Source of the DNA: an uncultured Clostridia bacterium
GTDB lineage: Bacteria; Bacillota; Clostridia; TANB77; CAG-508
Assembly: GCA_944388035.1 (NCBI GenBank)
Contig: CALXHF010000009.1
Coordinates: forward strand, 1,147-65,146
Direction: 5' to 3'
DNA: 64,000 nucleotides
The position numbers were made by a program, and so were the translations under genes. The notes below the pieces were generated by a model that was not told the origin of the DNA, made no database searches, and saw only the letters and a program-made list of their open reading frames with translations. How positions within the stretch are numbered: the stretch's first letter is position 1; every line of letters begins with the position of its first letter. Of the stretch, positions 1-64,000 are shown in pieces.

Positions 1-8941: not shown

Positions 8942-9592
8942 ATGCAAAAAAAAGATGTATTTTTTACAACTGATGTATACCATAATTTAACAGATGAGCA
9001 AATTATAGATAAAGTAAACAATGGAGATGAAGAGGCATTAACATATATCTTAGAAAGGTATAAAGAATTAGTAAATATGAAAGTAAATAAATACTTTATA
9101 ATAGGAGCTGAAAAGGAAGATACTTTCCAAGAAGGTATGATAGGACTATATAAAGCAATAAAGAACTTTAATAAAGAAAAACAAAATTCTTTTAAATCTT
9201 TTGCAAATATATGTATAGAACGACAATTAATTACAGCTATAAAAAGTTCAAATAGACAAAAACATATTCCACTTAATTCATATTTATCATTAAATAAATC
9301 TGCCTATGATAATAATGAAGATGATAGTGTCGAATTATTTGAAACTTTTAATAATGGAACAATAGAAGATCCATTAGATACAATAATGAAGCAAGAATAT
9401 TATAAAGAAGTAGAAAACGCAATAAATAAAAATTTGAGTAAATTTGAAAAGCAAGTATTAGAAAGATTTTTAAAAGGTGAAAGTTATGTAAAAATTGCAG
9501 AAAAACTAGATTCACCTGTAAAATCAGTCGATAATGCAATCCAAAGGATAAGAAAAAAAGCAATCAAAAATATAACAAACCAGCCTTCATAG
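8942..9592 (+). CDS. sigH: RNA polymerase sigma factor SigH
   Basis: QEGMIGLYKAI, FANICIERQLITAIKSSNRQKHIPLNSYLSL and VKSVDNAIQRIRKK are SigH-diagnostic. Confidence 0.93.
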   Translation: MQKKDVFFTTDVYHNLTDEQIIDKVNNGDEEALTYILERYKELVNMKVNKYFIIGAEKEDTFQEGMIGLYKAIKNFNKEKQNSFKSFANICIERQLITAIKSSNRQKHIPLNSYLSLNKSAYDNNEDDSVELFETFNNGTIEDPLDTIMKQEYYKEVENAINKNLSKFEKQVLERFLKGESYVKIAEKLDSPVKSVDNAIQRIRKKAIKNITNQPS

Positions 9593-9713
9593 GTTGGTTT
9601 TTAATATTAATAGAAATATGAAGAAATTAAAGAAAAAACGTTTAAGATTTTCTAGACAAACAAAAAATATAGTGTTATACTTCTTAAAGAAAAATTAGAA
9701 AATATAAAAAACA

Positions 9714-10706
9714 GTGGGAGGAATTCAAATGTTTAATAATGAAATAGATAATGGTGTAAAAATAAAGGTATTAGGAGTAGGTGGAGGAGGAAATAACGCA
9801 GTATTACATATAATAAACAAACAAGTAAAAAATATTGAGAATTATCTAATTAATACAGAAATGGGAATATTAAATAAAATTAATTATAGAAACGTATTAC
9901 AAATAGGTAAAGAAACAACAAAGGGGCTAGGAGCAGGAGCAAATGAAACAGTTGGAGAACAAGCAGCTAGAGAAAACAAAGAAGATATAGAAAATATTTT
10001 ACAAAATACAGACATGTTGTTTATAACAGCAGGTATGGGAGGTGGAACTGGAACAGGTGCTGCACCAGTAGTTGCTGAAATTGCAAAAGAAATGGGAATA
10101 TTAACAGTTGGAATTGTAACAAAACCATTTATGTTTGAAGGAAAGCTAAGAAAAATGAGAGCAGAATATGGAATACAAAAGCTACAAGAAAATGTAAATT
10201 CTTTAATTGTTATTCTAAATGATAAGCTACTTAAAGTATCAAATAAAAATACTCCATTAAAAGAAGCTTTTTCTCTAACAAATGATGTAGTAAAACAAGG
10301 AATACAAAGTATAACAGATTTAATAACAACAGTAGGACAAATAAATCTTGATTTTGCAGATATAAAAACAATATTTAGCTATAAAGGAAAAGGATATATG
10401 GGAATAGGAACTTCAGAAGGAGAAGCAAGAGTAGAAGAAGCAATAAAACAAGCAATAGAAAACCCATTAACAGAAAACACTATAGATGGAGCAAAAGGTG
10501 TAATATTTAATGTGACAGGTGGAGAAAATTTAAGTTTATCTGAAATAGATAGTGCAATAAAAGTAATAAATGACAAAGTAGATGATGATGCAAATATTAT
10601 ATTTGGAACTGTTATAGATGAAAATTTAAAAGATGAAGTAAAAGTAACAGTAATAGCAACAGGAATAGAACAAAATAAAAAAGATGGGGCTTCCAACGGG
10701 AATTGA
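9714..10706 (+). CDS. ftsZ: FtsZ-family GTPase lacking the C-terminal linker and peptide (start may be ATG 9729)
   Basis: KVLGVGGGGNNA, GLGAGA, GMGGGTGTG, NLDFADI, VTVIATG. The stop codon lies in the antisense of the tRNA 3' half. Confidence 0.88.
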   Translation: MGGIQMFNNEIDNGVKIKVLGVGGGGNNAVLHIINKQVKNIENYLINTEMGILNKINYRNVLQIGKETTKGLGAGANETVGEQAARENKEDIENILQNTDMLFITAGMGGGTGTGAAPVVAEIAKEMGILTVGIVTKPFMFEGKLRKMRAEYGIQKLQENVNSLIVILNDKLLKVSNKNTPLKEAFSLTNDVVKQGIQSITDLITTVGQINLDFADIKTIFSYKGKGYMGIGTSEGEARVEEAIKQAIENPLTENTIDGAKGVIFNVTGGENLSLSEIDSAIKVINDKVDDDANIIFGTVIDENLKDEVKVTVIATGIEQNKKDGASNGN

Positions 10707-10730
10707 ACCCGTGACCTCTACCTTACCAAG
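10685..10730 (-). pseudogene. 3' half of the host tRNA-Thr(GGT), split by the element
   Basis: Minus strand CTTGGTAAGGTAGAGGTCACGGGTTCAATTCCCGTTGGAAGCCCCA: anticodon loop, T arm, 3' acceptor strand and CCA. No D arm upstream. Confidence 0.92.
10715..10730. repeat. att core, copy 1 (16-bp direct repeat)
   Basis: cctctaccttaccaag, identical to 26830..26845. Confidence 0.92.
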
Positions 10731-10854
10731 AATAAGGTGCGAGTGATATGTATAAATAAAAAATGATATGTATAGTTACGGAATACATTGAAAAATAAGG
10801 GATAAATCAAACATTAAAAAATTCTAATTTATAATTATGATTTTTGAAAAAGAA

Positions 10855-10878
10855 TTTTTTTAGAAATTTTTTAGAAAA
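10855..10878. repeat. Tandem TTTTTAGAAA motifs near the left att (candidate arm-type sites)
   Basis: Two tandem copies; the same motif recurs in pairs at 26520-26551 and 26652-26677. Confidence 0.5.
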
Positions 10879-11159
10879 GTATAACAGGTATATCTATTAT
10901 GAAAAATAATAAAAATAGAGATATTATATTGTATAAATAATGTAATATATGTAATTTTATATATGAAATATAAAGAAACAATATAAAAAGAATAATTACA
11001 ATAATATGTAATTTATTACAAAAATAATGTAATAAAAGTAAAATACTTAACTATAAATACTAGTTAAGTATTTTTGTTGGAAAGTAATACATTTTTATAT
11101 ACTATTTTAGGATAATTAATATATAAAATTAGTATAATGGAAGAAAGGAGAATTAGAAA

Positions 11160-11327
11160 ATGTCAATTTATACAATTAATGAATTAGTACCAGTATTAAA
11201 AAGAGGTCATAAAACTATTTTAAAATATGTAAAAGAAGGAAAATTACCTTCAAGTAGAGTAAATGGAAGATACTTAATAACAGATGAAGATATAAAAATT
11301 TTTTTAGAAGAAAATAAATATACTTAA
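11160..11327 (+). CDS. Excisionase-like helix-turn-helix protein, 55 aa (not in ORF track)
   Basis: RBS aaggag. MSIYTINELVPVLKRGHKTILKYVKEGKLPSSRVNGRYLITDEDIKIFLEE fits the HTH_17/Xis pattern. Confidence 0.8.
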   Translation: MSIYTINELVPVLKRGHKTILKYVKEGKLPSSRVNGRYLITDEDIKIFLEENKYT

Positions 11328-11712
11328 AATTTCATATAAGTTTTAAACATACTTTATATATCTTAATTATCAGAATGACATCAGATGAAATTTTATAATT
11401 AATTAAATAAATTATATATCTATGATATAAAAATGTATCAGATTTTATTGTGAAATTGTTTTAAAACAGCCTATTTACAAAGATGAAATGATGTTTTAAT
11501 ATTAAATAAACAAATGAAAAATGTTTATTTGTCAGACATTTAGAGAATTTATTTTATTATTTTGATAAATTCTCTACCCTCATTTTATTTTAGAAAGTAG
11601 GTGTTATAAATGAAGATATATTTTTATAATTTAATTTTAAATAGTTCGTGAACTCTCTATTGTTAAGCAGTAGAGAGTTTTATTTTTGAAATTTATATAG
11701 GGAGATGAGAAT

Positions 11713-12123
11713 ATGGAGTTAGAAAAAGCAAGTAAAGAAGAATTGAAAAAAGAAGCAGTAAAAAGATTAGAATTATTAAAAATGAACAGAAATATTATTA
11801 AAGAATTTGAAGAAGAAAATATTTTAAATAAATCAGAAGGAAGATTAGGAATATTATATTGGTTAGATGAAAAAGAGCAAAGTATGGTAAAAGAATATGA
11901 GAAAGAAAATGATGTTTTAGTATATCATATTATTAAAACATATACTTTAGATATTGGAAAAATATATGATTTATTATATTTAACAGATGAAAAAGAATAT
12001 TGGGAAGAAGAAAGATTAAGATTAGAATCTGGGTATGTTTTATCACATAGTATATCACAATTTAGTGAAAGTGGAGACATATTTGTAGAAAATAGAAATG
12101 GCGGTTTAGTTAGAATTTACTAA
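11713..12123 (+). CDS. Hypothetical protein
   Basis: 136-aa ORF with RBS ggggag. Confidence 0.7.
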   Translation: MELEKASKEELKKEAVKRLELLKMNRNIIKEFEEENILNKSEGRLGILYWLDEKEQSMVKEYEKENDVLVYHIIKTYTLDIGKIYDLLYLTDEKEYWEEERLRLESGYVLSHSISQFSESGDIFVENRNGGLVRIY

Positions 12124-12183
12124 TGTAATAGTTGAATAATTAAAATTTAATAAGTAGAGTAAAAACAAAGGAGAGATTAGAAA

Positions 12184-12672
12184 ATGGATAAAAAATTAGT
12201 AGAAAAATTAGAAGAATTAAATACAGAAGAGTTAATGAGCTTATTAGTAAAGAAAATGGGCTATGAATTTTCAAAAGAAAATATTATTGAAGAAAAAAGC
12301 AAAGATTACACGCAAAGAAAAGAAGAAATATATTCAGGATATTTGAAAGGGTTTGATGAAGAATTTGAAACTCATATAAAAAATAGAATAAAAGAAACAC
12401 CATTATTAATGGAATTATTTAATAAATTTGCAGAAGAAATATATAAACCAAATACAATACAAGAAATATCAAATAAAATTTGTTCAAGAATAGAAAGTGA
12501 ATTAGATAAAACATTGAATAAAGAACAGAAAAAATTATTTGAACAATGGAAATTTTGTGAAGATAAACTTTCAAATGATTTAGCAGAGCAAAGTTTTATA
12601 TATGGATATTTAATTAGTACAGAATTAAGAGAAGAGGCACGAAAACAATATCCATACAAAGAAAAAGAGTAG
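12184..12672 (+). CDS. Hypothetical protein
   Basis: 162-aa ORF with RBS aaggag. Confidence 0.7.
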   Translation: MDKKLVEKLEELNTEELMSLLVKKMGYEFSKENIIEEKSKDYTQRKEEIYSGYLKGFDEEFETHIKNRIKETPLLMELFNKFAEEIYKPNTIQEISNKICSRIESELDKTLNKEQKKLFEQWKFCEDKLSNDLAEQSFIYGYLISTELREEARKQYPYKEKE

Positions 12673-12682
12673 TTATAAAATA

Positions 12683-13054
12683 CTACTCATCAGATTTATT
12701 ACTATTATCTAAAAGAAAAGATAAGAAACGGTCGAAATATTTTTTATCTTCTTTGGATAAAGAATTATATTTACTATATAGTTCAGCAGATTTTTTAGTT
12801 TCAGAATTAGAGGAAAGATATTTAGTAGGTGTAGGAATATCAGTTATTCCTAAAAGATAATCAACAGAGCAATTAAAATAATTAGCAAGTTTAATAAGCA
12901 TATTAGGTTGGGGAAAAGAACTACCTAATTCATAACGAGAGATAAGTTCTTGGCTAACTTCTAAATCAGTACTTAATTTAACTTGTGTAATATGTCTACT
13001 TTCTCTTAATTTTTTAAGATTATCTAATCTATTTATTACATTACTATCGTTCAT
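12683..13054 (-). CDS. XRE-family HTH transcriptional regulator
   Basis: LKKLRESRHITQVKLSTDLEVSQELISRYELG...LANYFNCSVDYLLG. Confidence 0.9.
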   Translation of the reverse strand: MNDSNVINRLDNLKKLRESRHITQVKLSTDLEVSQELISRYELGSSFPQPNMLIKLANYFNCSVDYLLGITDIPTPTKYLSSNSETKKSAELYSKYNSLSKEDKKYFDRFLSFLLDNSNKSDE

Positions 13055-13161
13055 AAATCTATCCTCCTAAAATTATAGAAACATTATATAAGTATTTCTC
13101 ATAATAAAATGCAAAAATATTCATAACAAATATGAGAAATACTTGTAAAAAATACAATTAA

Positions 13162-14400
13162 ATGATATACTTTCAACAAAAAGAGTTGGAGGTATGTATC
13201 GTGGAAAGAGAGGAAAACAAATTGTTTAAATTCGCGACCAAAGAATTAAGTCAAGATGCTTTTATATGCTGGTGTATAAACTGGTTTAATTACAAAGAAA
13301 GTGTAAAGGGAAATAAAGACAAAGAAAAATTAGTTAAAATGTCAGAAGAAATTTTGAATAAAATTTTGGAAAATACAGACATTAACAGTTCTCATATAAA
13401 AGAGGTAAAAATAATAAGACAGTTTGAAAATATTGATATTACATTGGTTATAACAACAAAATCATCAAAACAATATATAGTTATTATAGAGGATAAAGTA
13501 GGTGCTAATCTAAATGAACACCAACAACAAGATTTATATGTAGGTAAATTAACAAAAGCACTAAAAGATAATAAAGAAAAACAAGATTTAATAGGTGTAA
13601 CAGAATTTAATGAAAAAAATATTATACCTGTATTTTGGAAAACTAGTGTATGGAACGAAGAAAAAGAAAAATTACAAAAAGAATTGAGCAAGAATATTGG
13701 AAAAGAAGTAGTATGTATTAATGGAAATGATACATTAGAATTATTGAAAGATTATATAAAAAGTTCAGAAATAGTAGAAGATTTTTATATTTGTTTACAA
13801 GATTATTTAAGAATAAATAATCAATTACTAGAAGATGAATATTGTGTGAAGAAGATAGTAGAAAATGAAAAAATAATAGAGGGAACAACATTTTCAAAGA
13901 ACTATTATGTATATAACTGCTTTTCAAAATTAATAGGAAAAGAATATACAGGAAAAAGCCACCCACAAACTGGTGGAAAAGTTTTAGATAAATTAAGTAA
14001 AAGAATATTAGAAGAAAAAGTTTTAAATAAAAGTAATAAGTTAGAAAGAAGAAATAATAAAGAAAATGTTGTTGCTGTTGATACTATTAGATTTTTCAAT
14101 TTTGGAACAAGTTACAAGAATAGATTATCAAAAGATAATAAAAAATGGTATGAAGAACTAGAACAAAAAATTGTAGACAAAGGAGAATTTTATACTAATT
14201 TAAGATACATATATTTATTTGCTAGAAAGTTAAATGTTTTTAGAAAAGAACAATATGAGTTTTTAGGACTTTATAAATTAATTGATTATGATAAGAAAAA
14301 TAAAACTAGAATATGGGAGAAGCAGGAATTACCTCATAATACAGTACCATTAAATGAAGATGAAATAATAAAGGTAATTAAAGGTATAGAGAATAAATAG
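13162..14400 (+). CDS. PD-(D/E)XK nuclease superfamily protein with extra C-terminal domain
   Basis: KELSQDAFICW...QFENIDITL...IVIIEDKV...HQQQDLY fits the PDDEXK_4-like pattern (D, then E-x-K). Confidence 0.7.
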   Translation: MIYFQQKELEVCIVEREENKLFKFATKELSQDAFICWCINWFNYKESVKGNKDKEKLVKMSEEILNKILENTDINSSHIKEVKIIRQFENIDITLVITTKSSKQYIVIIEDKVGANLNEHQQQDLYVGKLTKALKDNKEKQDLIGVTEFNEKNIIPVFWKTSVWNEEKEKLQKELSKNIGKEVVCINGNDTLELLKDYIKSSEIVEDFYICLQDYLRINNQLLEDEYCVKKIVENEKIIEGTTFSKNYYVYNCFSKLIGKEYTGKSHPQTGGKVLDKLSKRILEEKVLNKSNKLERRNNKENVVAVDTIRFFNFGTSYKNRLSKDNKKWYEELEQKIVDKGEFYTNLRYIYLFARKLNVFRKEQYEFLGLYKLIDYDKKNKTRIWEKQELPHNTVPLNEDEIIKVIKGIENK

Positions 14401-14413
14401 AAAAGAGTTAGAA

Positions 14414-15073
14414 ATGGAAAAATTAAAGCAAACATTTAGTAATTTTTATATAGATAGTAGCAATAAATATGTTTATGAATTTTTGAAAAATATTACTGAC
14501 AGAAAAAATGATTATTCAATAGTAATAATAAGTGGAAAAAACGGAATAGGAAAAACACACTTAATGGTGGCACTTGAAGAAAATATAAAAGACAAAGAAA
14601 AAGTAATAAGAATATCTAGTCAATATTTAAAGAAGAAAATAATAGAACAAATAAAAAATGAAAATTTAGACAATTTATTTAATAAAATAGATATTCTTAT
14701 TATAGAAGATATACAATTTCTATTTTCTATGGAAAGATTAGAAGAAGAATTTTATAAATTGATTAGAAAGTTTGCAAGTGAAAATAAAATGGTTTTAATG
14801 ACAATAGATAAAGAGAAAAATACAATAAAAAACATTGGTTTAATTAAAAGAATTATGAAAATTGACAAAAGTAAAAGTGTAATATTAAATATAAAACCCA
14901 AAATAACTAATAAAACCAAAATGAAAATAATTAAAGATTTTAATAGTATAAATCATAACAATATGACCAAAAACGAAATAACAGAATTAGCTAAAAAATG
15001 TAATAACTTTCAAGAACTAAAAAATGAATTAAATAATAAAGAAATATTATTTAATGTAAATAATGTTATTTAG
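14414..15073 (+). CDS. Stand-alone DnaA-like AAA+ ATPase domain
   Basis: FSNFYI..SN, Walker A GKNGIGKTHL, Walker B ILIIEDIQF, EEEFY. Lacks DnaA domain I and the DNA-binding domain IV. Confidence 0.75.
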   Translation: MEKLKQTFSNFYIDSSNKYVYEFLKNITDRKNDYSIVIISGKNGIGKTHLMVALEENIKDKEKVIRISSQYLKKKIIEQIKNENLDNLFNKIDILIIEDIQFLFSMERLEEEFYKLIRKFASENKMVLMTIDKEKNTIKNIGLIKRIMKIDKSKSVILNIKPKITNKTKMKIIKDFNSINHNNMTKNEITELAKKCNNFQELKNELNNKEILFNVNNVI

Positions 15074-15081
15074 GAAAAGAG

Positions 15082-15387
15082 TTGGAAATGAATAATTATT
15101 TTGAATTTAATGAAGAAGAATTTAGAAAAGAAATGTTAGAAATGTTTAATTATAAAGAAGATCCACTTTATGATAAAGATTTAGACATAATGTGTAACTT
15201 GAAAATTCGAAGAAAAGATTTAGGAAAAGAAAAGACTTTAAAATATAAAGTAAATAAAGAAATAAGACAAATAAAGCTACGTATTCCAAAAGAAATAGAA
15301 AATGGACAAAGTATAGTTTATATCAAAGAGGGAGAAAAGAAAAATAATAAATATGGAAATTTGATAGTTACAATTAAAATTAAATAG
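15082..15387 (+). CDS. Small protein resembling the DnaJ C-terminal domain
   Basis: IKLRIPKEIENGQSIVYIKEGEK...YGNLIVTI resembles the DnaJ-C V.IP.G...G..GDL.V pattern; no J domain. Confidence 0.55.
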   Translation: MEMNNYFEFNEEEFRKEMLEMFNYKEDPLYDKDLDIMCNLKIRRKDLGKEKTLKYKVNKEIRQIKLRIPKEIENGQSIVYIKEGEKKNNKYGNLIVTIKIK

Positions 15388-15465
15388 TTTTAATATAACA
15401 GATGATATGAGAATACAAACAGAGGTATTTTAAGATTAAAATAATATAGTTTTATAGGTAAAAAT

Positions 15466-16206
15466 ATGGATGATTTTGAAAATAAAATATTAAAAAAAGA
15501 AAAAGAATTAGAACAAATAGTAAATAAAGAAAAAGTATTGATAATAGTTAAAGGAAAAATGTTAAGTGGGAAAACGACATTAGTTTTAAATTTTATAAAA
15601 GAAATGTTAATGAAAGAAAATATAAAAATATTATTTTTTAATCTTAACATAGAGAAAAACTTAATATTTAAAGAATTAGAAGAAAAATATATTAATAAAA
15701 CTCTTTATATAGGTAACAACACAGAACTTATAAATATAAAAGAAATAATAAGAAAAAGTATAGAAAAAGTGCATAAAAATGGTATTAATTTAATAGTAAT
15801 GGATAGTTTGTGGACTATTCAAGTAGACAAATCTTTATTATTAAGTAGAAATGATGAAGAAAAATATATTTTAGAACATTTAAGGATATTAAGTAAAGGC
15901 TTGAAAATTCCTGTTATAATAACACAGGATGAAAGGGGAAAAGATTTAGAAATTATGACATTAAATGAAAAATATAATATGAATATAGATGATTATACAT
16001 ATTCAGTAAATGACAAAGAAATAACTTTTGAGGAATTTTTAGAAGAATATAAAAAATTATTTAGAACAGACATAGCATTTATAAGAGCAAAAGAAAGATT
16101 AAAAGAGAAATTAAATGAAACAGAATTTGCTAATTGGAACATCATAGGAAGAAAAGAAAATAAACACTTAAAAGTTACTAGAAAAAATATAAAAGGAAAT
16201 AAATAA
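15466..16206 (+). CDS. DnaB-like helicase C-terminal (RecA-fold) domain protein
   Basis: Walker A GKMLSGKTT, ILFFNL, LIVMDSL and LRILSKGLKIPVIITQ parallel DnaB motifs H1-H3. No DnaB N-terminal domain. Confidence 0.65.
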   Translation: MDDFENKILKKEKELEQIVNKEKVLIIVKGKMLSGKTTLVLNFIKEMLMKENIKILFFNLNIEKNLIFKELEEKYINKTLYIGNNTELINIKEIIRKSIEKVHKNGINLIVMDSLWTIQVDKSLLLSRNDEEKYILEHLRILSKGLKIPVIITQDERGKDLEIMTLNEKYNMNIDDYTYSVNDKEITFEEFLEEYKKLFRTDIAFIRAKERLKEKLNETEFANWNIIGRKENKHLKVTRKNIKGNK

Positions 16207-16207
16207 A

Positions 16208-17143
16208 ATGAAAGTAAAAAATGGAATAATTGGTTTTGTCGTTGGAGATACAATGGGTGTACCAGTCGAATTTAATAGCAGAGAAAGATTATTATTAAAC
16301 CCAGTAACAGAGATGTTAGAATATGGAACGCACAATATGCCAAAAGGTTGTTGGAGTGATGATACATCAATGACATTAGCAACAATGGATTCGATAATAA
16401 AATGTAAAGAAATAAATACAAATGATATGGCAGATAGATTTATAAAATGGTATAGAAATGGAGAATATACGGCAACTGGAATAATGTTTGATATTGGAAC
16501 AACTACTAAGCAGGCACTTATAAAATATCAAAGAGGAATTGATATAGCAAGTAAATGTGGTGGAGAAAGAGAATACGACAACGGAAATGGTTCAATAATG
16601 AGAATGCTACCAATAGCATATTATTGTTACTTAAAGAGTTTAGAAGATACAGAAATATTAAAAATAGTAAAAGAAGTTTCTAGCATTACACATAGACATC
16701 AAATTAGCATATTAGGTTGTTATATTTATGTAAGACTAGCAATGGAACTATTAAAAGGAAAAGAATTATTACAAGCATATCAAGAAATAAAAAAATTAGA
16801 TTATTCATATTTTACAGAAGATACAATATACAAATATGAAAGAATAATAAATAATGATATCGGACTTTATAATATTAATGAAATAAGTTCAAATGGATAT
16901 ATTGTAAGTACATTAGAAGCAGTTATATGGACTTTAATTAATAGTAAAAGTTTTAATGAAACAATTATAAAAGCTATTAATCTTGGAGAAGATACAGATA
17001 CAATTGGAGCTTGTGTAGGTGGACTAGCAGGAATATATTACGGAATAGAAAATATTAATCAAAAATGGAAAGACAATATTTTGAGATATGACTATATAAT
17101 AAATATATGTAAGGAATTTGAAAAAGTAATAAATAAATTATAA
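16208..17143 (+). CDS. ADP-ribosylglycohydrolase (DraG/ARH family)
   Basis: GDTMGVPVEF, WSDDTSMT, GNGSIMR, GEDTDTIG. Confidence 0.93.
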   Translation: MKVKNGIIGFVVGDTMGVPVEFNSRERLLLNPVTEMLEYGTHNMPKGCWSDDTSMTLATMDSIIKCKEINTNDMADRFIKWYRNGEYTATGIMFDIGTTTKQALIKYQRGIDIASKCGGEREYDNGNGSIMRMLPIAYYCYLKSLEDTEILKIVKEVSSITHRHQISILGCYIYVRLAMELLKGKELLQAYQEIKKLDYSYFTEDTIYKYERIINNDIGLYNINEISSNGYIVSTLEAVIWTLINSKSFNETIIKAINLGEDTDTIGACVGGLAGIYYGIENINQKWKDNILRYDYIINICKEFEKVINKL

Positions 17144-17158
17144 GAAAGAGGATAAGAA

Positions 17159-18553
17159 ATGGAAGAAAAGAAAAATAATAAGGTAGTAAAAGTTATAATA
17201 TTAATAGTTATAATAATAGCATGTATAGGAATTGGTATAGGTATATCATACTTTTTCATAAATAAACAAAATGAAAATAAACAAGGAAATAGCGAAAGCA
17301 ATGAAGATGTGATTTTAAATTCACAGGTTGGAAAATTATCAGAAAAAAGTTTTAATAATATGAAATCAAATAATGAAAAATTAGAGGAAACACAAAAAGA
17401 AATTTTAGAATATTATGACAATGATTATTTTGAAATTTATTCAACAGAAGCATTACAAAAATATCCACAAGTATTCAAAGACGCAAAATTAAAGATTACA
17501 CCATTAGTAGTAAAGAAAATAATAAAATCAACAGATGAAGAATATGAGGTGCTAGTTTCTGGTGGATATACTATGGAACAGTCAACAGAAGAAATAGAAT
17601 ATGCTTTAAAAGGAAAGCAATTAGAAGAAAGACTAATAGAAGGAGAATGTATTCAAGTATATGGAAAATATACAGATGTAAATACATATCAAGTAGATGG
17701 AAAAAGTTATACAGTACCAACTATAACTCCAATAAATATAGTTAGAGGTGATGAAAATAGGTTTAGTTTCGATACAATTAATACAGTGGCTAAATATATA
17801 TTTGGAAATGATATAAAAGTTACTGAACCGTCTGACGATGACTTTTTAAACGATTGGGAAGATAACGATATGCAAGTTGATTATTATAAAGTTACATTAG
17901 ATAATCAGTCAAATGCTAATTTTAAATCTTTTAAAATGTATGAAAATACTGGATATATTGATTATAATAGAACAGAAAATAATTTATCAGATAATGTTTC
18001 AAAAACATTAAGAGTGTCATCAGATTTTGAACACTTTATAGTTGAAACAAGAGATAGTAAATTAAATAAATATTATATTGATTATTTTGATAAATCTTAT
18101 AATAAGTTATGGAGTAGAGAATTTGACTGTAAACTGACAACTTCATCAGTTTCTACAATGGACTATACAACTGAAAAGATGGCTATTGTAGTAGATAATG
18201 ATTTGTATTTAATAGATTTAGAAACAGGAGAAGATATTATAGAACCTGTTATAGTAGGAACTAAAATGAAAGTAAATATGTTTGATGATGGAATAGTATT
18301 AATAGGAAATGAAAATAAAGACACAATAATGAAAGTAGATTTTAACGGAAACATTTTATATAGAGTAAATGCAGATACAAGTATGTCCATATCAGATGTT
18401 TATACACAAATAGTAAATAGTAAATTAGTTATAAGAATAATAGGTATGTCAAATGATGAAAATATTCAAAATACAAAAATGCTTGAAAAATATTTGGTTT
18501 TAAATGAAGATGGAAGTATAGAATATTCAACAAATGAAACTGAACGAATATAA
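17159..18553 (+). CDS. Membrane-anchored extracytoplasmic hypothetical protein
   Basis: One N-terminal TM helix followed by about 430 aa of soluble domain. Confidence 0.75.
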   Translation: MEEKKNNKVVKVIILIVIIIACIGIGIGISYFFINKQNENKQGNSESNEDVILNSQVGKLSEKSFNNMKSNNEKLEETQKEILEYYDNDYFEIYSTEALQKYPQVFKDAKLKITPLVVKKIIKSTDEEYEVLVSGGYTMEQSTEEIEYALKGKQLEERLIEGECIQVYGKYTDVNTYQVDGKSYTVPTITPINIVRGDENRFSFDTINTVAKYIFGNDIKVTEPSDDDFLNDWEDNDMQVDYYKVTLDNQSNANFKSFKMYENTGYIDYNRTENNLSDNVSKTLRVSSDFEHFIVETRDSKLNKYYIDYFDKSYNKLWSREFDCKLTTSSVSTMDYTTEKMAIVVDNDLYLIDLETGEDIIEPVIVGTKMKVNMFDDGIVLIGNENKDTIMKVDFNGNILYRVNADTSMSISDVYTQIVNSKLVIRIIGMSNDENIQNTKMLEKYLVLNEDGSIEYSTNETERI

Positions 18554-18745
18554 TAGTTTGTTTACAGATTTATTGATTAATGTAATACAATAAATATTCT
18601 AATACATAATTAAAATTTTATGAAATGTTAGAGTTCCAATACAGACTTAAAAACTATTTAAAATCTCTTGAAATAAATGTATTACAAATGGTTTACGATT
18701 TACATTTAATGTATTATAATAAACAAAAAGAAGGAGATTTTGTTT

Positions 18746-19306
18746 ATGAATACAGTTCAACCAATAAGAGATAGAGAAAAGTTAGAAGAAATGAAGGAAG
18801 AATTAAAAAAGAAAGGAACAAGAGATTATTTAATGTTTCTAACTGGTATAAATTCGGGTATGAGAGTATCAGATATAGTAAAGTTAAATTATGATGATGT
18901 TAGAAATCAAGACAAAACTATGAAACAATACATAACAGTAATTGAGACTAAAACAAAAAAATTAAAGAAAATCCCTTTGTGTAATGATTTACTTGTAGAA
19001 ATGGAGAAATATACAAGAAATATGACACAAAGGGAATATTTATTTAAAAGTAGAAAAGGAGAAAATAAACCAATAACTACTACACAAGCATATAGAATAA
19101 TAGTAGAAGCAGGAGAAAAGATAGGTTTAATGGAAATAGGAACTCATACAATGCGTAAAACTTTTGGATATTGGCATTATCAACAGTTTCATGATGTAGC
19201 ATTACTTCAAACTATTTTCAACCATTCAAGTCCTTCGATTACTTTAAGATATATAGGAATAAATCAAGAAAAAATAGATGATAGTTATAGAAACTTTAGT
19301 TTATAA
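18746..19306 (+). CDS. Small tyrosine recombinase (catalytic domain only)
   Basis: GMRVSD, HTMRKTF, NHSS and RY catalytic pentad. Confidence 0.9.
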   Translation: MNTVQPIRDREKLEEMKEELKKKGTRDYLMFLTGINSGMRVSDIVKLNYDDVRNQDKTMKQYITVIETKTKKLKKIPLCNDLLVEMEKYTRNMTQREYLFKSRKGENKPITTTQAYRIIVEAGEKIGLMEIGTHTMRKTFGYWHYQQFHDVALLQTIFNHSSPSITLRYIGINQEKIDDSYRNFSL

Positions 19307-19333
19307 TTAAATTAAAAAAAAGAAGGTTTTAAA

Positions 19334-20494
19334 TCAAATCTTCTTTTTTGAAAATTTTTTTAGATATTTTGTGTGTTGATTTTGTAACCATTTTTCTAAT
19401 TCATTATCAGAAAGAGATTGTCTTTTTTTGTTCAAATTATTTTTAAATTTAGAAAATGCATTTAATCTGTCATTTTGTAATAATTTTTCTCCATTTTTTA
19501 TTTTTGGTCTTTTTAAAAAGTCAGTTATTTGCTTTATTATTTTTCGTACTTCAGTAGAAGATGTACTTTGATTCATTTTTTTGTAAAATTTGTTCTTGCA
19601 AGTAAGTGTACAAAAATGTTCATCTTTTCTTTTTTTAGTAATAAAGTATTTACCGCATTCTTTAAAAGAACATATAGAAACTGCCTTATTTGATAGAGAG
19701 ATTTGATATATTGAAGCATAAAAAAGAGATTCTATTGATGAAATAGTATAAATATAACAATAAGGTTTTAATCTTTTGCCAAAATAACTAAAATGAGAAT
19801 ATCTTGTAATACTAGAAGGCAAAATTATGCTAGGGTTATTAAATATTTTATAGCCGTTCTTGGTAGAAGTTGAAATAAAAATATCAGTTATTTGTTTTTT
19901 TAATTTATACAAAATATTAATTTCCGTTTCTAAAATTCTTCTTGTATAGGAATTATATTCTTTTAAACCTTCATTAGATAACTTCTTATCAAATTTAATA
20001 GTATTTTGATATAAGTTCATTGCATTTTCTATATCATATATTATAAAAATATTATTTTTTGATTTTAAATATAGTTGAAGATAAAGAAAATCAAGATAAG
20101 TATCAGTTTTACACATTTCAGTAGCATCTGTAATATTGTTTTTAGTAATTTCAATATAATGAGAAATATTTTCACAATCATTTAATATGTTGACAATGAT
20201 ATTTCCTATTGAAATTTTGTTTTTCTTATAATGTATATTTTTGAGTTTTAAATATCCTTTTATTTTTAATCTCACAATATGCATTTTTGTTAGTAGTTCG
20301 ATTTGATATTTCAGAGTTCTAATAAAAGTTATCCTGTAGTGTCCAAGTCTAATGGGGAGAATTTTACTTAATATATTTTTTGATATAAAATCAATAGTTT
20401 CTTTAGGAAATGTATCATAAGCCAAAATTTTTTCAATGAAATCTACAGAAAGTATTTCTTCAAAACTAATATTATCCAATTTTTTATTCATCAA
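19334..20494 (-). CDS. Hypothetical protein with a C-terminal CGNR-like zinc finger
   Basis: CSFKECGKYF...FCTLTCKNK. Confidence 0.65.
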   Translation of the reverse strand: MMNKKLDNISFEEILSVDFIEKILAYDTFPKETIDFISKNILSKILPIRLGHYRITFIRTLKYQIELLTKMHIVRLKIKGYLKLKNIHYKKNKISIGNIIVNILNDCENISHYIEITKNNITDATEMCKTDTYLDFLYLQLYLKSKNNIFIIYDIENAMNLYQNTIKFDKKLSNEGLKEYNSYTRRILETEINILYKLKKQITDIFISTSTKNGYKIFNNPSIILPSSITRYSHFSYFGKRLKPYCYIYTISSIESLFYASIYQISLSNKAVSICSFKECGKYFITKKRKDEHFCTLTCKNKFYKKMNQSTSSTEVRKIIKQITDFLKRPKIKNGEKLLQNDRLNAFSKFKNNLNKKRQSLSDNELEKWLQNQHTKYLKKFSKKKI

Positions 20495-20664
20495 ATTTCC
20501 TCCTTTAAAAATTTTTCCAATATAATTTTAGTAGAAAATTATTTGAAAGTCAATAAAATCAAATAAATTTTGTCGCAAATACAGTAAAATATTTTTGTCG
20601 TATTATAGACCGACAATAACTATTGAAGTAAAATTATATAAAAAGCAAGAGGAGGTGAAAAAAT

Positions 20665-20949
20665 ATGATTACTTTAAAACCAAAATGCTACATAGATGAT
20701 TTAGATATAGAAATCAATTCTGAATTAACTTATGTAGAGGGAATAGAATTAATTAGAAAAATATATGACTGTATAGAAGTAGATGAGACTATTCCTAAAG
20801 GTACAATTACAATATTTTTTAGAGACTGGTCATACAGTGTGCCAATATCTAAAAAAGATAATTTTAGAATTCAAAAGTTATTAAAAGTTTTAGGGTACGA
20901 CAGACAATATGTTGAAAGTATCTATGAATTTAATAATTTTTTAGATTAA
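20665..20949 (+). CDS. Hypothetical protein
   Basis: 94-aa ORF with RBS ggaggtg. Confidence 0.65.
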   Translation: MITLKPKCYIDDLDIEINSELTYVEGIELIRKIYDCIEVDETIPKGTITIFFRDWSYSVPISKKDNFRIQKLLKVLGYDRQYVESIYEFNNFLD

Positions 20950-20971
20950 AAAAGAAAGGAGTGGATTTATT

Positions 20972-21640
20972 ATGCCACAGAAAATTAAAGTTGGAGAACT
21001 TGAAACTCAAAAAAATAAAAATTTAGGAGTTGACCTATTAATTGGTGAAATACCCCAATTAATAAGACCAACTAGCTCTAAAAAAGAAAAAATAATAGGT
21101 ATTAACCAATACAAAGATGAAAAAGGTAATGTCTTATACGAAGTAGTAAAACAAAGAGAAGGAGAACCTTACGTTTGTAGACAACCTATTGGAAATGGAG
21201 ATTATGAATATTCTATAAAAAATGTTAGAAGGGTAATTTATAATCTTCCAGCAGTTTTAGAAGCAATAAAAAAGGGAGAGGTTATATTTATAACAGAAGG
21301 CGAATCAAAAGTAGACACTCTTTCTGAATTGGGAATAACTGCAACTACGGTATTTTCAAAATATACAAATAAATGGAAAGAGTACTACAACCAATTCCTA
21401 GATGGTGCTAGAGGAGTTATAATACTTCAAGATGATGACCAAAATGGAATCGAATACGCTAATAATACCTATACAACATTAAAAGAAATGTTTTCAGAAG
21501 ATAAAATAGGTATAATGCCAATTACGAGCATTTGTCCTGAAATAAATAAACAAGGTGCAGATATAACAGATGTAAGAGAATTAATGCAAGATGATGAAAA
21601 ACTAAATTTAATTTTAAAAACAATAGCAAGTCAAATATAA
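20972..21640 (+). CDS. Toprim-domain (primase-like) protein
   Basis: IYNLPAV...IFITEGESKVDTL...IILQDDDQNG...GADITD. Confidence 0.8.
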   Translation: MPQKIKVGELETQKNKNLGVDLLIGEIPQLIRPTSSKKEKIIGINQYKDEKGNVLYEVVKQREGEPYVCRQPIGNGDYEYSIKNVRRVIYNLPAVLEAIKKGEVIFITEGESKVDTLSELGITATTVFSKYTNKWKEYYNQFLDGARGVIILQDDDQNGIEYANNTYTTLKEMFSEDKIGIMPITSICPEINKQGADITDVRELMQDDEKLNLILKTIASQI

Positions 21641-21995
21641 AAAAATTAAAATAAGAAAAGATATGTAATATATGTTAGAAGTTATCAGAATAAAAATAGA
21701 AGCAAGTTTATGAAAATTTAATATAGTTATATATCTAAAATTTAAAATAGACAAGCTATTAAAGTTAAAGAATATATTTACAAACTTATGTTTGAAGTAT
21801 ATTATAATAAAAAAAGAGCTTAAAAAATTGCCCGTTTCAAAGCTCTTTTAAACCAAATAAGTAGATAAATATAATATGAAACTATTATATTTTCCTATTA
21901 TTATATATAAATTATAGAATAAATTTAGGAAAATATCAAGTAAAATATTGTATTTATCTCCTTAAAAATATTTAAAGAAGGGAGATAAAGAAAAA

Positions 21996-24792
21996 ATGAG
22001 TAGTAATATTTGGCAAGAAATTAAAGAAGAATTAACAGCTAAAGAGGTGGTTGAACACTTTTTAGGACCACCTCAAAAAATAAGTGGTAGTAGTTACTTC
22101 TGGAGCAGTCCTTTTAGAAATGGAGATACTGACCCATCATTATCAGCAAATGATACATATATAAAAGATTTTGGTGGAGAGTTTGCAGGAGATATTTTTG
22201 AATTTATAACACAATATAAAAATGTTAGCAAAAAAGAAGCTTTAGAAATATTAAAAGCAGAATTTGATTTAGATATTGACATTAAAAGTAAGACAACAAA
22301 TAAAAGAAGAACAAGCAAGAAAATCAAAGTAGAACCTAACATACCAAAAGTAAATTTAATAGAAGGAAAAAAAGTACCACTAATATACAATATGTTTGAT
22401 AATGTTAGTTTTAAAATAAAACCAACAGGTCGGGCAAATAGGTGGAATTAAAAAAAGAATAAAAGATTTAAAAATGCTACCATATTCATTAGAACAATTA
22501 AAAAAGAAAATGAGTGAAGGTTTTACTTCAATACCAGCAGGAATAAAAAATAATAAGGAATGGGAAGAAAAAGAAGCCTTTATACAAATATTTATGGTTG
22601 ATATAGATAATTGTATAAAAAATGGTAAAGAAAAGGAAGAAATAGAAGTAGAAAATACTAGACATATAACAGTTGACAAAATTGTTAAATATTGTGAAGA
22701 AATTAATTTACAACCTACTTTTATATACTACACATTATCGCATAATGAAGAAAAACAACATAGATTTAGATTAGTTTATGTGTTAGAACACGAAGTAAGA
22801 GATAAAGAAATAGTACAAGCAATATATCAATTTTTAATTGAAAAATTTAAAAAATATAATCTTGATGAATCAACAGTAGATTTAAGTAGGATGTTTTTGG
22901 GTGGTAAGAAAATAGCGTATTCAAGCGATAAATTTTACAAAGTAGAAGTTAAACAAGAAGAAGCAAAGGGTGTTGAAGTAGCAGAAATTATAGGGAGTGA
23001 AGAATTTGAATTTGAAAAATATTCAAAAGCATTAGAAAATACCCCTTATGTTATTGGTAATGATACTTTATGGAGAGTAGGGACACAAATCAATTCTCCT
23101 ATTAGTAATTTTTTAGCAGTAATAGATGAACAGGTAAATTATAATAATGGTAGAGATATTTTAACAGATTATAAAGTTCGTGGAATTATTATAAAAAATC
23201 ATAAACAATTACCTGTAATAAGAATTAATAAACAAGAATTAGAGAGTTTTAGCTTTGTATTAAATTCAAAATGGAAACTAGAGGCGATAATATCAGCAGG
23301 TCAAACCAATAAAGACAGGATGAGGGAAGTTACACAATTAATAAGCAAAGATGAAGTTATAAACAAAGAAGTATATTCACATACAGGTTTTATAAGAATA
23401 AACGGACAATTAGTCTACTTATATCATAATGGGTTTATAGGTAATGAAAATCAAGAAGAAATAGAAGTAGATTTATCAGAGGACAAACTAGAGCAATATA
23501 ATTTTACAAATAAAGATTTTGATATAGAAGATAGTTTAATAACAAGCTTTTCTATATTAGATTTAGCAGATATAAAAATAACAATTCCTTTACTTGCAAC
23601 AACATATTTAGCACCATTAACAGCAATATTTCAAGAAGAAGATATCAATGTAGATTATATTTTATGGCTAGAGGGAAAGACAGGAACAAGAAAAAGTTCA
23701 GTAACAGCAATGATATTATCTCATTTTGGTAGATTTTCAAGAAACAATTTCCCTTGTTCATTTAGAGATACATTAAATAGTCTGGAAAAAAAGGCATTTA
23801 TCTTAAAGGATAATATTAATGTTATAGATGATTATAACCCAGAAGTTTTAGGAAGTAGAAAACTAGATATAGCTGAAAAATTATTTGGTATGTATGGAGA
23901 CAGGGCAGGGAGAGACAGAATGAGCCAAGATGGAAAGACTTTAAAGAAACCTTATATAGCAAGAGGTTTATGTATTGTAACAGGAGAAAGTTTTCCAAAT
24001 GTAGCACAAAGTAGACTAGCCAGAGCAATAATAGTTGATATTAAAAAAGATAGTATTAATCTAAATAAGCTAACAGAATTACAAGAAAATAAAGAAAAAT
24101 TAAATTATTGTATGAAAAAATATATTGAGTGGGTTATCGAAAATGAAAAAGATATAAAAGAATATGCTAAAAATAAAATGAAAGAACTTCAAAATAGAAC
24201 ACAACATAATGGAATACACGGAAGAACAAATGAAGCAGTAAATGTTATGACAATAGGTTTTAGCTTATTTTTAAAATTCTTAAATTCTTATGAAATTATA
24301 TCAGAAGAACAAGAAAAAGAATTAGAAGAAGAAGGATATATAACATTAGACAAAGTAGCTGAACAACAAGCACAAGAAATTGATGAAAGTAGCCCAATTA
24401 ATATGTTTATATCAGCAATAGAGCAACTTTATACAACAGGTAGAATTTATTTAAAAGATTATAATGACTGTACTATCACAGAATATGATAACACAACATT
24501 AGTAGGGTATGTAGACAATAAAACAGATGAAGGAGTTTATTATTTTTTTCCAGATCTAATCTATAATCAGGTGGTTAGATTTTACAAAGAACAAGATTTA
24601 AAATTTCCTATTTCTAAACCAGCACTATGGAAGTATTTAGATATGGAAGGATATTTATATAAAACTCCGAAAAGCACTAGAAGAACAGTAAGAAGAAAAG
24701 TACCAAATACAGATAATGATTTACCATTTATTCCAATACTTCAAGAGAAGATGAGAAATATCTACTTAAAACCAAGAGTAGATAAAGTTTAA
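21996..24792 (+). CDS. Primase-helicase-like replication protein, split by a +1 shift at CGG 22431-22433 (ORFs 21996..22451 and 22474..24792)
   Basis: The N-terminal part resembles the primase CHC2 region (SPFR...DFGG...GDIFEF...KEALEIL). Skipping C22431 gives ...PTGGQIGGIKKRIKDLKMLPY..., continuous with the ORF carrying Walker A GKTGTRKS and Walker B VIDD. Confidence 0.8.
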
Positions 24793-24794
24793 GA

Positions 24795-24895
24795 AAATTA
24801 CAAAATAAAAATGTAATTTTAAATCAAAATGTAATTTATGTAATTTATAGAACTTAATATTTCTATTTTAAAATTACATAAATTACAAAAAAAAT
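24795..24895. repeat. Cluster of TGTAATT/AATTACA direct and inverted repeats (candidate origin)
   Basis: At least six copies between the helicase stop and the xis start. Confidence 0.4.
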
Positions 24896-24908
24896 TATAT
24901 ATAAGAAG

Positions 24909-25118
24909 GTGTTATATGTGGCAGATGATATAAAAAGCAAGATGTTTAATGAATATCCTGACATAGTAGGAGTTAATGAAATGAGAAAAATGTTAGGAAA
25001 TATAGGAAGAACAACAGCATATAAGTTGTTAAAGGAAAAAATCATATATTCAAAAAAAGTAGCAAGAGAATATAAAATACCTAAAATATGTATAATAGAA
25101 TATTTGTTAAGTTCATAA
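24909..25118 (+). CDS. Excisionase-like HTH protein
   Basis: YPDIVGVNEMRKMLGNIGRTTAYKLLKE...YKIPKICIIEYL, directly upstream of the integrase. Confidence 0.85.
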   Translation: MLYVADDIKSKMFNEYPDIVGVNEMRKMLGNIGRTTAYKLLKEKIIYSKKVAREYKIPKICIIEYLLSS

Positions 25119-25199
25119 ATAGTAGCTAGATTTATCTATTTATGATATAGTATTAGTGTAATAGATAAATCTAACCTGTTATACGGAAAGGAGAGAAAA

Positions 25200-26477
25200 T
25201 TGGTAACAGGTAGTTTACAAGTAAAAAATGGAACATATTATGCAGTTTTAAGTTTCTTTAATAAAGATAAAAATAAATGGGACCAAAAATGGAAAACTAC
25301 AAAAATAAAAAATAAAAAAGGAAACAAAAAACTAGCAGAAAATAAGTTAAAGAAAATTTTAGAAACTTTTGAAAAGGAACTTGGAGAGGAAGAAAAGAAA
25401 AAAGAGGAAGAACTAAAAGAAACACCGTTTAGTAAAAGATTAAAGGAAAATAAAAATAAATCATTTTTAAAATATCTTTTAGAATCTATTGAAGAATTTA
25501 AAAATAATATTGAAGTTACTACTTACGATAATTGGAAACAAATGTATGAAGGGAGAATAACAAATTTTTTTACACCATACAACGAATTAAAAAAAGTTAT
25601 GGACCAAGAAGTAAAAAGAAAAACTAAATATAAAAAGCCAGTAACAATAGCTAATATAACTCAATTTGATTTAGAAGATTTTTTTAGTTGGTTATATAAT
25701 TGTGATTTAAAAAGTTCAACAGTAAAAAAATATTATACTTTATTTAGTCTGGTTTTTGATAGAGCAATAAGACAAAAAATATTTACTTTAGATACTAACC
25801 CAATGAAAGATATAAAAAAACCAGTTGTAAAACCGTATATAGCAGATTTTTATACAGCTAAAGAACTAAAACAACTATTTGAAATAGCAAAAGGAGATGT
25901 TTTAGAAATTCCAATTATAATAGCCGTTCATTATGGCTTAAGAAGAAGTGAGACTTTAGGTTTAAAATGGAATGCAATAGATTTTGAAAACAATACTATA
26001 ATAATTAAACATACAGTAACTAAGGTTACAGGGTGTGGAGAAAAACAAGTAATAGTTTCAAAAGATTTAACTAAAACAAGTAGTGGTTATAGAACAATGC
26101 CATTAACAGAAGAAGTAAAGAAAAAATTATTAGAACATAAAGAAAAAATAAAAGAAAATAAGAAACTATTTGGAAATACTTATATACAACAAACCAAAGA
26201 CTATATATGTGTTAAAGAAAATGGAGAACTAATAAAACCAAATCATTTTACGAAAAGATTTAAAAAAATAATAAGAAGGAATCCAATAAAAGAAGTAAGA
26301 TTACACGATTTAAGACATAGTGTAGGTAGTTTGTTAGCTTTAAAAAATGTAAATCAAAAACTAATTCAAGATTATTTAGGACACGCAAATATTAGTTCAT
26401 CAAATATCTATATGCATTTACAATATCAAAGTAAAATGTTTTCTTCGGATATTATAGAAAGTGAATTAGTAAAATAA
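25200..26477 (+). CDS. Tyrosine integrase with N-terminal arm-binding region
   Basis: GSLQVKNGTYY N-terminus, then GLRRSE, LHDLRHS, LGHAN and IY catalytic residues. Confidence 0.95.
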   Translation: MVTGSLQVKNGTYYAVLSFFNKDKNKWDQKWKTTKIKNKKGNKKLAENKLKKILETFEKELGEEEKKKEEELKETPFSKRLKENKNKSFLKYLLESIEEFKNNIEVTTYDNWKQMYEGRITNFFTPYNELKKVMDQEVKRKTKYKKPVTIANITQFDLEDFFSWLYNCDLKSSTVKKYYTLFSLVFDRAIRQKIFTLDTNPMKDIKKPVVKPYIADFYTAKELKQLFEIAKGDVLEIPIIIAVHYGLRRSETLGLKWNAIDFENNTIIIKHTVTKVTGCGEKQVIVSKDLTKTSSGYRTMPLTEEVKKKLLEHKEKIKENKKLFGNTYIQQTKDYICVKENGELIKPNHFTKRFKKIIRRNPIKEVRLHDLRHSVGSLLALKNVNQKLIQDYLGHANISSSNIYMHLQYQSKMFSSDIIESELVK

Positions 26478-26519
26478 AAAATGTATATATCTATTGGCAC
26501 TAGATATATACATCAGACA

Positions 26520-26677
26520 TTTTTTAGAAAATATAATAATTTTTTAGAAAAAATTATTAAAAAGTGGGGCTTCCAGTGGGAATTGAACCCACGACCTCAG
26601 CCTTACCATGGCTGCGCTCTACCTACTGAGCTATAGAAGCATATATAATAATTTTTTTAGAAAATTTTTTAGAAAAA
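26520..26677. repeat. Two pairs of TTTTTAGAAA motifs flanking the element-borne tRNA (candidate arm-type sites)
   Basis: Copies at about 26520, 26540, 26652 and 26665. Confidence 0.5.
26565..26640 (-). tRNA. Complete tRNA-Thr(GGT) inside the element
   Basis: GCTTCTA-TA-GCTC-AGTAGGTA-GAGC-G-CAGCC-ATGGTAA-GGCTG-AGGTC-GTGGG-TTCAATT-CCCAC-TGGAAGC-C-CCA forms a full 76-nt cloverleaf. Confidence 0.95.
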
Positions 26678-26829
26678 CCATTTTTATTAAAAATTTATAG
26701 CAAAAATTAATAAATAAAATGAATTTTCTACATAAAGATAAACGGCTAAAAACATTGATTTTGTAGTGTTTTATTAGTTTATATATTTTAGCATTTATAC
26801 AAAATTTTACAATGGTATTTGAGTTATGG

Positions 26830-26845
26830 CCTCTACCTTACCAAG
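26830..26845. repeat. att core, copy 2
   Basis: cctctaccttaccaag, identical to 10715..10730. Confidence 0.92.
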
Positions 26846-26876
26846 GTAGCACTCTTGCCAACTGAGCTATGGAAGC
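26830..26876 (-). pseudogene. 5' half of the host tRNA-Thr(GGT), split by the element
   Basis: Minus strand GCTTCCATAGCTCAGTTGGCAAGAGTGCTACCTTGGTAAGGTAGAGG is followed by non-tRNA sequence, with no T arm. Confidence 0.92.
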
Positions 26877-26930
26877 ATGAGATGTTTCCTTTACATATAT
26901 TTATGTTGCATTTAAGACAAACTTTTAGAA

Positions 26931-26959
26931 ATTATATAATAAAATTTTGAAAAAGTAAA
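26931..26959 (-). promoter_or_regulatory. Putative promoter of the host tRNA-Thr gene
   Basis: Minus strand tttact-N17-tataat about 55 nt upstream of the tRNA 5' end. Confidence 0.5.
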
Positions 26960-27009
26960 CAAATACTATTGACTTTTTCTAAAAAAAATATTAAACTATT
27001 TACATAAGA

Positions 27010-27236
27010 TAAAAACAAGTAAGAGAAAAGTAGAATAGAAATTACTTTTAGAGAGAATTAGTCATAGGCTGAAAGCTAATTTAAGGAAAGCTATTCGAAA
27101 ACTAACTCTTTGTTTCTAGTGAATAAGCTAGACGTTTTGAAGATACGTTATAATCTTTTAAATTAAGTTAAAAATAGGATGGAACCGTGTTAAAAATAGC
27201 ACTCCTATGGAAATTAAAGTCCATAGGAGTTTTTTG
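27010..27236 (+). promoter_or_regulatory. T-box leader (Thr) with terminator
   Basis: Stem I with AGTA/GAA S-turn, GAGAGA and GCTGAA boxes, and likely specifier ACT. Antiterminator atagga-TGGAACC-gtg...cactcctat; terminator actcctatgg/ccataggagt followed by a T tract. Confidence 0.9.
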
Positions 27237-27291
27237 ATGTGAAGATATATGAGCAAAAGAAACATTCAAATGGACAAAGGAGGTTTTTTGT

Positions 27292-29226
27292 ATGATTAAA
27301 GTTAGTTTAAAGGATGGCTCTATTTTAGAAGTAGAGGAAAAAAGTACCGTTTTGGATGTGGCTAAAAAAATTAGTGAAGGTTTAGCAAGAGTGGCTACTT
27401 GTGGAGAAGTTGATGGAGAAGTTAAAGACCTAAGATATGAATTAGAAAAAGAATGTTCTTTAGTAATTCATACTTTTAAAGAAGATGATTTAGAAGGCAA
27501 AAAAGCATATTGGCATACAACTTCACATATAATGGCACAAGCAGTAAAAAGGTTATTTCCAAATGTAAAACTTGCAATTGGACCTGCTATTGAAAATGGT
27601 TTTTATTATGATTTTGATGTAGAAAAACCTTTTACTGATGAAGATAAAGCAAATATTGAACAAGAAATGAAAAAAATTATTAAGGAAAATTTAAACATTG
27701 AAAGATTTTCTTTACCTAAAAATGAAGCTTTAGATTTAATGAAAGACGAACCTTACAAACAAGAATTAATAAATGATTTAGAAGATGGTGAAGAAATTAG
27801 CTTTTATAAACAAGGTGATTTTGTTGACTTATGTGCAGGACCTCATTTAGAAAGTACTGGAAAAATTAAATGTGTTAAAATTTTATCTTCTTCTGGTGCT
27901 TATTGGAGAGGTAATGAGAAAAATAAAATGCTTCAAAGAATTTATGCAATTTCTTTCCCAAAAGCTTCTGAACTTGAAGAATATTTACAATTGTTAGAAG
28001 AAGCTAAACAAAGAGACCACAGAAAAATAGGTAAAGATTTAGAAATTTTTATGACTCATAAATTAGTAGGTGCAGGACTGCCTATGTATTTACCTAATGG
28101 TGCAACTATTAGAATGATTTTAGAAAGATATATACAAGATAAAGAATTGGCCTTAGGTTATGAACATGTATATACTCCTTGTCTTGCAAATGTTGAATTA
28201 TATAAGGTTAGTGGACATTGGGATCATTATAAAGATGATATGTTTCCTGCTATGAAAATGGATAATGAGGAAATGGTTTTAAGACCTATGAATTGTCCTC
28301 ATCATATGTTAATTTATAAGAGTAAAATGCGTTCATATCGTGATTTACCAATTAGAATTGGTGAGCTTGCACATGATTTTAGATATGAAGCAAGTGGTAG
28401 TGTTTGTGGTTTAGAAAGAGTTCGTGAAATGTGCCAAAATGATGCACACCTTTTTGTTAGACCTGACCAGATTAAAGAAGAAGTTGGTAAGATTTTAAAT
28501 TTAATTACAGAGGTTTATCAAAAAGATTTTGGTTTTCCTGCATCTAGCTTTAAATATAGATTGTCTTTAAGAGATAAGGAAAACAAAGAAAAATATATTG
28601 ATAATGATGAAATGTGGGAAACTGCCGAAAGTCAATTAAGAGAAATCTTAAAAGAATTAAATATTGATTTTTACGAAGCAGAAGGTGAAGCAGCTTTTTA
28701 TGGACCTAAAATTGATATTCAGATTAAAACAGCTTTAAACCATGATGTAACTATTCCAACTTGTCAATTAGATTTTGCTTTACCTGAAAGATTTGAGCTT
28801 GAATATATAGCAGAAGATGGAAAAGCACATAGACCTGTTGTTATCCATAGAGCAATACTTGGTTCTTCTGATAGATTTATTTCATTTTTATTAGAAGAAA
28901 CAAAAGGAAATTTACCTTTATGGCTTTCTCCAGAACAAGTTAGAATTTTACCAATTACAGATAATCAAGTAGATTATTGTAATAAACTAAAAGAAGAACT
29001 TTTAAGAGAAGAATTAAGAGTTCATATAGATGATAGAAATGAGAAAATTGGTTATAAAATACGAGAAGCACAGCTTCACAAAGTTCCTTATATGTTAGTT
29101 ATAGGACAAAAAGAAGTAGATGAAAATAAAGTTTCTATACGTTCAAGAAAAGAAGGAGATATAGGAAGTATGAGTTTAGATGAATTTAAAAATAAACTTT
29201 TAGAAGAAATTAAAAATAAAAAATAA
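27292..29226 (+). CDS. thrS: Threonyl-tRNA synthetase
   Basis: TGS domain, HTTSHIMAQAV, DLCAGPH, RDHRKIG, PMNCPHH, FYGPKID and QLDF. Confidence 0.98.
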   Translation: MIKVSLKDGSILEVEEKSTVLDVAKKISEGLARVATCGEVDGEVKDLRYELEKECSLVIHTFKEDDLEGKKAYWHTTSHIMAQAVKRLFPNVKLAIGPAIENGFYYDFDVEKPFTDEDKANIEQEMKKIIKENLNIERFSLPKNEALDLMKDEPYKQELINDLEDGEEISFYKQGDFVDLCAGPHLESTGKIKCVKILSSSGAYWRGNEKNKMLQRIYAISFPKASELEEYLQLLEEAKQRDHRKIGKDLEIFMTHKLVGAGLPMYLPNGATIRMILERYIQDKELALGYEHVYTPCLANVELYKVSGHWDHYKDDMFPAMKMDNEEMVLRPMNCPHHMLIYKSKMRSYRDLPIRIGELAHDFRYEASGSVCGLERVREMCQNDAHLFVRPDQIKEEVGKILNLITEVYQKDFGFPASSFKYRLSLRDKENKEKYIDNDEMWETAESQLREILKELNIDFYEAEGEAAFYGPKIDIQIKTALNHDVTIPTCQLDFALPERFELEYIAEDGKAHRPVVIHRAILGSSDRFISFLLEETKGNLPLWLSPEQVRILPITDNQVDYCNKLKEELLREELRVHIDDRNEKIGYKIREAQLHKVPYMLVIGQKEVDENKVSIRSRKEGDIGSMSLDEFKNKLLEEIKNKK

Positions 29227-29269
29227 TGTAAAAAAACAAAAAAATAAAACAAAATAGGAGAGTAAAAAG

Positions 29270-30362
29270 ATGAAATTAGGAATTGTAGGTCTTCCAAATG
29301 TAGGAAAGAGTACATTATTTAATAGTATTACTAAAGCTGGAGCAGAGTGTGCAAATTATCCTTTTTGTACAATTGAACCAAATGTAGGTGTTGTTCCTGT
29401 TCCAGATGAAAGGCTAGATGCTCTGGCTAAAATGTATAACCCAGAGAAAATAACACACGCTGTTATTGAATTTGTTGATATTGCAGGTTTAGTTAAAGGT
29501 GCTAGCAAAGGTGAAGGACTTGGTAATAAGTTTTTATCACATATTCGTGAGACAGATGCTATTTGTGAAGTTGTTAGATGCTTTAATGATAGTAATATTG
29601 TTCACGTAGATGGAAGTATTGATCCTGTTCGTGATATTGAAACTATTAATTTAGAATTAATTTTTGCTGATATAGAAACTGTAAATAAAAGATTAGATAA
29701 AGCAAGAAAGAATTTAAAGGCTAGTAAAAGTTACCAAGAAGAAGTTGATTTATTAGAAAGAATCAAAGAAAATTTAGAAAATGGAATTTCTGCAAGAGCA
29801 TTAGATTATAACGAAGATGAACAAAAATTAGTTAAAGATATGTTTTTATTAACAACAAAACCAATTCTTTACATTGCAAATATTTCTGAAGAGCAAATGG
29901 AAAATGCAGATAATGACCCACTTGTTCAAAAAGTTAAAGAATATGTTTCTAAAGAAAAAGCTGAAGTTATTCCTTTATGTGTTAAGATTGAAGAAGAACT
30001 ATCTGGACTTGATGATGATGATAAAAAAGAAATGCTTGATGCTTTAGGGTTAGAAGAATCTGGTTTAGATAAAGTTATTAAAAAATCATATGACTTATTA
30101 GGACTAATGTCATTTTTAACAGCTGGAGAGCCAGAAGTTAGAGCTTGGACAATAAAAAAAGGAACTAAAGCACCTCGGGGCTGCAGGTAAGATACACTCT
30201 GATATTGAAAGAGGTTTTATAAAAGCAGAAGTTATTTCTTTTGATGAATTAATGAAATGTGGAAGTATGGTTGTAGCTAAAGAAAAAGGGCTAGTTCGCC
30301 AAGAGGGAAAAGACTATATTATGCAAGATGGAGACATTGTTTTATTTAAGTTTAATGTGTAA
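29270..30362 (+). CDS. ychF: Obg-family ATPase YchF, requiring a +1 shift at CGG 30176-30178
   Basis: [22 protein letters not shown] and DIAGLV. The ORF stops at 30190, but the +1 frame supplies the conserved C-terminus [18 protein letters not shown]...[13 protein letters not shown] to 30362. Confidence 0.93.
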
Positions 30363-30561
30363 TATTTTTGTAATATAAATGTAAAATAAAATAGTAAAAA
30401 AACTATTGACGAATTATATTTTTAAGTATAAAATATTAAGTGAAAACAGATGAGGAATTTTATTATTTATATAATACTTGAAATATATTTTAATTTATGG
30501 TATAATAATCAGTGGTTATATAAATAATAATATTAAATTAGTAGTAGAGGAGAAATTAGTT

Positions 30562-30942
30562 ATGAACAAAACAAATTTATTAAAAGTATTTTTTATTTTA
30601 ATTTTAAGTGTAATGGTTATTTTAATAACAACTTCAGTTAATGCTGCAGAATTAAATGATATTTCAAACCAATTAATAAGCGGAAATACTTCAGGTTCTG
30701 GAAGTACAAATACTGCAGGAACAAATACTCAAACACCAACAAACACAAGTAGAACGAATACTTCTAACTTAAGTGGTAATAGAACTAATACTGCAAATAG
30801 AAATAATTCAAGCATTTACAATAATACAAATTTACCTAAAACAGGTATAGGAGATAGTCTTCCAATAGCTGCATTAGTTGTTGTATTTGGTATATCAGCT
30901 GTATATGCTTACAAAAAAATTAAAGATTATAGAAATATTTAG
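30562..30942 (+). CDS. Small secreted LPXTG-type sortase substrate
   Basis: Signal peptide, Thr/Asn/Ser-rich linker, LPKTG, TM helix and basic tail. ATG 30562 has RBS gaggag. Confidence 0.8.
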   Translation: MNKTNLLKVFFILILSVMVILITTSVNAAELNDISNQLISGNTSGSGSTNTAGTNTQTPTNTSRTNTSNLSGNRTNTANRNNSSIYNNTNLPKTGIGDSLPIAALVVVFGISAVYAYKKIKDYRNI

Positions 30943-30985
30943 TAATAAATTTTTTATATTATATATTTTAAAGAGTAGAGATTTT

Positions 30986-31633
30986 CTACTCTTTATTTTT
31001 ATTAATTGCTTTAATTATAATTCTATTATTATTTAAATTATTACAAGTAATAAGTGTAAGTGTTTTTTCATTTTTATTGTAATTGTAAATAGGAGAGAGG
31101 TCATTTTCTTTTACTTCATAATTTTCAGTTATTGCGTAAATATATTTAAAACCATTATTGTCATAAATATATATTTCATCATCTTTTTGGAGTTTATCTA
31201 TGTTACTAAAAAACATATTATTATTATAATTATGACCTGCTATACAAATATTAGTATTTTCACTTAAATTTGTACCATAAAGTTTACAAGGAGAAACTTT
31301 TAAATTTTCTTCAGAAAGAAAAGAAAAAACAGGGTAATAAATATTAATTTTTGGTATTTCAATAATACCAAAAATACTATTTTCTGATAAGTTTTCTGTT
31401 TTTTTATTTTTTTCATTACTTGAATATAGTGTACTAATATTGTAATTATTAATTATTTTTTTTGAGAAATTTTCAGATTTTTTTAAAGAATATAAGTAAT
31501 AAATAAAAAAACAAATAGCAAATACAGTTATTATTATTGAAATTATAAATTGTATTTTAAATGTTTTTTTATATTCTTTTTCTTTTTTATTATTAAATTT
31601 ATTATTAAAATTTGTAACTAAAATCTGGTTCAT
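30986..31633 (-). CDS. Sortase
   Basis: N-terminal TM helix, IEIPKI, AGHNY and LTLITC...R catalytic motifs. Confidence 0.9.
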   Translation of the reverse strand: MNQILVTNFNNKFNNKKEKEYKKTFKIQFIISIIITVFAICFFIYYLYSLKKSENFSKKIINNYNISTLYSSNEKNKKTENLSENSIFGIIEIPKINIYYPVFSFLSEENLKVSPCKLYGTNLSENTNICIAGHNYNNNMFFSNIDKLQKDDEIYIYDNNGFKYIYAITENYEVKENDLSPIYNYNKNEKTLTLITCNNLNNNRIIIKAINKNKE

Positions 31634-31767
31634 ATTTTTATTTTGTGTAATTTATTTAAAAATATAATTATTAAAAAGATAAAAATAAAGAAAAAAGTTC
31701 CAAAAAATCAAAAAAATATAGAAAAAATTAAAATCTTTAAAAATATTCTTGTCAAAAAAATGATATT

Positions 31768-33106
31768 TTGTTATTATATGTTATGGAAAGGAAGAAATCT
31801 ATGAAAGCTACAAAAGAACAAATAATTATAAAACGTAAGAAGAAAAATGTAAAAATTTTTCCAATATACAAGACAGTATCTTGGGATTTATTGTTTTATT
31901 TTCCAATAATATTTTTGTTCTTAACACAAGTAAAAGGCTTTTCAGCCTCACAAGTATTATTTGCAGATGCTTTTTATACTTTATCTAATACATTTTGGCA
32001 AATACCAGTAACAAGTGTTGTAGATAGAATAGGAAAAAAGAATTGTTTAATAATAGGAAATATTTTATATTCATTAAGTATTTTAGCAATGATTTTTATG
32101 AGAAATTATTATGAATTATTATTAATTCAATTTATATATGCTTTAGGATATTCTATAAAAGGAATATGTGAATCAAATATATTGTATGACTCATTGCCAT
32201 CAGGAAAGAAAAGGGGAAAAATATATTCAACAATAGATCGGAAAATCAGCTTCATATTTTTATATATTTGATGCAATATCATCTGTAATCGCAGGTTTTA
32301 CATTTACCATAAATGGATATATTCCAATGATATTATGTTTCTTATGTTGTATAGCTTGTACTGTTATTTCATTTAAATTTAGACATACAGAGCTAATAGA
32401 AGAAAAAGTAAAACCAGTAAGCTTAGCTGAATATTCAAAACAACTAAAAGGAGCTATTAAGTTTTTTGTAAAATCTGATAGAATAAAATTACTAATATTA
32501 TTAAATGCGTTGTTTTTAGGTTTAACTCTCGGAATAGTTAATTTAAGAAGTAGTATGTTGTCAGAAATGTATGTTCCAGAAGCGTATTTTGGAATTATAT
32601 TTGCAATTTTACAGTTAAGTGCTGCAATAACTGCAAGAAATAGTGAAAAAATACATAAAACATTTAGAAATAAAACACTAACATATCTAACATTACCAGT
32701 AACATTATCTTGTATGGTTGTCGGTTTTGTTGGAACAGATACATTATCAAAGTCATCACTTTTAGTAATAGTATTTATGTTTTTAATACAGTATGCAATA
32801 AAAGGACCATATAGAGCATTGATGTCAAGATACATTAATAATTTTACAAATAGAAATATTAGACCAAAGCTTACAGCACTAAATTATTTATTGTCAAATT
32901 TATTAACAGCAGGAATTTCATTATCTTGTTCATGGCTTTTAAGTATTACGACAACAGCAAATACATTTATGATAATAGGCTGTGTTACAACAATAATAGC
33001 AGTATTATTACTTGATTATATGAGAGGAAAAGTAGGATTAAAACCTGAACAATATAGTAAAGAAGATTTAAAATATAGTACATATAAACCAAAGAAAAAA
33101 GCCTAA
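31768..33106 (+). CDS. MFS transporter, split by a +1 shift at CGG 32239-32241
   Basis: The N half (QIPVTSVVDRIGKK, SGKKRGK) continues in +1 as IDGKSASYFYIFDAISSVIAG into ORF 32327..33106, giving a full-length hydrophobic protein. Confidence 0.8.
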
Positions 33107-33537
33107 GTAAAACTAGGCTTTATTTCTCTTTTATAAACTTTTGGTGTTACTTGGAATTTAATCTTAAAACATCTAAAATCAAATAATTCATTTTCATCTA
33201 AGCAATCTAAGTAAATATCTAATTCTTCTAAGTTTCGACAAGCAGAAATAATAATAGGGTTTAAATTATATTTAAAACTAAGCTCAAATGCTAAAGTTAT
33301 TGCTTTAAAAAAAGACTTATGTTCTTTATTTAAAACTAGATTTATAGTTTCTCTAAATCTAGAACTTATTGAGTGTTTAAATCTATCTAAATCTAAAATA
33401 TATTCTTTGTTAATTAAATCTTCTAAAGAAGAATATTTTTCTTTATTTTCACTATAAAATTTTTCTAAATCAGAATATTTATAAGGTAAATATGCTTTCT
33501 GGTCTTTTTCAGAAACAATTAAAATATCATTATCCAT
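33103..33537 (-). CDS. Hypothetical protein
   Basis: 144-aa ORF with RBS aggag. Confidence 0.7.
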   Translation of the reverse strand: MDNDILIVSEKDQKAYLPYKYSDLEKFYSENKEKYSSLEDLINKEYILDLDRFKHSISSRFRETINLVLNKEHKSFFKAITLAFELSFKYNLNPIIISACRNLEELDIYLDCLDENELFDFRCFKIKFQVTPKVYKREIKPSFT

Positions 33538-33700
33538 TTTGTACTCCTAGCAATAATTTATTTACTATTTTAATTATAACTTCTAAAATTATTTAAGTAA
33601 AGAAAAATAATGTTACATTTTTATTACATTTTATTGAAAAGAATTTTTCCATATGTTATATTAATATTAGGTTAAAACAAAAGAGGAAGGGAAAAGAAAA

Positions 33701-34318
33701 TTGTACAAACTTAGTGATTTTGAAAAATCTAGTAAACATTTATATAAAATAGGAAAATTTTTAAGTATCTGTATTTGTATTATTATAGTGTTTTTTCTTA
33801 TATTTAATGTAAGCTTAATAATAAAATCATATATAAATCCATCAGAAATACCAAACTTTTTCGGAATAAAAAGTTTTACAATTGTATCAGAAAGTATGAA
33901 GCCTAAAATTAATAAAGAAGATGTTATTTTTGTTAAAAATGTTGATAAAGACGAATTAGATGTAGGGGATATAATTTCATTTAAAACAGGTCAAATAATA
34001 AACACACATAGAATTATAAAAATAGAAAAACAAAATGGAGAAGATGTATATATAACAAAAGGTGATAATAATCAAAAAGAAGATAGAGGATATGTTAAAT
34101 TAAATGATATAGAAGGAAAGTATTTATTTAAAATACCAAATTTTGGAATAATAGCAGAAGTTCTAAAAAGTAAAATAACTTTAGTTATATTGTTAGTTAT
34201 TTTAGTTCTAATATCATATTACCAAGTAGTACTTACAAAAAGAAAATTAAAAAGAAAAGAAGAAAGATATGAATATAATAAAAAATTATTAAAAGAAAAT
34301 CAAAAAAAAGATAAATAA
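33701..34318 (+). CDS. Signal peptidase I, SipW/S26B type
   Basis: IVSESMKP, GDIISF, THRII and TKGDNN, with two TM helices. Confidence 0.88.
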   Translation: MYKLSDFEKSSKHLYKIGKFLSICICIIIVFFLIFNVSLIIKSYINPSEIPNFFGIKSFTIVSESMKPKINKEDVIFVKNVDKDELDVGDIISFKTGQIINTHRIIKIEKQNGEDVYITKGDNNQKEDRGYVKLNDIEGKYLFKIPNFGIIAEVLKSKITLVILLVILVLISYYQVVLTKRKLKRKEERYEYNKKLLKENQKKDK

Positions 34319-34337
34319 AATTAGGAGTTGATATATT

Positions 34338-35153
34338 TTGCATAAAGCAATTTTTATAGATATAGATGGAACATTAAGAAATGATGATAGAGAAGTAAGT
34401 TTCAGGACTAAAGAAGCAATTAAAAGTTTAAAAGAAAAAGGTATACTTGTAATTCTATGTTCAGGTAGGCCAATAAAAACAACATTAGAAATTAGTGAAG
34501 AAAGCTGTGCAAGCAACTATATTATCACATCAAACGGAGCATATGGATATAATTATATAGAAAATAAATGTATATTTAAAAACCCAATGAGAATAAATGA
34601 TTGCTTAGAAATATATAAAATAGCAAAAGAAAATAATGTTAATTTTATAATGAATACAGAAAAAGGTAGAATTGTTTTAAAGAAAACATTTAATAATAGT
34701 GATAAAATATTAGATGTTCCAATAGAAGAGTTTTTAAGTAAGACAGAAGTAATGCAATGTTTAATACAAGATACTTCATTTGAAAAAATTAAATCTTTAA
34801 AACCATTAATAGAAGAAATACAAAATGTAGAAATAAAAAATCAATCAAAAAGTCTTACAAATGTAAATATAAAACCTCGAGAAACAACATATTGTGATAT
34901 AGCAGATATAAAGACATCAAAAGGATATGGAATTAAAAAAATGTGTGAAAGCTTAAAAATAGATTTAAAAGATACTATATCTATCGGAGATGATTATAAT
35001 GATATTTCTATGTTTTTAGTAACAGGTTTTAGTGTAGCAATGGAAAATGCAAATAATGATGTTAAAAGTAAAGCAAAATATATAACAAAAAGTAATAATG
35101 ATGAAGGTGTTGCAGTGTTTCTAGAGAAGATATTAAAGGGGGAGATTTTGTGA
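34338..35153 (+). CDS. Cof-type HAD hydrolase
   Basis: DIDGTL, CSGRP, SKG, GDDYNDISM, AMENA. Confidence 0.92.
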   Translation: MHKAIFIDIDGTLRNDDREVSFRTKEAIKSLKEKGILVILCSGRPIKTTLEISEESCASNYIITSNGAYGYNYIENKCIFKNPMRINDCLEIYKIAKENNVNFIMNTEKGRIVLKKTFNNSDKILDVPIEEFLSKTEVMQCLIQDTSFEKIKSLKPLIEEIQNVEIKNQSKSLTNVNIKPRETTYCDIADIKTSKGYGIKKMCESLKIDLKDTISIGDDYNDISMFLVTGFSVAMENANNDVKSKAKYITKSNNDEGVAVFLEKILKGEIL

Positions 35154-35794
35154 TAGAAAAAGCTTTAGAAAATATTAAAGTATTATGCCATAGTTCAATT
35201 AAATTTGAAAAAGAAAAAACAATATATTTTGATCCATTTAAAATAGATAAAAATTATAATGATGCAGATATTATATTTATTACACATTCTCATTATGACC
35301 ATTTCTCAGAAGAAGATATATTAAAAGTAAAGCAAGAAACAACAAAAATAGTTATGCCAGAAGAAACATATATGAGTAATAAAGAAAAATTAAATCAAGT
35401 CTTAGGCTTTAACGAAGAAAACATTATTACTGTAGAACCAAATAAAGCTTATATTGTAGATAATATAAAATTTGATACAATCCCAGCATATAATGTAGAT
35501 AAAAACTTTCACCCAAAAGAAAATAAATGGGTTGGCTATATAATTTATTTAGATGATATTTCTTATTATATAGCAGGAGATACAGATATAACTAAAGAAA
35601 ATAAAAATGTTAAATGTGATGTAGCATATGTTCCAATAGGTGGAACATATACAATGACAGCTAAAGAAGCAGCAGAATTAGTAAATACTATTAAACCTAA
35701 AATAGCAGTTCCAACACATTATGGTTTAATAGTAGGAACAGAAGAAGACGAAGAGATATTTAGAAGTTTAGTTAGGGACATATCTTTAGGATAG
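35150..35794 (+). CDS. Metallo-beta-lactamase-fold hydrolase
   Basis: THSHYDH, FHPK, YIAGDTD, VPTHY. Confidence 0.9.
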   Translation: MIEKALENIKVLCHSSIKFEKEKTIYFDPFKIDKNYNDADIIFITHSHYDHFSEEDILKVKQETTKIVMPEETYMSNKEKLNQVLGFNEENIITVEPNKAYIVDNIKFDTIPAYNVDKNFHPKENKWVGYIIYLDDISYYIAGDTDITKENKNVKCDVAYVPIGGTYTMTAKEAAELVNTIKPKIAVPTHYGLIVGTEEDEEIFRSLVRDISLG

Positions 35795-37105
35795 TGTCCC
35801 TATTGCTCTTTTTAATTCTAAGAAACTTACTAAAAAATTAAATATTTCACTTACATATATTGCTATTACAAAACCTGTTATTCCAAGAATTGGTAGTAAG
35901 AAATATAGTATAGATATTGTGATTAATAAATCTAATATATTACATATCATAACATTAAATTGCCTATTCAATCCTTTTAACATATTATCTATTATATTAT
36001 CTAGATACATAAATAAAATTAGTGGAGCAAAGATTCTTATGTATTTTGCAGATTCTAGATTTTGATAAATAAAATAGCTCAAATTGTTTGAAAACACTAT
36101 ACATATTATTGTTATAAATATAGCGAATAAGGATGTTATTATAAATATTTTATTACTTACACCAATTATTCTTTTTTTATATCCATTTGCTTGTAAACTT
36201 GAAAATTCTGGCACTATTAATGAACTAAAAGAATTTATAAATACTGTTGGAAATAGAATAACTGGAAATGCCATACCTGTAATCCTACCATATTCTGATA
36301 ATGCTATTGTATATGGAAGCCCAAATAAAACAAGTCTATTTGGTACTATAAATTCTTTTAAGGTTGATAAACCAGAACGAATATATGAGGTTATAGAAAT
36401 TGGTAGTGTTATACTTAAGATTTTTTTCTTATAACGTATTCCTGTTATTTTATATCTTTTATTAAAAAAGCTTTTATCTATTTTATATAATATACTAAGT
36501 AGTGTAACAGAAAATATTTCTGATATTACATCTGCTAATATCAAAGAAATACATACACTTTCTACACTTTGTAATGGAAAATATTTTAATAATAAGACAC
36601 TTATAATTATTTTCACTATTAATTCTAATGTTTGTGATATTGCTGATTTGTATGCTTTTCTTACTGCACTAAAATAACCATTTATTACTGATGATATAGA
36701 AATACAAGGAAGTCCTATTGCTATTAAATAAAATGGAATTACTGATACTTTACTTCCTAACCAATTTATTGATATTATTTTTGATAATAATACTATTAAT
36801 AAACTACTTCCTAGTCCTAAAAAAACAGCAAATAAAGTACAACTTTTTACAGCTTTTAAACCTTCTTCATATTTTTCTTTTGCAAATTTTTGTGATACTA
36901 AATATGTACAAGCTATGCTAGGCCCAGATGTTGCAAGTGTTATAAAAAACATATAGACAGACATAACTAAAGAAAATACACCAACTGCTTCTGAGCCTAT
37001 TTTATTTGAAACATATATATTAAATACCATACTTATACTTCTTGTTATTAATGCTGTTATTGTAAGTATAAAACCATTTATTATGAATTTTTTAGTTCTT
37101 TTCAA
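35786..37105 (-). CDS. SpoVB-like MATE/polysaccharide flippase family protein
   Basis: Multi-TM protein with IGSEAVGVFSLV, GYFSA, ELIVK and DNMLKGL motifs. Confidence 0.8.
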   Translation of the reverse strand: MKRTKKFIINGFILTITALITRSISMVFNIYVSNKIGSEAVGVFSLVMSVYMFFITLATSGPSIACTYLVSQKFAKEKYEEGLKAVKSCTLFAVFLGLGSSLLIVLLSKIISINWLGSKVSVIPFYLIAIGLPCISISSVINGYFSAVRKAYKSAISQTLELIVKIIISVLLLKYFPLQSVESVCISLILADVISEIFSVTLLSILYKIDKSFFNKRYKITGIRYKKKILSITLPISITSYIRSGLSTLKEFIVPNRLVLFGLPYTIALSEYGRITGMAFPVILFPTVFINSFSSLIVPEFSSLQANGYKKRIIGVSNKIFIITSLFAIFITIICIVFSNNLSYFIYQNLESAKYIRIFAPLILFMYLDNIIDNMLKGLNRQFNVMICNILDLLITISILYFLLPILGITGFVIAIYVSEIFNFLVSFLELKRAIGTLS

Positions 37106-37341
37106 TAATATTCACCATTTAATTTTATTAAAAAGATTTTTAATATATTCTATAAATGTTGTTTTTTTATAAGCTTGAATACGAGAAAAATCTTAAATAA
37201 CGTTATATAAACGAAAAAAATTGAGAAAAAACTAAACCCAAAAATCTGAAATGTTTTTCATTTAAATAATAAAAATTAATATTTAATCTTTGTAACAATA
37301 TGTCGAAAAAAATTCTCTTTTCATATTATATATAAAGTAGT

Positions 37342-37942
37342 ATGAAAGGGGGAGTTTATTTGGAGTTAGTAGGAAAAAAGATAGGTTTTGTACTTACAGG
37401 TTCTTTTTGTACGTTTAAAAAGACTATTCCTAAAATTAAAGAATTAGTGGAAAAAGAAAAAGCAGAAATAATACCTATAATGTCATATAACAGTTATAAT
37501 TTAGATACAAAATTTGGAAAAGCAAAAGACTTTATATTGGAAATAGAAGAAATAACGAGAAAAGAAATAATTCATACAATACAAGGTGCAGAGCCAATAG
37601 GCCCAAAGAACATTACAGATATAATGGTAGTTGCACCGTGTTCACGGAAATACAATATCTAAACTTGCTTTAGATATAATAGATACGCCAAGCTTAATGG
37701 CTTGTAAAAGTCATTTAAGAAACGATAGACCTCTTGTAATTGCACCATCTACAAATAATGGTTTAAGTGGTAATGCTGAAAATATTGGTAAATTATTAAA
37801 TAGAAGAAATTATTATTTTGTACCTTTTAGACAAGACAACCCAATTACTAAGCCAAAGTCTATTGTATTTGATGAAAATTATTTGATTAAAACAATTAAA
37901 TTTGCATTAGATAAAGAGCAAATAAGTCCAATTTTATTATAA
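37342..37942 (+). CDS. spoVFB: Dipicolinate synthase subunit B, split by a +1 shift at CGG 37645-37647
   Basis: IGFVLTGSFCT and AEPIGPK, then APCS[G]NTISKLA...KSHLRNDRPLVIA...FVPFRQDNPITKP in the +1 frame. Confidence 0.9.
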
Positions 37943-38061
37943 ATTTTATAAACTAAAGGAAAAGTTTTAGAACTTTTCTTTTTAGGTTTATTAAATTTTA
38001 AACCGTAAATTACTTGACTAAAGTATAAAAAAATGATATAAATAAAAAAGTGCAAAATATT

Positions 38062-38136
38062 GGCCCCTTGGTCAAGCGGTTAAGACGCCACCCTCTCAAG
38101 GTGGAATCATGGGTTCGATTCCCGTAGGGGTCACCA
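38062..38136 (+). tRNA. tRNA-Glu(CTC)
   Basis: Acceptor GGCCCCT/AGGGGTC, anticodon arm CCACC-CTCTCAA-GGTGG, T loop TTCGATT, encoded CCA. Confidence 0.95.
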
Positions 38137-38154
38137 AATAAAATATAAATTATT

Positions 38155-38280
38155 ATTAAAAGGGAGTAGCTTTAAATTACTAATCAACAGTCGCGATTAA
38201 AAAATCTGGTTAGTAAGCTAAATAAAATTTAGTTAGCAAGACTTTTAAAAAAGAATTTTCTTTTTAGAAGTCTTTTTTCT
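38155..38280 (+). promoter_or_regulatory. yybP-ykoY (Mn2+) riboswitch with terminator
   Basis: AAAAGGGAGTAGC...GTCG...TTAGCAAGACTTTT core, then hairpin agactttt...agaagtct and a T tract, directly upstream of a P-type ATPase. Confidence 0.8.
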
Positions 38281-38343
38281 TTTTTTCTTGTTAAAAATAA
38301 GAAAAAGTGTAATAATAAAGAAGAAAGCAAAAATAGAGAAGGA

Positions 38344-41079
38344 GTGGTATTTTTGGAACAAAATAATTGGTTTAACAAAAATGTGGAAGAGGTAGAAAAA
38401 GAGCTTGAAACAGATTTAAGTAAGGGTTTAAGCAATGAAGAAGTTCAAAAAAGAAGAGAAAAATATGGTCTAAATGAATTGAAAGCCAAAAAGAAAAAAT
38501 CTTTATTTCAAAAATTTCTAGATCAATTTAAAGATTTTTCAATAATAATATTAATAATTGCAGCAATAGTATCTGGGGTAGTTGGAGTAGCAGAAGGAGA
38601 AGGAATAACAGATACGATTATTATATTAATAGTAGTTATTGTAAATGCAATAATAGGAGTATCACAAGAAGCAAAAGCAGAAAAATCGTTAGAAGCACTT
38701 CAAAGATTAACAGATCACGCATCTAAAGTTATAAGAAATGGAGAAATAACAGTAGTACCTGCAAAAGAATTAGTGCCAGGTGATATTGTAGTATTGGATA
38801 CAGGAGATTATATACCAGCAGATTTAAGAATAATAGAAGCAGTAAACTTAAAATCACAAGAATCATCATTAACAGGAGAATCTGTGCCAGTTGAAAAAAC
38901 TACAGAAAAAATAGAAGAAAAAGAAGTAGGAATTGGTGATAGAATAAATATGTTATTTTCATCAAGTCTTGTTACTTATGGAAGAGGTAAAGGTATAGTA
39001 GTAGAAACTGGTATGACAACAGAAGTGGGAAAAATTGCAGGAATGCTTGATAATACAGAAGAACAAATAACACCACTTCAAGAAAAATTAAATAAACTTG
39101 GAAAAACTTTAGGAATAGTAGCAATAGCAATTTGTGTTGTAATATTTATTATAGGTTTAATTCAAGGAAAAGAACCAATTCATATGTTTATGACAGCAGT
39201 ATCACTTGCGGTTGCAGCAATACCAGAAGGTTTAGTTGCAGTATCTACCATAGTTTTAGCAATTGGTGTACAGAAAATGGTTAAGAAAAATGCAATTGTT
39301 AAAAGACTTCCAGCAGTTGAAACATTAGGCAGTAGCACAGTAATATGTTCAGATAAAACAGGAACATTAACTAAAAACCAAATGACAGTAGAAAGAATAT
39401 TTATAAATGGCAATACTAAAGATGTAGAACAATATAAAGATAGTAATGATTTAGACTTAGAAAAATTAGTTTTAGCAAATATGTTATGTAATGATACAAA
39501 AATAGCTAATGATGGGACATTAACAGGAGACCCAACAGAAACAGCATTAGTAGATATGGGATTTAAACTAGATTTTGAACCAAGTATTTATGATGAAATG
39601 CCACGTATAGGAGAAGTTCCATTTGATTCAGATAGAAAGTTAATGACAACTATAAATGAAGTAAATGGAAAATATATAGTTTATACAAAAGGTGGAGTAG
39701 ATGAACTTTTAGCTAGATGTAATAGTTATTTATTAAGAGGAGAAATAAAGCAAGATTTAGATAATTATTCAAAAATAGTTAGACAAAAAAATGAAGAAAT
39801 GGCGAAAGAAGCATTAAGAGTGCTTTCTTGTGCCTATAAAGAATTAGACCATAAACCAACAGATGAAGAAATGACAAATATCGAGAATGATTTAATATTT
39901 GTTGGTATGGTAGGTATGATAGATCCACCAAGAGAAGAAGCTAAAAAAGCTGTTGAAAAATGTAAAACAGCAGGCATAAAAACTGTAATGATTACAGGAG
40001 ATCACAAAATTACAGCAGCAGCAATAGCTAAAAAGCTTGGAATATTAGAAAATGAAGATGAAGCAATAACAGGAACAGATTTGGAGAATATGTCTGATGA
40101 AGAACTAGAAAAAAATGTAAGACATTATTCAGTATATGCAAGAGTATCACCAGAACATAAGGTAAGAATAGTTAGAGCTTGGCAAAAAAATGGAGAGATA
40201 GTTGCAATGACAGGTGATGGGGTAAACGATAGTCCAGCATTAAAACAAGCAAATATTGGTTGTGCAATGGGAATTGTTGGAACAGATGTTGCAAAAGAAG
40301 CAGCAGATGTTATTCTTACAGATGATAATTTTGCGACTATAGTATCAGCAGTAGAAGAAGGAAGACGTATTTATGATAACATATTAAAAGTAATACAATT
40401 CTTGTTATCAAGCAATGTTGGTGAAATAGTAGTATTATTTTTAGCGACATTATTTACACCTCTTTTTGCTAAATGGTTTGGAATAACAGATATTTCTCAT
40501 TTAGAAATATTACTTCCAATACACATATTATGGATAAATTTAGTAACAGACTCACTTCCTGCTTTAGCATTAGCATTTGACCCAGCAAATAAAGATATTA
40601 TGAATAGAAAACCGAATAAGCCAGGAAAAGGTGTATTTACAAAAGGTATGACATTTAGAGTTATATACCAAGGTGTTATGATAGGACTTCTTACACTTGG
40701 AGCATTTATGATAGGTCTAGCAACAACAACAGAAGCAATAGATGGTTTAACATTGGATGAATCCAAAATAGAAGTGGGGCAAACAATGGCTTTTGTAACA
40801 CTTGCACTTTCTGAACTTGTACACGTATTTAATGTTAGAAATAATAAATTATCAGTATTTAAAACAGGAATATTAAATAATAAAAAATTATTATTAGCAG
40901 TTGGAGCATCAGCACTATTAATGATAGTAATTCTTGCAATACCAGGTTTAAGAACTATATTTAGTATACCAGTTCTTCCAACAGCAAATATAATAGAACT
41001 TGTTATACTAATACTTGCACCACTTGTAATAGTTGAATTGTTTAAATTATTTAAAATTAATACAACTAAAGATGAGTAA
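38344..41079 (+). CDS. P2-type cation (Ca2+/Mn2+) transporting ATPase
   Basis: TGES, PEGL, DKTGTLT, DPPR, TGDH, GDGVND and WINLVTD. Confidence 0.95.
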   Translation: MVFLEQNNWFNKNVEEVEKELETDLSKGLSNEEVQKRREKYGLNELKAKKKKSLFQKFLDQFKDFSIIILIIAAIVSGVVGVAEGEGITDTIIILIVVIVNAIIGVSQEAKAEKSLEALQRLTDHASKVIRNGEITVVPAKELVPGDIVVLDTGDYIPADLRIIEAVNLKSQESSLTGESVPVEKTTEKIEEKEVGIGDRINMLFSSSLVTYGRGKGIVVETGMTTEVGKIAGMLDNTEEQITPLQEKLNKLGKTLGIVAIAICVVIFIIGLIQGKEPIHMFMTAVSLAVAAIPEGLVAVSTIVLAIGVQKMVKKNAIVKRLPAVETLGSSTVICSDKTGTLTKNQMTVERIFINGNTKDVEQYKDSNDLDLEKLVLANMLCNDTKIANDGTLTGDPTETALVDMGFKLDFEPSIYDEMPRIGEVPFDSDRKLMTTINEVNGKYIVYTKGGVDELLARCNSYLLRGEIKQDLDNYSKIVRQKNEEMAKEALRVLSCAYKELDHKPTDEEMTNIENDLIFVGMVGMIDPPREEAKKAVEKCKTAGIKTVMITGDHKITAAAIAKKLGILENEDEAITGTDLENMSDEELEKNVRHYSVYARVSPEHKVRIVRAWQKNGEIVAMTGDGVNDSPALKQANIGCAMGIVGTDVAKEAADVILTDDNFATIVSAVEEGRRIYDNILKVIQFLLSSNVGEIVVLFLATLFTPLFAKWFGITDISHLEILLPIHILWINLVTDSLPALALAFDPANKDIMNRKPNKPGKGVFTKGMTFRVIYQGVMIGLLTLGAFMIGLATTTEAIDGLTLDESKIEVGQTMAFVTLALSELVHVFNVRNNKLSVFKTGILNNKKLLLAVGASALLMIVILAIPGLRTIFSIPVLPTANIIELVILILAPLVIVELFKLFKINTTKDE

Positions 41080-41282
41080 ATATTATATAACATAGCAAAA
41101 AAATAAAAATGTAATAAATCAAATATTAAAAATAATATAAAGGGTAGCAATTGCTATCCTTTAATAATGGTAAAGATTTAAGTTAGATATGGCGATTTTA
41201 AGCAATTTATTTATATTTTGCTTGAAAAAAATAGAAAAATAAGGTAAAATAGATAAGTAGAAAATAAAAATAGGAGAAAAAA

Positions 41283-41846
41283 ATGTATTTAATAGTAGGT
41301 TTAGGAAACCCAGAAGAAGACTATAGTAATACAAGACATAACATGGGGTTTGATACAATAAATAAAATATCAAAAGAATATAACATAGAAATAAATAAAA
41401 AGAAATTTAAAGGGATATATGGAAGTGGGATAATAGGAGGAGAAAAAGTAATTTTACTAAAACCACAAACATATATGAATTTAAGTGGAGAAAGCATTAA
41501 AGAAGCAGTAGATTTCTATAAAATAGAAAATAATAATATAATTGTTATTTATGATGATATGGATATAGATTTAGGAGTAATAAAAATAAGAAAAAAAGGA
41601 AATGCAGGTTCTCATAACGGGATGAAATCAGTAGTAAAGTATATAGGAACAGAATTTCCAAGAGTAAGAGTTGGAATCGGAAAGCCAATAGATGAAGACT
41701 TTATAAAATATGTAATAGGACCAATACCAGAAGAAGAAAAACAGATTTTAGACAAATCAACTTCACTTGCAAGAGATGCAGTAATAGAAATAATAGAAAG
41801 TGGAGTAGATAAAGCGATGAATAAATTTAATAAAAAGGAAGGTTAA
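41283..41846 (+). CDS. pth: Peptidyl-tRNA hydrolase
   Basis: LIVGLGNP, TRHNMG, KPQTYMNLSG, YDDMD, GSHNG. Confidence 0.96.
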   Translation: MYLIVGLGNPEEDYSNTRHNMGFDTINKISKEYNIEINKKKFKGIYGSGIIGGEKVILLKPQTYMNLSGESIKEAVDFYKIENNNIIVIYDDMDIDLGVIKIRKKGNAGSHNGMKSVVKYIGTEFPRVRVGIGKPIDEDFIKYVIGPIPEEEKQILDKSTSLARDAVIEIIESGVDKAMNKFNKKEG

Positions 41847-41847
41847 A

Positions 41848-43035
41848 ATGACAGAAATATTTATACAAAAAAATGATAAAGGACAAAGAAAAATAGCACT
41901 TGTAGAAAATGGAATACTTTTAGAATATTATGAAGAAGAAGATAAAGAAACAAGAAAAGAAGGAAATATTTATATAGGAATAGTAAAAGACATTGTAGAA
42001 GGTATGCAATCAGCATTTGTCGATATAGGAACAGAAAAAAATAGTTTTATACACTTAAAAGACGTATTACCCAAAATAGATGAAAAAAAAGAGAAAATAG
42101 ATACAAGTGTTAGTATAAAGAAAATAATAAAACCAAATCAAAAAATCTTGGTACAAGTAAAAAAAGATAGTAATGATAAAAAAGGAGCAAGAGTATCAAC
42201 ACATATAAACTTACCAAGTAAATATATTGTTTTAATGCCAAATACTGATATAATTACAATATCACAAAAAATTGAAGACAAAGAAGAACAAGAAAGATTA
42301 TTAAAATTAGTAAAAGAAAATCTAAGTAGTGGAAATGGAGCAATTATTAGAACTTCAGCAAAAGGAAAAGAAAAAGAAATAATAGAAGATATAAAAAAGA
42401 TGGAAGAAAAGTGGGAAAAAATAACAAAAATAAATGTAGATTTTAACAGTAATAAACCACAGTTATTATATAAAAATGAAGATATAATAGAAAAAATGTT
42501 AATAGATTTAACAGAAAAAAACATAGAGAAAATAGTTGTAAATGAAAAACAAGAAAAAGAAAATCTAGAAAAATTAATAGAAGAAAATAAAGAATATAAG
42601 AATATTAAAATAGAATTAAGCGAAAGTAAAAATATTTTTGATATATATGATTTAGAAAAACAAATAAAAAAAATAAAAAACAGAAAAATATGGCTTAAAT
42701 GCGGGGGTTTTATTACAATAGATAAAACAGAAGCACTAACAGCAATAGATGTAAACACAGGGAAATATACTGGAAATAAAAATTTAGAACAAACAATATT
42801 AAAAGTAAATAAAGAAGCAACTGTAGAAATAGCAAAACAAATAAGACTAAGAGATATAGGCGGAATAATAATAATAGATTACATAGATATGTTAAAAAAA
42901 GAAGACAAAGAAGAAATATTAAAAATATTAAAAGAAGAACTAAAAAAAGATAGAACAAAAACACAAGTAGAAGGATTCACAAAATTAGATTTAATAGAAA
43001 TGACAAGAAAACATATATGTAGTCATAAAGAGTGA
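41848..43035 (+). CDS. Ribonuclease, Rne/Rng family
   Basis: GNIYIG, AFVDIG, KGARVS, TEALTAIDVNTG, RLRDIGGIIIIDYIDM. Confidence 0.92.
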   Translation: MTEIFIQKNDKGQRKIALVENGILLEYYEEEDKETRKEGNIYIGIVKDIVEGMQSAFVDIGTEKNSFIHLKDVLPKIDEKKEKIDTSVSIKKIIKPNQKILVQVKKDSNDKKGARVSTHINLPSKYIVLMPNTDIITISQKIEDKEEQERLLKLVKENLSSGNGAIIRTSAKGKEKEIIEDIKKMEEKWEKITKINVDFNSNKPQLLYKNEDIIEKMLIDLTEKNIEKIVVNEKQEKENLEKLIEENKEYKNIKIELSESKNIFDIYDLEKQIKKIKNRKIWLKCGGFITIDKTEALTAIDVNTGKYTGNKNLEQTILKVNKEATVEIAKQIRLRDIGGIIIIDYIDMLKKEDKEEILKILKEELKKDRTKTQVEGFTKLDLIEMTRKHICSHKE

Positions 43036-43113
43036 GACAAAGTGGGACACCCATTTTTTGTCTCAATTTATAATAAGAAATGAGACAAAAAATGGGTGTC
43101 CCCTTTTGTCTCA
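43033..43113. repeat. Pair of inverted 33-bp REP-like palindromes
   Basis: tgagacaaagtgggacacccattttttgtctca (43033-43065) and tgagacaaaaaatgggtgtccccttttgtctca (43081-43113) are 31/33 identical as reverse complements, and each is itself a hairpin. Confidence 0.85.
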
Positions 43114-43125
43114 AAGGAGTTTAAA

Positions 43126-44493
43126 ATGGATGTTGGTTTTATAAGTTTAGGTTGTAGTAAAAATTTAATAGATACTGAAATAATAATTGGTAAATTTAAA
43201 AGTCATAATTATAATATTGTAAATAATGCAGAAAAAGCAGATATAATCATTATTAATACTTGTGGATTTATTGATTCTGCTAAAGAAGAAGCAATAAATA
43301 CAATATTAGAAATGGCTGAATACAAGAAAAAAAGATGTAAATATTTAATTGTTATGGGTTGTCTAGTACAAAGATATTACGAAGAATTAGTAAAACTTCT
43401 TCCGGAAGTTGATTTATTTATAAAATTGGATGAATATGATATTTTTTGGAATAAAATTGAAGATTTAGTAAAAAGAAATATTGTTGATAAATCAAAAACA
43501 AAGAAAATATCTAAAATATCAGAGTTAAAACCATTACCGATGTTTTATAAAGAAGAATTTTTAAATAGGACAATTACAACTGGAAATAATTATGCATATT
43601 TAAAAATTGGTGAAGGTTGTAGCAATAGATGTACATATTGTGCTATTCCATATATTAGAGGACCTTTTGTTAGTAGGAAAAAAGAAGATATAATAGAAGA
43701 GGCAAAAAAATTAGCTGAAAATGGAATAAAAGAATTAATAATAATTGCACAAGATACTACAAAATATGGTATGGATTTATATGGAAAATCTTGCTTAGCA
43801 GAGTTATTAGAGGAACTTTGTAAAATTAAAGGAATTAAATGGATAAGATTTTTATATTCTTATCCAGAAGGTATTACAGATGAGTTAATAGATGTTGTTG
43901 CAAATAATTCTAAAATTTCAAAATATTTTGATATACCAATTCAACATATATCTGATAATGTTTTAAAAAAGATGAATAGAAGAACAAATAAAAAACAAAT
44001 AGAAACTTTAATTACTAAAATAAGAAATAAAATACCAAATGTAACCTTAAGAACAAGTTTGATAGTTGGTTTCCCAGGAGAAAGCAAAGAAGAATTTAAC
44101 GAATTATTAAATTTTGTAAAAGTTACTAAATTTGATAAATTAGGAGTGTTTGAATATTCAAAAGAAGATGGAACACCTGCTGCTAAATTAAATAATCAAA
44201 TACATTGGAAAACAAAAAAATCAAGGTATAATAAAATAATGGAAGCACAACAAAAAATTTCAAAAGAAAATTTAGAAATAAAAATTGGAAAGATTTATGA
44301 AGTTTTAATAGAAGATATTTCTTTTGATGGAAAATATTATATTGGAAGAACCATGTTAGATGTACCAGATATAGATGGTTTGGTTTATATTAAAAATAAT
44401 GAGAAACTAGACAAAAAAGACTTGATAAATAAATTTGTTAAATGTAGAATAATAGATGTAAATGCCTATGATTTAATAGGTGAAATCGTTTAA
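43126..44493 (+). CDS. rimO: Ribosomal protein S12 methylthiotransferase RimO
   Basis: SLGCSKN, NTCGFI, GCLVQRY, EGCSNRCTYCAIP, IPIQH and a TRAM domain. ATG 43126 has RBS aaggag. Confidence 0.95.
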   Translation: MDVGFISLGCSKNLIDTEIIIGKFKSHNYNIVNNAEKADIIIINTCGFIDSAKEEAINTILEMAEYKKKRCKYLIVMGCLVQRYYEELVKLLPEVDLFIKLDEYDIFWNKIEDLVKRNIVDKSKTKKISKISELKPLPMFYKEEFLNRTITTGNNYAYLKIGEGCSNRCTYCAIPYIRGPFVSRKKEDIIEEAKKLAENGIKELIIIAQDTTKYGMDLYGKSCLAELLEELCKIKGIKWIRFLYSYPEGITDELIDVVANNSKISKYFDIPIQHISDNVLKKMNRRTNKKQIETLITKIRNKIPNVTLRTSLIVGFPGESKEEFNELLNFVKVTKFDKLGVFEYSKEDGTPAAKLNNQIHWKTKKSRYNKIMEAQQKISKENLEIKIGKIYEVLIEDISFDGKYYIGRTMLDVPDIDGLVYIKNNEKLDKKDLINKFVKCRIIDVNAYDLIGEIV

Positions 44494-45763
44494 GAGGTGG
44501 TTTTTGATGTTAATAAAAATAGGTAATGGTGAAAATGAAAGAACTATCGCTGTTACAGTTGTTAAAAGTTCTAAAAATAAAGATTTATATGAATATTATA
44601 TAGGAGAAACTAAAATTGGTGTGTTAGAAGTTGATGTTATGGAAGATAATATATTAATGCTTCAAAACACATTAGAAAATGAACTTTCAAGCCAAATAAA
44701 AGATGCAATAGATAGACTTCCAAGAGAAGAAATTGAAGAGGAGGGAGAATTATCTAAAGCAATTGATGATTATTTAAAAGAGTTTGGAGAAGATAACGAA
44801 AGAGTAAAAGGAGTAGCATTAGTAGATTTAGAAGAAAAGAAAGAAAAAGAAGCGGAAAAAGATAAAAAAGAAGGAGAGGAAGAAATCACAGTAGAACCTT
44901 CTACAGTAAAAGATGTAAATGTGAAACAAACTATAGATTTAGGAGAAAGAGCAAATGATATGCATGATGTTAGAAAATGGTTTGGTCTTCCACAAGATGT
45001 AGCAAAAATAGGAGTAATAGAAAGTTACCAGATGAGCAATCTACATAACAGTAAAGGAGAAGATTACTCAAACCCAACTACTAGATATTCATTAATTGCA
45101 ATTGGAAAAAATGGAGAAGTACGACCTCTTTCTGAATATATACCTCAATTGGAACAAAGAGACAGCGTAGGTAACAACCCAACAGAAGAAAGCTACCAAG
45201 TAGATGATTATGGAAGAGTGAATAAAGATGTTAATTTAACAGAATATCAATTTGGTTCTAAAGTTATACAAATTGATAATAAAGAAATGGGTAGAATTGA
45301 AATAAATATTGGAGAAGAGGCAAGAAATTCTACTAAAGCAATGGGAGTTGAATTAAGAACAGAAAATGTAACATTTGCAATAGATACTTCGACTAGAAGT
45401 GTAATAGGCGAGTATGAGCAAGAAGGAGAAGATACAGTAGAACTAAATCTTGAAGAAGCAGAAAAACATCCAGACCCTAGTTTTGATAAAATGGACGAAA
45501 GAGATATAGACGGAGACATTGAAACAGTTTCACATATACATATTGGTGATGAGATAGTTTTAGAAGATGGAACAATAATGACTTTTTCAGAGTTAGCTAA
45601 AAGATATGGATTTTATAATGATGGTGTTCCAGATAGTGAACACGCAAAAGAAGTATATACTAAAAAGCTAACAGAAATGCCAGAAAAAACACCAGATGAA
45701 ATTATAGATGAATTGGATTATGAATATGAAGATCCAAGATTACAAAACGGAAGAGATATATAA
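44480..45763 (+). CDS. Acidic hypothetical protein
   Basis: 427-aa Glu/Asp-rich ORF; no family recognised. Confidence 0.75.
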   Translation: MKSFKRWFLMLIKIGNGENERTIAVTVVKSSKNKDLYEYYIGETKIGVLEVDVMEDNILMLQNTLENELSSQIKDAIDRLPREEIEEEGELSKAIDDYLKEFGEDNERVKGVALVDLEEKKEKEAEKDKKEGEEEITVEPSTVKDVNVKQTIDLGERANDMHDVRKWFGLPQDVAKIGVIESYQMSNLHNSKGEDYSNPTTRYSLIAIGKNGEVRPLSEYIPQLEQRDSVGNNPTEESYQVDDYGRVNKDVNLTEYQFGSKVIQIDNKEMGRIEINIGEEARNSTKAMGVELRTENVTFAIDTSTRSVIGEYEQEGEDTVELNLEEAEKHPDPSFDKMDERDIDGDIETVSHIHIGDEIVLEDGTIMTFSELAKRYGFYNDGVPDSEHAKEVYTKKLTEMPEKTPDEIIDELDYEYEDPRLQNGRDI

Positions 45764-45764
45764 T

Positions 45765-45803
45765 AATAAAAAAGTTTCCTATTTTAAGGAAACTTTTTTT
45801 ATT
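45765..45803. terminator. Bidirectional intrinsic terminator
   Basis: aataaaaaagtttcct-atttta-aggaaacttttttt between convergent genes. Confidence 0.8.
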
Positions 45804-46665
45804 GTGGTTCTACGTGTACCACTGTTTTATAAACATTGTCTAATTTTGTAACAGATTTTTCTAATTCATCTGCTAAACTATGGCTATCAAAAGTAGACAT
45901 ATTACCATCTAAACCAATTGTTATAAAAACAAGATATTTATCGCCAACAGGTGTTGAAATAATATTTTTTACATCTTGTATTTCATTATAATTATGTGCT
46001 ATTTTCAGAATTAAATCTTTAGTTTTATCGTCAATACTTATATCCATTAAAACATTGTAGCTTTCCATAAAGATATTTATTCCTGTATAACATATCCATA
46101 TAGAAATACCAATTCCGACAACTCCATCAAACCAGTAAATATTAAATAAAGTAAGTATTACTGAAATTAAAGTGAAAGTAGTTACAATACAATCATTTCT
46201 ATGGTCTTTCATATTTGCTTCTAACAAAATACTATGATATTTTTTGTTTGCTAAATATGTATATAAAAATAAGGATAATTTAACGATTATTGTAACTATA
46301 CATACAATTATTAAAAACCAAGAAAATATAAGTTTTTCTCCTAATATTAGTGTTACAATTGAATCAAAAAATAGTTTAGCAGAAACAACAATCATAGCAA
46401 TTCCTATGAACATAGAAAAAATGTACTCTGCTTTTCCGTGTCCTAAATTATGGTCTTCGTCACTTGGAACACTTGCAATGTGATTTCCAATAAAAGTCAT
46501 AAGAGATGCAAAAATATCACCTGCACTATTTATACTATCTGCAATCATTGCCTGGCTTTTGCTTAAAAAACCAACAGTTGCTTTTATTATAAGTAAAAAG
46601 ATATTTCCAATAATACCTAAAATTCCAGCTCTTTTAATTAAAATAAATTTTTTATTATCACTCAT
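45799..46665 (-). CDS. Cation diffusion facilitator transporter
   Basis: ADSINSAGD, GHGKAEY, DHRND, VVHVEP. Confidence 0.92.
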   Translation of the reverse strand: MSDNKKFILIKRAGILGIIGNIFLLIIKATVGFLSKSQAMIADSINSAGDIFASLMTFIGNHIASVPSDEDHNLGHGKAEYIFSMFIGIAMIVVSAKLFFDSIVTLILGEKLIFSWFLIIVCIVTIIVKLSLFLYTYLANKKYHSILLEANMKDHRNDCIVTTFTLISVILTLFNIYWFDGVVGIGISIWICYTGINIFMESYNVLMDISIDDKTKDLILKIAHNYNEIQDVKNIISTPVGDKYLVFITIGLDGNMSTFDSHSLADELEKSVTKLDNVYKTVVHVEPQ

Positions 46666-46777
46666 TTAAATAATTCCTTTCTGTAAGTATATTAAATTCT
46701 TAATTGTTATATGAAATCAATATTCTATATAATACTACTATGTAAGAACAAAGTCAATATACCCCTCTCTTTACAAA

Positions 46778-46793
46778 ATACCCCGTAGGGTAT
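46778..46793. promoter_or_regulatory. CsoR-type operator
   Basis: Palindrome ATACCC-cgta-GGGTAT overlapping the promoter of csoR-copA. Confidence 0.75.
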
Positions 46794-46809
46794 ATAATTA
46801 CGTTGGAAG

Positions 46810-47109
46810 GTGATTAAATTGCTAGAAAATAAAAAGAAATTCACAAAAAGAAGTGAAAGTGAAAAGAAAATTATAAATAATAGATTAAACAGAATAGAGG
46901 GGCAAGTACGCGGTGTGAAGAAAATGATAGAAGAAGATAGGTATTGTGATGATGTATTAATACAGTTATCTGCAATAGATAAATCTGTAAAAAGCTTAGC
47001 TAATCACATATTAGAAAATCATATGCAAACTTGTGTATTAAAAGACTTAGAAAATGGGAATTACGAAATAATAGATGAAGTTGTTAATTTATTTAGGAGG
47101 TTCCAATAG
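46810..47109 (+). CDS. csoR: Metal-sensing repressor, CsoR family
   Basis: RLNRIEGQVRGV, YCDDVL, HILENHMQTC. Confidence 0.92.
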   Translation: MIKLLENKKKFTKRSESEKKIINNRLNRIEGQVRGVKKMIEEDRYCDDVLIQLSAIDKSVKSLANHILENHMQTCVLKDLENGNYEIIDEVVNLFRRFQ

Positions 47110-49328
47110 TGAAAAAGATAATTTTAAAAATAGAAGGGATGACTTGCAGTGCTTGTTCAAACGGTTTAGAAAAATATTTAAATAAGCAAAAGGGAATAAT
47201 ATCAGCAAGTGTGAATTTAGTTATGGCAAGTGCAGAAATTGAATATGACGAAAAAATAGTAAATATAAAAATGCTTGATTTGTTTGTGAAAAAAGCAGGG
47301 TTTAAATCTTTGGGTGAATTTAATATAAAGGACGAAGAAAATAAAAGCAAAAAAGATAAAATATTATTTATATTATTTGCTATACTAGCCATAATAACCT
47401 TATATATATCAATGGGGCATATGTTAGGTTTGCCTATATTTGATTTCTTAAATATGGAAAAAAGTCCAGTGAATTATACAATAGTATTATTTATTTTAGC
47501 AATAGCTTTTCTTATTTATGGTTTTGATATATTAAAAAGCGGTGTTAAAAATTTAATACATAAAATCCCAAATATGGATACATTAGTAACAATAGGAGTT
47601 TTAAGTAGTTTTTTTTATAGTATATACAGTATGTTTATGATAATAAAAGGAAACAATAGTTATATAAATCAATTATATTTTGAATCATCAGCAATTGTTT
47701 TGTTTTTTATAAAACTTGGAAGATATTTAGAGGGAATAAATAAAGACAAAACAAAAGATGCAATTAAAAAATTAGTACAAATTACTCCGTCAAAAGCAGT
47801 TGTGAAAAAAGATGGAAAAGAAAAAGAAGTAACAATCGATGAAATAAAAAAAGGAGACATTGTGGTTAGTCATCCTGGAGATAGAATTTCTGTTGATGGT
47901 AAAATAATTTTAGGAAAAGCACATTTAGATGAATCTTTTTTAACAGGAGAAAGTAAACCTTTAAATAAAAAAGAAGGAGATACAGTAATTGCTGGTTCAA
48001 TAAATTATGACGGCTATTTAGAATATGAAGCAGAAAAGATAGGTAAAGATTCTAATATATCACAAATTGTAAAATTAGTATTAGAAGCTAGTAATACAAA
48101 ACCTAAAATAGCAAAAATAGCAGATAAAGTAAGTGGATATTTTGTTCCTATTGTAATATTAATTGCAATAATAAGTTTTCTTAGATATTTATTATTAGGA
48201 TATAATATAGGAGAAGCTATATCTACTTTTGTAACTATTTTAGTCGTAGCTTGTCCTTGTAGCTTAGGGTTAGCAACCCCTCTTGCGGTGGTTGTATCAG
48301 AAGGAAGATGTGCAAAAGAAGGGATTTTAGTAAGAAAAAGCGAAATATTAGAAATAGCAGAAAAAGTAAATACAGTAGTTTTTGATAAAACAGGAACATT
48401 AACATATGGTAAACTAAAAATATCTGAATTTATAAATTATAGTAAGAAATTAAAACTTGAAGAAATACTAAAAATAGTAGGAAGTATAGAATCCAAATCT
48501 ACACATCCAATAGCAGGAGCTTTTGTTAATTATTTAAAAGAAAATAAATTAGAAAAATATAATGTAGAAGAATTTAAAAATATAAGTGGCTTGGGAATAG
48601 AAGGAAAAGTAGAAGGTAAAAAATATATATTAGGAAATTATAAAATACTAGAATATTATGGTATAGACAAAAAAGAAGAAAACAATCTTAATGAAATAAG
48701 AAAAAAAGAGATAGAACTTGCAAAAAAAGGAAATAGTATTATATATGTAGTAAAAGAAGAAAAAATAATAGCATTAGTTGGAGTAAATGATTTATTAAGA
48801 GAAAATGCAAAAGAAGTAGTAAAAAAATTAAATGAGAACAATATAGAACAAATAATGCTAACAGGAGATAATTTAGATACAGCAAAGATAATTGGAAAAG
48901 AAATAGGAATAACAAAAATAATTGCAAATGTAGTTCCAGAGGAAAAAACAAAAATAATAAAAGATTTGAAAAAAGAAGATAAAAAAGTTTTAATGTGTGG
49001 AGATGGAATAAATGATAGTCCAGCTTTAGCTACAGCCGATATTGGTGTTAGTGTTAATTCAGGAACAGATATTGCACTTGATTCTTCAGATGTAATTTTA
49101 ATGAAAGATGATTTAAACAAAATAATAGATTTAATAACAATTAGTAAAAAAACAATAAAAAATATAAAACAAAATCTTTTTTGGGCATTTTTTTATAATG
49201 TTTTAATGATACCTATTGCAATAGGAGTGTTTAAGCCAATTGGTATATCAATAAACCCTATGATAGCAGGCTTAGCTATGACATTAAGTAGCTTGACAGT
49301 AATATTAAATGCATTAAGATTAAAATAA
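47109..49328 (+). CDS. copA: Cu(I)-type P1B ATPase
   Basis: GMTCSAC, YFES, TGES, CPC, DKTGT, HP, GDGIND, YN and MxxSS. Confidence 0.93.
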   Translation: MKKIILKIEGMTCSACSNGLEKYLNKQKGIISASVNLVMASAEIEYDEKIVNIKMLDLFVKKAGFKSLGEFNIKDEENKSKKDKILFILFAILAIITLYISMGHMLGLPIFDFLNMEKSPVNYTIVLFILAIAFLIYGFDILKSGVKNLIHKIPNMDTLVTIGVLSSFFYSIYSMFMIIKGNNSYINQLYFESSAIVLFFIKLGRYLEGINKDKTKDAIKKLVQITPSKAVVKKDGKEKEVTIDEIKKGDIVVSHPGDRISVDGKIILGKAHLDESFLTGESKPLNKKEGDTVIAGSINYDGYLEYEAEKIGKDSNISQIVKLVLEASNTKPKIAKIADKVSGYFVPIVILIAIISFLRYLLLGYNIGEAISTFVTILVVACPCSLGLATPLAVVVSEGRCAKEGILVRKSEILEIAEKVNTVVFDKTGTLTYGKLKISEFINYSKKLKLEEILKIVGSIESKSTHPIAGAFVNYLKENKLEKYNVEEFKNISGLGIEGKVEGKKYILGNYKILEYYGIDKKEENNLNEIRKKEIELAKKGNSIIYVVKEEKIIALVGVNDLLRENAKEVVKKLNENNIEQIMLTGDNLDTAKIIGKEIGITKIIANVVPEEKTKIIKDLKKEDKKVLMCGDGINDSPALATADIGVSVNSGTDIALDSSDVILMKDDLNKIIDLITISKKTIKNIKQNLFWAFFYNVLMIPIAIGVFKPIGISINPMIAGLAMTLSSLTVILNALRLK

Positions 49329-49338
49329 TTCAAAAATT

Positions 49339-49378
49339 CGAAAAAACGTTTGACATTTTTTTGTTTGTATGATATTAT
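49339..49378 (+). promoter_or_regulatory. lexA promoter with candidate SOS box
   Basis: cGAAAaaacGTTTg overlaps the -35 ttgaca, with a TATTAT -10 downstream. Confidence 0.55.
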
Positions 49379-49408
49379 AAAGCTAAATTTAAATTGGGAG
49401 TGATATAA

Positions 49409-50062
49409 ATGGAAAGAAAAAAGAGACCTGAGCTAAATAAAAGAGAAAAAGACATATTAAAATTTATTGAAAAGCAAATAATGTCAGAAGGATACCCACC
49501 TTCAGTAAGAGAAATAGGAAAAGCAGTAGGTTTAAGTTCAACAGCAACAGTGCACGGATATTTAAATAAATTAGAAGAAAAAGGATATATTAATAGAAAA
49601 GATAAAAAAGGTAGAACACTAAAATTATTAAAAGGTGGTTCTGGAGAAGCAAAAGAAACTTCTAGTAAGAATTTCTACTTACAAAAAGAAATGGTAGAAG
49701 TGCCAATAGTAGGAAGAATAACAGCAGGGGAGCCAATACTTGCTGTAGAAAATGTTGTAGATACATTTCCGATTCCAATTGACTTTGTTGGAAACTCAGA
49801 AAGCTTTATGCTAACTGTACGAGGAGAAAGTATGATTGAAGCAGGTATTTTAGATGGAGACTATATATTAGTAAAAAGACAAAATATGGCAAATAATGGA
49901 GAAATTGTCGTTGCATTAATAGGAGATGAAGCAACAGTAAAAACATTTTATAAAGAAAAAGACCATATTAGATTGCAACCAGAAAATAGTACAATGGATC
50001 CAATAATAGTACCAAATTGTGAAATACTTGGAAAAGTTGCAGGGGTATTTAGAAAAATGTAA
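49409..50062 (+). CDS. lexA: SOS repressor LexA
   Basis: [26 protein letters not shown]. Confidence 0.97.
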
Positions 50063-50144
50063 ATTCTTTGTGAATAATATTGACGAGATGACACCATGTC
50101 ATATATAATGATATGGTGTTATTAATATATAAAAGGAGGAAAAA

Positions 50145-52418
50145 ATGCTTAAAGTATTGAGAAATTTAAAGAAATCTTTTTGGTCAGTTTTAGTAATAAT
50201 TATATTATTAGTAGTACAAGCACAAGCTGATTTAAGATTACCAGACTTTACATCTAGAATTGTAAATGTAGGTATTCAAGCAGGAGGAATAGAAAATAGT
50301 TTACCAAAAATAATTAGTAAAGAAGATATGGAAAATATTTTAATATTTTCAAATGAGGATGACAAAATTTTAGAAAATTATTCTTTAGTAGGAGATAATA
50401 TTTCAAAAGAACAACAAAAAATAATTGATGATTATTTTGTAAAAGATTTTAAAGTAGAAGATAATACTGTTTATGTATTAAATGATATTGATAATGAAAA
50501 AGAAGAAGAATTATCTAAAATTTTTTCAGACCCATTAATGGAATATAGTGTTGTAACAAATGAAGAAACAGAAAATGAAATTAAAAATGCATTTATTTCT
50601 AAAGTTCCAGAAGAACAAAAACAAATTTTAGAAAATATGAGCGTATTAGAAATATTAAAAACAATGCCTGAAGAACAAAGAAATGTTGTACTTTCTGAAT
50701 TTACTAAACAAATAGATAATATGGAAAGTTCAATAAAAGAACAAGCAGCAGTTGCAGAAGTTAAAAACTTATACTCTAATTTAGGAGTAGATACTGACAA
50801 GATTCAAAATAATTATATATTATTCCAAGGGTTGCAAATGCTTAGTGTTGCATTAATTAGTATGATATCTGCAATTTCTATTATGCTATTATCTGCAAGA
50901 GTAGCAGCAAGACTTGGTAAAACTTTAAGAGAAAAAGTATTTAAAAAAGTACTTAAATTTTCAACAGGAGAATTAAATAAATTTTCAACTGCATCACTTA
51001 TTACTCGTAGTACAAATGATATACAACAAATACAAATGTTAATTGCAATTCTATTTAGAGTAGTTGTATATGCACCAATAATTGGTATAGGTGGTTTTAT
51101 AAAAGTATTAACAACAAGTGATAATTCAATGGCTTGGATAATTGGAGTTGCAATACTTGCAGTATTGTTTATTGTAATTACATTATTTATTGTAGCAATG
51201 CCTAGATTTAGAAAATTACAAGAACTAACAGATAAACTAAATTTAGTATCAAGAGAAATATTAAGTGGACTTCAAGTAATAAGAGCATTTAATAAAGAAA
51301 AGAAAGAAGAAAAAAGATTTGACGTAGCAAATAATGATTTAATGAAGACAAATATATTCGTAAACCGTGCTATGTCAATGATGATGCCACTTTTAATGTT
51401 TGTTATGAACTCTATTATGGTACTTATAATTTGGGTTGGAGGTCATAATGTAGACCAAGGAATTATGCAAGTAGGAGATATGATGGCATTTATCCAATAT
51501 ACTATGCAAATAGTTATGGCATTTTTAATGATATCTATGATTTCAATTATGCTTCCTAGAGCATCAGTATCAGCGAAACGTATAAATGAAGTGTTAGAGA
51601 CAGAAAGCAGTATAAAAGATAAACCTGAAAATGAATTAAAGAAATTTGATGAAAATAAAAAAGGGTTAGTAGAATTTAAAGATGTTTCATTTAGATATCC
51701 AGATGCAGACACAGAAATATTAGAAGATATTACATTTACGGCAGAACCAGGAAAAACAACAGCAATAATAGGAAGTACAGGAAGTGGAAAATCAACTATA
51801 GTAAATCTAATTCCAAGATTTTATGATGTAACAGGTGGAGAACTTTTAATAGATGGTGTAAATGTAAAAGATGTATCACAAAAAGATTTAAGAGATATAA
51901 TAGGTTTTGTACCACAAAAAGGCTTGTTGTTTTCAGGAACAATTGAATCAAATATAAAATATTCAGATGATAGTATGTCTGATGAAAAAATGTATGAAGC
52001 AGCAAGAATAGCACAGGCAACAGAGTTTATTGAAACAAAAGAGAAAAAATACCAAGACCCAATAGCACAAGGCGGAGGAAATGTATCAGGTGGACAAAAA
52101 CAGCGTCTATCAATTGCAAGAGCAATTGCAAAAGATCCAGAAATATTTGTATTTGATGATAGTTTTTCAGCATTAGATTTAAAAACAGATGCAGCTCTAA
52201 GAGAAGCTCTAAAAGAAAAGACACAAGATAAAACAGTTATAATAGTGGCACAAAGAATTAGTACAATTTTAAATGCAGACCAAATAATTGTATTAGAAGA
52301 AGGAAAAGTAGTAGGAATAGGAACACACGAAGAACTAATTAAAAATAATGAGACATATAGACAAATAGCTTTATCACAATTGTCAGAGGAAGAGTTGAAC
52401 AAGAAAGGAGGTAATTAG
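50145..52418 (+). CDS. ABC exporter, fused TMD-NBD (heterodimer subunit A)
   Basis: SLITRSTND, GSTGSGKS, VSGGQKQR, degenerate FDDSFS and AQR. Confidence 0.93.
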   Translation: MLKVLRNLKKSFWSVLVIIILLVVQAQADLRLPDFTSRIVNVGIQAGGIENSLPKIISKEDMENILIFSNEDDKILENYSLVGDNISKEQQKIIDDYFVKDFKVEDNTVYVLNDIDNEKEEELSKIFSDPLMEYSVVTNEETENEIKNAFISKVPEEQKQILENMSVLEILKTMPEEQRNVVLSEFTKQIDNMESSIKEQAAVAEVKNLYSNLGVDTDKIQNNYILFQGLQMLSVALISMISAISIMLLSARVAARLGKTLREKVFKKVLKFSTGELNKFSTASLITRSTNDIQQIQMLIAILFRVVVYAPIIGIGGFIKVLTTSDNSMAWIIGVAILAVLFIVITLFIVAMPRFRKLQELTDKLNLVSREILSGLQVIRAFNKEKKEEKRFDVANNDLMKTNIFVNRAMSMMMPLLMFVMNSIMVLIIWVGGHNVDQGIMQVGDMMAFIQYTMQIVMAFLMISMISIMLPRASVSAKRINEVLETESSIKDKPENELKKFDENKKGLVEFKDVSFRYPDADTEILEDITFTAEPGKTTAIIGSTGSGKSTIVNLIPRFYDVTGGELLIDGVNVKDVSQKDLRDIIGFVPQKGLLFSGTIESNIKYSDDSMSDEKMYEAARIAQATEFIETKEKKYQDPIAQGGGNVSGGQKQRLSIARAIAKDPEIFVFDDSFSALDLKTDAALREALKEKTQDKTVIIVAQRISTILNADQIIVLEEGKVVGIGTHEELIKNNETYRQIALSQLSEEELNKKGGN

Positions 52419-52419
52419 T

Positions 52420-54244
52420 ATGCCAGGACCAATGGGTGGACCAAGAAGAGGTCAAAGTGTAGAAAAAGCAAAAGATTTTAAGAAAACAACTGCAAAATTA
52501 ATTAGAACTTATTTATCTAAATATAAAATAGCATTGATTGTAGTTATGATTTTTGCAATAGGAAGTACAATTTTTACAATAGTAGGACCAAAGATACTTG
52601 GAAATGCAACTACAGAAATATTTAATGGAATAGTTAGTAAAATATCTGGTGGTTCTGGAGTAGATTTTGGAAAAGTTGGAACTATTTTACTTACATTACT
52701 TGGGCTTTATTTATTAAGTGCAATATTCTCATTTGTACAAGGTTTTACAATGACAGGTGTATCACAAAAACTAACATATAAATTAAGAAATGATATTGCT
52801 GTTAAAATAAATAAACTTCCAATGAAATATTTTGATACAAAAACACATGGAGAAGTATTATCAATTATAACAAATGATATTGATACATTAAGTATGAACT
52901 TAAACCAAAGTGTTACACAAATAATTACTTCTATTTGTACTATTATTGGAATATTAATTATGATGTTATCAATAAGCTGGCAAATGACGTTAATTTCTTT
53001 AATAATACTTCCAATTGCAGGAATATTAGTTAAATTTATTGTAAGTAAATCACAAAAATACTTTAGAGCACAACAAGATTATTTAGGACACGTAAATGGT
53101 CAAGTAGAAGAAGTGTATGGTGGCTTAAATATTGTAAAAGTATTTAATGCTGAAGATAAAGTAAATAAAGAATTTGAAAAAGCAAATGATACTTTATATC
53201 ATTCTGGTTGGAAATCTCAGTTCTTATCTGGTTTAATACATCCAGTTATGAACTTTATAGGAAATATTGGTTATGTTGGTGTTGCGGTTGCAGGTGGATA
53301 TTTAGCAATTAATGGAACAATTACAGTTGGTAATATCCAAAGTTTTATACAATATAATAGGCAATTTGTACAACCAATAAATCAAATAGCACAAATTTCT
53401 AGTATGCTTCAATCAATGGCAGCAGCAGCAGAAAGAATATTTGAATTTTTAGAACAAGAAGAAGAATTAGATACTGCAAAAGGTAATATTGATACTTCTA
53501 AAATAGAAGGTAATATTGAATTTAATGATGTTAAATTTGGCTATGATGAAAATAAAACAATAATTAATGATTTTAATTGTAAAGTTAAAAGTGGACAAAA
53601 GATTGCGATTGTAGGACCAACAGGAGCAGGAAAAACAACAATGGTTAAGCTTCTTATGAGATTTTATGATGTAAATAGTGGAGAGATTTTAGTTGATGGT
53701 CATAATATAAAAGATTTCGAAAGAGGAACTCTAAGAAAAATGTTTGGTATGGTTCTTCAAGATACTTGGCTTTTTGGTGGTACTGTGAAAGATAATATTA
53801 AATATGGAAAAGAAGATGCAACAGACGATGAAGTAATAAGAGCAGCAAAAGCAGCACACGTACATCATTTTATAAAAACTCTTCCAAATGGATATAATTC
53901 ACTTTTAAATGAAGAGTCAAGTAATGTTTCAGCAGGACAAAAACAATTACTTACAATTGCAAGAGTAATTTTAACAGACCCTAAGATATTAATATTAGAT
54001 GAAGCAACATCTTCTATTGATACAAGAACTGAAATACAAATACAAGATGCAATGGATAATTTAATGAAAGGTAGAACAAGTTTTATTATCGCACATAGAT
54101 TATCAACTATAAAAAATGCGGATTTGATTTTAGTTATGAATCACCGGAGATATTGTAGAGCAAGGAACACACGAAGAATTATTACAAAAAGGTGGATTTT
54201 ACAGTGATTTATATAATTCACAATTCGAGGTTGAGGAAGAATAG
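52420..54244 (+). CDS. ABC exporter, fused TMD-NBD (subunit B), requiring a +1 shift at CGG 54145-54147
   Basis: GPTGAGKT, SAGQKQL, LDEATS and AHRLSTI. The +1 frame gives the canonical end VMNH[G]DIVEQGTHEELLQKGGFYSDLYNSQF to TAG 54244. Confidence 0.92.
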
Positions 54245-54414
54245 AAATGTATTAAGAATAAAGTGTATGAAAATCATATGCTTTATTTTTTTGACACCAA
54301 TGTATTATTACAAAAATATTAAAACTATATTACATTTTGGTTTCAATAGCCTTTTTAAGGTTTTTTTCATTGACAAAAAAATTCTAAAAATGTAGAATTG
54401 AAATAGGTGATATT

Positions 54415-55644
54415 ATGATAGCAAAAGAAAAAAACAAGAGTAGAAATAAATTGTCTCTTAAAAAGATAATAATATTTTTTAGCGGGATAATCATTTTGCT
54501 TTATTTAATAATTTTGTATAATTACATTTTTAATAAAAACGAAGTATTTGCTAAAGAAACAGGAGTAGAAGTTAGCTCAAATGTTAAAATTAGTAATGCA
54601 AATGAAATTAATTTAGAGGAAGTAATTAATGAAAACAATAAAGAGGAAAGCTTTAAGGAAGAGTTTATAACGGAAGAAATTGACTTAGAATACATAACGA
54701 AATATCAATCTAATCCTGAATTACCAAAAGGTGTAATCCAAGTTGTACAAGAAGGAAGAGAAGGTAAACAAGAAGTTACAATTAAAAGAACTTACGAAAA
54801 TGGACAGGTCTTAAAAGAAGAACAAGTAAATAGTAAAATTATCAAATCAGCTGTAAATAAAATTGTAGAAGTAGGCTCAGGAACGGGTAGTGCATATAAA
54901 GTAAAAGTAGGAGATAAAGTTTATATTACATCTGATAGAGCAGAAATTAAGTTAGAGCCAAATATAGAATCCAAGAAAACAGCAACTTTAGGTAAAGATA
55001 CAGAACTTACCGTTCTAGAAATAAATGGTGATTGGTATAAAATTGAGGCTTTAGATACTATTGGATATATAAAAAAAGAAAATGTAACATATAGAAACGA
55101 AGAAAAAGATGACATAACACAGAATAATAATTCAAATGGTACAAATATAAAAAAATTAAGTTTTGATATGGAACTTAATAAACCAAGTGGCCTAAGCTTA
55201 GAACAATTTAAAAAAGTGTTAACAGATAGCAAGGATGTAAATAAAGTTATGGAAAATAATGCAGAGTATTTTTACTATATAGAAGAACAATATAATATAA
55301 ACGGTTTATTTGTTGCAGCAGTAGCTATTCACGAAAGTGGATGGGGTACTTCTAAAATTTCTAAAAATAAATATAATTTGTTTGGATATGGTGCATATGA
55401 CTCGAATCCATATAATGGTGCATATGAATTTTCTGATTATTCAGAAAGTATTGACTTGATTGCAAGAGTTTTTGTTAAATATTATTTAAACCCTAAAGGA
55501 ACAGCGATATATGGAGGAGAAGTAGCTTCTGGTAAATATTATAATGGATCAACTTTAACAGGTGTAAATACAAAATACGCTACTGATAAAAACTGGGCAA
55601 ATGCTGTTTATAAACATATGGAATATTTATACAATAAATTATAA
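54415..55644 (+). CDS. Cell-wall hydrolase: G5 + SH3 + glucosaminidase (GH73-like)
   Basis: QEGREGKQEV G5 pattern, WYKI SH3, AIHESGWG, NLFGYGA, YATD. Confidence 0.85.
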   Translation: MIAKEKNKSRNKLSLKKIIIFFSGIIILLYLIILYNYIFNKNEVFAKETGVEVSSNVKISNANEINLEEVINENNKEESFKEEFITEEIDLEYITKYQSNPELPKGVIQVVQEGREGKQEVTIKRTYENGQVLKEEQVNSKIIKSAVNKIVEVGSGTGSAYKVKVGDKVYITSDRAEIKLEPNIESKKTATLGKDTELTVLEINGDWYKIEALDTIGYIKKENVTYRNEEKDDITQNNNSNGTNIKKLSFDMELNKPSGLSLEQFKKVLTDSKDVNKVMENNAEYFYYIEEQYNINGLFVAAVAIHESGWGTSKISKNKYNLFGYGAYDSNPYNGAYEFSDYSESIDLIARVFVKYYLNPKGTAIYGGEVASGKYYNGSTLTGVNTKYATDKNWANAVYKHMEYLYNKL

Positions 55645-55743
55645 AAAATTCCTTGATATTTTTCTTAATTTATTGTATGATATAAAAGTATAAGGCTTTA
55701 AGCAAAAAAATAATATAAAGACTTTAGAAAGGAGTCTAAAATA

Positions 55744-56151
55744 ATGAAAAAAATCTTAGCAATAATTACAATATTTGTTGTCATAATTGGAATTTTTTTA
55801 GTCGCAACAAATGTCTATGCAGCAGAACAAGCAATAGATGAAGAAACAGAAAGTAAAATAATAGAAATAAAAGATACTGCTACAAAGTCATTAGAAGATT
55901 ACAAAGAAAAATATGGTTCAGATGTTTATGGATTAGTTGCATATATATTAAACTTAGTAAGAATTTATAGTATTCCATTATGCTTTTTAGGTATTGCAAT
56001 AGGAGCGATTCATCAATATGTAATTGGTATAAGAAAGTTAGATACTTTAGAAAAAGGTATGGCATTAATAGTTACATTTGTAACAATATTAATTATTTGC
56101 CAGATTTTACCACTAGCATTTGCTGTGTTTGTAAAATTTGGAAGGGGGTAA
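55744..56151 (+). CDS. Small membrane protein (possibly pilin-like)
   Basis: Signal-like N-terminus plus two C-terminal hydrophobic helices. Confidence 0.65.
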   Translation: MKKILAIITIFVVIIGIFLVATNVYAAEQAIDEETESKIIEIKDTATKSLEDYKEKYGSDVYGLVAYILNLVRIYSIPLCFLGIAIGAIHQYVIGIRKLDTLEKGMALIVTFVTILIICQILPLAFAVFVKFGRG

Positions 56152-56154
56152 CAA

Positions 56155-58440
56155 ATGAAAGTCTTATTTGCTGTAAGTAATGAAGAAATCTCAGAGTCAA
56201 TTGTAAAGAGATATCAAAAAGAATATAAACAAATAATTTCGTATAAAAATGTTTATTACTTTAATGCAATTTTGAAGGAAATACAAAAAGATAAATCTTA
56301 TGATAGAATTGTCATAAGTGAAGAATTGGAAGCGTTTACTAATACACAATATGACCAAATAGATAAATTTATATTCGAGAAATTAGATGGAATTAGTGAT
56401 GAAGCTTCAAACTCAAAAGGAAGTGATATTCCTATAATCTTAATTTGTGCTGATAGAAGAACTAAGGGAGAAGAAATGCTTGTAAAATTATTTGGGATAG
56501 GAATTTACAATGCAGTTTTTGGAACAGATAGAAGCGTAGAAAATGTGTGCAAATTAATAAATAGACCTCGCTCTAAGAAAGAAGCGAAAATTTATTATCA
56601 AATAGATTCTGAAGATGTAAATTATCAAAGTGAAAACGAAAATGATGTTAGTGAAATAGAAATCCAAAATATTTTAGCACATTACAGAAGATTAGGAAAA
56701 AATGAAGATAAATATTTAGAGAGTTTTGATAATATAGCCGCACAATATAATGATACACAACTTAGAATAATAAGCAAATTTTTACCTCTAAATGTAAGAG
56801 CGGTTCTTGAATCAAGATCACCAAAATACCAACAAATAATGTCATTTAATAATAGTATATCTGATACTTTAAGAAGAAACAAAGAAGAAGAGGAAGAAAA
56901 AGGACCGAGTGAGACATTATTAAATATAAAACCAAAAGAGCAGGTTATGTCTAGACCAGTTGTTATACCATCTTCAGTAAATGTTAGTGAAGGTAAAAAA
57001 TTATCTAGACCAAAGGTACAAAGGCAAGAACAATTTATACCTGAAGTTAAAGAAGATAATAGTTATTTACAACAAGATGATTTTGAAGAAGTAGAAAGAC
57101 AAGTAGAAGAACCACCTAAAAAAAGAAGAGGTAGACCTAGAAAAAATCCATTACCAGAAGATATTCCTGCTGTAAGTAACAATGCAGAACAACTCCAAAC
57201 AACCAAAAGAAGAGGTAGACCTAAAAAGAATTCTACTTTAACATCTAACTTAAAGCAAGAAAATGACGAAATATCAGTATTGCCAGGTTTAAATCAATTA
57301 GATAAAGAAAATAGCATTGAAGAACCTGAAGAAAATATTTTACCAGGAATTTCAGAGCAAAATAATTTTGAAGAAAATAATTATTATAATGAAAATGAAG
57401 TGATTAAACAAGAGGCTAATATAAATACTAACGAAACATTCGATTTTTCAAATAATATTAGCGATAACAGTATAAATAGATATAGTTCAAACAATTATGC
57501 TACTAATAATATAAATATAGATACTACTTCAATAAATAAAAATCTTCAAACAGAAACAATAGATTTAACAGACCTTTTACTTCCAGATAAAAAGATAGCA
57601 ACATTTATAGGAACTAGCAAAAATGGTACATCTTTTATAGTAAATAACTTAGCAGAATTATTATCTGAAGCTGGAGTAAATGTAGCGATTTTAGATACAA
57701 CAAAAAATAGAAATTCATACTATATTTATACTAAAAATGAAGAATCTATAAGAGAAACGGCAAATACATCGATTAACGGTTTAGTAAAAGGAGTAGCAAA
57801 TGGAATATCTGTAAACAGAAATTTAACAGTTTATACATCATTACCAGACGAAAACGAAGATATCATTCATACTGATAAAATTTTAGAAACATTATTAAAA
57901 AATCATTCATTGATTTTGATAGATACTGATTTTGATACACCTTTTAGATATTTTGAACAGTCACAAGAGATATATTTAGTACAAACCTTAGATGTTCTTA
58001 CTATACAGCCATTAACAGCTTTCTTAAGAGAACTAAAAGCAAAAAATATATTAGATGAGAAAAAAATAAGAATTGTATTAAATAAATTTGTAAGGTTAAG
58101 AGGTGTAACAGAAAAGACTATAATTGGTGGAATGGCATATTATAATGATCCTTCAATGTCTTTTATGACAGAGTTGTTTGATAGAAATTCAGTTAAATAT
58201 GTTTCAATACCTTTTGAGTTAGAAACATATACAAGATATTTAGAAGGTATAATAGAGTGTGATGTCTCATTAAAAGGATATTCAAAAATATTCTTGAAAT
58301 CTTTGAAAGAATTAGGAGATATGTTATATTCAAAAGGAGGAACATATGTACCACCAACGGCAAGTGGATATGGTACACAAAATAATTTTTCACCAAGTAT
58401 GAATGCAACTTTAAATCAGATGAGAAGAAATAACTTTTAA
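56155..58440 (+). CDS. Receiver-like N-domain + AT-hook linker + degenerate MinD/ParA-type ATPase (CpaE/TadZ-like architecture)
   Basis: MKVLFAVS N-terminus, KKRRGRPRK and KRRGRPKK, FIGTSKNGTSFIVNNLA, VAILD and LIDTD. Confidence 0.55.
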   Translation: MKVLFAVSNEEISESIVKRYQKEYKQIISYKNVYYFNAILKEIQKDKSYDRIVISEELEAFTNTQYDQIDKFIFEKLDGISDEASNSKGSDIPIILICADRRTKGEEMLVKLFGIGIYNAVFGTDRSVENVCKLINRPRSKKEAKIYYQIDSEDVNYQSENENDVSEIEIQNILAHYRRLGKNEDKYLESFDNIAAQYNDTQLRIISKFLPLNVRAVLESRSPKYQQIMSFNNSISDTLRRNKEEEEEKGPSETLLNIKPKEQVMSRPVVIPSSVNVSEGKKLSRPKVQRQEQFIPEVKEDNSYLQQDDFEEVERQVEEPPKKRRGRPRKNPLPEDIPAVSNNAEQLQTTKRRGRPKKNSTLTSNLKQENDEISVLPGLNQLDKENSIEEPEENILPGISEQNNFEENNYYNENEVIKQEANINTNETFDFSNNISDNSINRYSSNNYATNNINIDTTSINKNLQTETIDLTDLLLPDKKIATFIGTSKNGTSFIVNNLAELLSEAGVNVAILDTTKNRNSYYIYTKNEESIRETANTSINGLVKGVANGISVNRNLTVYTSLPDENEDIIHTDKILETLLKNHSLILIDTDFDTPFRYFEQSQEIYLVQTLDVLTIQPLTAFLRELKAKNILDEKKIRIVLNKFVRLRGVTEKTIIGGMAYYNDPSMSFMTELFDRNSVKYVSIPFELETYTRYLEGIIECDVSLKGYSKIFLKSLKELGDMLYSKGGTYVPPTASGYGTQNNFSPSMNATLNQMRRNNF

Positions 58441-58457
58441 AAGGGAGGAAAAATATA

Positions 58458-59597
58458 GTGGTATTATTAGTAATAGTTCTTATACTAGCAGTAATAGCAA
58501 TATGCTTATTAGTATATAATTTAAAGCTACATAAACAATTACAAAAGTATAATAATATGCAGCAAAAAATCACAAACTTATATGTTGTTCAAGATTTCAT
58601 AAATGCTATTGGTGAAACCTCAACAGTAGAAGAAAAAATAAAAAAAATAAATGATGTTTTAATAGAAAGATATGAAATAAAATATTCAACAATTGTAGTG
58701 TTTGATGGTGCAGAATATCAAATAAAAGCATCAAATGTAGATCCAAAGCATTGGGATTCTTTGAAAAGATTACACGAAGTAGATATGTTTAAAGATAGTA
58801 TAGAAACAGCAACACCTAAGTATGTAACAGTAAATAGCGAAAATGAAAGACTTCCATATCAACAACTGGAATTTGGAAGAGCTAAATCAGCTATATTTTT
58901 CCCATTATATATTGACAATGTATATGTTGGATACTGGATAATAGAAAGTGGAACTCCACATGACTTTGATAATGTTGATACAACTGTATTAGAAGTAATC
59001 AAAGAAAATATTGTATCAGTATTAAAAACTGTTGTACACCAACAAACACTTGAATCTATAGTTAGAAAAGATTTATTTACTGGTCTATATTCAGAAGAAT
59101 ATTTATATGGAGAGGGCAAAAAAATTATAGATCAATATACAGTTTCTACTATATGTATGTTTAAAATAATAAATATACAACAAATAAATAGAGATTATTC
59201 TCGTGACTTGGGAAATAAAGTAATAACTCAAATTAGTAATTATATTAAAGAAAATATATCACAAGAATATATTTTTGTTAGATATATGGGACCAAAATTT
59301 GTAATTGCTTTTTCAGGAGTAGAAACAAATGCGGTAGCAGATTTTCTAAATGAGATGAAAGAAAAAGTTGAAAGTATGCAAATAAAATTGACTGAAGAAG
59401 AAATTCAAAATTTGAATTTAGAAGTAAATTCAAGAAAAAAACTAGGAAAAGAGTTAGCTAAAGATATAGCTGTACCAAGATTAAATATTGTAATATCTTC
59501 TTATTACAAAGGTACAGGGCTAGAAGAAGTGCTAAAAAAACTAGAAGAATATTTAGATAAAGCAAATATAAATGAAAGTGATATAACCAATATATAA
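58458..59597 (+). CDS. Membrane-anchored GAF + degenerate GGDEF protein
   Basis: N-terminal TM helix, a GAF-like region, DLFTGLYS, and RYMGPKF in place of RxGGDEF. Confidence 0.7.
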
Positions 59598-59611
59598 AAG
59601 GAGGAGTTATA

Positions 59612-59866
59612 ATGGAATTTGATAAAACAATGAGCTTTGAAGTGGAAAGAGAAGAAAATAATAAATGCCAAGAAATATTAAAAGAAGTTTATGAAGCATT
59701 AGTAGAAAAAGGGTATAACCCAATAAATCAAATAGTTGGATATATTTTATCAGGTGACCCAACATATATAACAAGTCATAATGATGCAAGAAATAAAATT
59801 AGAACAGTTGAAAGAGATGAATTATTAGAAAAAATGGTAAAAAAATATATAGGGTTAGATAATTAG
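59612..59866 (+). CDS. ireB: IreB / UPF0297 family protein
   Basis: [29 protein letters not shown]. Confidence 0.95.
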
Positions 59867-59867
59867 T

Positions 59868-60293
59868 ATGAGAAAATTAGGAATAGATTATGGAGATGCA
59901 AGAGTAGGTCTAGCAATTACAGATGAGTTAAATATAACAGTTCAGGGGCTAGAAACAATTTTAAGAAATGGTTCTGATAAAGTTATATTAAAAAAATTAG
60001 ATGAAATATTTGAAAAATATGAAGTTGATACGATAGTTGTTGGTATGCCTTTTAATATGGATGGAAGTATATCAGAAAGAGCTAAGATAACAGAAGAGTT
60101 TGTTCATAAATTAAAATGTAAATATAATAAGATGAAAATAGAAACAATAGATGAAAGGTTAACGACTGTTGAAGCTCATAGAACGATGAACTTTTTAGAT
60201 GTAAAAAAGAATAAAAAGAAAAATATAGTGGATACTATATCTGCAGTATATATTTTAGAAACATATTTAAATAAATCAAAAAATACTGTTTAA
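59868..60293 (+). CDS. ruvX: YqgF/RuvX family nuclease
   Basis: LGIDYGDARVG, VVGMP, DERLTT, DTISAVYIL. Confidence 0.93.
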   Translation: MRKLGIDYGDARVGLAITDELNITVQGLETILRNGSDKVILKKLDEIFEKYEVDTIVVGMPFNMDGSISERAKITEEFVHKLKCKYNKMKIETIDERLTTVEAHRTMNFLDVKKNKKKNIVDTISAVYILETYLNKSKNTV

Positions 60294-60356
60294 AAAATTA
60301 ATTATTATGTTATTATAATTAAAAAAATAAATATAAAAAAATGAAAGGAGAAAAAA

Positions 60357-60656
60357 ATGGAAGAAAACGAAGAATTAGACAATATAATTGTTTTAAATGA
60401 TGAAAATGGAAATGAGGTTAAATTTGAATTTTTAGATTTAGTAGAATTAGACGATGAAGAATATGTAGTATTATTACCAGTATCAGAAGATGGAGAAGAA
60501 GAAGAAGGAGAAGTTGTTATCTTAAAAGTTGAAGATAATGATGATGAAAATTCAGATGAAGAATCATACGTTAGTGTTGAAGATGAAGATATTTTAAATA
60601 GAGTATTTGAAATATTTAAAGAAAAATTTAAAGATGACTTTGATTTTGTAGACTAA
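60357..60656 (+). CDS. DUF1292 (YrzB-like) acidic protein
   Basis: IVLNDENGNEVKFEFLD...EYVVLLP, in the conserved ireB-ruvX-DUF1292 order. Confidence 0.88.
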   Translation: MEENEELDNIIVLNDENGNEVKFEFLDLVELDDEEYVVLLPVSEDGEEEEGEVVILKVEDNDDENSDEESYVSVEDEDILNRVFEIFKEKFKDDFDFVD

Positions 60657-60718
60657 TAAAATTAAAATTAAAGGGTGAAGGAAATAAAAAAATTTACCTT
60701 CACCTTATTTTAAAAGGA

Positions 60719-61210
60719 GTGAAACAAATGAAAAATTTTTCAACTTGGATGCTTGTAATGTTCATGGTCTTATTTTGGATATTTAGAGTTATAGTTGCGT
60801 TAGCAGGACAAATGCATTGGGATATAGGTGGAATAGAGCCACTTAATCAACAAATGGAAATAATCTTATTATTTGTTGTTTTAGTATGTATAATTTTAGT
60901 TGTCAAAAGAAAATTAATAGGAGCATTAATATATTTGTTAGCCTATGGATTGTATTTTGGAGTAGATATAGTAAATAATATACAAGTAGTATTAAGTGCA
61001 TTAGAAACAGTTGACATCAGCTTATATATGAATATTTTTATATCTATAATTGGAGTTGTTTTACCGTTAGGAGTATTATTTGATATGCTTATGGATAAAA
61101 GTAGAAAATTACATCCAAAAGACAAGAAAACAGATTGGTTTTATACAAATGAAAAATTTGATAGACAATTAGACGAAAGAGCCGATAAAAACAATTATAG
61201 AACATTATGA
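60719..61210 (+). CDS. Four-TM hypothetical membrane protein
   Basis: 163-aa hydrophobic ORF. Confidence 0.7.
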   Translation: MKQMKNFSTWMLVMFMVLFWIFRVIVALAGQMHWDIGGIEPLNQQMEIILLFVVLVCIILVVKRKLIGALIYLLAYGLYFGVDIVNNIQVVLSALETVDISLYMNIFISIIGVVLPLGVLFDMLMDKSRKLHPKDKKTDWFYTNEKFDRQLDERADKNNYRTL

Positions 61211-61324
61211 TTAAGAGGAGTTTCTCTCCTCTTAATTAATTTGGAATGGTTTAGTCACAATTTATTGGTTTTAGAAAAGGAGTAATTAATAGAGGAAATG
61301 AATACGAATTATCAAGAATAGAAG

Positions 61325-64000: not shown

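What the first reader, a model, noticed from the sequence alone, without database searches (positions are those of the whole stretch)
10685..26876. Integrative element that splits the host tRNA-Thr(GGT) and carries its own replacement, diverged at the att core
Seen: joining 26876..26830 to 10730..10685 over the 16-bp core CTTGGTAAGGTAGAGG gives a perfect 77-nt cloverleaf (GCTTCCA/TGGAAGC, CTACC/GGTAG, ACGGG/CCCGT), but neither junction regenerates a tRNA. Instead, a complete 76-nt tRNA-Thr(GGT) lies 189 nt inside the element on the same strand, downstream of the host tRNA promoter. Its anticodon arm differs (CATGGTAAGGCTGAGG), so it lacks the att core. Established: tRNA-targeting integrases normally restore the target using the tRNA fragment in attP. 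Inference: this is a disrupt-and-complement strategy; the element's own tRNA may escape its integrase, and the host may depend on the element's copy while it is integrated.
Basis: partly seen in the sequence, partly recalled or inferred. Interest (0 to 1): 0.85.

Follow-up and report, generated by a model that had tools for sequence, protein, structure and literature searches.

The report
Mobile element splits tRNA, carries spare
A 16-kb mobile element in an uncultured chicken-gut Clostridia bacterium has inserted into the anticodon loop of the host threonine tRNA gene without repairing it and carries its own complete copy of that tRNA next to its integrase, a trick first described in 2024 for mycobacterial phages ("tRNA-dependent lysogeny") and seen here in a different phylum and in an element with no virus-particle genes.

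Summary
An exact 16-bp direct repeat (10715-10730, 26830-26845) bounds a 16.1-kb element (10731-26829). The two flanking tRNA halves join into a 77-nt tRNA-Thr(GGT) that is identical to the intact gene at the empty ftsZ/thrS site of a close relative (L007). Neither junction is a tRNA. A complete tRNA-Thr(GGT), "B" (26565-26640), lies between the tyrosine integrase (25200-26477) and the core.

The same junction, about 96% identical, sits in at least three host species. Their own anticodon-stem variants place the crossover inside CCTTGGTAAGG.

Integrases 48-51% identical use the same layout on tRNA-Gly(GCC), some with a downstream tRNA-Cys. A 65%-identical relative has an intact tRNA at the junction.

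Six of the seven TTTTTTAGAAA copies in the window form three pairs around the att regions, and B lies between two of the pairs.

The disrupt-and-complement reading is supported. It is not new in kind: it matches tRNA-dependent lysogeny (Guerrero-Bustamante and Hatfull 2024, PMC10865867). This is a new member, in gut Bacillota and in a non-phage-like element.

Not shown here: expression of B, host dependence on B, excision, and escape of B from the integrase. B-like tRNAs are also native in two relatives (L008, L010), which is unexplained.

The parts
9729..10706 (+). Host ftsZ, the left flank. Its stop codon lies inside the displaced tRNA 3' half.
   Evidence: Pfam Tubulin and FtsZ_C domains. 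The exact protein was found on contigs that also carry the element.
10685..10730 (-). attR side: the 3' half of host tRNA-Thr(GGT), from the anticodon loop to CCA, including the left core copy.
   Evidence: 100% match to positions 32-77 of the joined tRNA. Identical to the 3' half of the intact tRNA in L007.
10715..10730 (.). Left copy of the 16-bp common core, CCTCTACCTTACCAAG.
10731..26829 (.). The integrative element, 16,099 bp. It carries integration, regulation and replication genes, and no phage structural or conjugation genes were detected.
   Evidence: Bounded by the direct repeat and absent from the empty site in L007. Gene content.
10856..10877 (+). Pair c of TTTTTTAGAAA repeats. Putative arm-type integrase sites of the P' arm, 126 nt from the core.
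   Evidence: 7 copies in 64 kb against 1.1 expected. Six of them form three pairs at the att regions.
11160..11327 (+). Small HTH_17 protein, excisionase-like.
   Evidence: Pfam PF12728. phrog_66, excisionase and transcriptional regulator.
12683..13054 (-). HTH_3 repressor-like regulator.
   Evidence: Pfam HTH_3. phrog_8, phrog_4 and phrog_3.
14414..16206 (+). DnaA/DnaC-like AAA+ ATPase (14414-15073), a 101-aa ORF, and a DnaB_C-like P-loop protein (15466-16206).
16208..17143 (+). ADP-ribosylglycohydrolase, carried as cargo.
   Evidence: Pfam PF03747, E 4.6e-71. phrog_6572.
18740..19306 (+). Short tyrosine recombinase (188 aa, catalytic domain only), conserved in the related Thr-type elements.
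   Evidence: Pfam PF00589 and phrog_216. Homologues of 186 aa are present in L087, L088 and L100.
20972..24792 (+). Replication module: a Toprim protein, a DnaG zinc-ribbon protein, and a conserved 772-aa protein of unknown function.
   Evidence: Conserved in L087, L088 and L100.
24909..25118 (+). HTH_17 protein directly upstream of int. The likely excisionase or directionality factor.
   Evidence: Pfam PF12728. Found in the same position in all relatives.
25200..26477 (+). Tyrosine integrase, 425 aa.
   Evidence: Pfam Phage_integrase and Phage_int_SAM_5. phrog_1. Closest solved homologue is Tn1549 Int, 6EMY.
26520..26550 (+). Pair a of TTTTTTAGAAA repeats, between the int terminator hairpin and the 3' end of tRNA B.
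   Evidence: Conserved in L088.
26565..26640 (-). Element-borne complete tRNA-Thr(GGT), called B here.
   Evidence: ARAGORN and Rfam at 69.3 bits. Identical or nearly identical copies at the same place in L088 and L032.
26653..26675 (+). Pair b of TTTTTTAGAAA repeats. It corresponds to the single pair found in the relative L087.
26676..26829 (.). P-arm spacer. The last ~30 nt before the core weakly resemble a decayed tRNA 3' half.
   Evidence: Aligns with the spacer plus tRNA 3' half of L087. Anchored alignment test gave P 0.004-0.03, which is suggestive only.
26830..26845 (.). Right copy of the 16-bp common core.
26830..26876 (-). attL side: the 5' half of host tRNA-Thr(GGT), including the core.
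   Evidence: 100% match to positions 1-47 of the joined tRNA.
26931..26959 (-). Promoter-like site (TTTACT, 17 nt, TATAAT) upstream of the split host tRNA. No terminator is predicted between it and B.
   Evidence: a consensus match only, and the number of such sites is not above chance.
27009..29226 (+). Right flank: T-box leader (27009-27209) and thrS (27292-29226).
   Evidence: Rfam RF00230 at 74 bits, E 2.4e-16, below the gathering score of 93. Pfam ThrRS domains.

Best explanation
This is a 16.1-kb integrative element whose tyrosine integrase recombines a short attP core with the anticodon loop of the host tRNA-Thr(GGT) gene, which lies between ftsZ and thrS.

**The att sites.** The attP core is CTTGGTAAGGTAGAGG here. 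The part shared with all hosts is CCTTGGTAAGG. attP lacks the rest of the tRNA 3' half, so integration leaves two dead halves.

**The replacement tRNA.** The element carries a complete tRNA-Thr(GGT) in the P arm of attP. It sits between two pairs of putative arm-type integrase sites and has the same orientation as the target gene. After integration it lies 189 nt downstream of the truncated host 5' half and of the host tRNA promoter. From there it can supply the lost tRNA.

**Shown and inferred.**
- Shown: the insertion, the empty site, the non-restoration, and the co-transfer of the tRNA with the element into several hosts.
- Inferred: expression and charging of the element copy, the function of the arm repeats, and host dependence. 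These rest on anatomy, on recurrence in the integrase family, and on the experimental precedent in mycobacteriophages.

**Likely origin.** The ancestor was probably a restoring element. It gained a full tRNA next to int, and the 3' half in attP then decayed.
For: - **Repeat and joined tRNA.** Exact direct repeat and joined cloverleaf.
- **No tRNA at the junctions**.
- **Empty site.** L007 carries the identical intact 77-nt tRNA between ftsZ and thrS.
- **Integrase position.** The tyrosine integrase with an HTH_17 partner lies right beside the tRNA and the core.
- **Co-transfer.** L088 and L032 carry the same int-proximal region, about 96% identical from B to the core, although their thrS is only 81-83% identical to the window's. 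A Logan contig shows a fourth host flank.
- **Crossover mapping.** At those junctions the host 5' stem strand is CTACC, CTGCC or CAGCC, while the element 3' strand stays GGTAG. This places the crossover within CCTTGGTAAGG.
- **Same layout on another tRNA.** Integrases of 48-51% identity have int, then arm repeats, then a full tRNA-Gly(GCC) (with tRNA-Cys in two clades), then a 35-45 nt spacer, then the core and the host Gly 5' half.
- **A relative with an intact tRNA.** In the 65%-identical relative L087 the tRNA at the junction is intact and there is no second tRNA. Its arm pair and spacer align with pair b and the spacer of the window.
- **Arm repeats.** TTTTTTAGAAA occurs 7 times against 1.1 expected, and six copies form three pairs at the att arms. 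The repeat sequence changes with integrase clade: TTTTTTAGAAC and TTTTTAGC.
- **Experimental precedent** for the same logic: PMC10865867.
Against: - There is no evidence that B is transcribed, processed or charged. The runs labelled RNA-Seq mostly showed the L008-like native locus, not the element.
- No attP circle or excision junction was found.
- Other tRNA-Thr(GGT) genes in the host genome could not be counted, so dependence is open.
- B-like tRNAs occur as native chromosomal genes in L008 and L010. The direction of transfer of B, host to element or element to host, is therefore unresolved.
- The other end of the L087 element was outside the fetched DNA, so its restoring mode is only apparent.
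- The resemblance of the post-core segment to a decayed 3' half is weak.
Confidence: 0.8

Rival explanations
1. tRNA B is the host's native gene, and the two halves are leftovers of a duplicated or pseudogenised second copy. On this view the element did not bring B.
For: L008 and L010 have B-like tRNAs at the native ftsZ/thrS position with no element. L008-like contigs are common in chicken-gut runs.
Against: - B lies inside the direct repeats, next to int.
- The closest A-type empty site, L007, has a single tRNA equal to the joined halves.
- B together with its flanks is about 96% identical in three hosts whose thrS is 81-83% identical, and each of those hosts has its own split 5' half.
- None of the 80 related loci has tandem Thr genes at this site.
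Confidence: 0.03
2. This was a one-off aberrant integration of an ordinary restoring element at a secondary site or partial core. The internal tRNA is unrelated cargo.
For: The 65%-identical relative L087 appears to restore the tRNA. Secondary-site integration is known for such integrases (PMC10865867).
Against: The identical non-restoring junction recurs in at least 3-4 hosts. The same layout recurs with tRNA-Gly in three further integrase clades, across many contigs.
Confidence: 0.04
3. The element tRNA is kept mainly for another purpose, such as replacing tRNAs cut by anticodon nucleases or matching codon usage. Compensating for the split gene would be incidental, because the host has redundant Thr decoding.
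For: The host's tRNA redundancy is unknown. PMC10865867 itself raises counter-defence as a possible selective force.
Against: The carried tRNA always has the isotype and anticodon of the split target: Thr(GGT) with Thr(GGT), and Gly(GCC) with Gly(GCC). In two clades the carried set also includes tRNA-Cys. It always sits in the same orientation just downstream of the split 5' half.
Confidence: 0.1
4. The insertion is an old, immobilised relic inherited vertically. The arrangement would then reflect decay rather than a working strategy.
For: No attP or attB junction from excision was detected. Int identity between the window and L088 (82% aa) is similar to the divergence of the hosts.
Against: - The element is present in some close relatives and absent in others (window against L007 and L008, with thrS 95% identical).
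- The direct repeats are exact and int and the tRNA are intact.
- The non-coding att region is 96% identical across hosts that are 81-83% identical.
- The host 5' halves keep stem variants that are native in intact tRNAs of related species, which implies separate insertions.
Confidence: 0.05

Closest known systems
tRNA-dependent lysogeny of actinobacteriophages, such as Fionnbharth (K4), LeBron (L1), Cain (K6), Gaia (X) and BrutonGaster (Guerrero-Bustamante and Hatfull, mBio 2024, PMC10865867)
   Same: - A tyrosine integrase with pairs of putative arm-type sites.
- attB lies in a host tRNA gene.
- The common core is short: 8-17 bp in those phages, and 16 bp here (11 bp shared with all hosts).
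- No functional tRNA is formed at attL or attR.
[quoted passage not shown]
- Close relatives with long cores restore the tRNA and carry no tRNA of their own. The L087 relative here appears to do the same.
- In Gaia the tRNA lies just downstream of int, as it does here.
   Different: - The host is an uncultured low-GC gut Clostridia bacterium (Bacillota), not an actinobacterium.
- The element has no detectable virion, lysis or conjugation genes, so "lysogeny" may not be the right word.
- The tRNA sits inside the attP P arm, between arm-repeat pairs, and lands directly behind the split host 5' half. In Fionnbharth it lies several genes away, overlapping gene 37.
- Sister clades carry two tRNAs (Gly and Cys).
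- The requirement for the tRNA is shown experimentally there and is untested here.
Prophage Lj965 of Lactobacillus johnsonii (as cited in PMC10865867)
   Same: It is in a Bacillota host. Integration is reported not to rebuild the tRNA at the junction, and the prophage encodes a cognate tRNA.
   Different: Lj965 is a full prophage. I did not read the original papers, so the details of its core and tRNA position were not compared.
Classical tRNA-targeting integrases with an anticodon-loop crossover that restore the gene (Williams 2002 sublocation classes, cited from my own knowledge). Here the apparent example is the L087 relative.
   Same: The crossover is in the 7-nt anticodon loop, flanked by the symmetric stem. 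int lies adjacent to the tRNA 3' side, and there are arm-type repeats.
   Different: Those attP sites carry the whole tRNA 3' part, so attL is a working gene. Here homology stops 16-19 bp into the tRNA.
Haemophilus phage HP1 attP, which duplicates part of a host tRNA operon (from my own knowledge, not checked here)
   Same: attP carries whole downstream tRNA genes, so the operon still works after integration. Compare the Gly and Cys pair in the P0015 and P0045 elements.
   Different: HP1 rebuilds the targeted tRNA itself through extended homology. Here the targeted tRNA is left broken and a separate full copy is supplied.
Phage-inducible chromosomal islands and other small integrative mobilisable elements
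   Same: Similar size (16 kb). Has an int and xis pair, an HTH repressor, a primase and replication module, and cargo, with no structural genes.
   Different: No packaging or capsid-redirecting genes, no relaxase and no helper phage were identified. Membership was not established.

Membership tests
tRNA-dependent lysogeny / tRNA-dependent integration (PMC10865867) | Integration is mediated by a tyrosine-family integrase. | tested here: met
   PF00589 and PF13102 in the 425-aa protein at 25200-26477. phrog_1. Tn1549 Int is the closest solved homologue.
tRNA-dependent lysogeny / tRNA-dependent integration (PMC10865867) | attB overlaps a host tRNA gene. | tested here: met
   The empty site in L007 holds an intact tRNA-Thr(GGT) identical to the joined halves.
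tRNA-dependent lysogeny / tRNA-dependent integration (PMC10865867) | The common core is short, so no functional tRNA is rebuilt at attL or attR. | tested here: met
   16-bp exact core. Only 11 bp are shared with the L088 and L032 hosts. ARAGORN and Rfam call no tRNA at either junction.
tRNA-dependent lysogeny / tRNA-dependent integration (PMC10865867) | [quoted passage not shown] | tested here: met
   tRNA-Thr(GGT) at 26565-26640, inside the repeats. It is carried with the element in L088 and L032.
tRNA-dependent lysogeny / tRNA-dependent integration (PMC10865867) | The host tRNA is essential or single-copy, and the element tRNA is required for viable integrants. | not testable with these tools
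Genetic experiments are needed.
tRNA-dependent lysogeny / tRNA-dependent integration (PMC10865867) | The element is a temperate phage, that is, a prophage. | tested here: not met
   Pfam, PHROGs, NCBIfam and PADLOC scans found no capsid, terminase, tail, portal or lysis gene. The best hit to a phage record is 37% identical to Int, and there was nothing close in IMG/VR. Several ORFs remain unannotated, so a satellite lifestyle is not excluded.
Anticodon-loop class of tRNA-integrating tyrosine recombinases | Strand exchange occurs within the 7-nt anticodon loop, flanked by the stem. | tested here: met
   Host-specific 5' stem strands (CTACC, CTGCC, CAGCC) are joined to an invariant element 3' strand (GGTAG) at three junctions.
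Anticodon-loop class of tRNA-integrating tyrosine recombinases | attP supplies the tRNA 3' portion, so the gene is restored. | tested here: not met
   Homology ends 16-19 bp into the tRNA. The following 30 nt is not a T arm or acceptor strand.
Phage satellite (PICI-like) | Contains int, a repressor and a replication module in roughly 10-16 kb, lacks virion genes, and has helper-dependent packaging functions. | tested here: inconclusive
   The first three features are present. No packaging or helper-interaction gene could be recognised, and no helper phage is known.

The most novel reading that the evidence does not exclude
In this integrase family, elements that break a tRNA and supply their own copy may gradually replace the native tRNA genes of gut Clostridia. 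After integration, recombination or deletion can lock the element's tRNA into the chromosome.

Candidate fossils of this process:
- The L008 tRNA, which differs from B at one position and is followed by 43 nt of element flank with the arm repeats, but has no element.
- The AT-rich, element-type tRNA-Gly halves found at most of the P0018 junctions and at one P0015 junction (L104).

When the fixed copy carries a substitution that breaks the core (A32 or G32, where 39 of 44 tRNA-Thr(GGT) genes next to thrS in related species keep the core with T32), the host locus would become refractory to further integration. The element tRNA would then be both an addiction module and, as a fossil, an immunity allele.
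Probability: 0.25. Interest if true: 0.65.

Novelty: new member of a known kind. Interest (0 to 1): 0.4.

Why it matters
The authors of the 2024 paper wrote that tRNA-dependent lysogeny needed to be looked for outside actinobacteriophages. This locus and its relatives contribute three things.

1. **Spread.** The same solution is used by a whole integrase family in uncultured gut Clostridia. It targets at least two tRNAs, and the elements do not look like complete phages.

2. **Evolution.** The family contains a natural comparative series bearing on how the system evolves:
   - an apparently restoring relative (L087);
   - elements with the tRNA inserted next to int and a possibly decayed 3' half in attP;
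   - two-tRNA versions;
   - possible chromosomal fossils.

3. **Annotation.** Island and prophage finders that expect a restored tRNA plus a long direct repeat will misplace the borders of such elements. They will also count the element's tRNA as a host gene.

Tried and rejected
- **Reads across the whole element.** Narrower lays on Logan contigs showed only other species' intact A-type tRNAs and a further host junction, with no attP or attB of this strain.
- **Search for the attP junction.** Exact-pattern scans found nothing in JGI metagenomes or IMG/VR.
- **Evidence for expression of B.** The runs labelled RNA-Seq contained mostly the L008-like native locus, so they were uninformative.
- **Runs holding the L100 variant.** What follows the L100 tRNA is therefore unknown.
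- **Integrase relatives in IMG/VR.** Only hits of 26% identity were found.
- **Decayed 3' half in attP.** A first test with free end gaps was meaningless. The anchored test gave P 0.004-0.03, which I treat as suggestive only.
- **L008 filler sequence.** The ~65-nt filler between ftsZ and the arm repeats in L008 has no convincing match in the element.
- **Tandem composite of two elements.** I considered this because of the two HTH_17 genes and the second, short recombinase. No internal core-like site exists, and the short recombinase is conserved inside the related elements. I therefore treat the region as one excision unit with variable left-hand cargo.
- **Defence cargo.** The PADLOC scan gave only weak hits.

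Full report
**Observation**

The window has two tRNA genes: tRNA-Thr(GGT) at 26565-26640 on the minus strand, and an unrelated tRNA-Glu (Rfam agrees). CCTCTACCTTACCAAG occurs exactly at 10715-10730 and at 26830-26845. The only other near-match, with 3 mismatches, is the anticodon region of the complete tRNA. Shuffles never gave three matches.

The sequence to the left of the first copy (10685-10714) is a tRNA T arm, acceptor strand and CCA. The sequence to the right of the second copy (26846-26876) is an acceptor strand, D arm and anticodon stem. Joined over the core, they give a 77-nt sequence that ARAGORN folds as tRNA-Thr(GGT). Neither junction alone is called a tRNA.

**Host and empty site**

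The flanks are ftsZ (9729-10706) and thrS (27292-29226), the latter behind a T-box leader. The exact FtsZ and ThrRS proteins occur on chicken-gut metagenome contigs that show the same insertion. One is a 29.9-kb contig spanning both junctions, and others come from different samples.

A scan of one genome per GTDB species with ThrRS returned 80 loci from uncultured low-GC Clostridia. Most have a single tRNA-Thr(GGT) on the opposite strand just upstream of thrS. In L007 (ThrRS 98% aa, thrS 95% nt identical) that tRNA is identical to the joined 77-mer and sits between ftsZ and thrS with no element. This is the empty site.

**The element (10731-26829)**

- Left part: an excisionase-like HTH_17 gene, an HTH_3 repressor-like gene, a DnaA/DnaC-like ATPase, a DnaB_C-like protein and an ADP-ribosylglycohydrolase.
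- Right part: a short catalytic-domain-only tyrosine recombinase, Toprim and DnaG-zinc-ribbon proteins, a conserved 772-aa protein, a second HTH_17 gene and the 425-aa tyrosine integrase. The integrase ends 87 nt before the internal tRNA.

Four libraries recognised no virion, lysis, relaxase or type IV secretion gene. The best match of Int in deposited phage genomes is 37% identical. The closest solved structure is Tn1549 Int. I therefore call it an integrative element of unknown transfer mode, possibly satellite-like, and not a prophage.

**Recurrence, and where the crossover is**

The integrase has relatives of 98, 86, 82, 68 and 65% identity, and many around 40-53%.

The 82% relative (L088) and the GTDB locus L032 have the same right end: int, a repeat pair, tRNA B, a repeat pair, a 154-nt spacer, the core, and then a host 5' half. 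From B to the core these regions are about 96% identical to the window, although the hosts' thrS genes are only 81-83% identical.

At the junction the host strand of the anticodon stem is CTACC in the window, CTGCC in L088 and CAGCC in L032. These variants are native, with their compensating partners, in intact tRNAs of related species. The element strand stays GGTAG. Two things follow:
- The insertions are separate events.
- Strand exchange lies within CCTTGGTAAGG, that is, the loop plus two pairs on each side.

Logan contigs add a fourth host flank.

**The wider integrase family**

- **P0018 (48% identity), six places.** The order is int, two TTTTTTAGAAC repeats, 122 nt, a complete tRNA-Gly(GCC), 40 nt, then CTTGGCAAGG fused to a host tRNA-Gly 5' half.
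- **P0015 (49%) and P0045 (51%).** These carry a complete tRNA-Cys(GCA) and a complete tRNA-Gly(GCC), followed by 35-45 nt, the core and the host Gly 5' half. I read this as replacing both members of a Gly-Cys operon that the insertion would cut off from its promoter. The empty Gly site was not examined.
- **P0006 (65%, L087).** This sits at the same thrS site. It has one repeat pair, 104 nt, and then an intact A-type tRNA at the native position, with no second tRNA. Its far end was out of reach, so restoration is only apparent.
- **P0002 (86%, L100).** This has a full A-like tRNA 14 nt from a repeat, but with T31/C32. The contig ends there.

The alignment shows that repeat pair b and the spacer of the window correspond to the pair and spacer of L087. 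Pair a plus tRNA B is then an insertion relative to L087. The 30 nt before the core aligns with L087's tRNA 3' half with many G/C to A/T differences. An anchored test against random element 26-mers gave P 0.004-0.03, which is suggestive and no more.

**Arm repeats and expression**

TTTTTTAGAAA occurs 7 times in 64 kb, against 1.1 expected, and no shuffle reached 7. Six copies, all on the plus strand, form three pairs:
- pair c at 10856/10867;
- pair a at 26520/26540;
- pair b at 26653/26665.

The seventh copy lies in the thrS promoter spacer on the other strand. In attP the pairs would flank the core at about 126 nt on one side (pair c) and at about 163 and 288 nt on the other (pairs b and a), with tRNA B between the last two. 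The repeat sequence differs between integrase clades, as expected for integrase arm sites. This is inference.

In every case the carried tRNA has the orientation of the split gene and lies just downstream of its 5' half. A promoter-like site precedes the split half (26959-26931), and no terminator is predicted before B. Read-through from the host promoter is therefore plausible but untested.

**Does B escape the integrase?**

Of the 44 tRNA-Thr(GGT) genes next to thrS in the related species, 39 contain CCTTGGTAAGG. The element copies have A32 (window, L088, L032) or T31/C32 (L100). This is a mismatch at the edge of the presumed overlap region, and in tyrosine recombinases such mismatches usually block exchange (established knowledge; also discussed in PMC10865867).

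The tRNA-Gly copies of the P0018 and P0015 elements, however, keep the identical 11 bp. Only the P0045 copy differs, at CGTTGCCAACG. Divergence of the core is therefore not a general rule in this family.

L008 (thrS 95% identical) and L010 have B-like tRNAs at the native site without an element.

L008's tRNA differs from B only at position 17, where it has the base common in native genes. It is followed by 43 nt that are 96% identical to the element's int-proximal flank, including the repeats. Its 5' flank is host-like. The same configuration is in independent runs. L010 has no such flank.

I see two readings:
- B was captured from such a host.
- L008 is a fossil, formed by recombination between a split host 5' half and B, followed by loss of the rest of the element.

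A parallel exists in the Gly clades. There, many junction halves are of the AT-rich element type rather than the canonical type. I could not decide between the two readings. Neither changes the conclusion for this window, because B lies inside the repeats and travels with the element.

**Comparison with what is known**

A full-text search found Guerrero-Bustamante and Hatfull 2024 (PMC10865867). That paper describes tyrosine integrases, attB in a tRNA gene, common cores of 8-17 bp, no tRNA rebuilt, and a phage tRNA of the same isotype that is required for viable lysogens. It also describes close relatives with 43-52-bp cores that restore the gene and lack a tRNA, and arm-site pairs flanking the core. 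In Gaia the tRNA lies just downstream of int. The authors cite prophage Lj965 as a likely case in Lactobacillus and call for surveys outside actinobacteriophages. A later paper mentions similar prophages in rhizobia.

The present locus meets every sequence-level criterion of that system. It fails only the criterion of being a phage, and the genetic requirement cannot be tested here.

**Verdict**

The finding is real and well interpreted, but it is a new member of a known kind rather than a new strategy. Its added value lies in four points:
- a new phylum and habitat;
- a non-phage-like carrier;
- the placement of the tRNA(s) inside attP, behind the split gene;
- a family with restoring, non-restoring, two-tRNA and possibly fossil states.

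Noticed in passing
window 27009-27230: There is a T-box leader upstream of thrS: RF00230 at 74 bits, E 2.4e-16, below the gathering score of 93. A terminator hairpin lies at 27201-27230. It was missed by the gathering-threshold scan. The split tRNA-Thr gene is therefore the immediate neighbour of a tRNA-sensing thrS leader.
   Followed up: partly
L008 4428-4548 (CALYBF010000074.1); also Logan runs X6, X25, X26: A B-like tRNA-Thr, differing from window B at one base, sits at the native ftsZ/thrS site. It is followed by 43 nt that are 96% identical to the element's int-proximal flank with the TTTT(TT)AGAAA repeats, but no element is present. It could be a fossil of the element or the donor of its tRNA.
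   Followed up: partly
L090-L095 about 11729-11770; L104 about 4738-4775: At most junctions of the P0018 tRNA-Gly-targeting relatives, and at one P0015 junction (L104), the split host 5' half is an AT-rich, element-type tRNA-Gly (GCAGGTATAGTTTAGTGGTAAAACATAACC). In L092, L105, L106 and L108 it is the canonical GCGGGA(G/A)TAGCTCAG type. This suggests earlier replacement of the native gene, or serial targeting of element-borne tRNAs.
   Followed up: partly
L104 4529-4701; L109 4449-4609: Relatives with 49-51% identical integrases carry two complete tRNAs, Cys(GCA) and Gly(GCC), between int and the core, as if to replace a whole Gly-Cys operon.
   Followed up: partly
window 18740-19306: A second, short tyrosine recombinase (188 aa, catalytic domain only; phrog_216 at 212 bits) lies in the middle of the element. 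It is conserved at 186 aa in L087, L088 and L100. Its role is unknown.
   Followed up: no
window 10685-10706; L007 9313-9486; L008 4369-4470: In the window the ftsZ reading frame runs into the tRNA 3' half and stops inside it. The ftsZ-tRNA spacer is about 0, 100 and 170 nt in three genomes whose thrS is 95-98% identical. This is a hypervariable junction, consistent with repeated element traffic.
   Followed up: no
window 26603-26609 relative to 26520-26550 and 26653-26675: The anticodon loop of tRNA B lies 53 nt from repeat pair a and 44 nt from repeat pair b. That geometry would itself suit an attP core. Whether B can act as a second or ancestral att site is unknown.
   Followed up: no
window 16208-17143; L100 2662-2973: Cargo differs between copies. 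There is an ADP-ribosylglycohydrolase here and in L088, and a ParE-family toxin gene in the 86%-Int relative L100.
   Followed up: no
protein P0004: A 653-aa predicted protein is 100% identical to the integrase over 77% of its length and is fused to a PF09820 domain, on a 6-kb ENA contig. It could be an assembly chimera or a rearranged copy.
   Followed up: no
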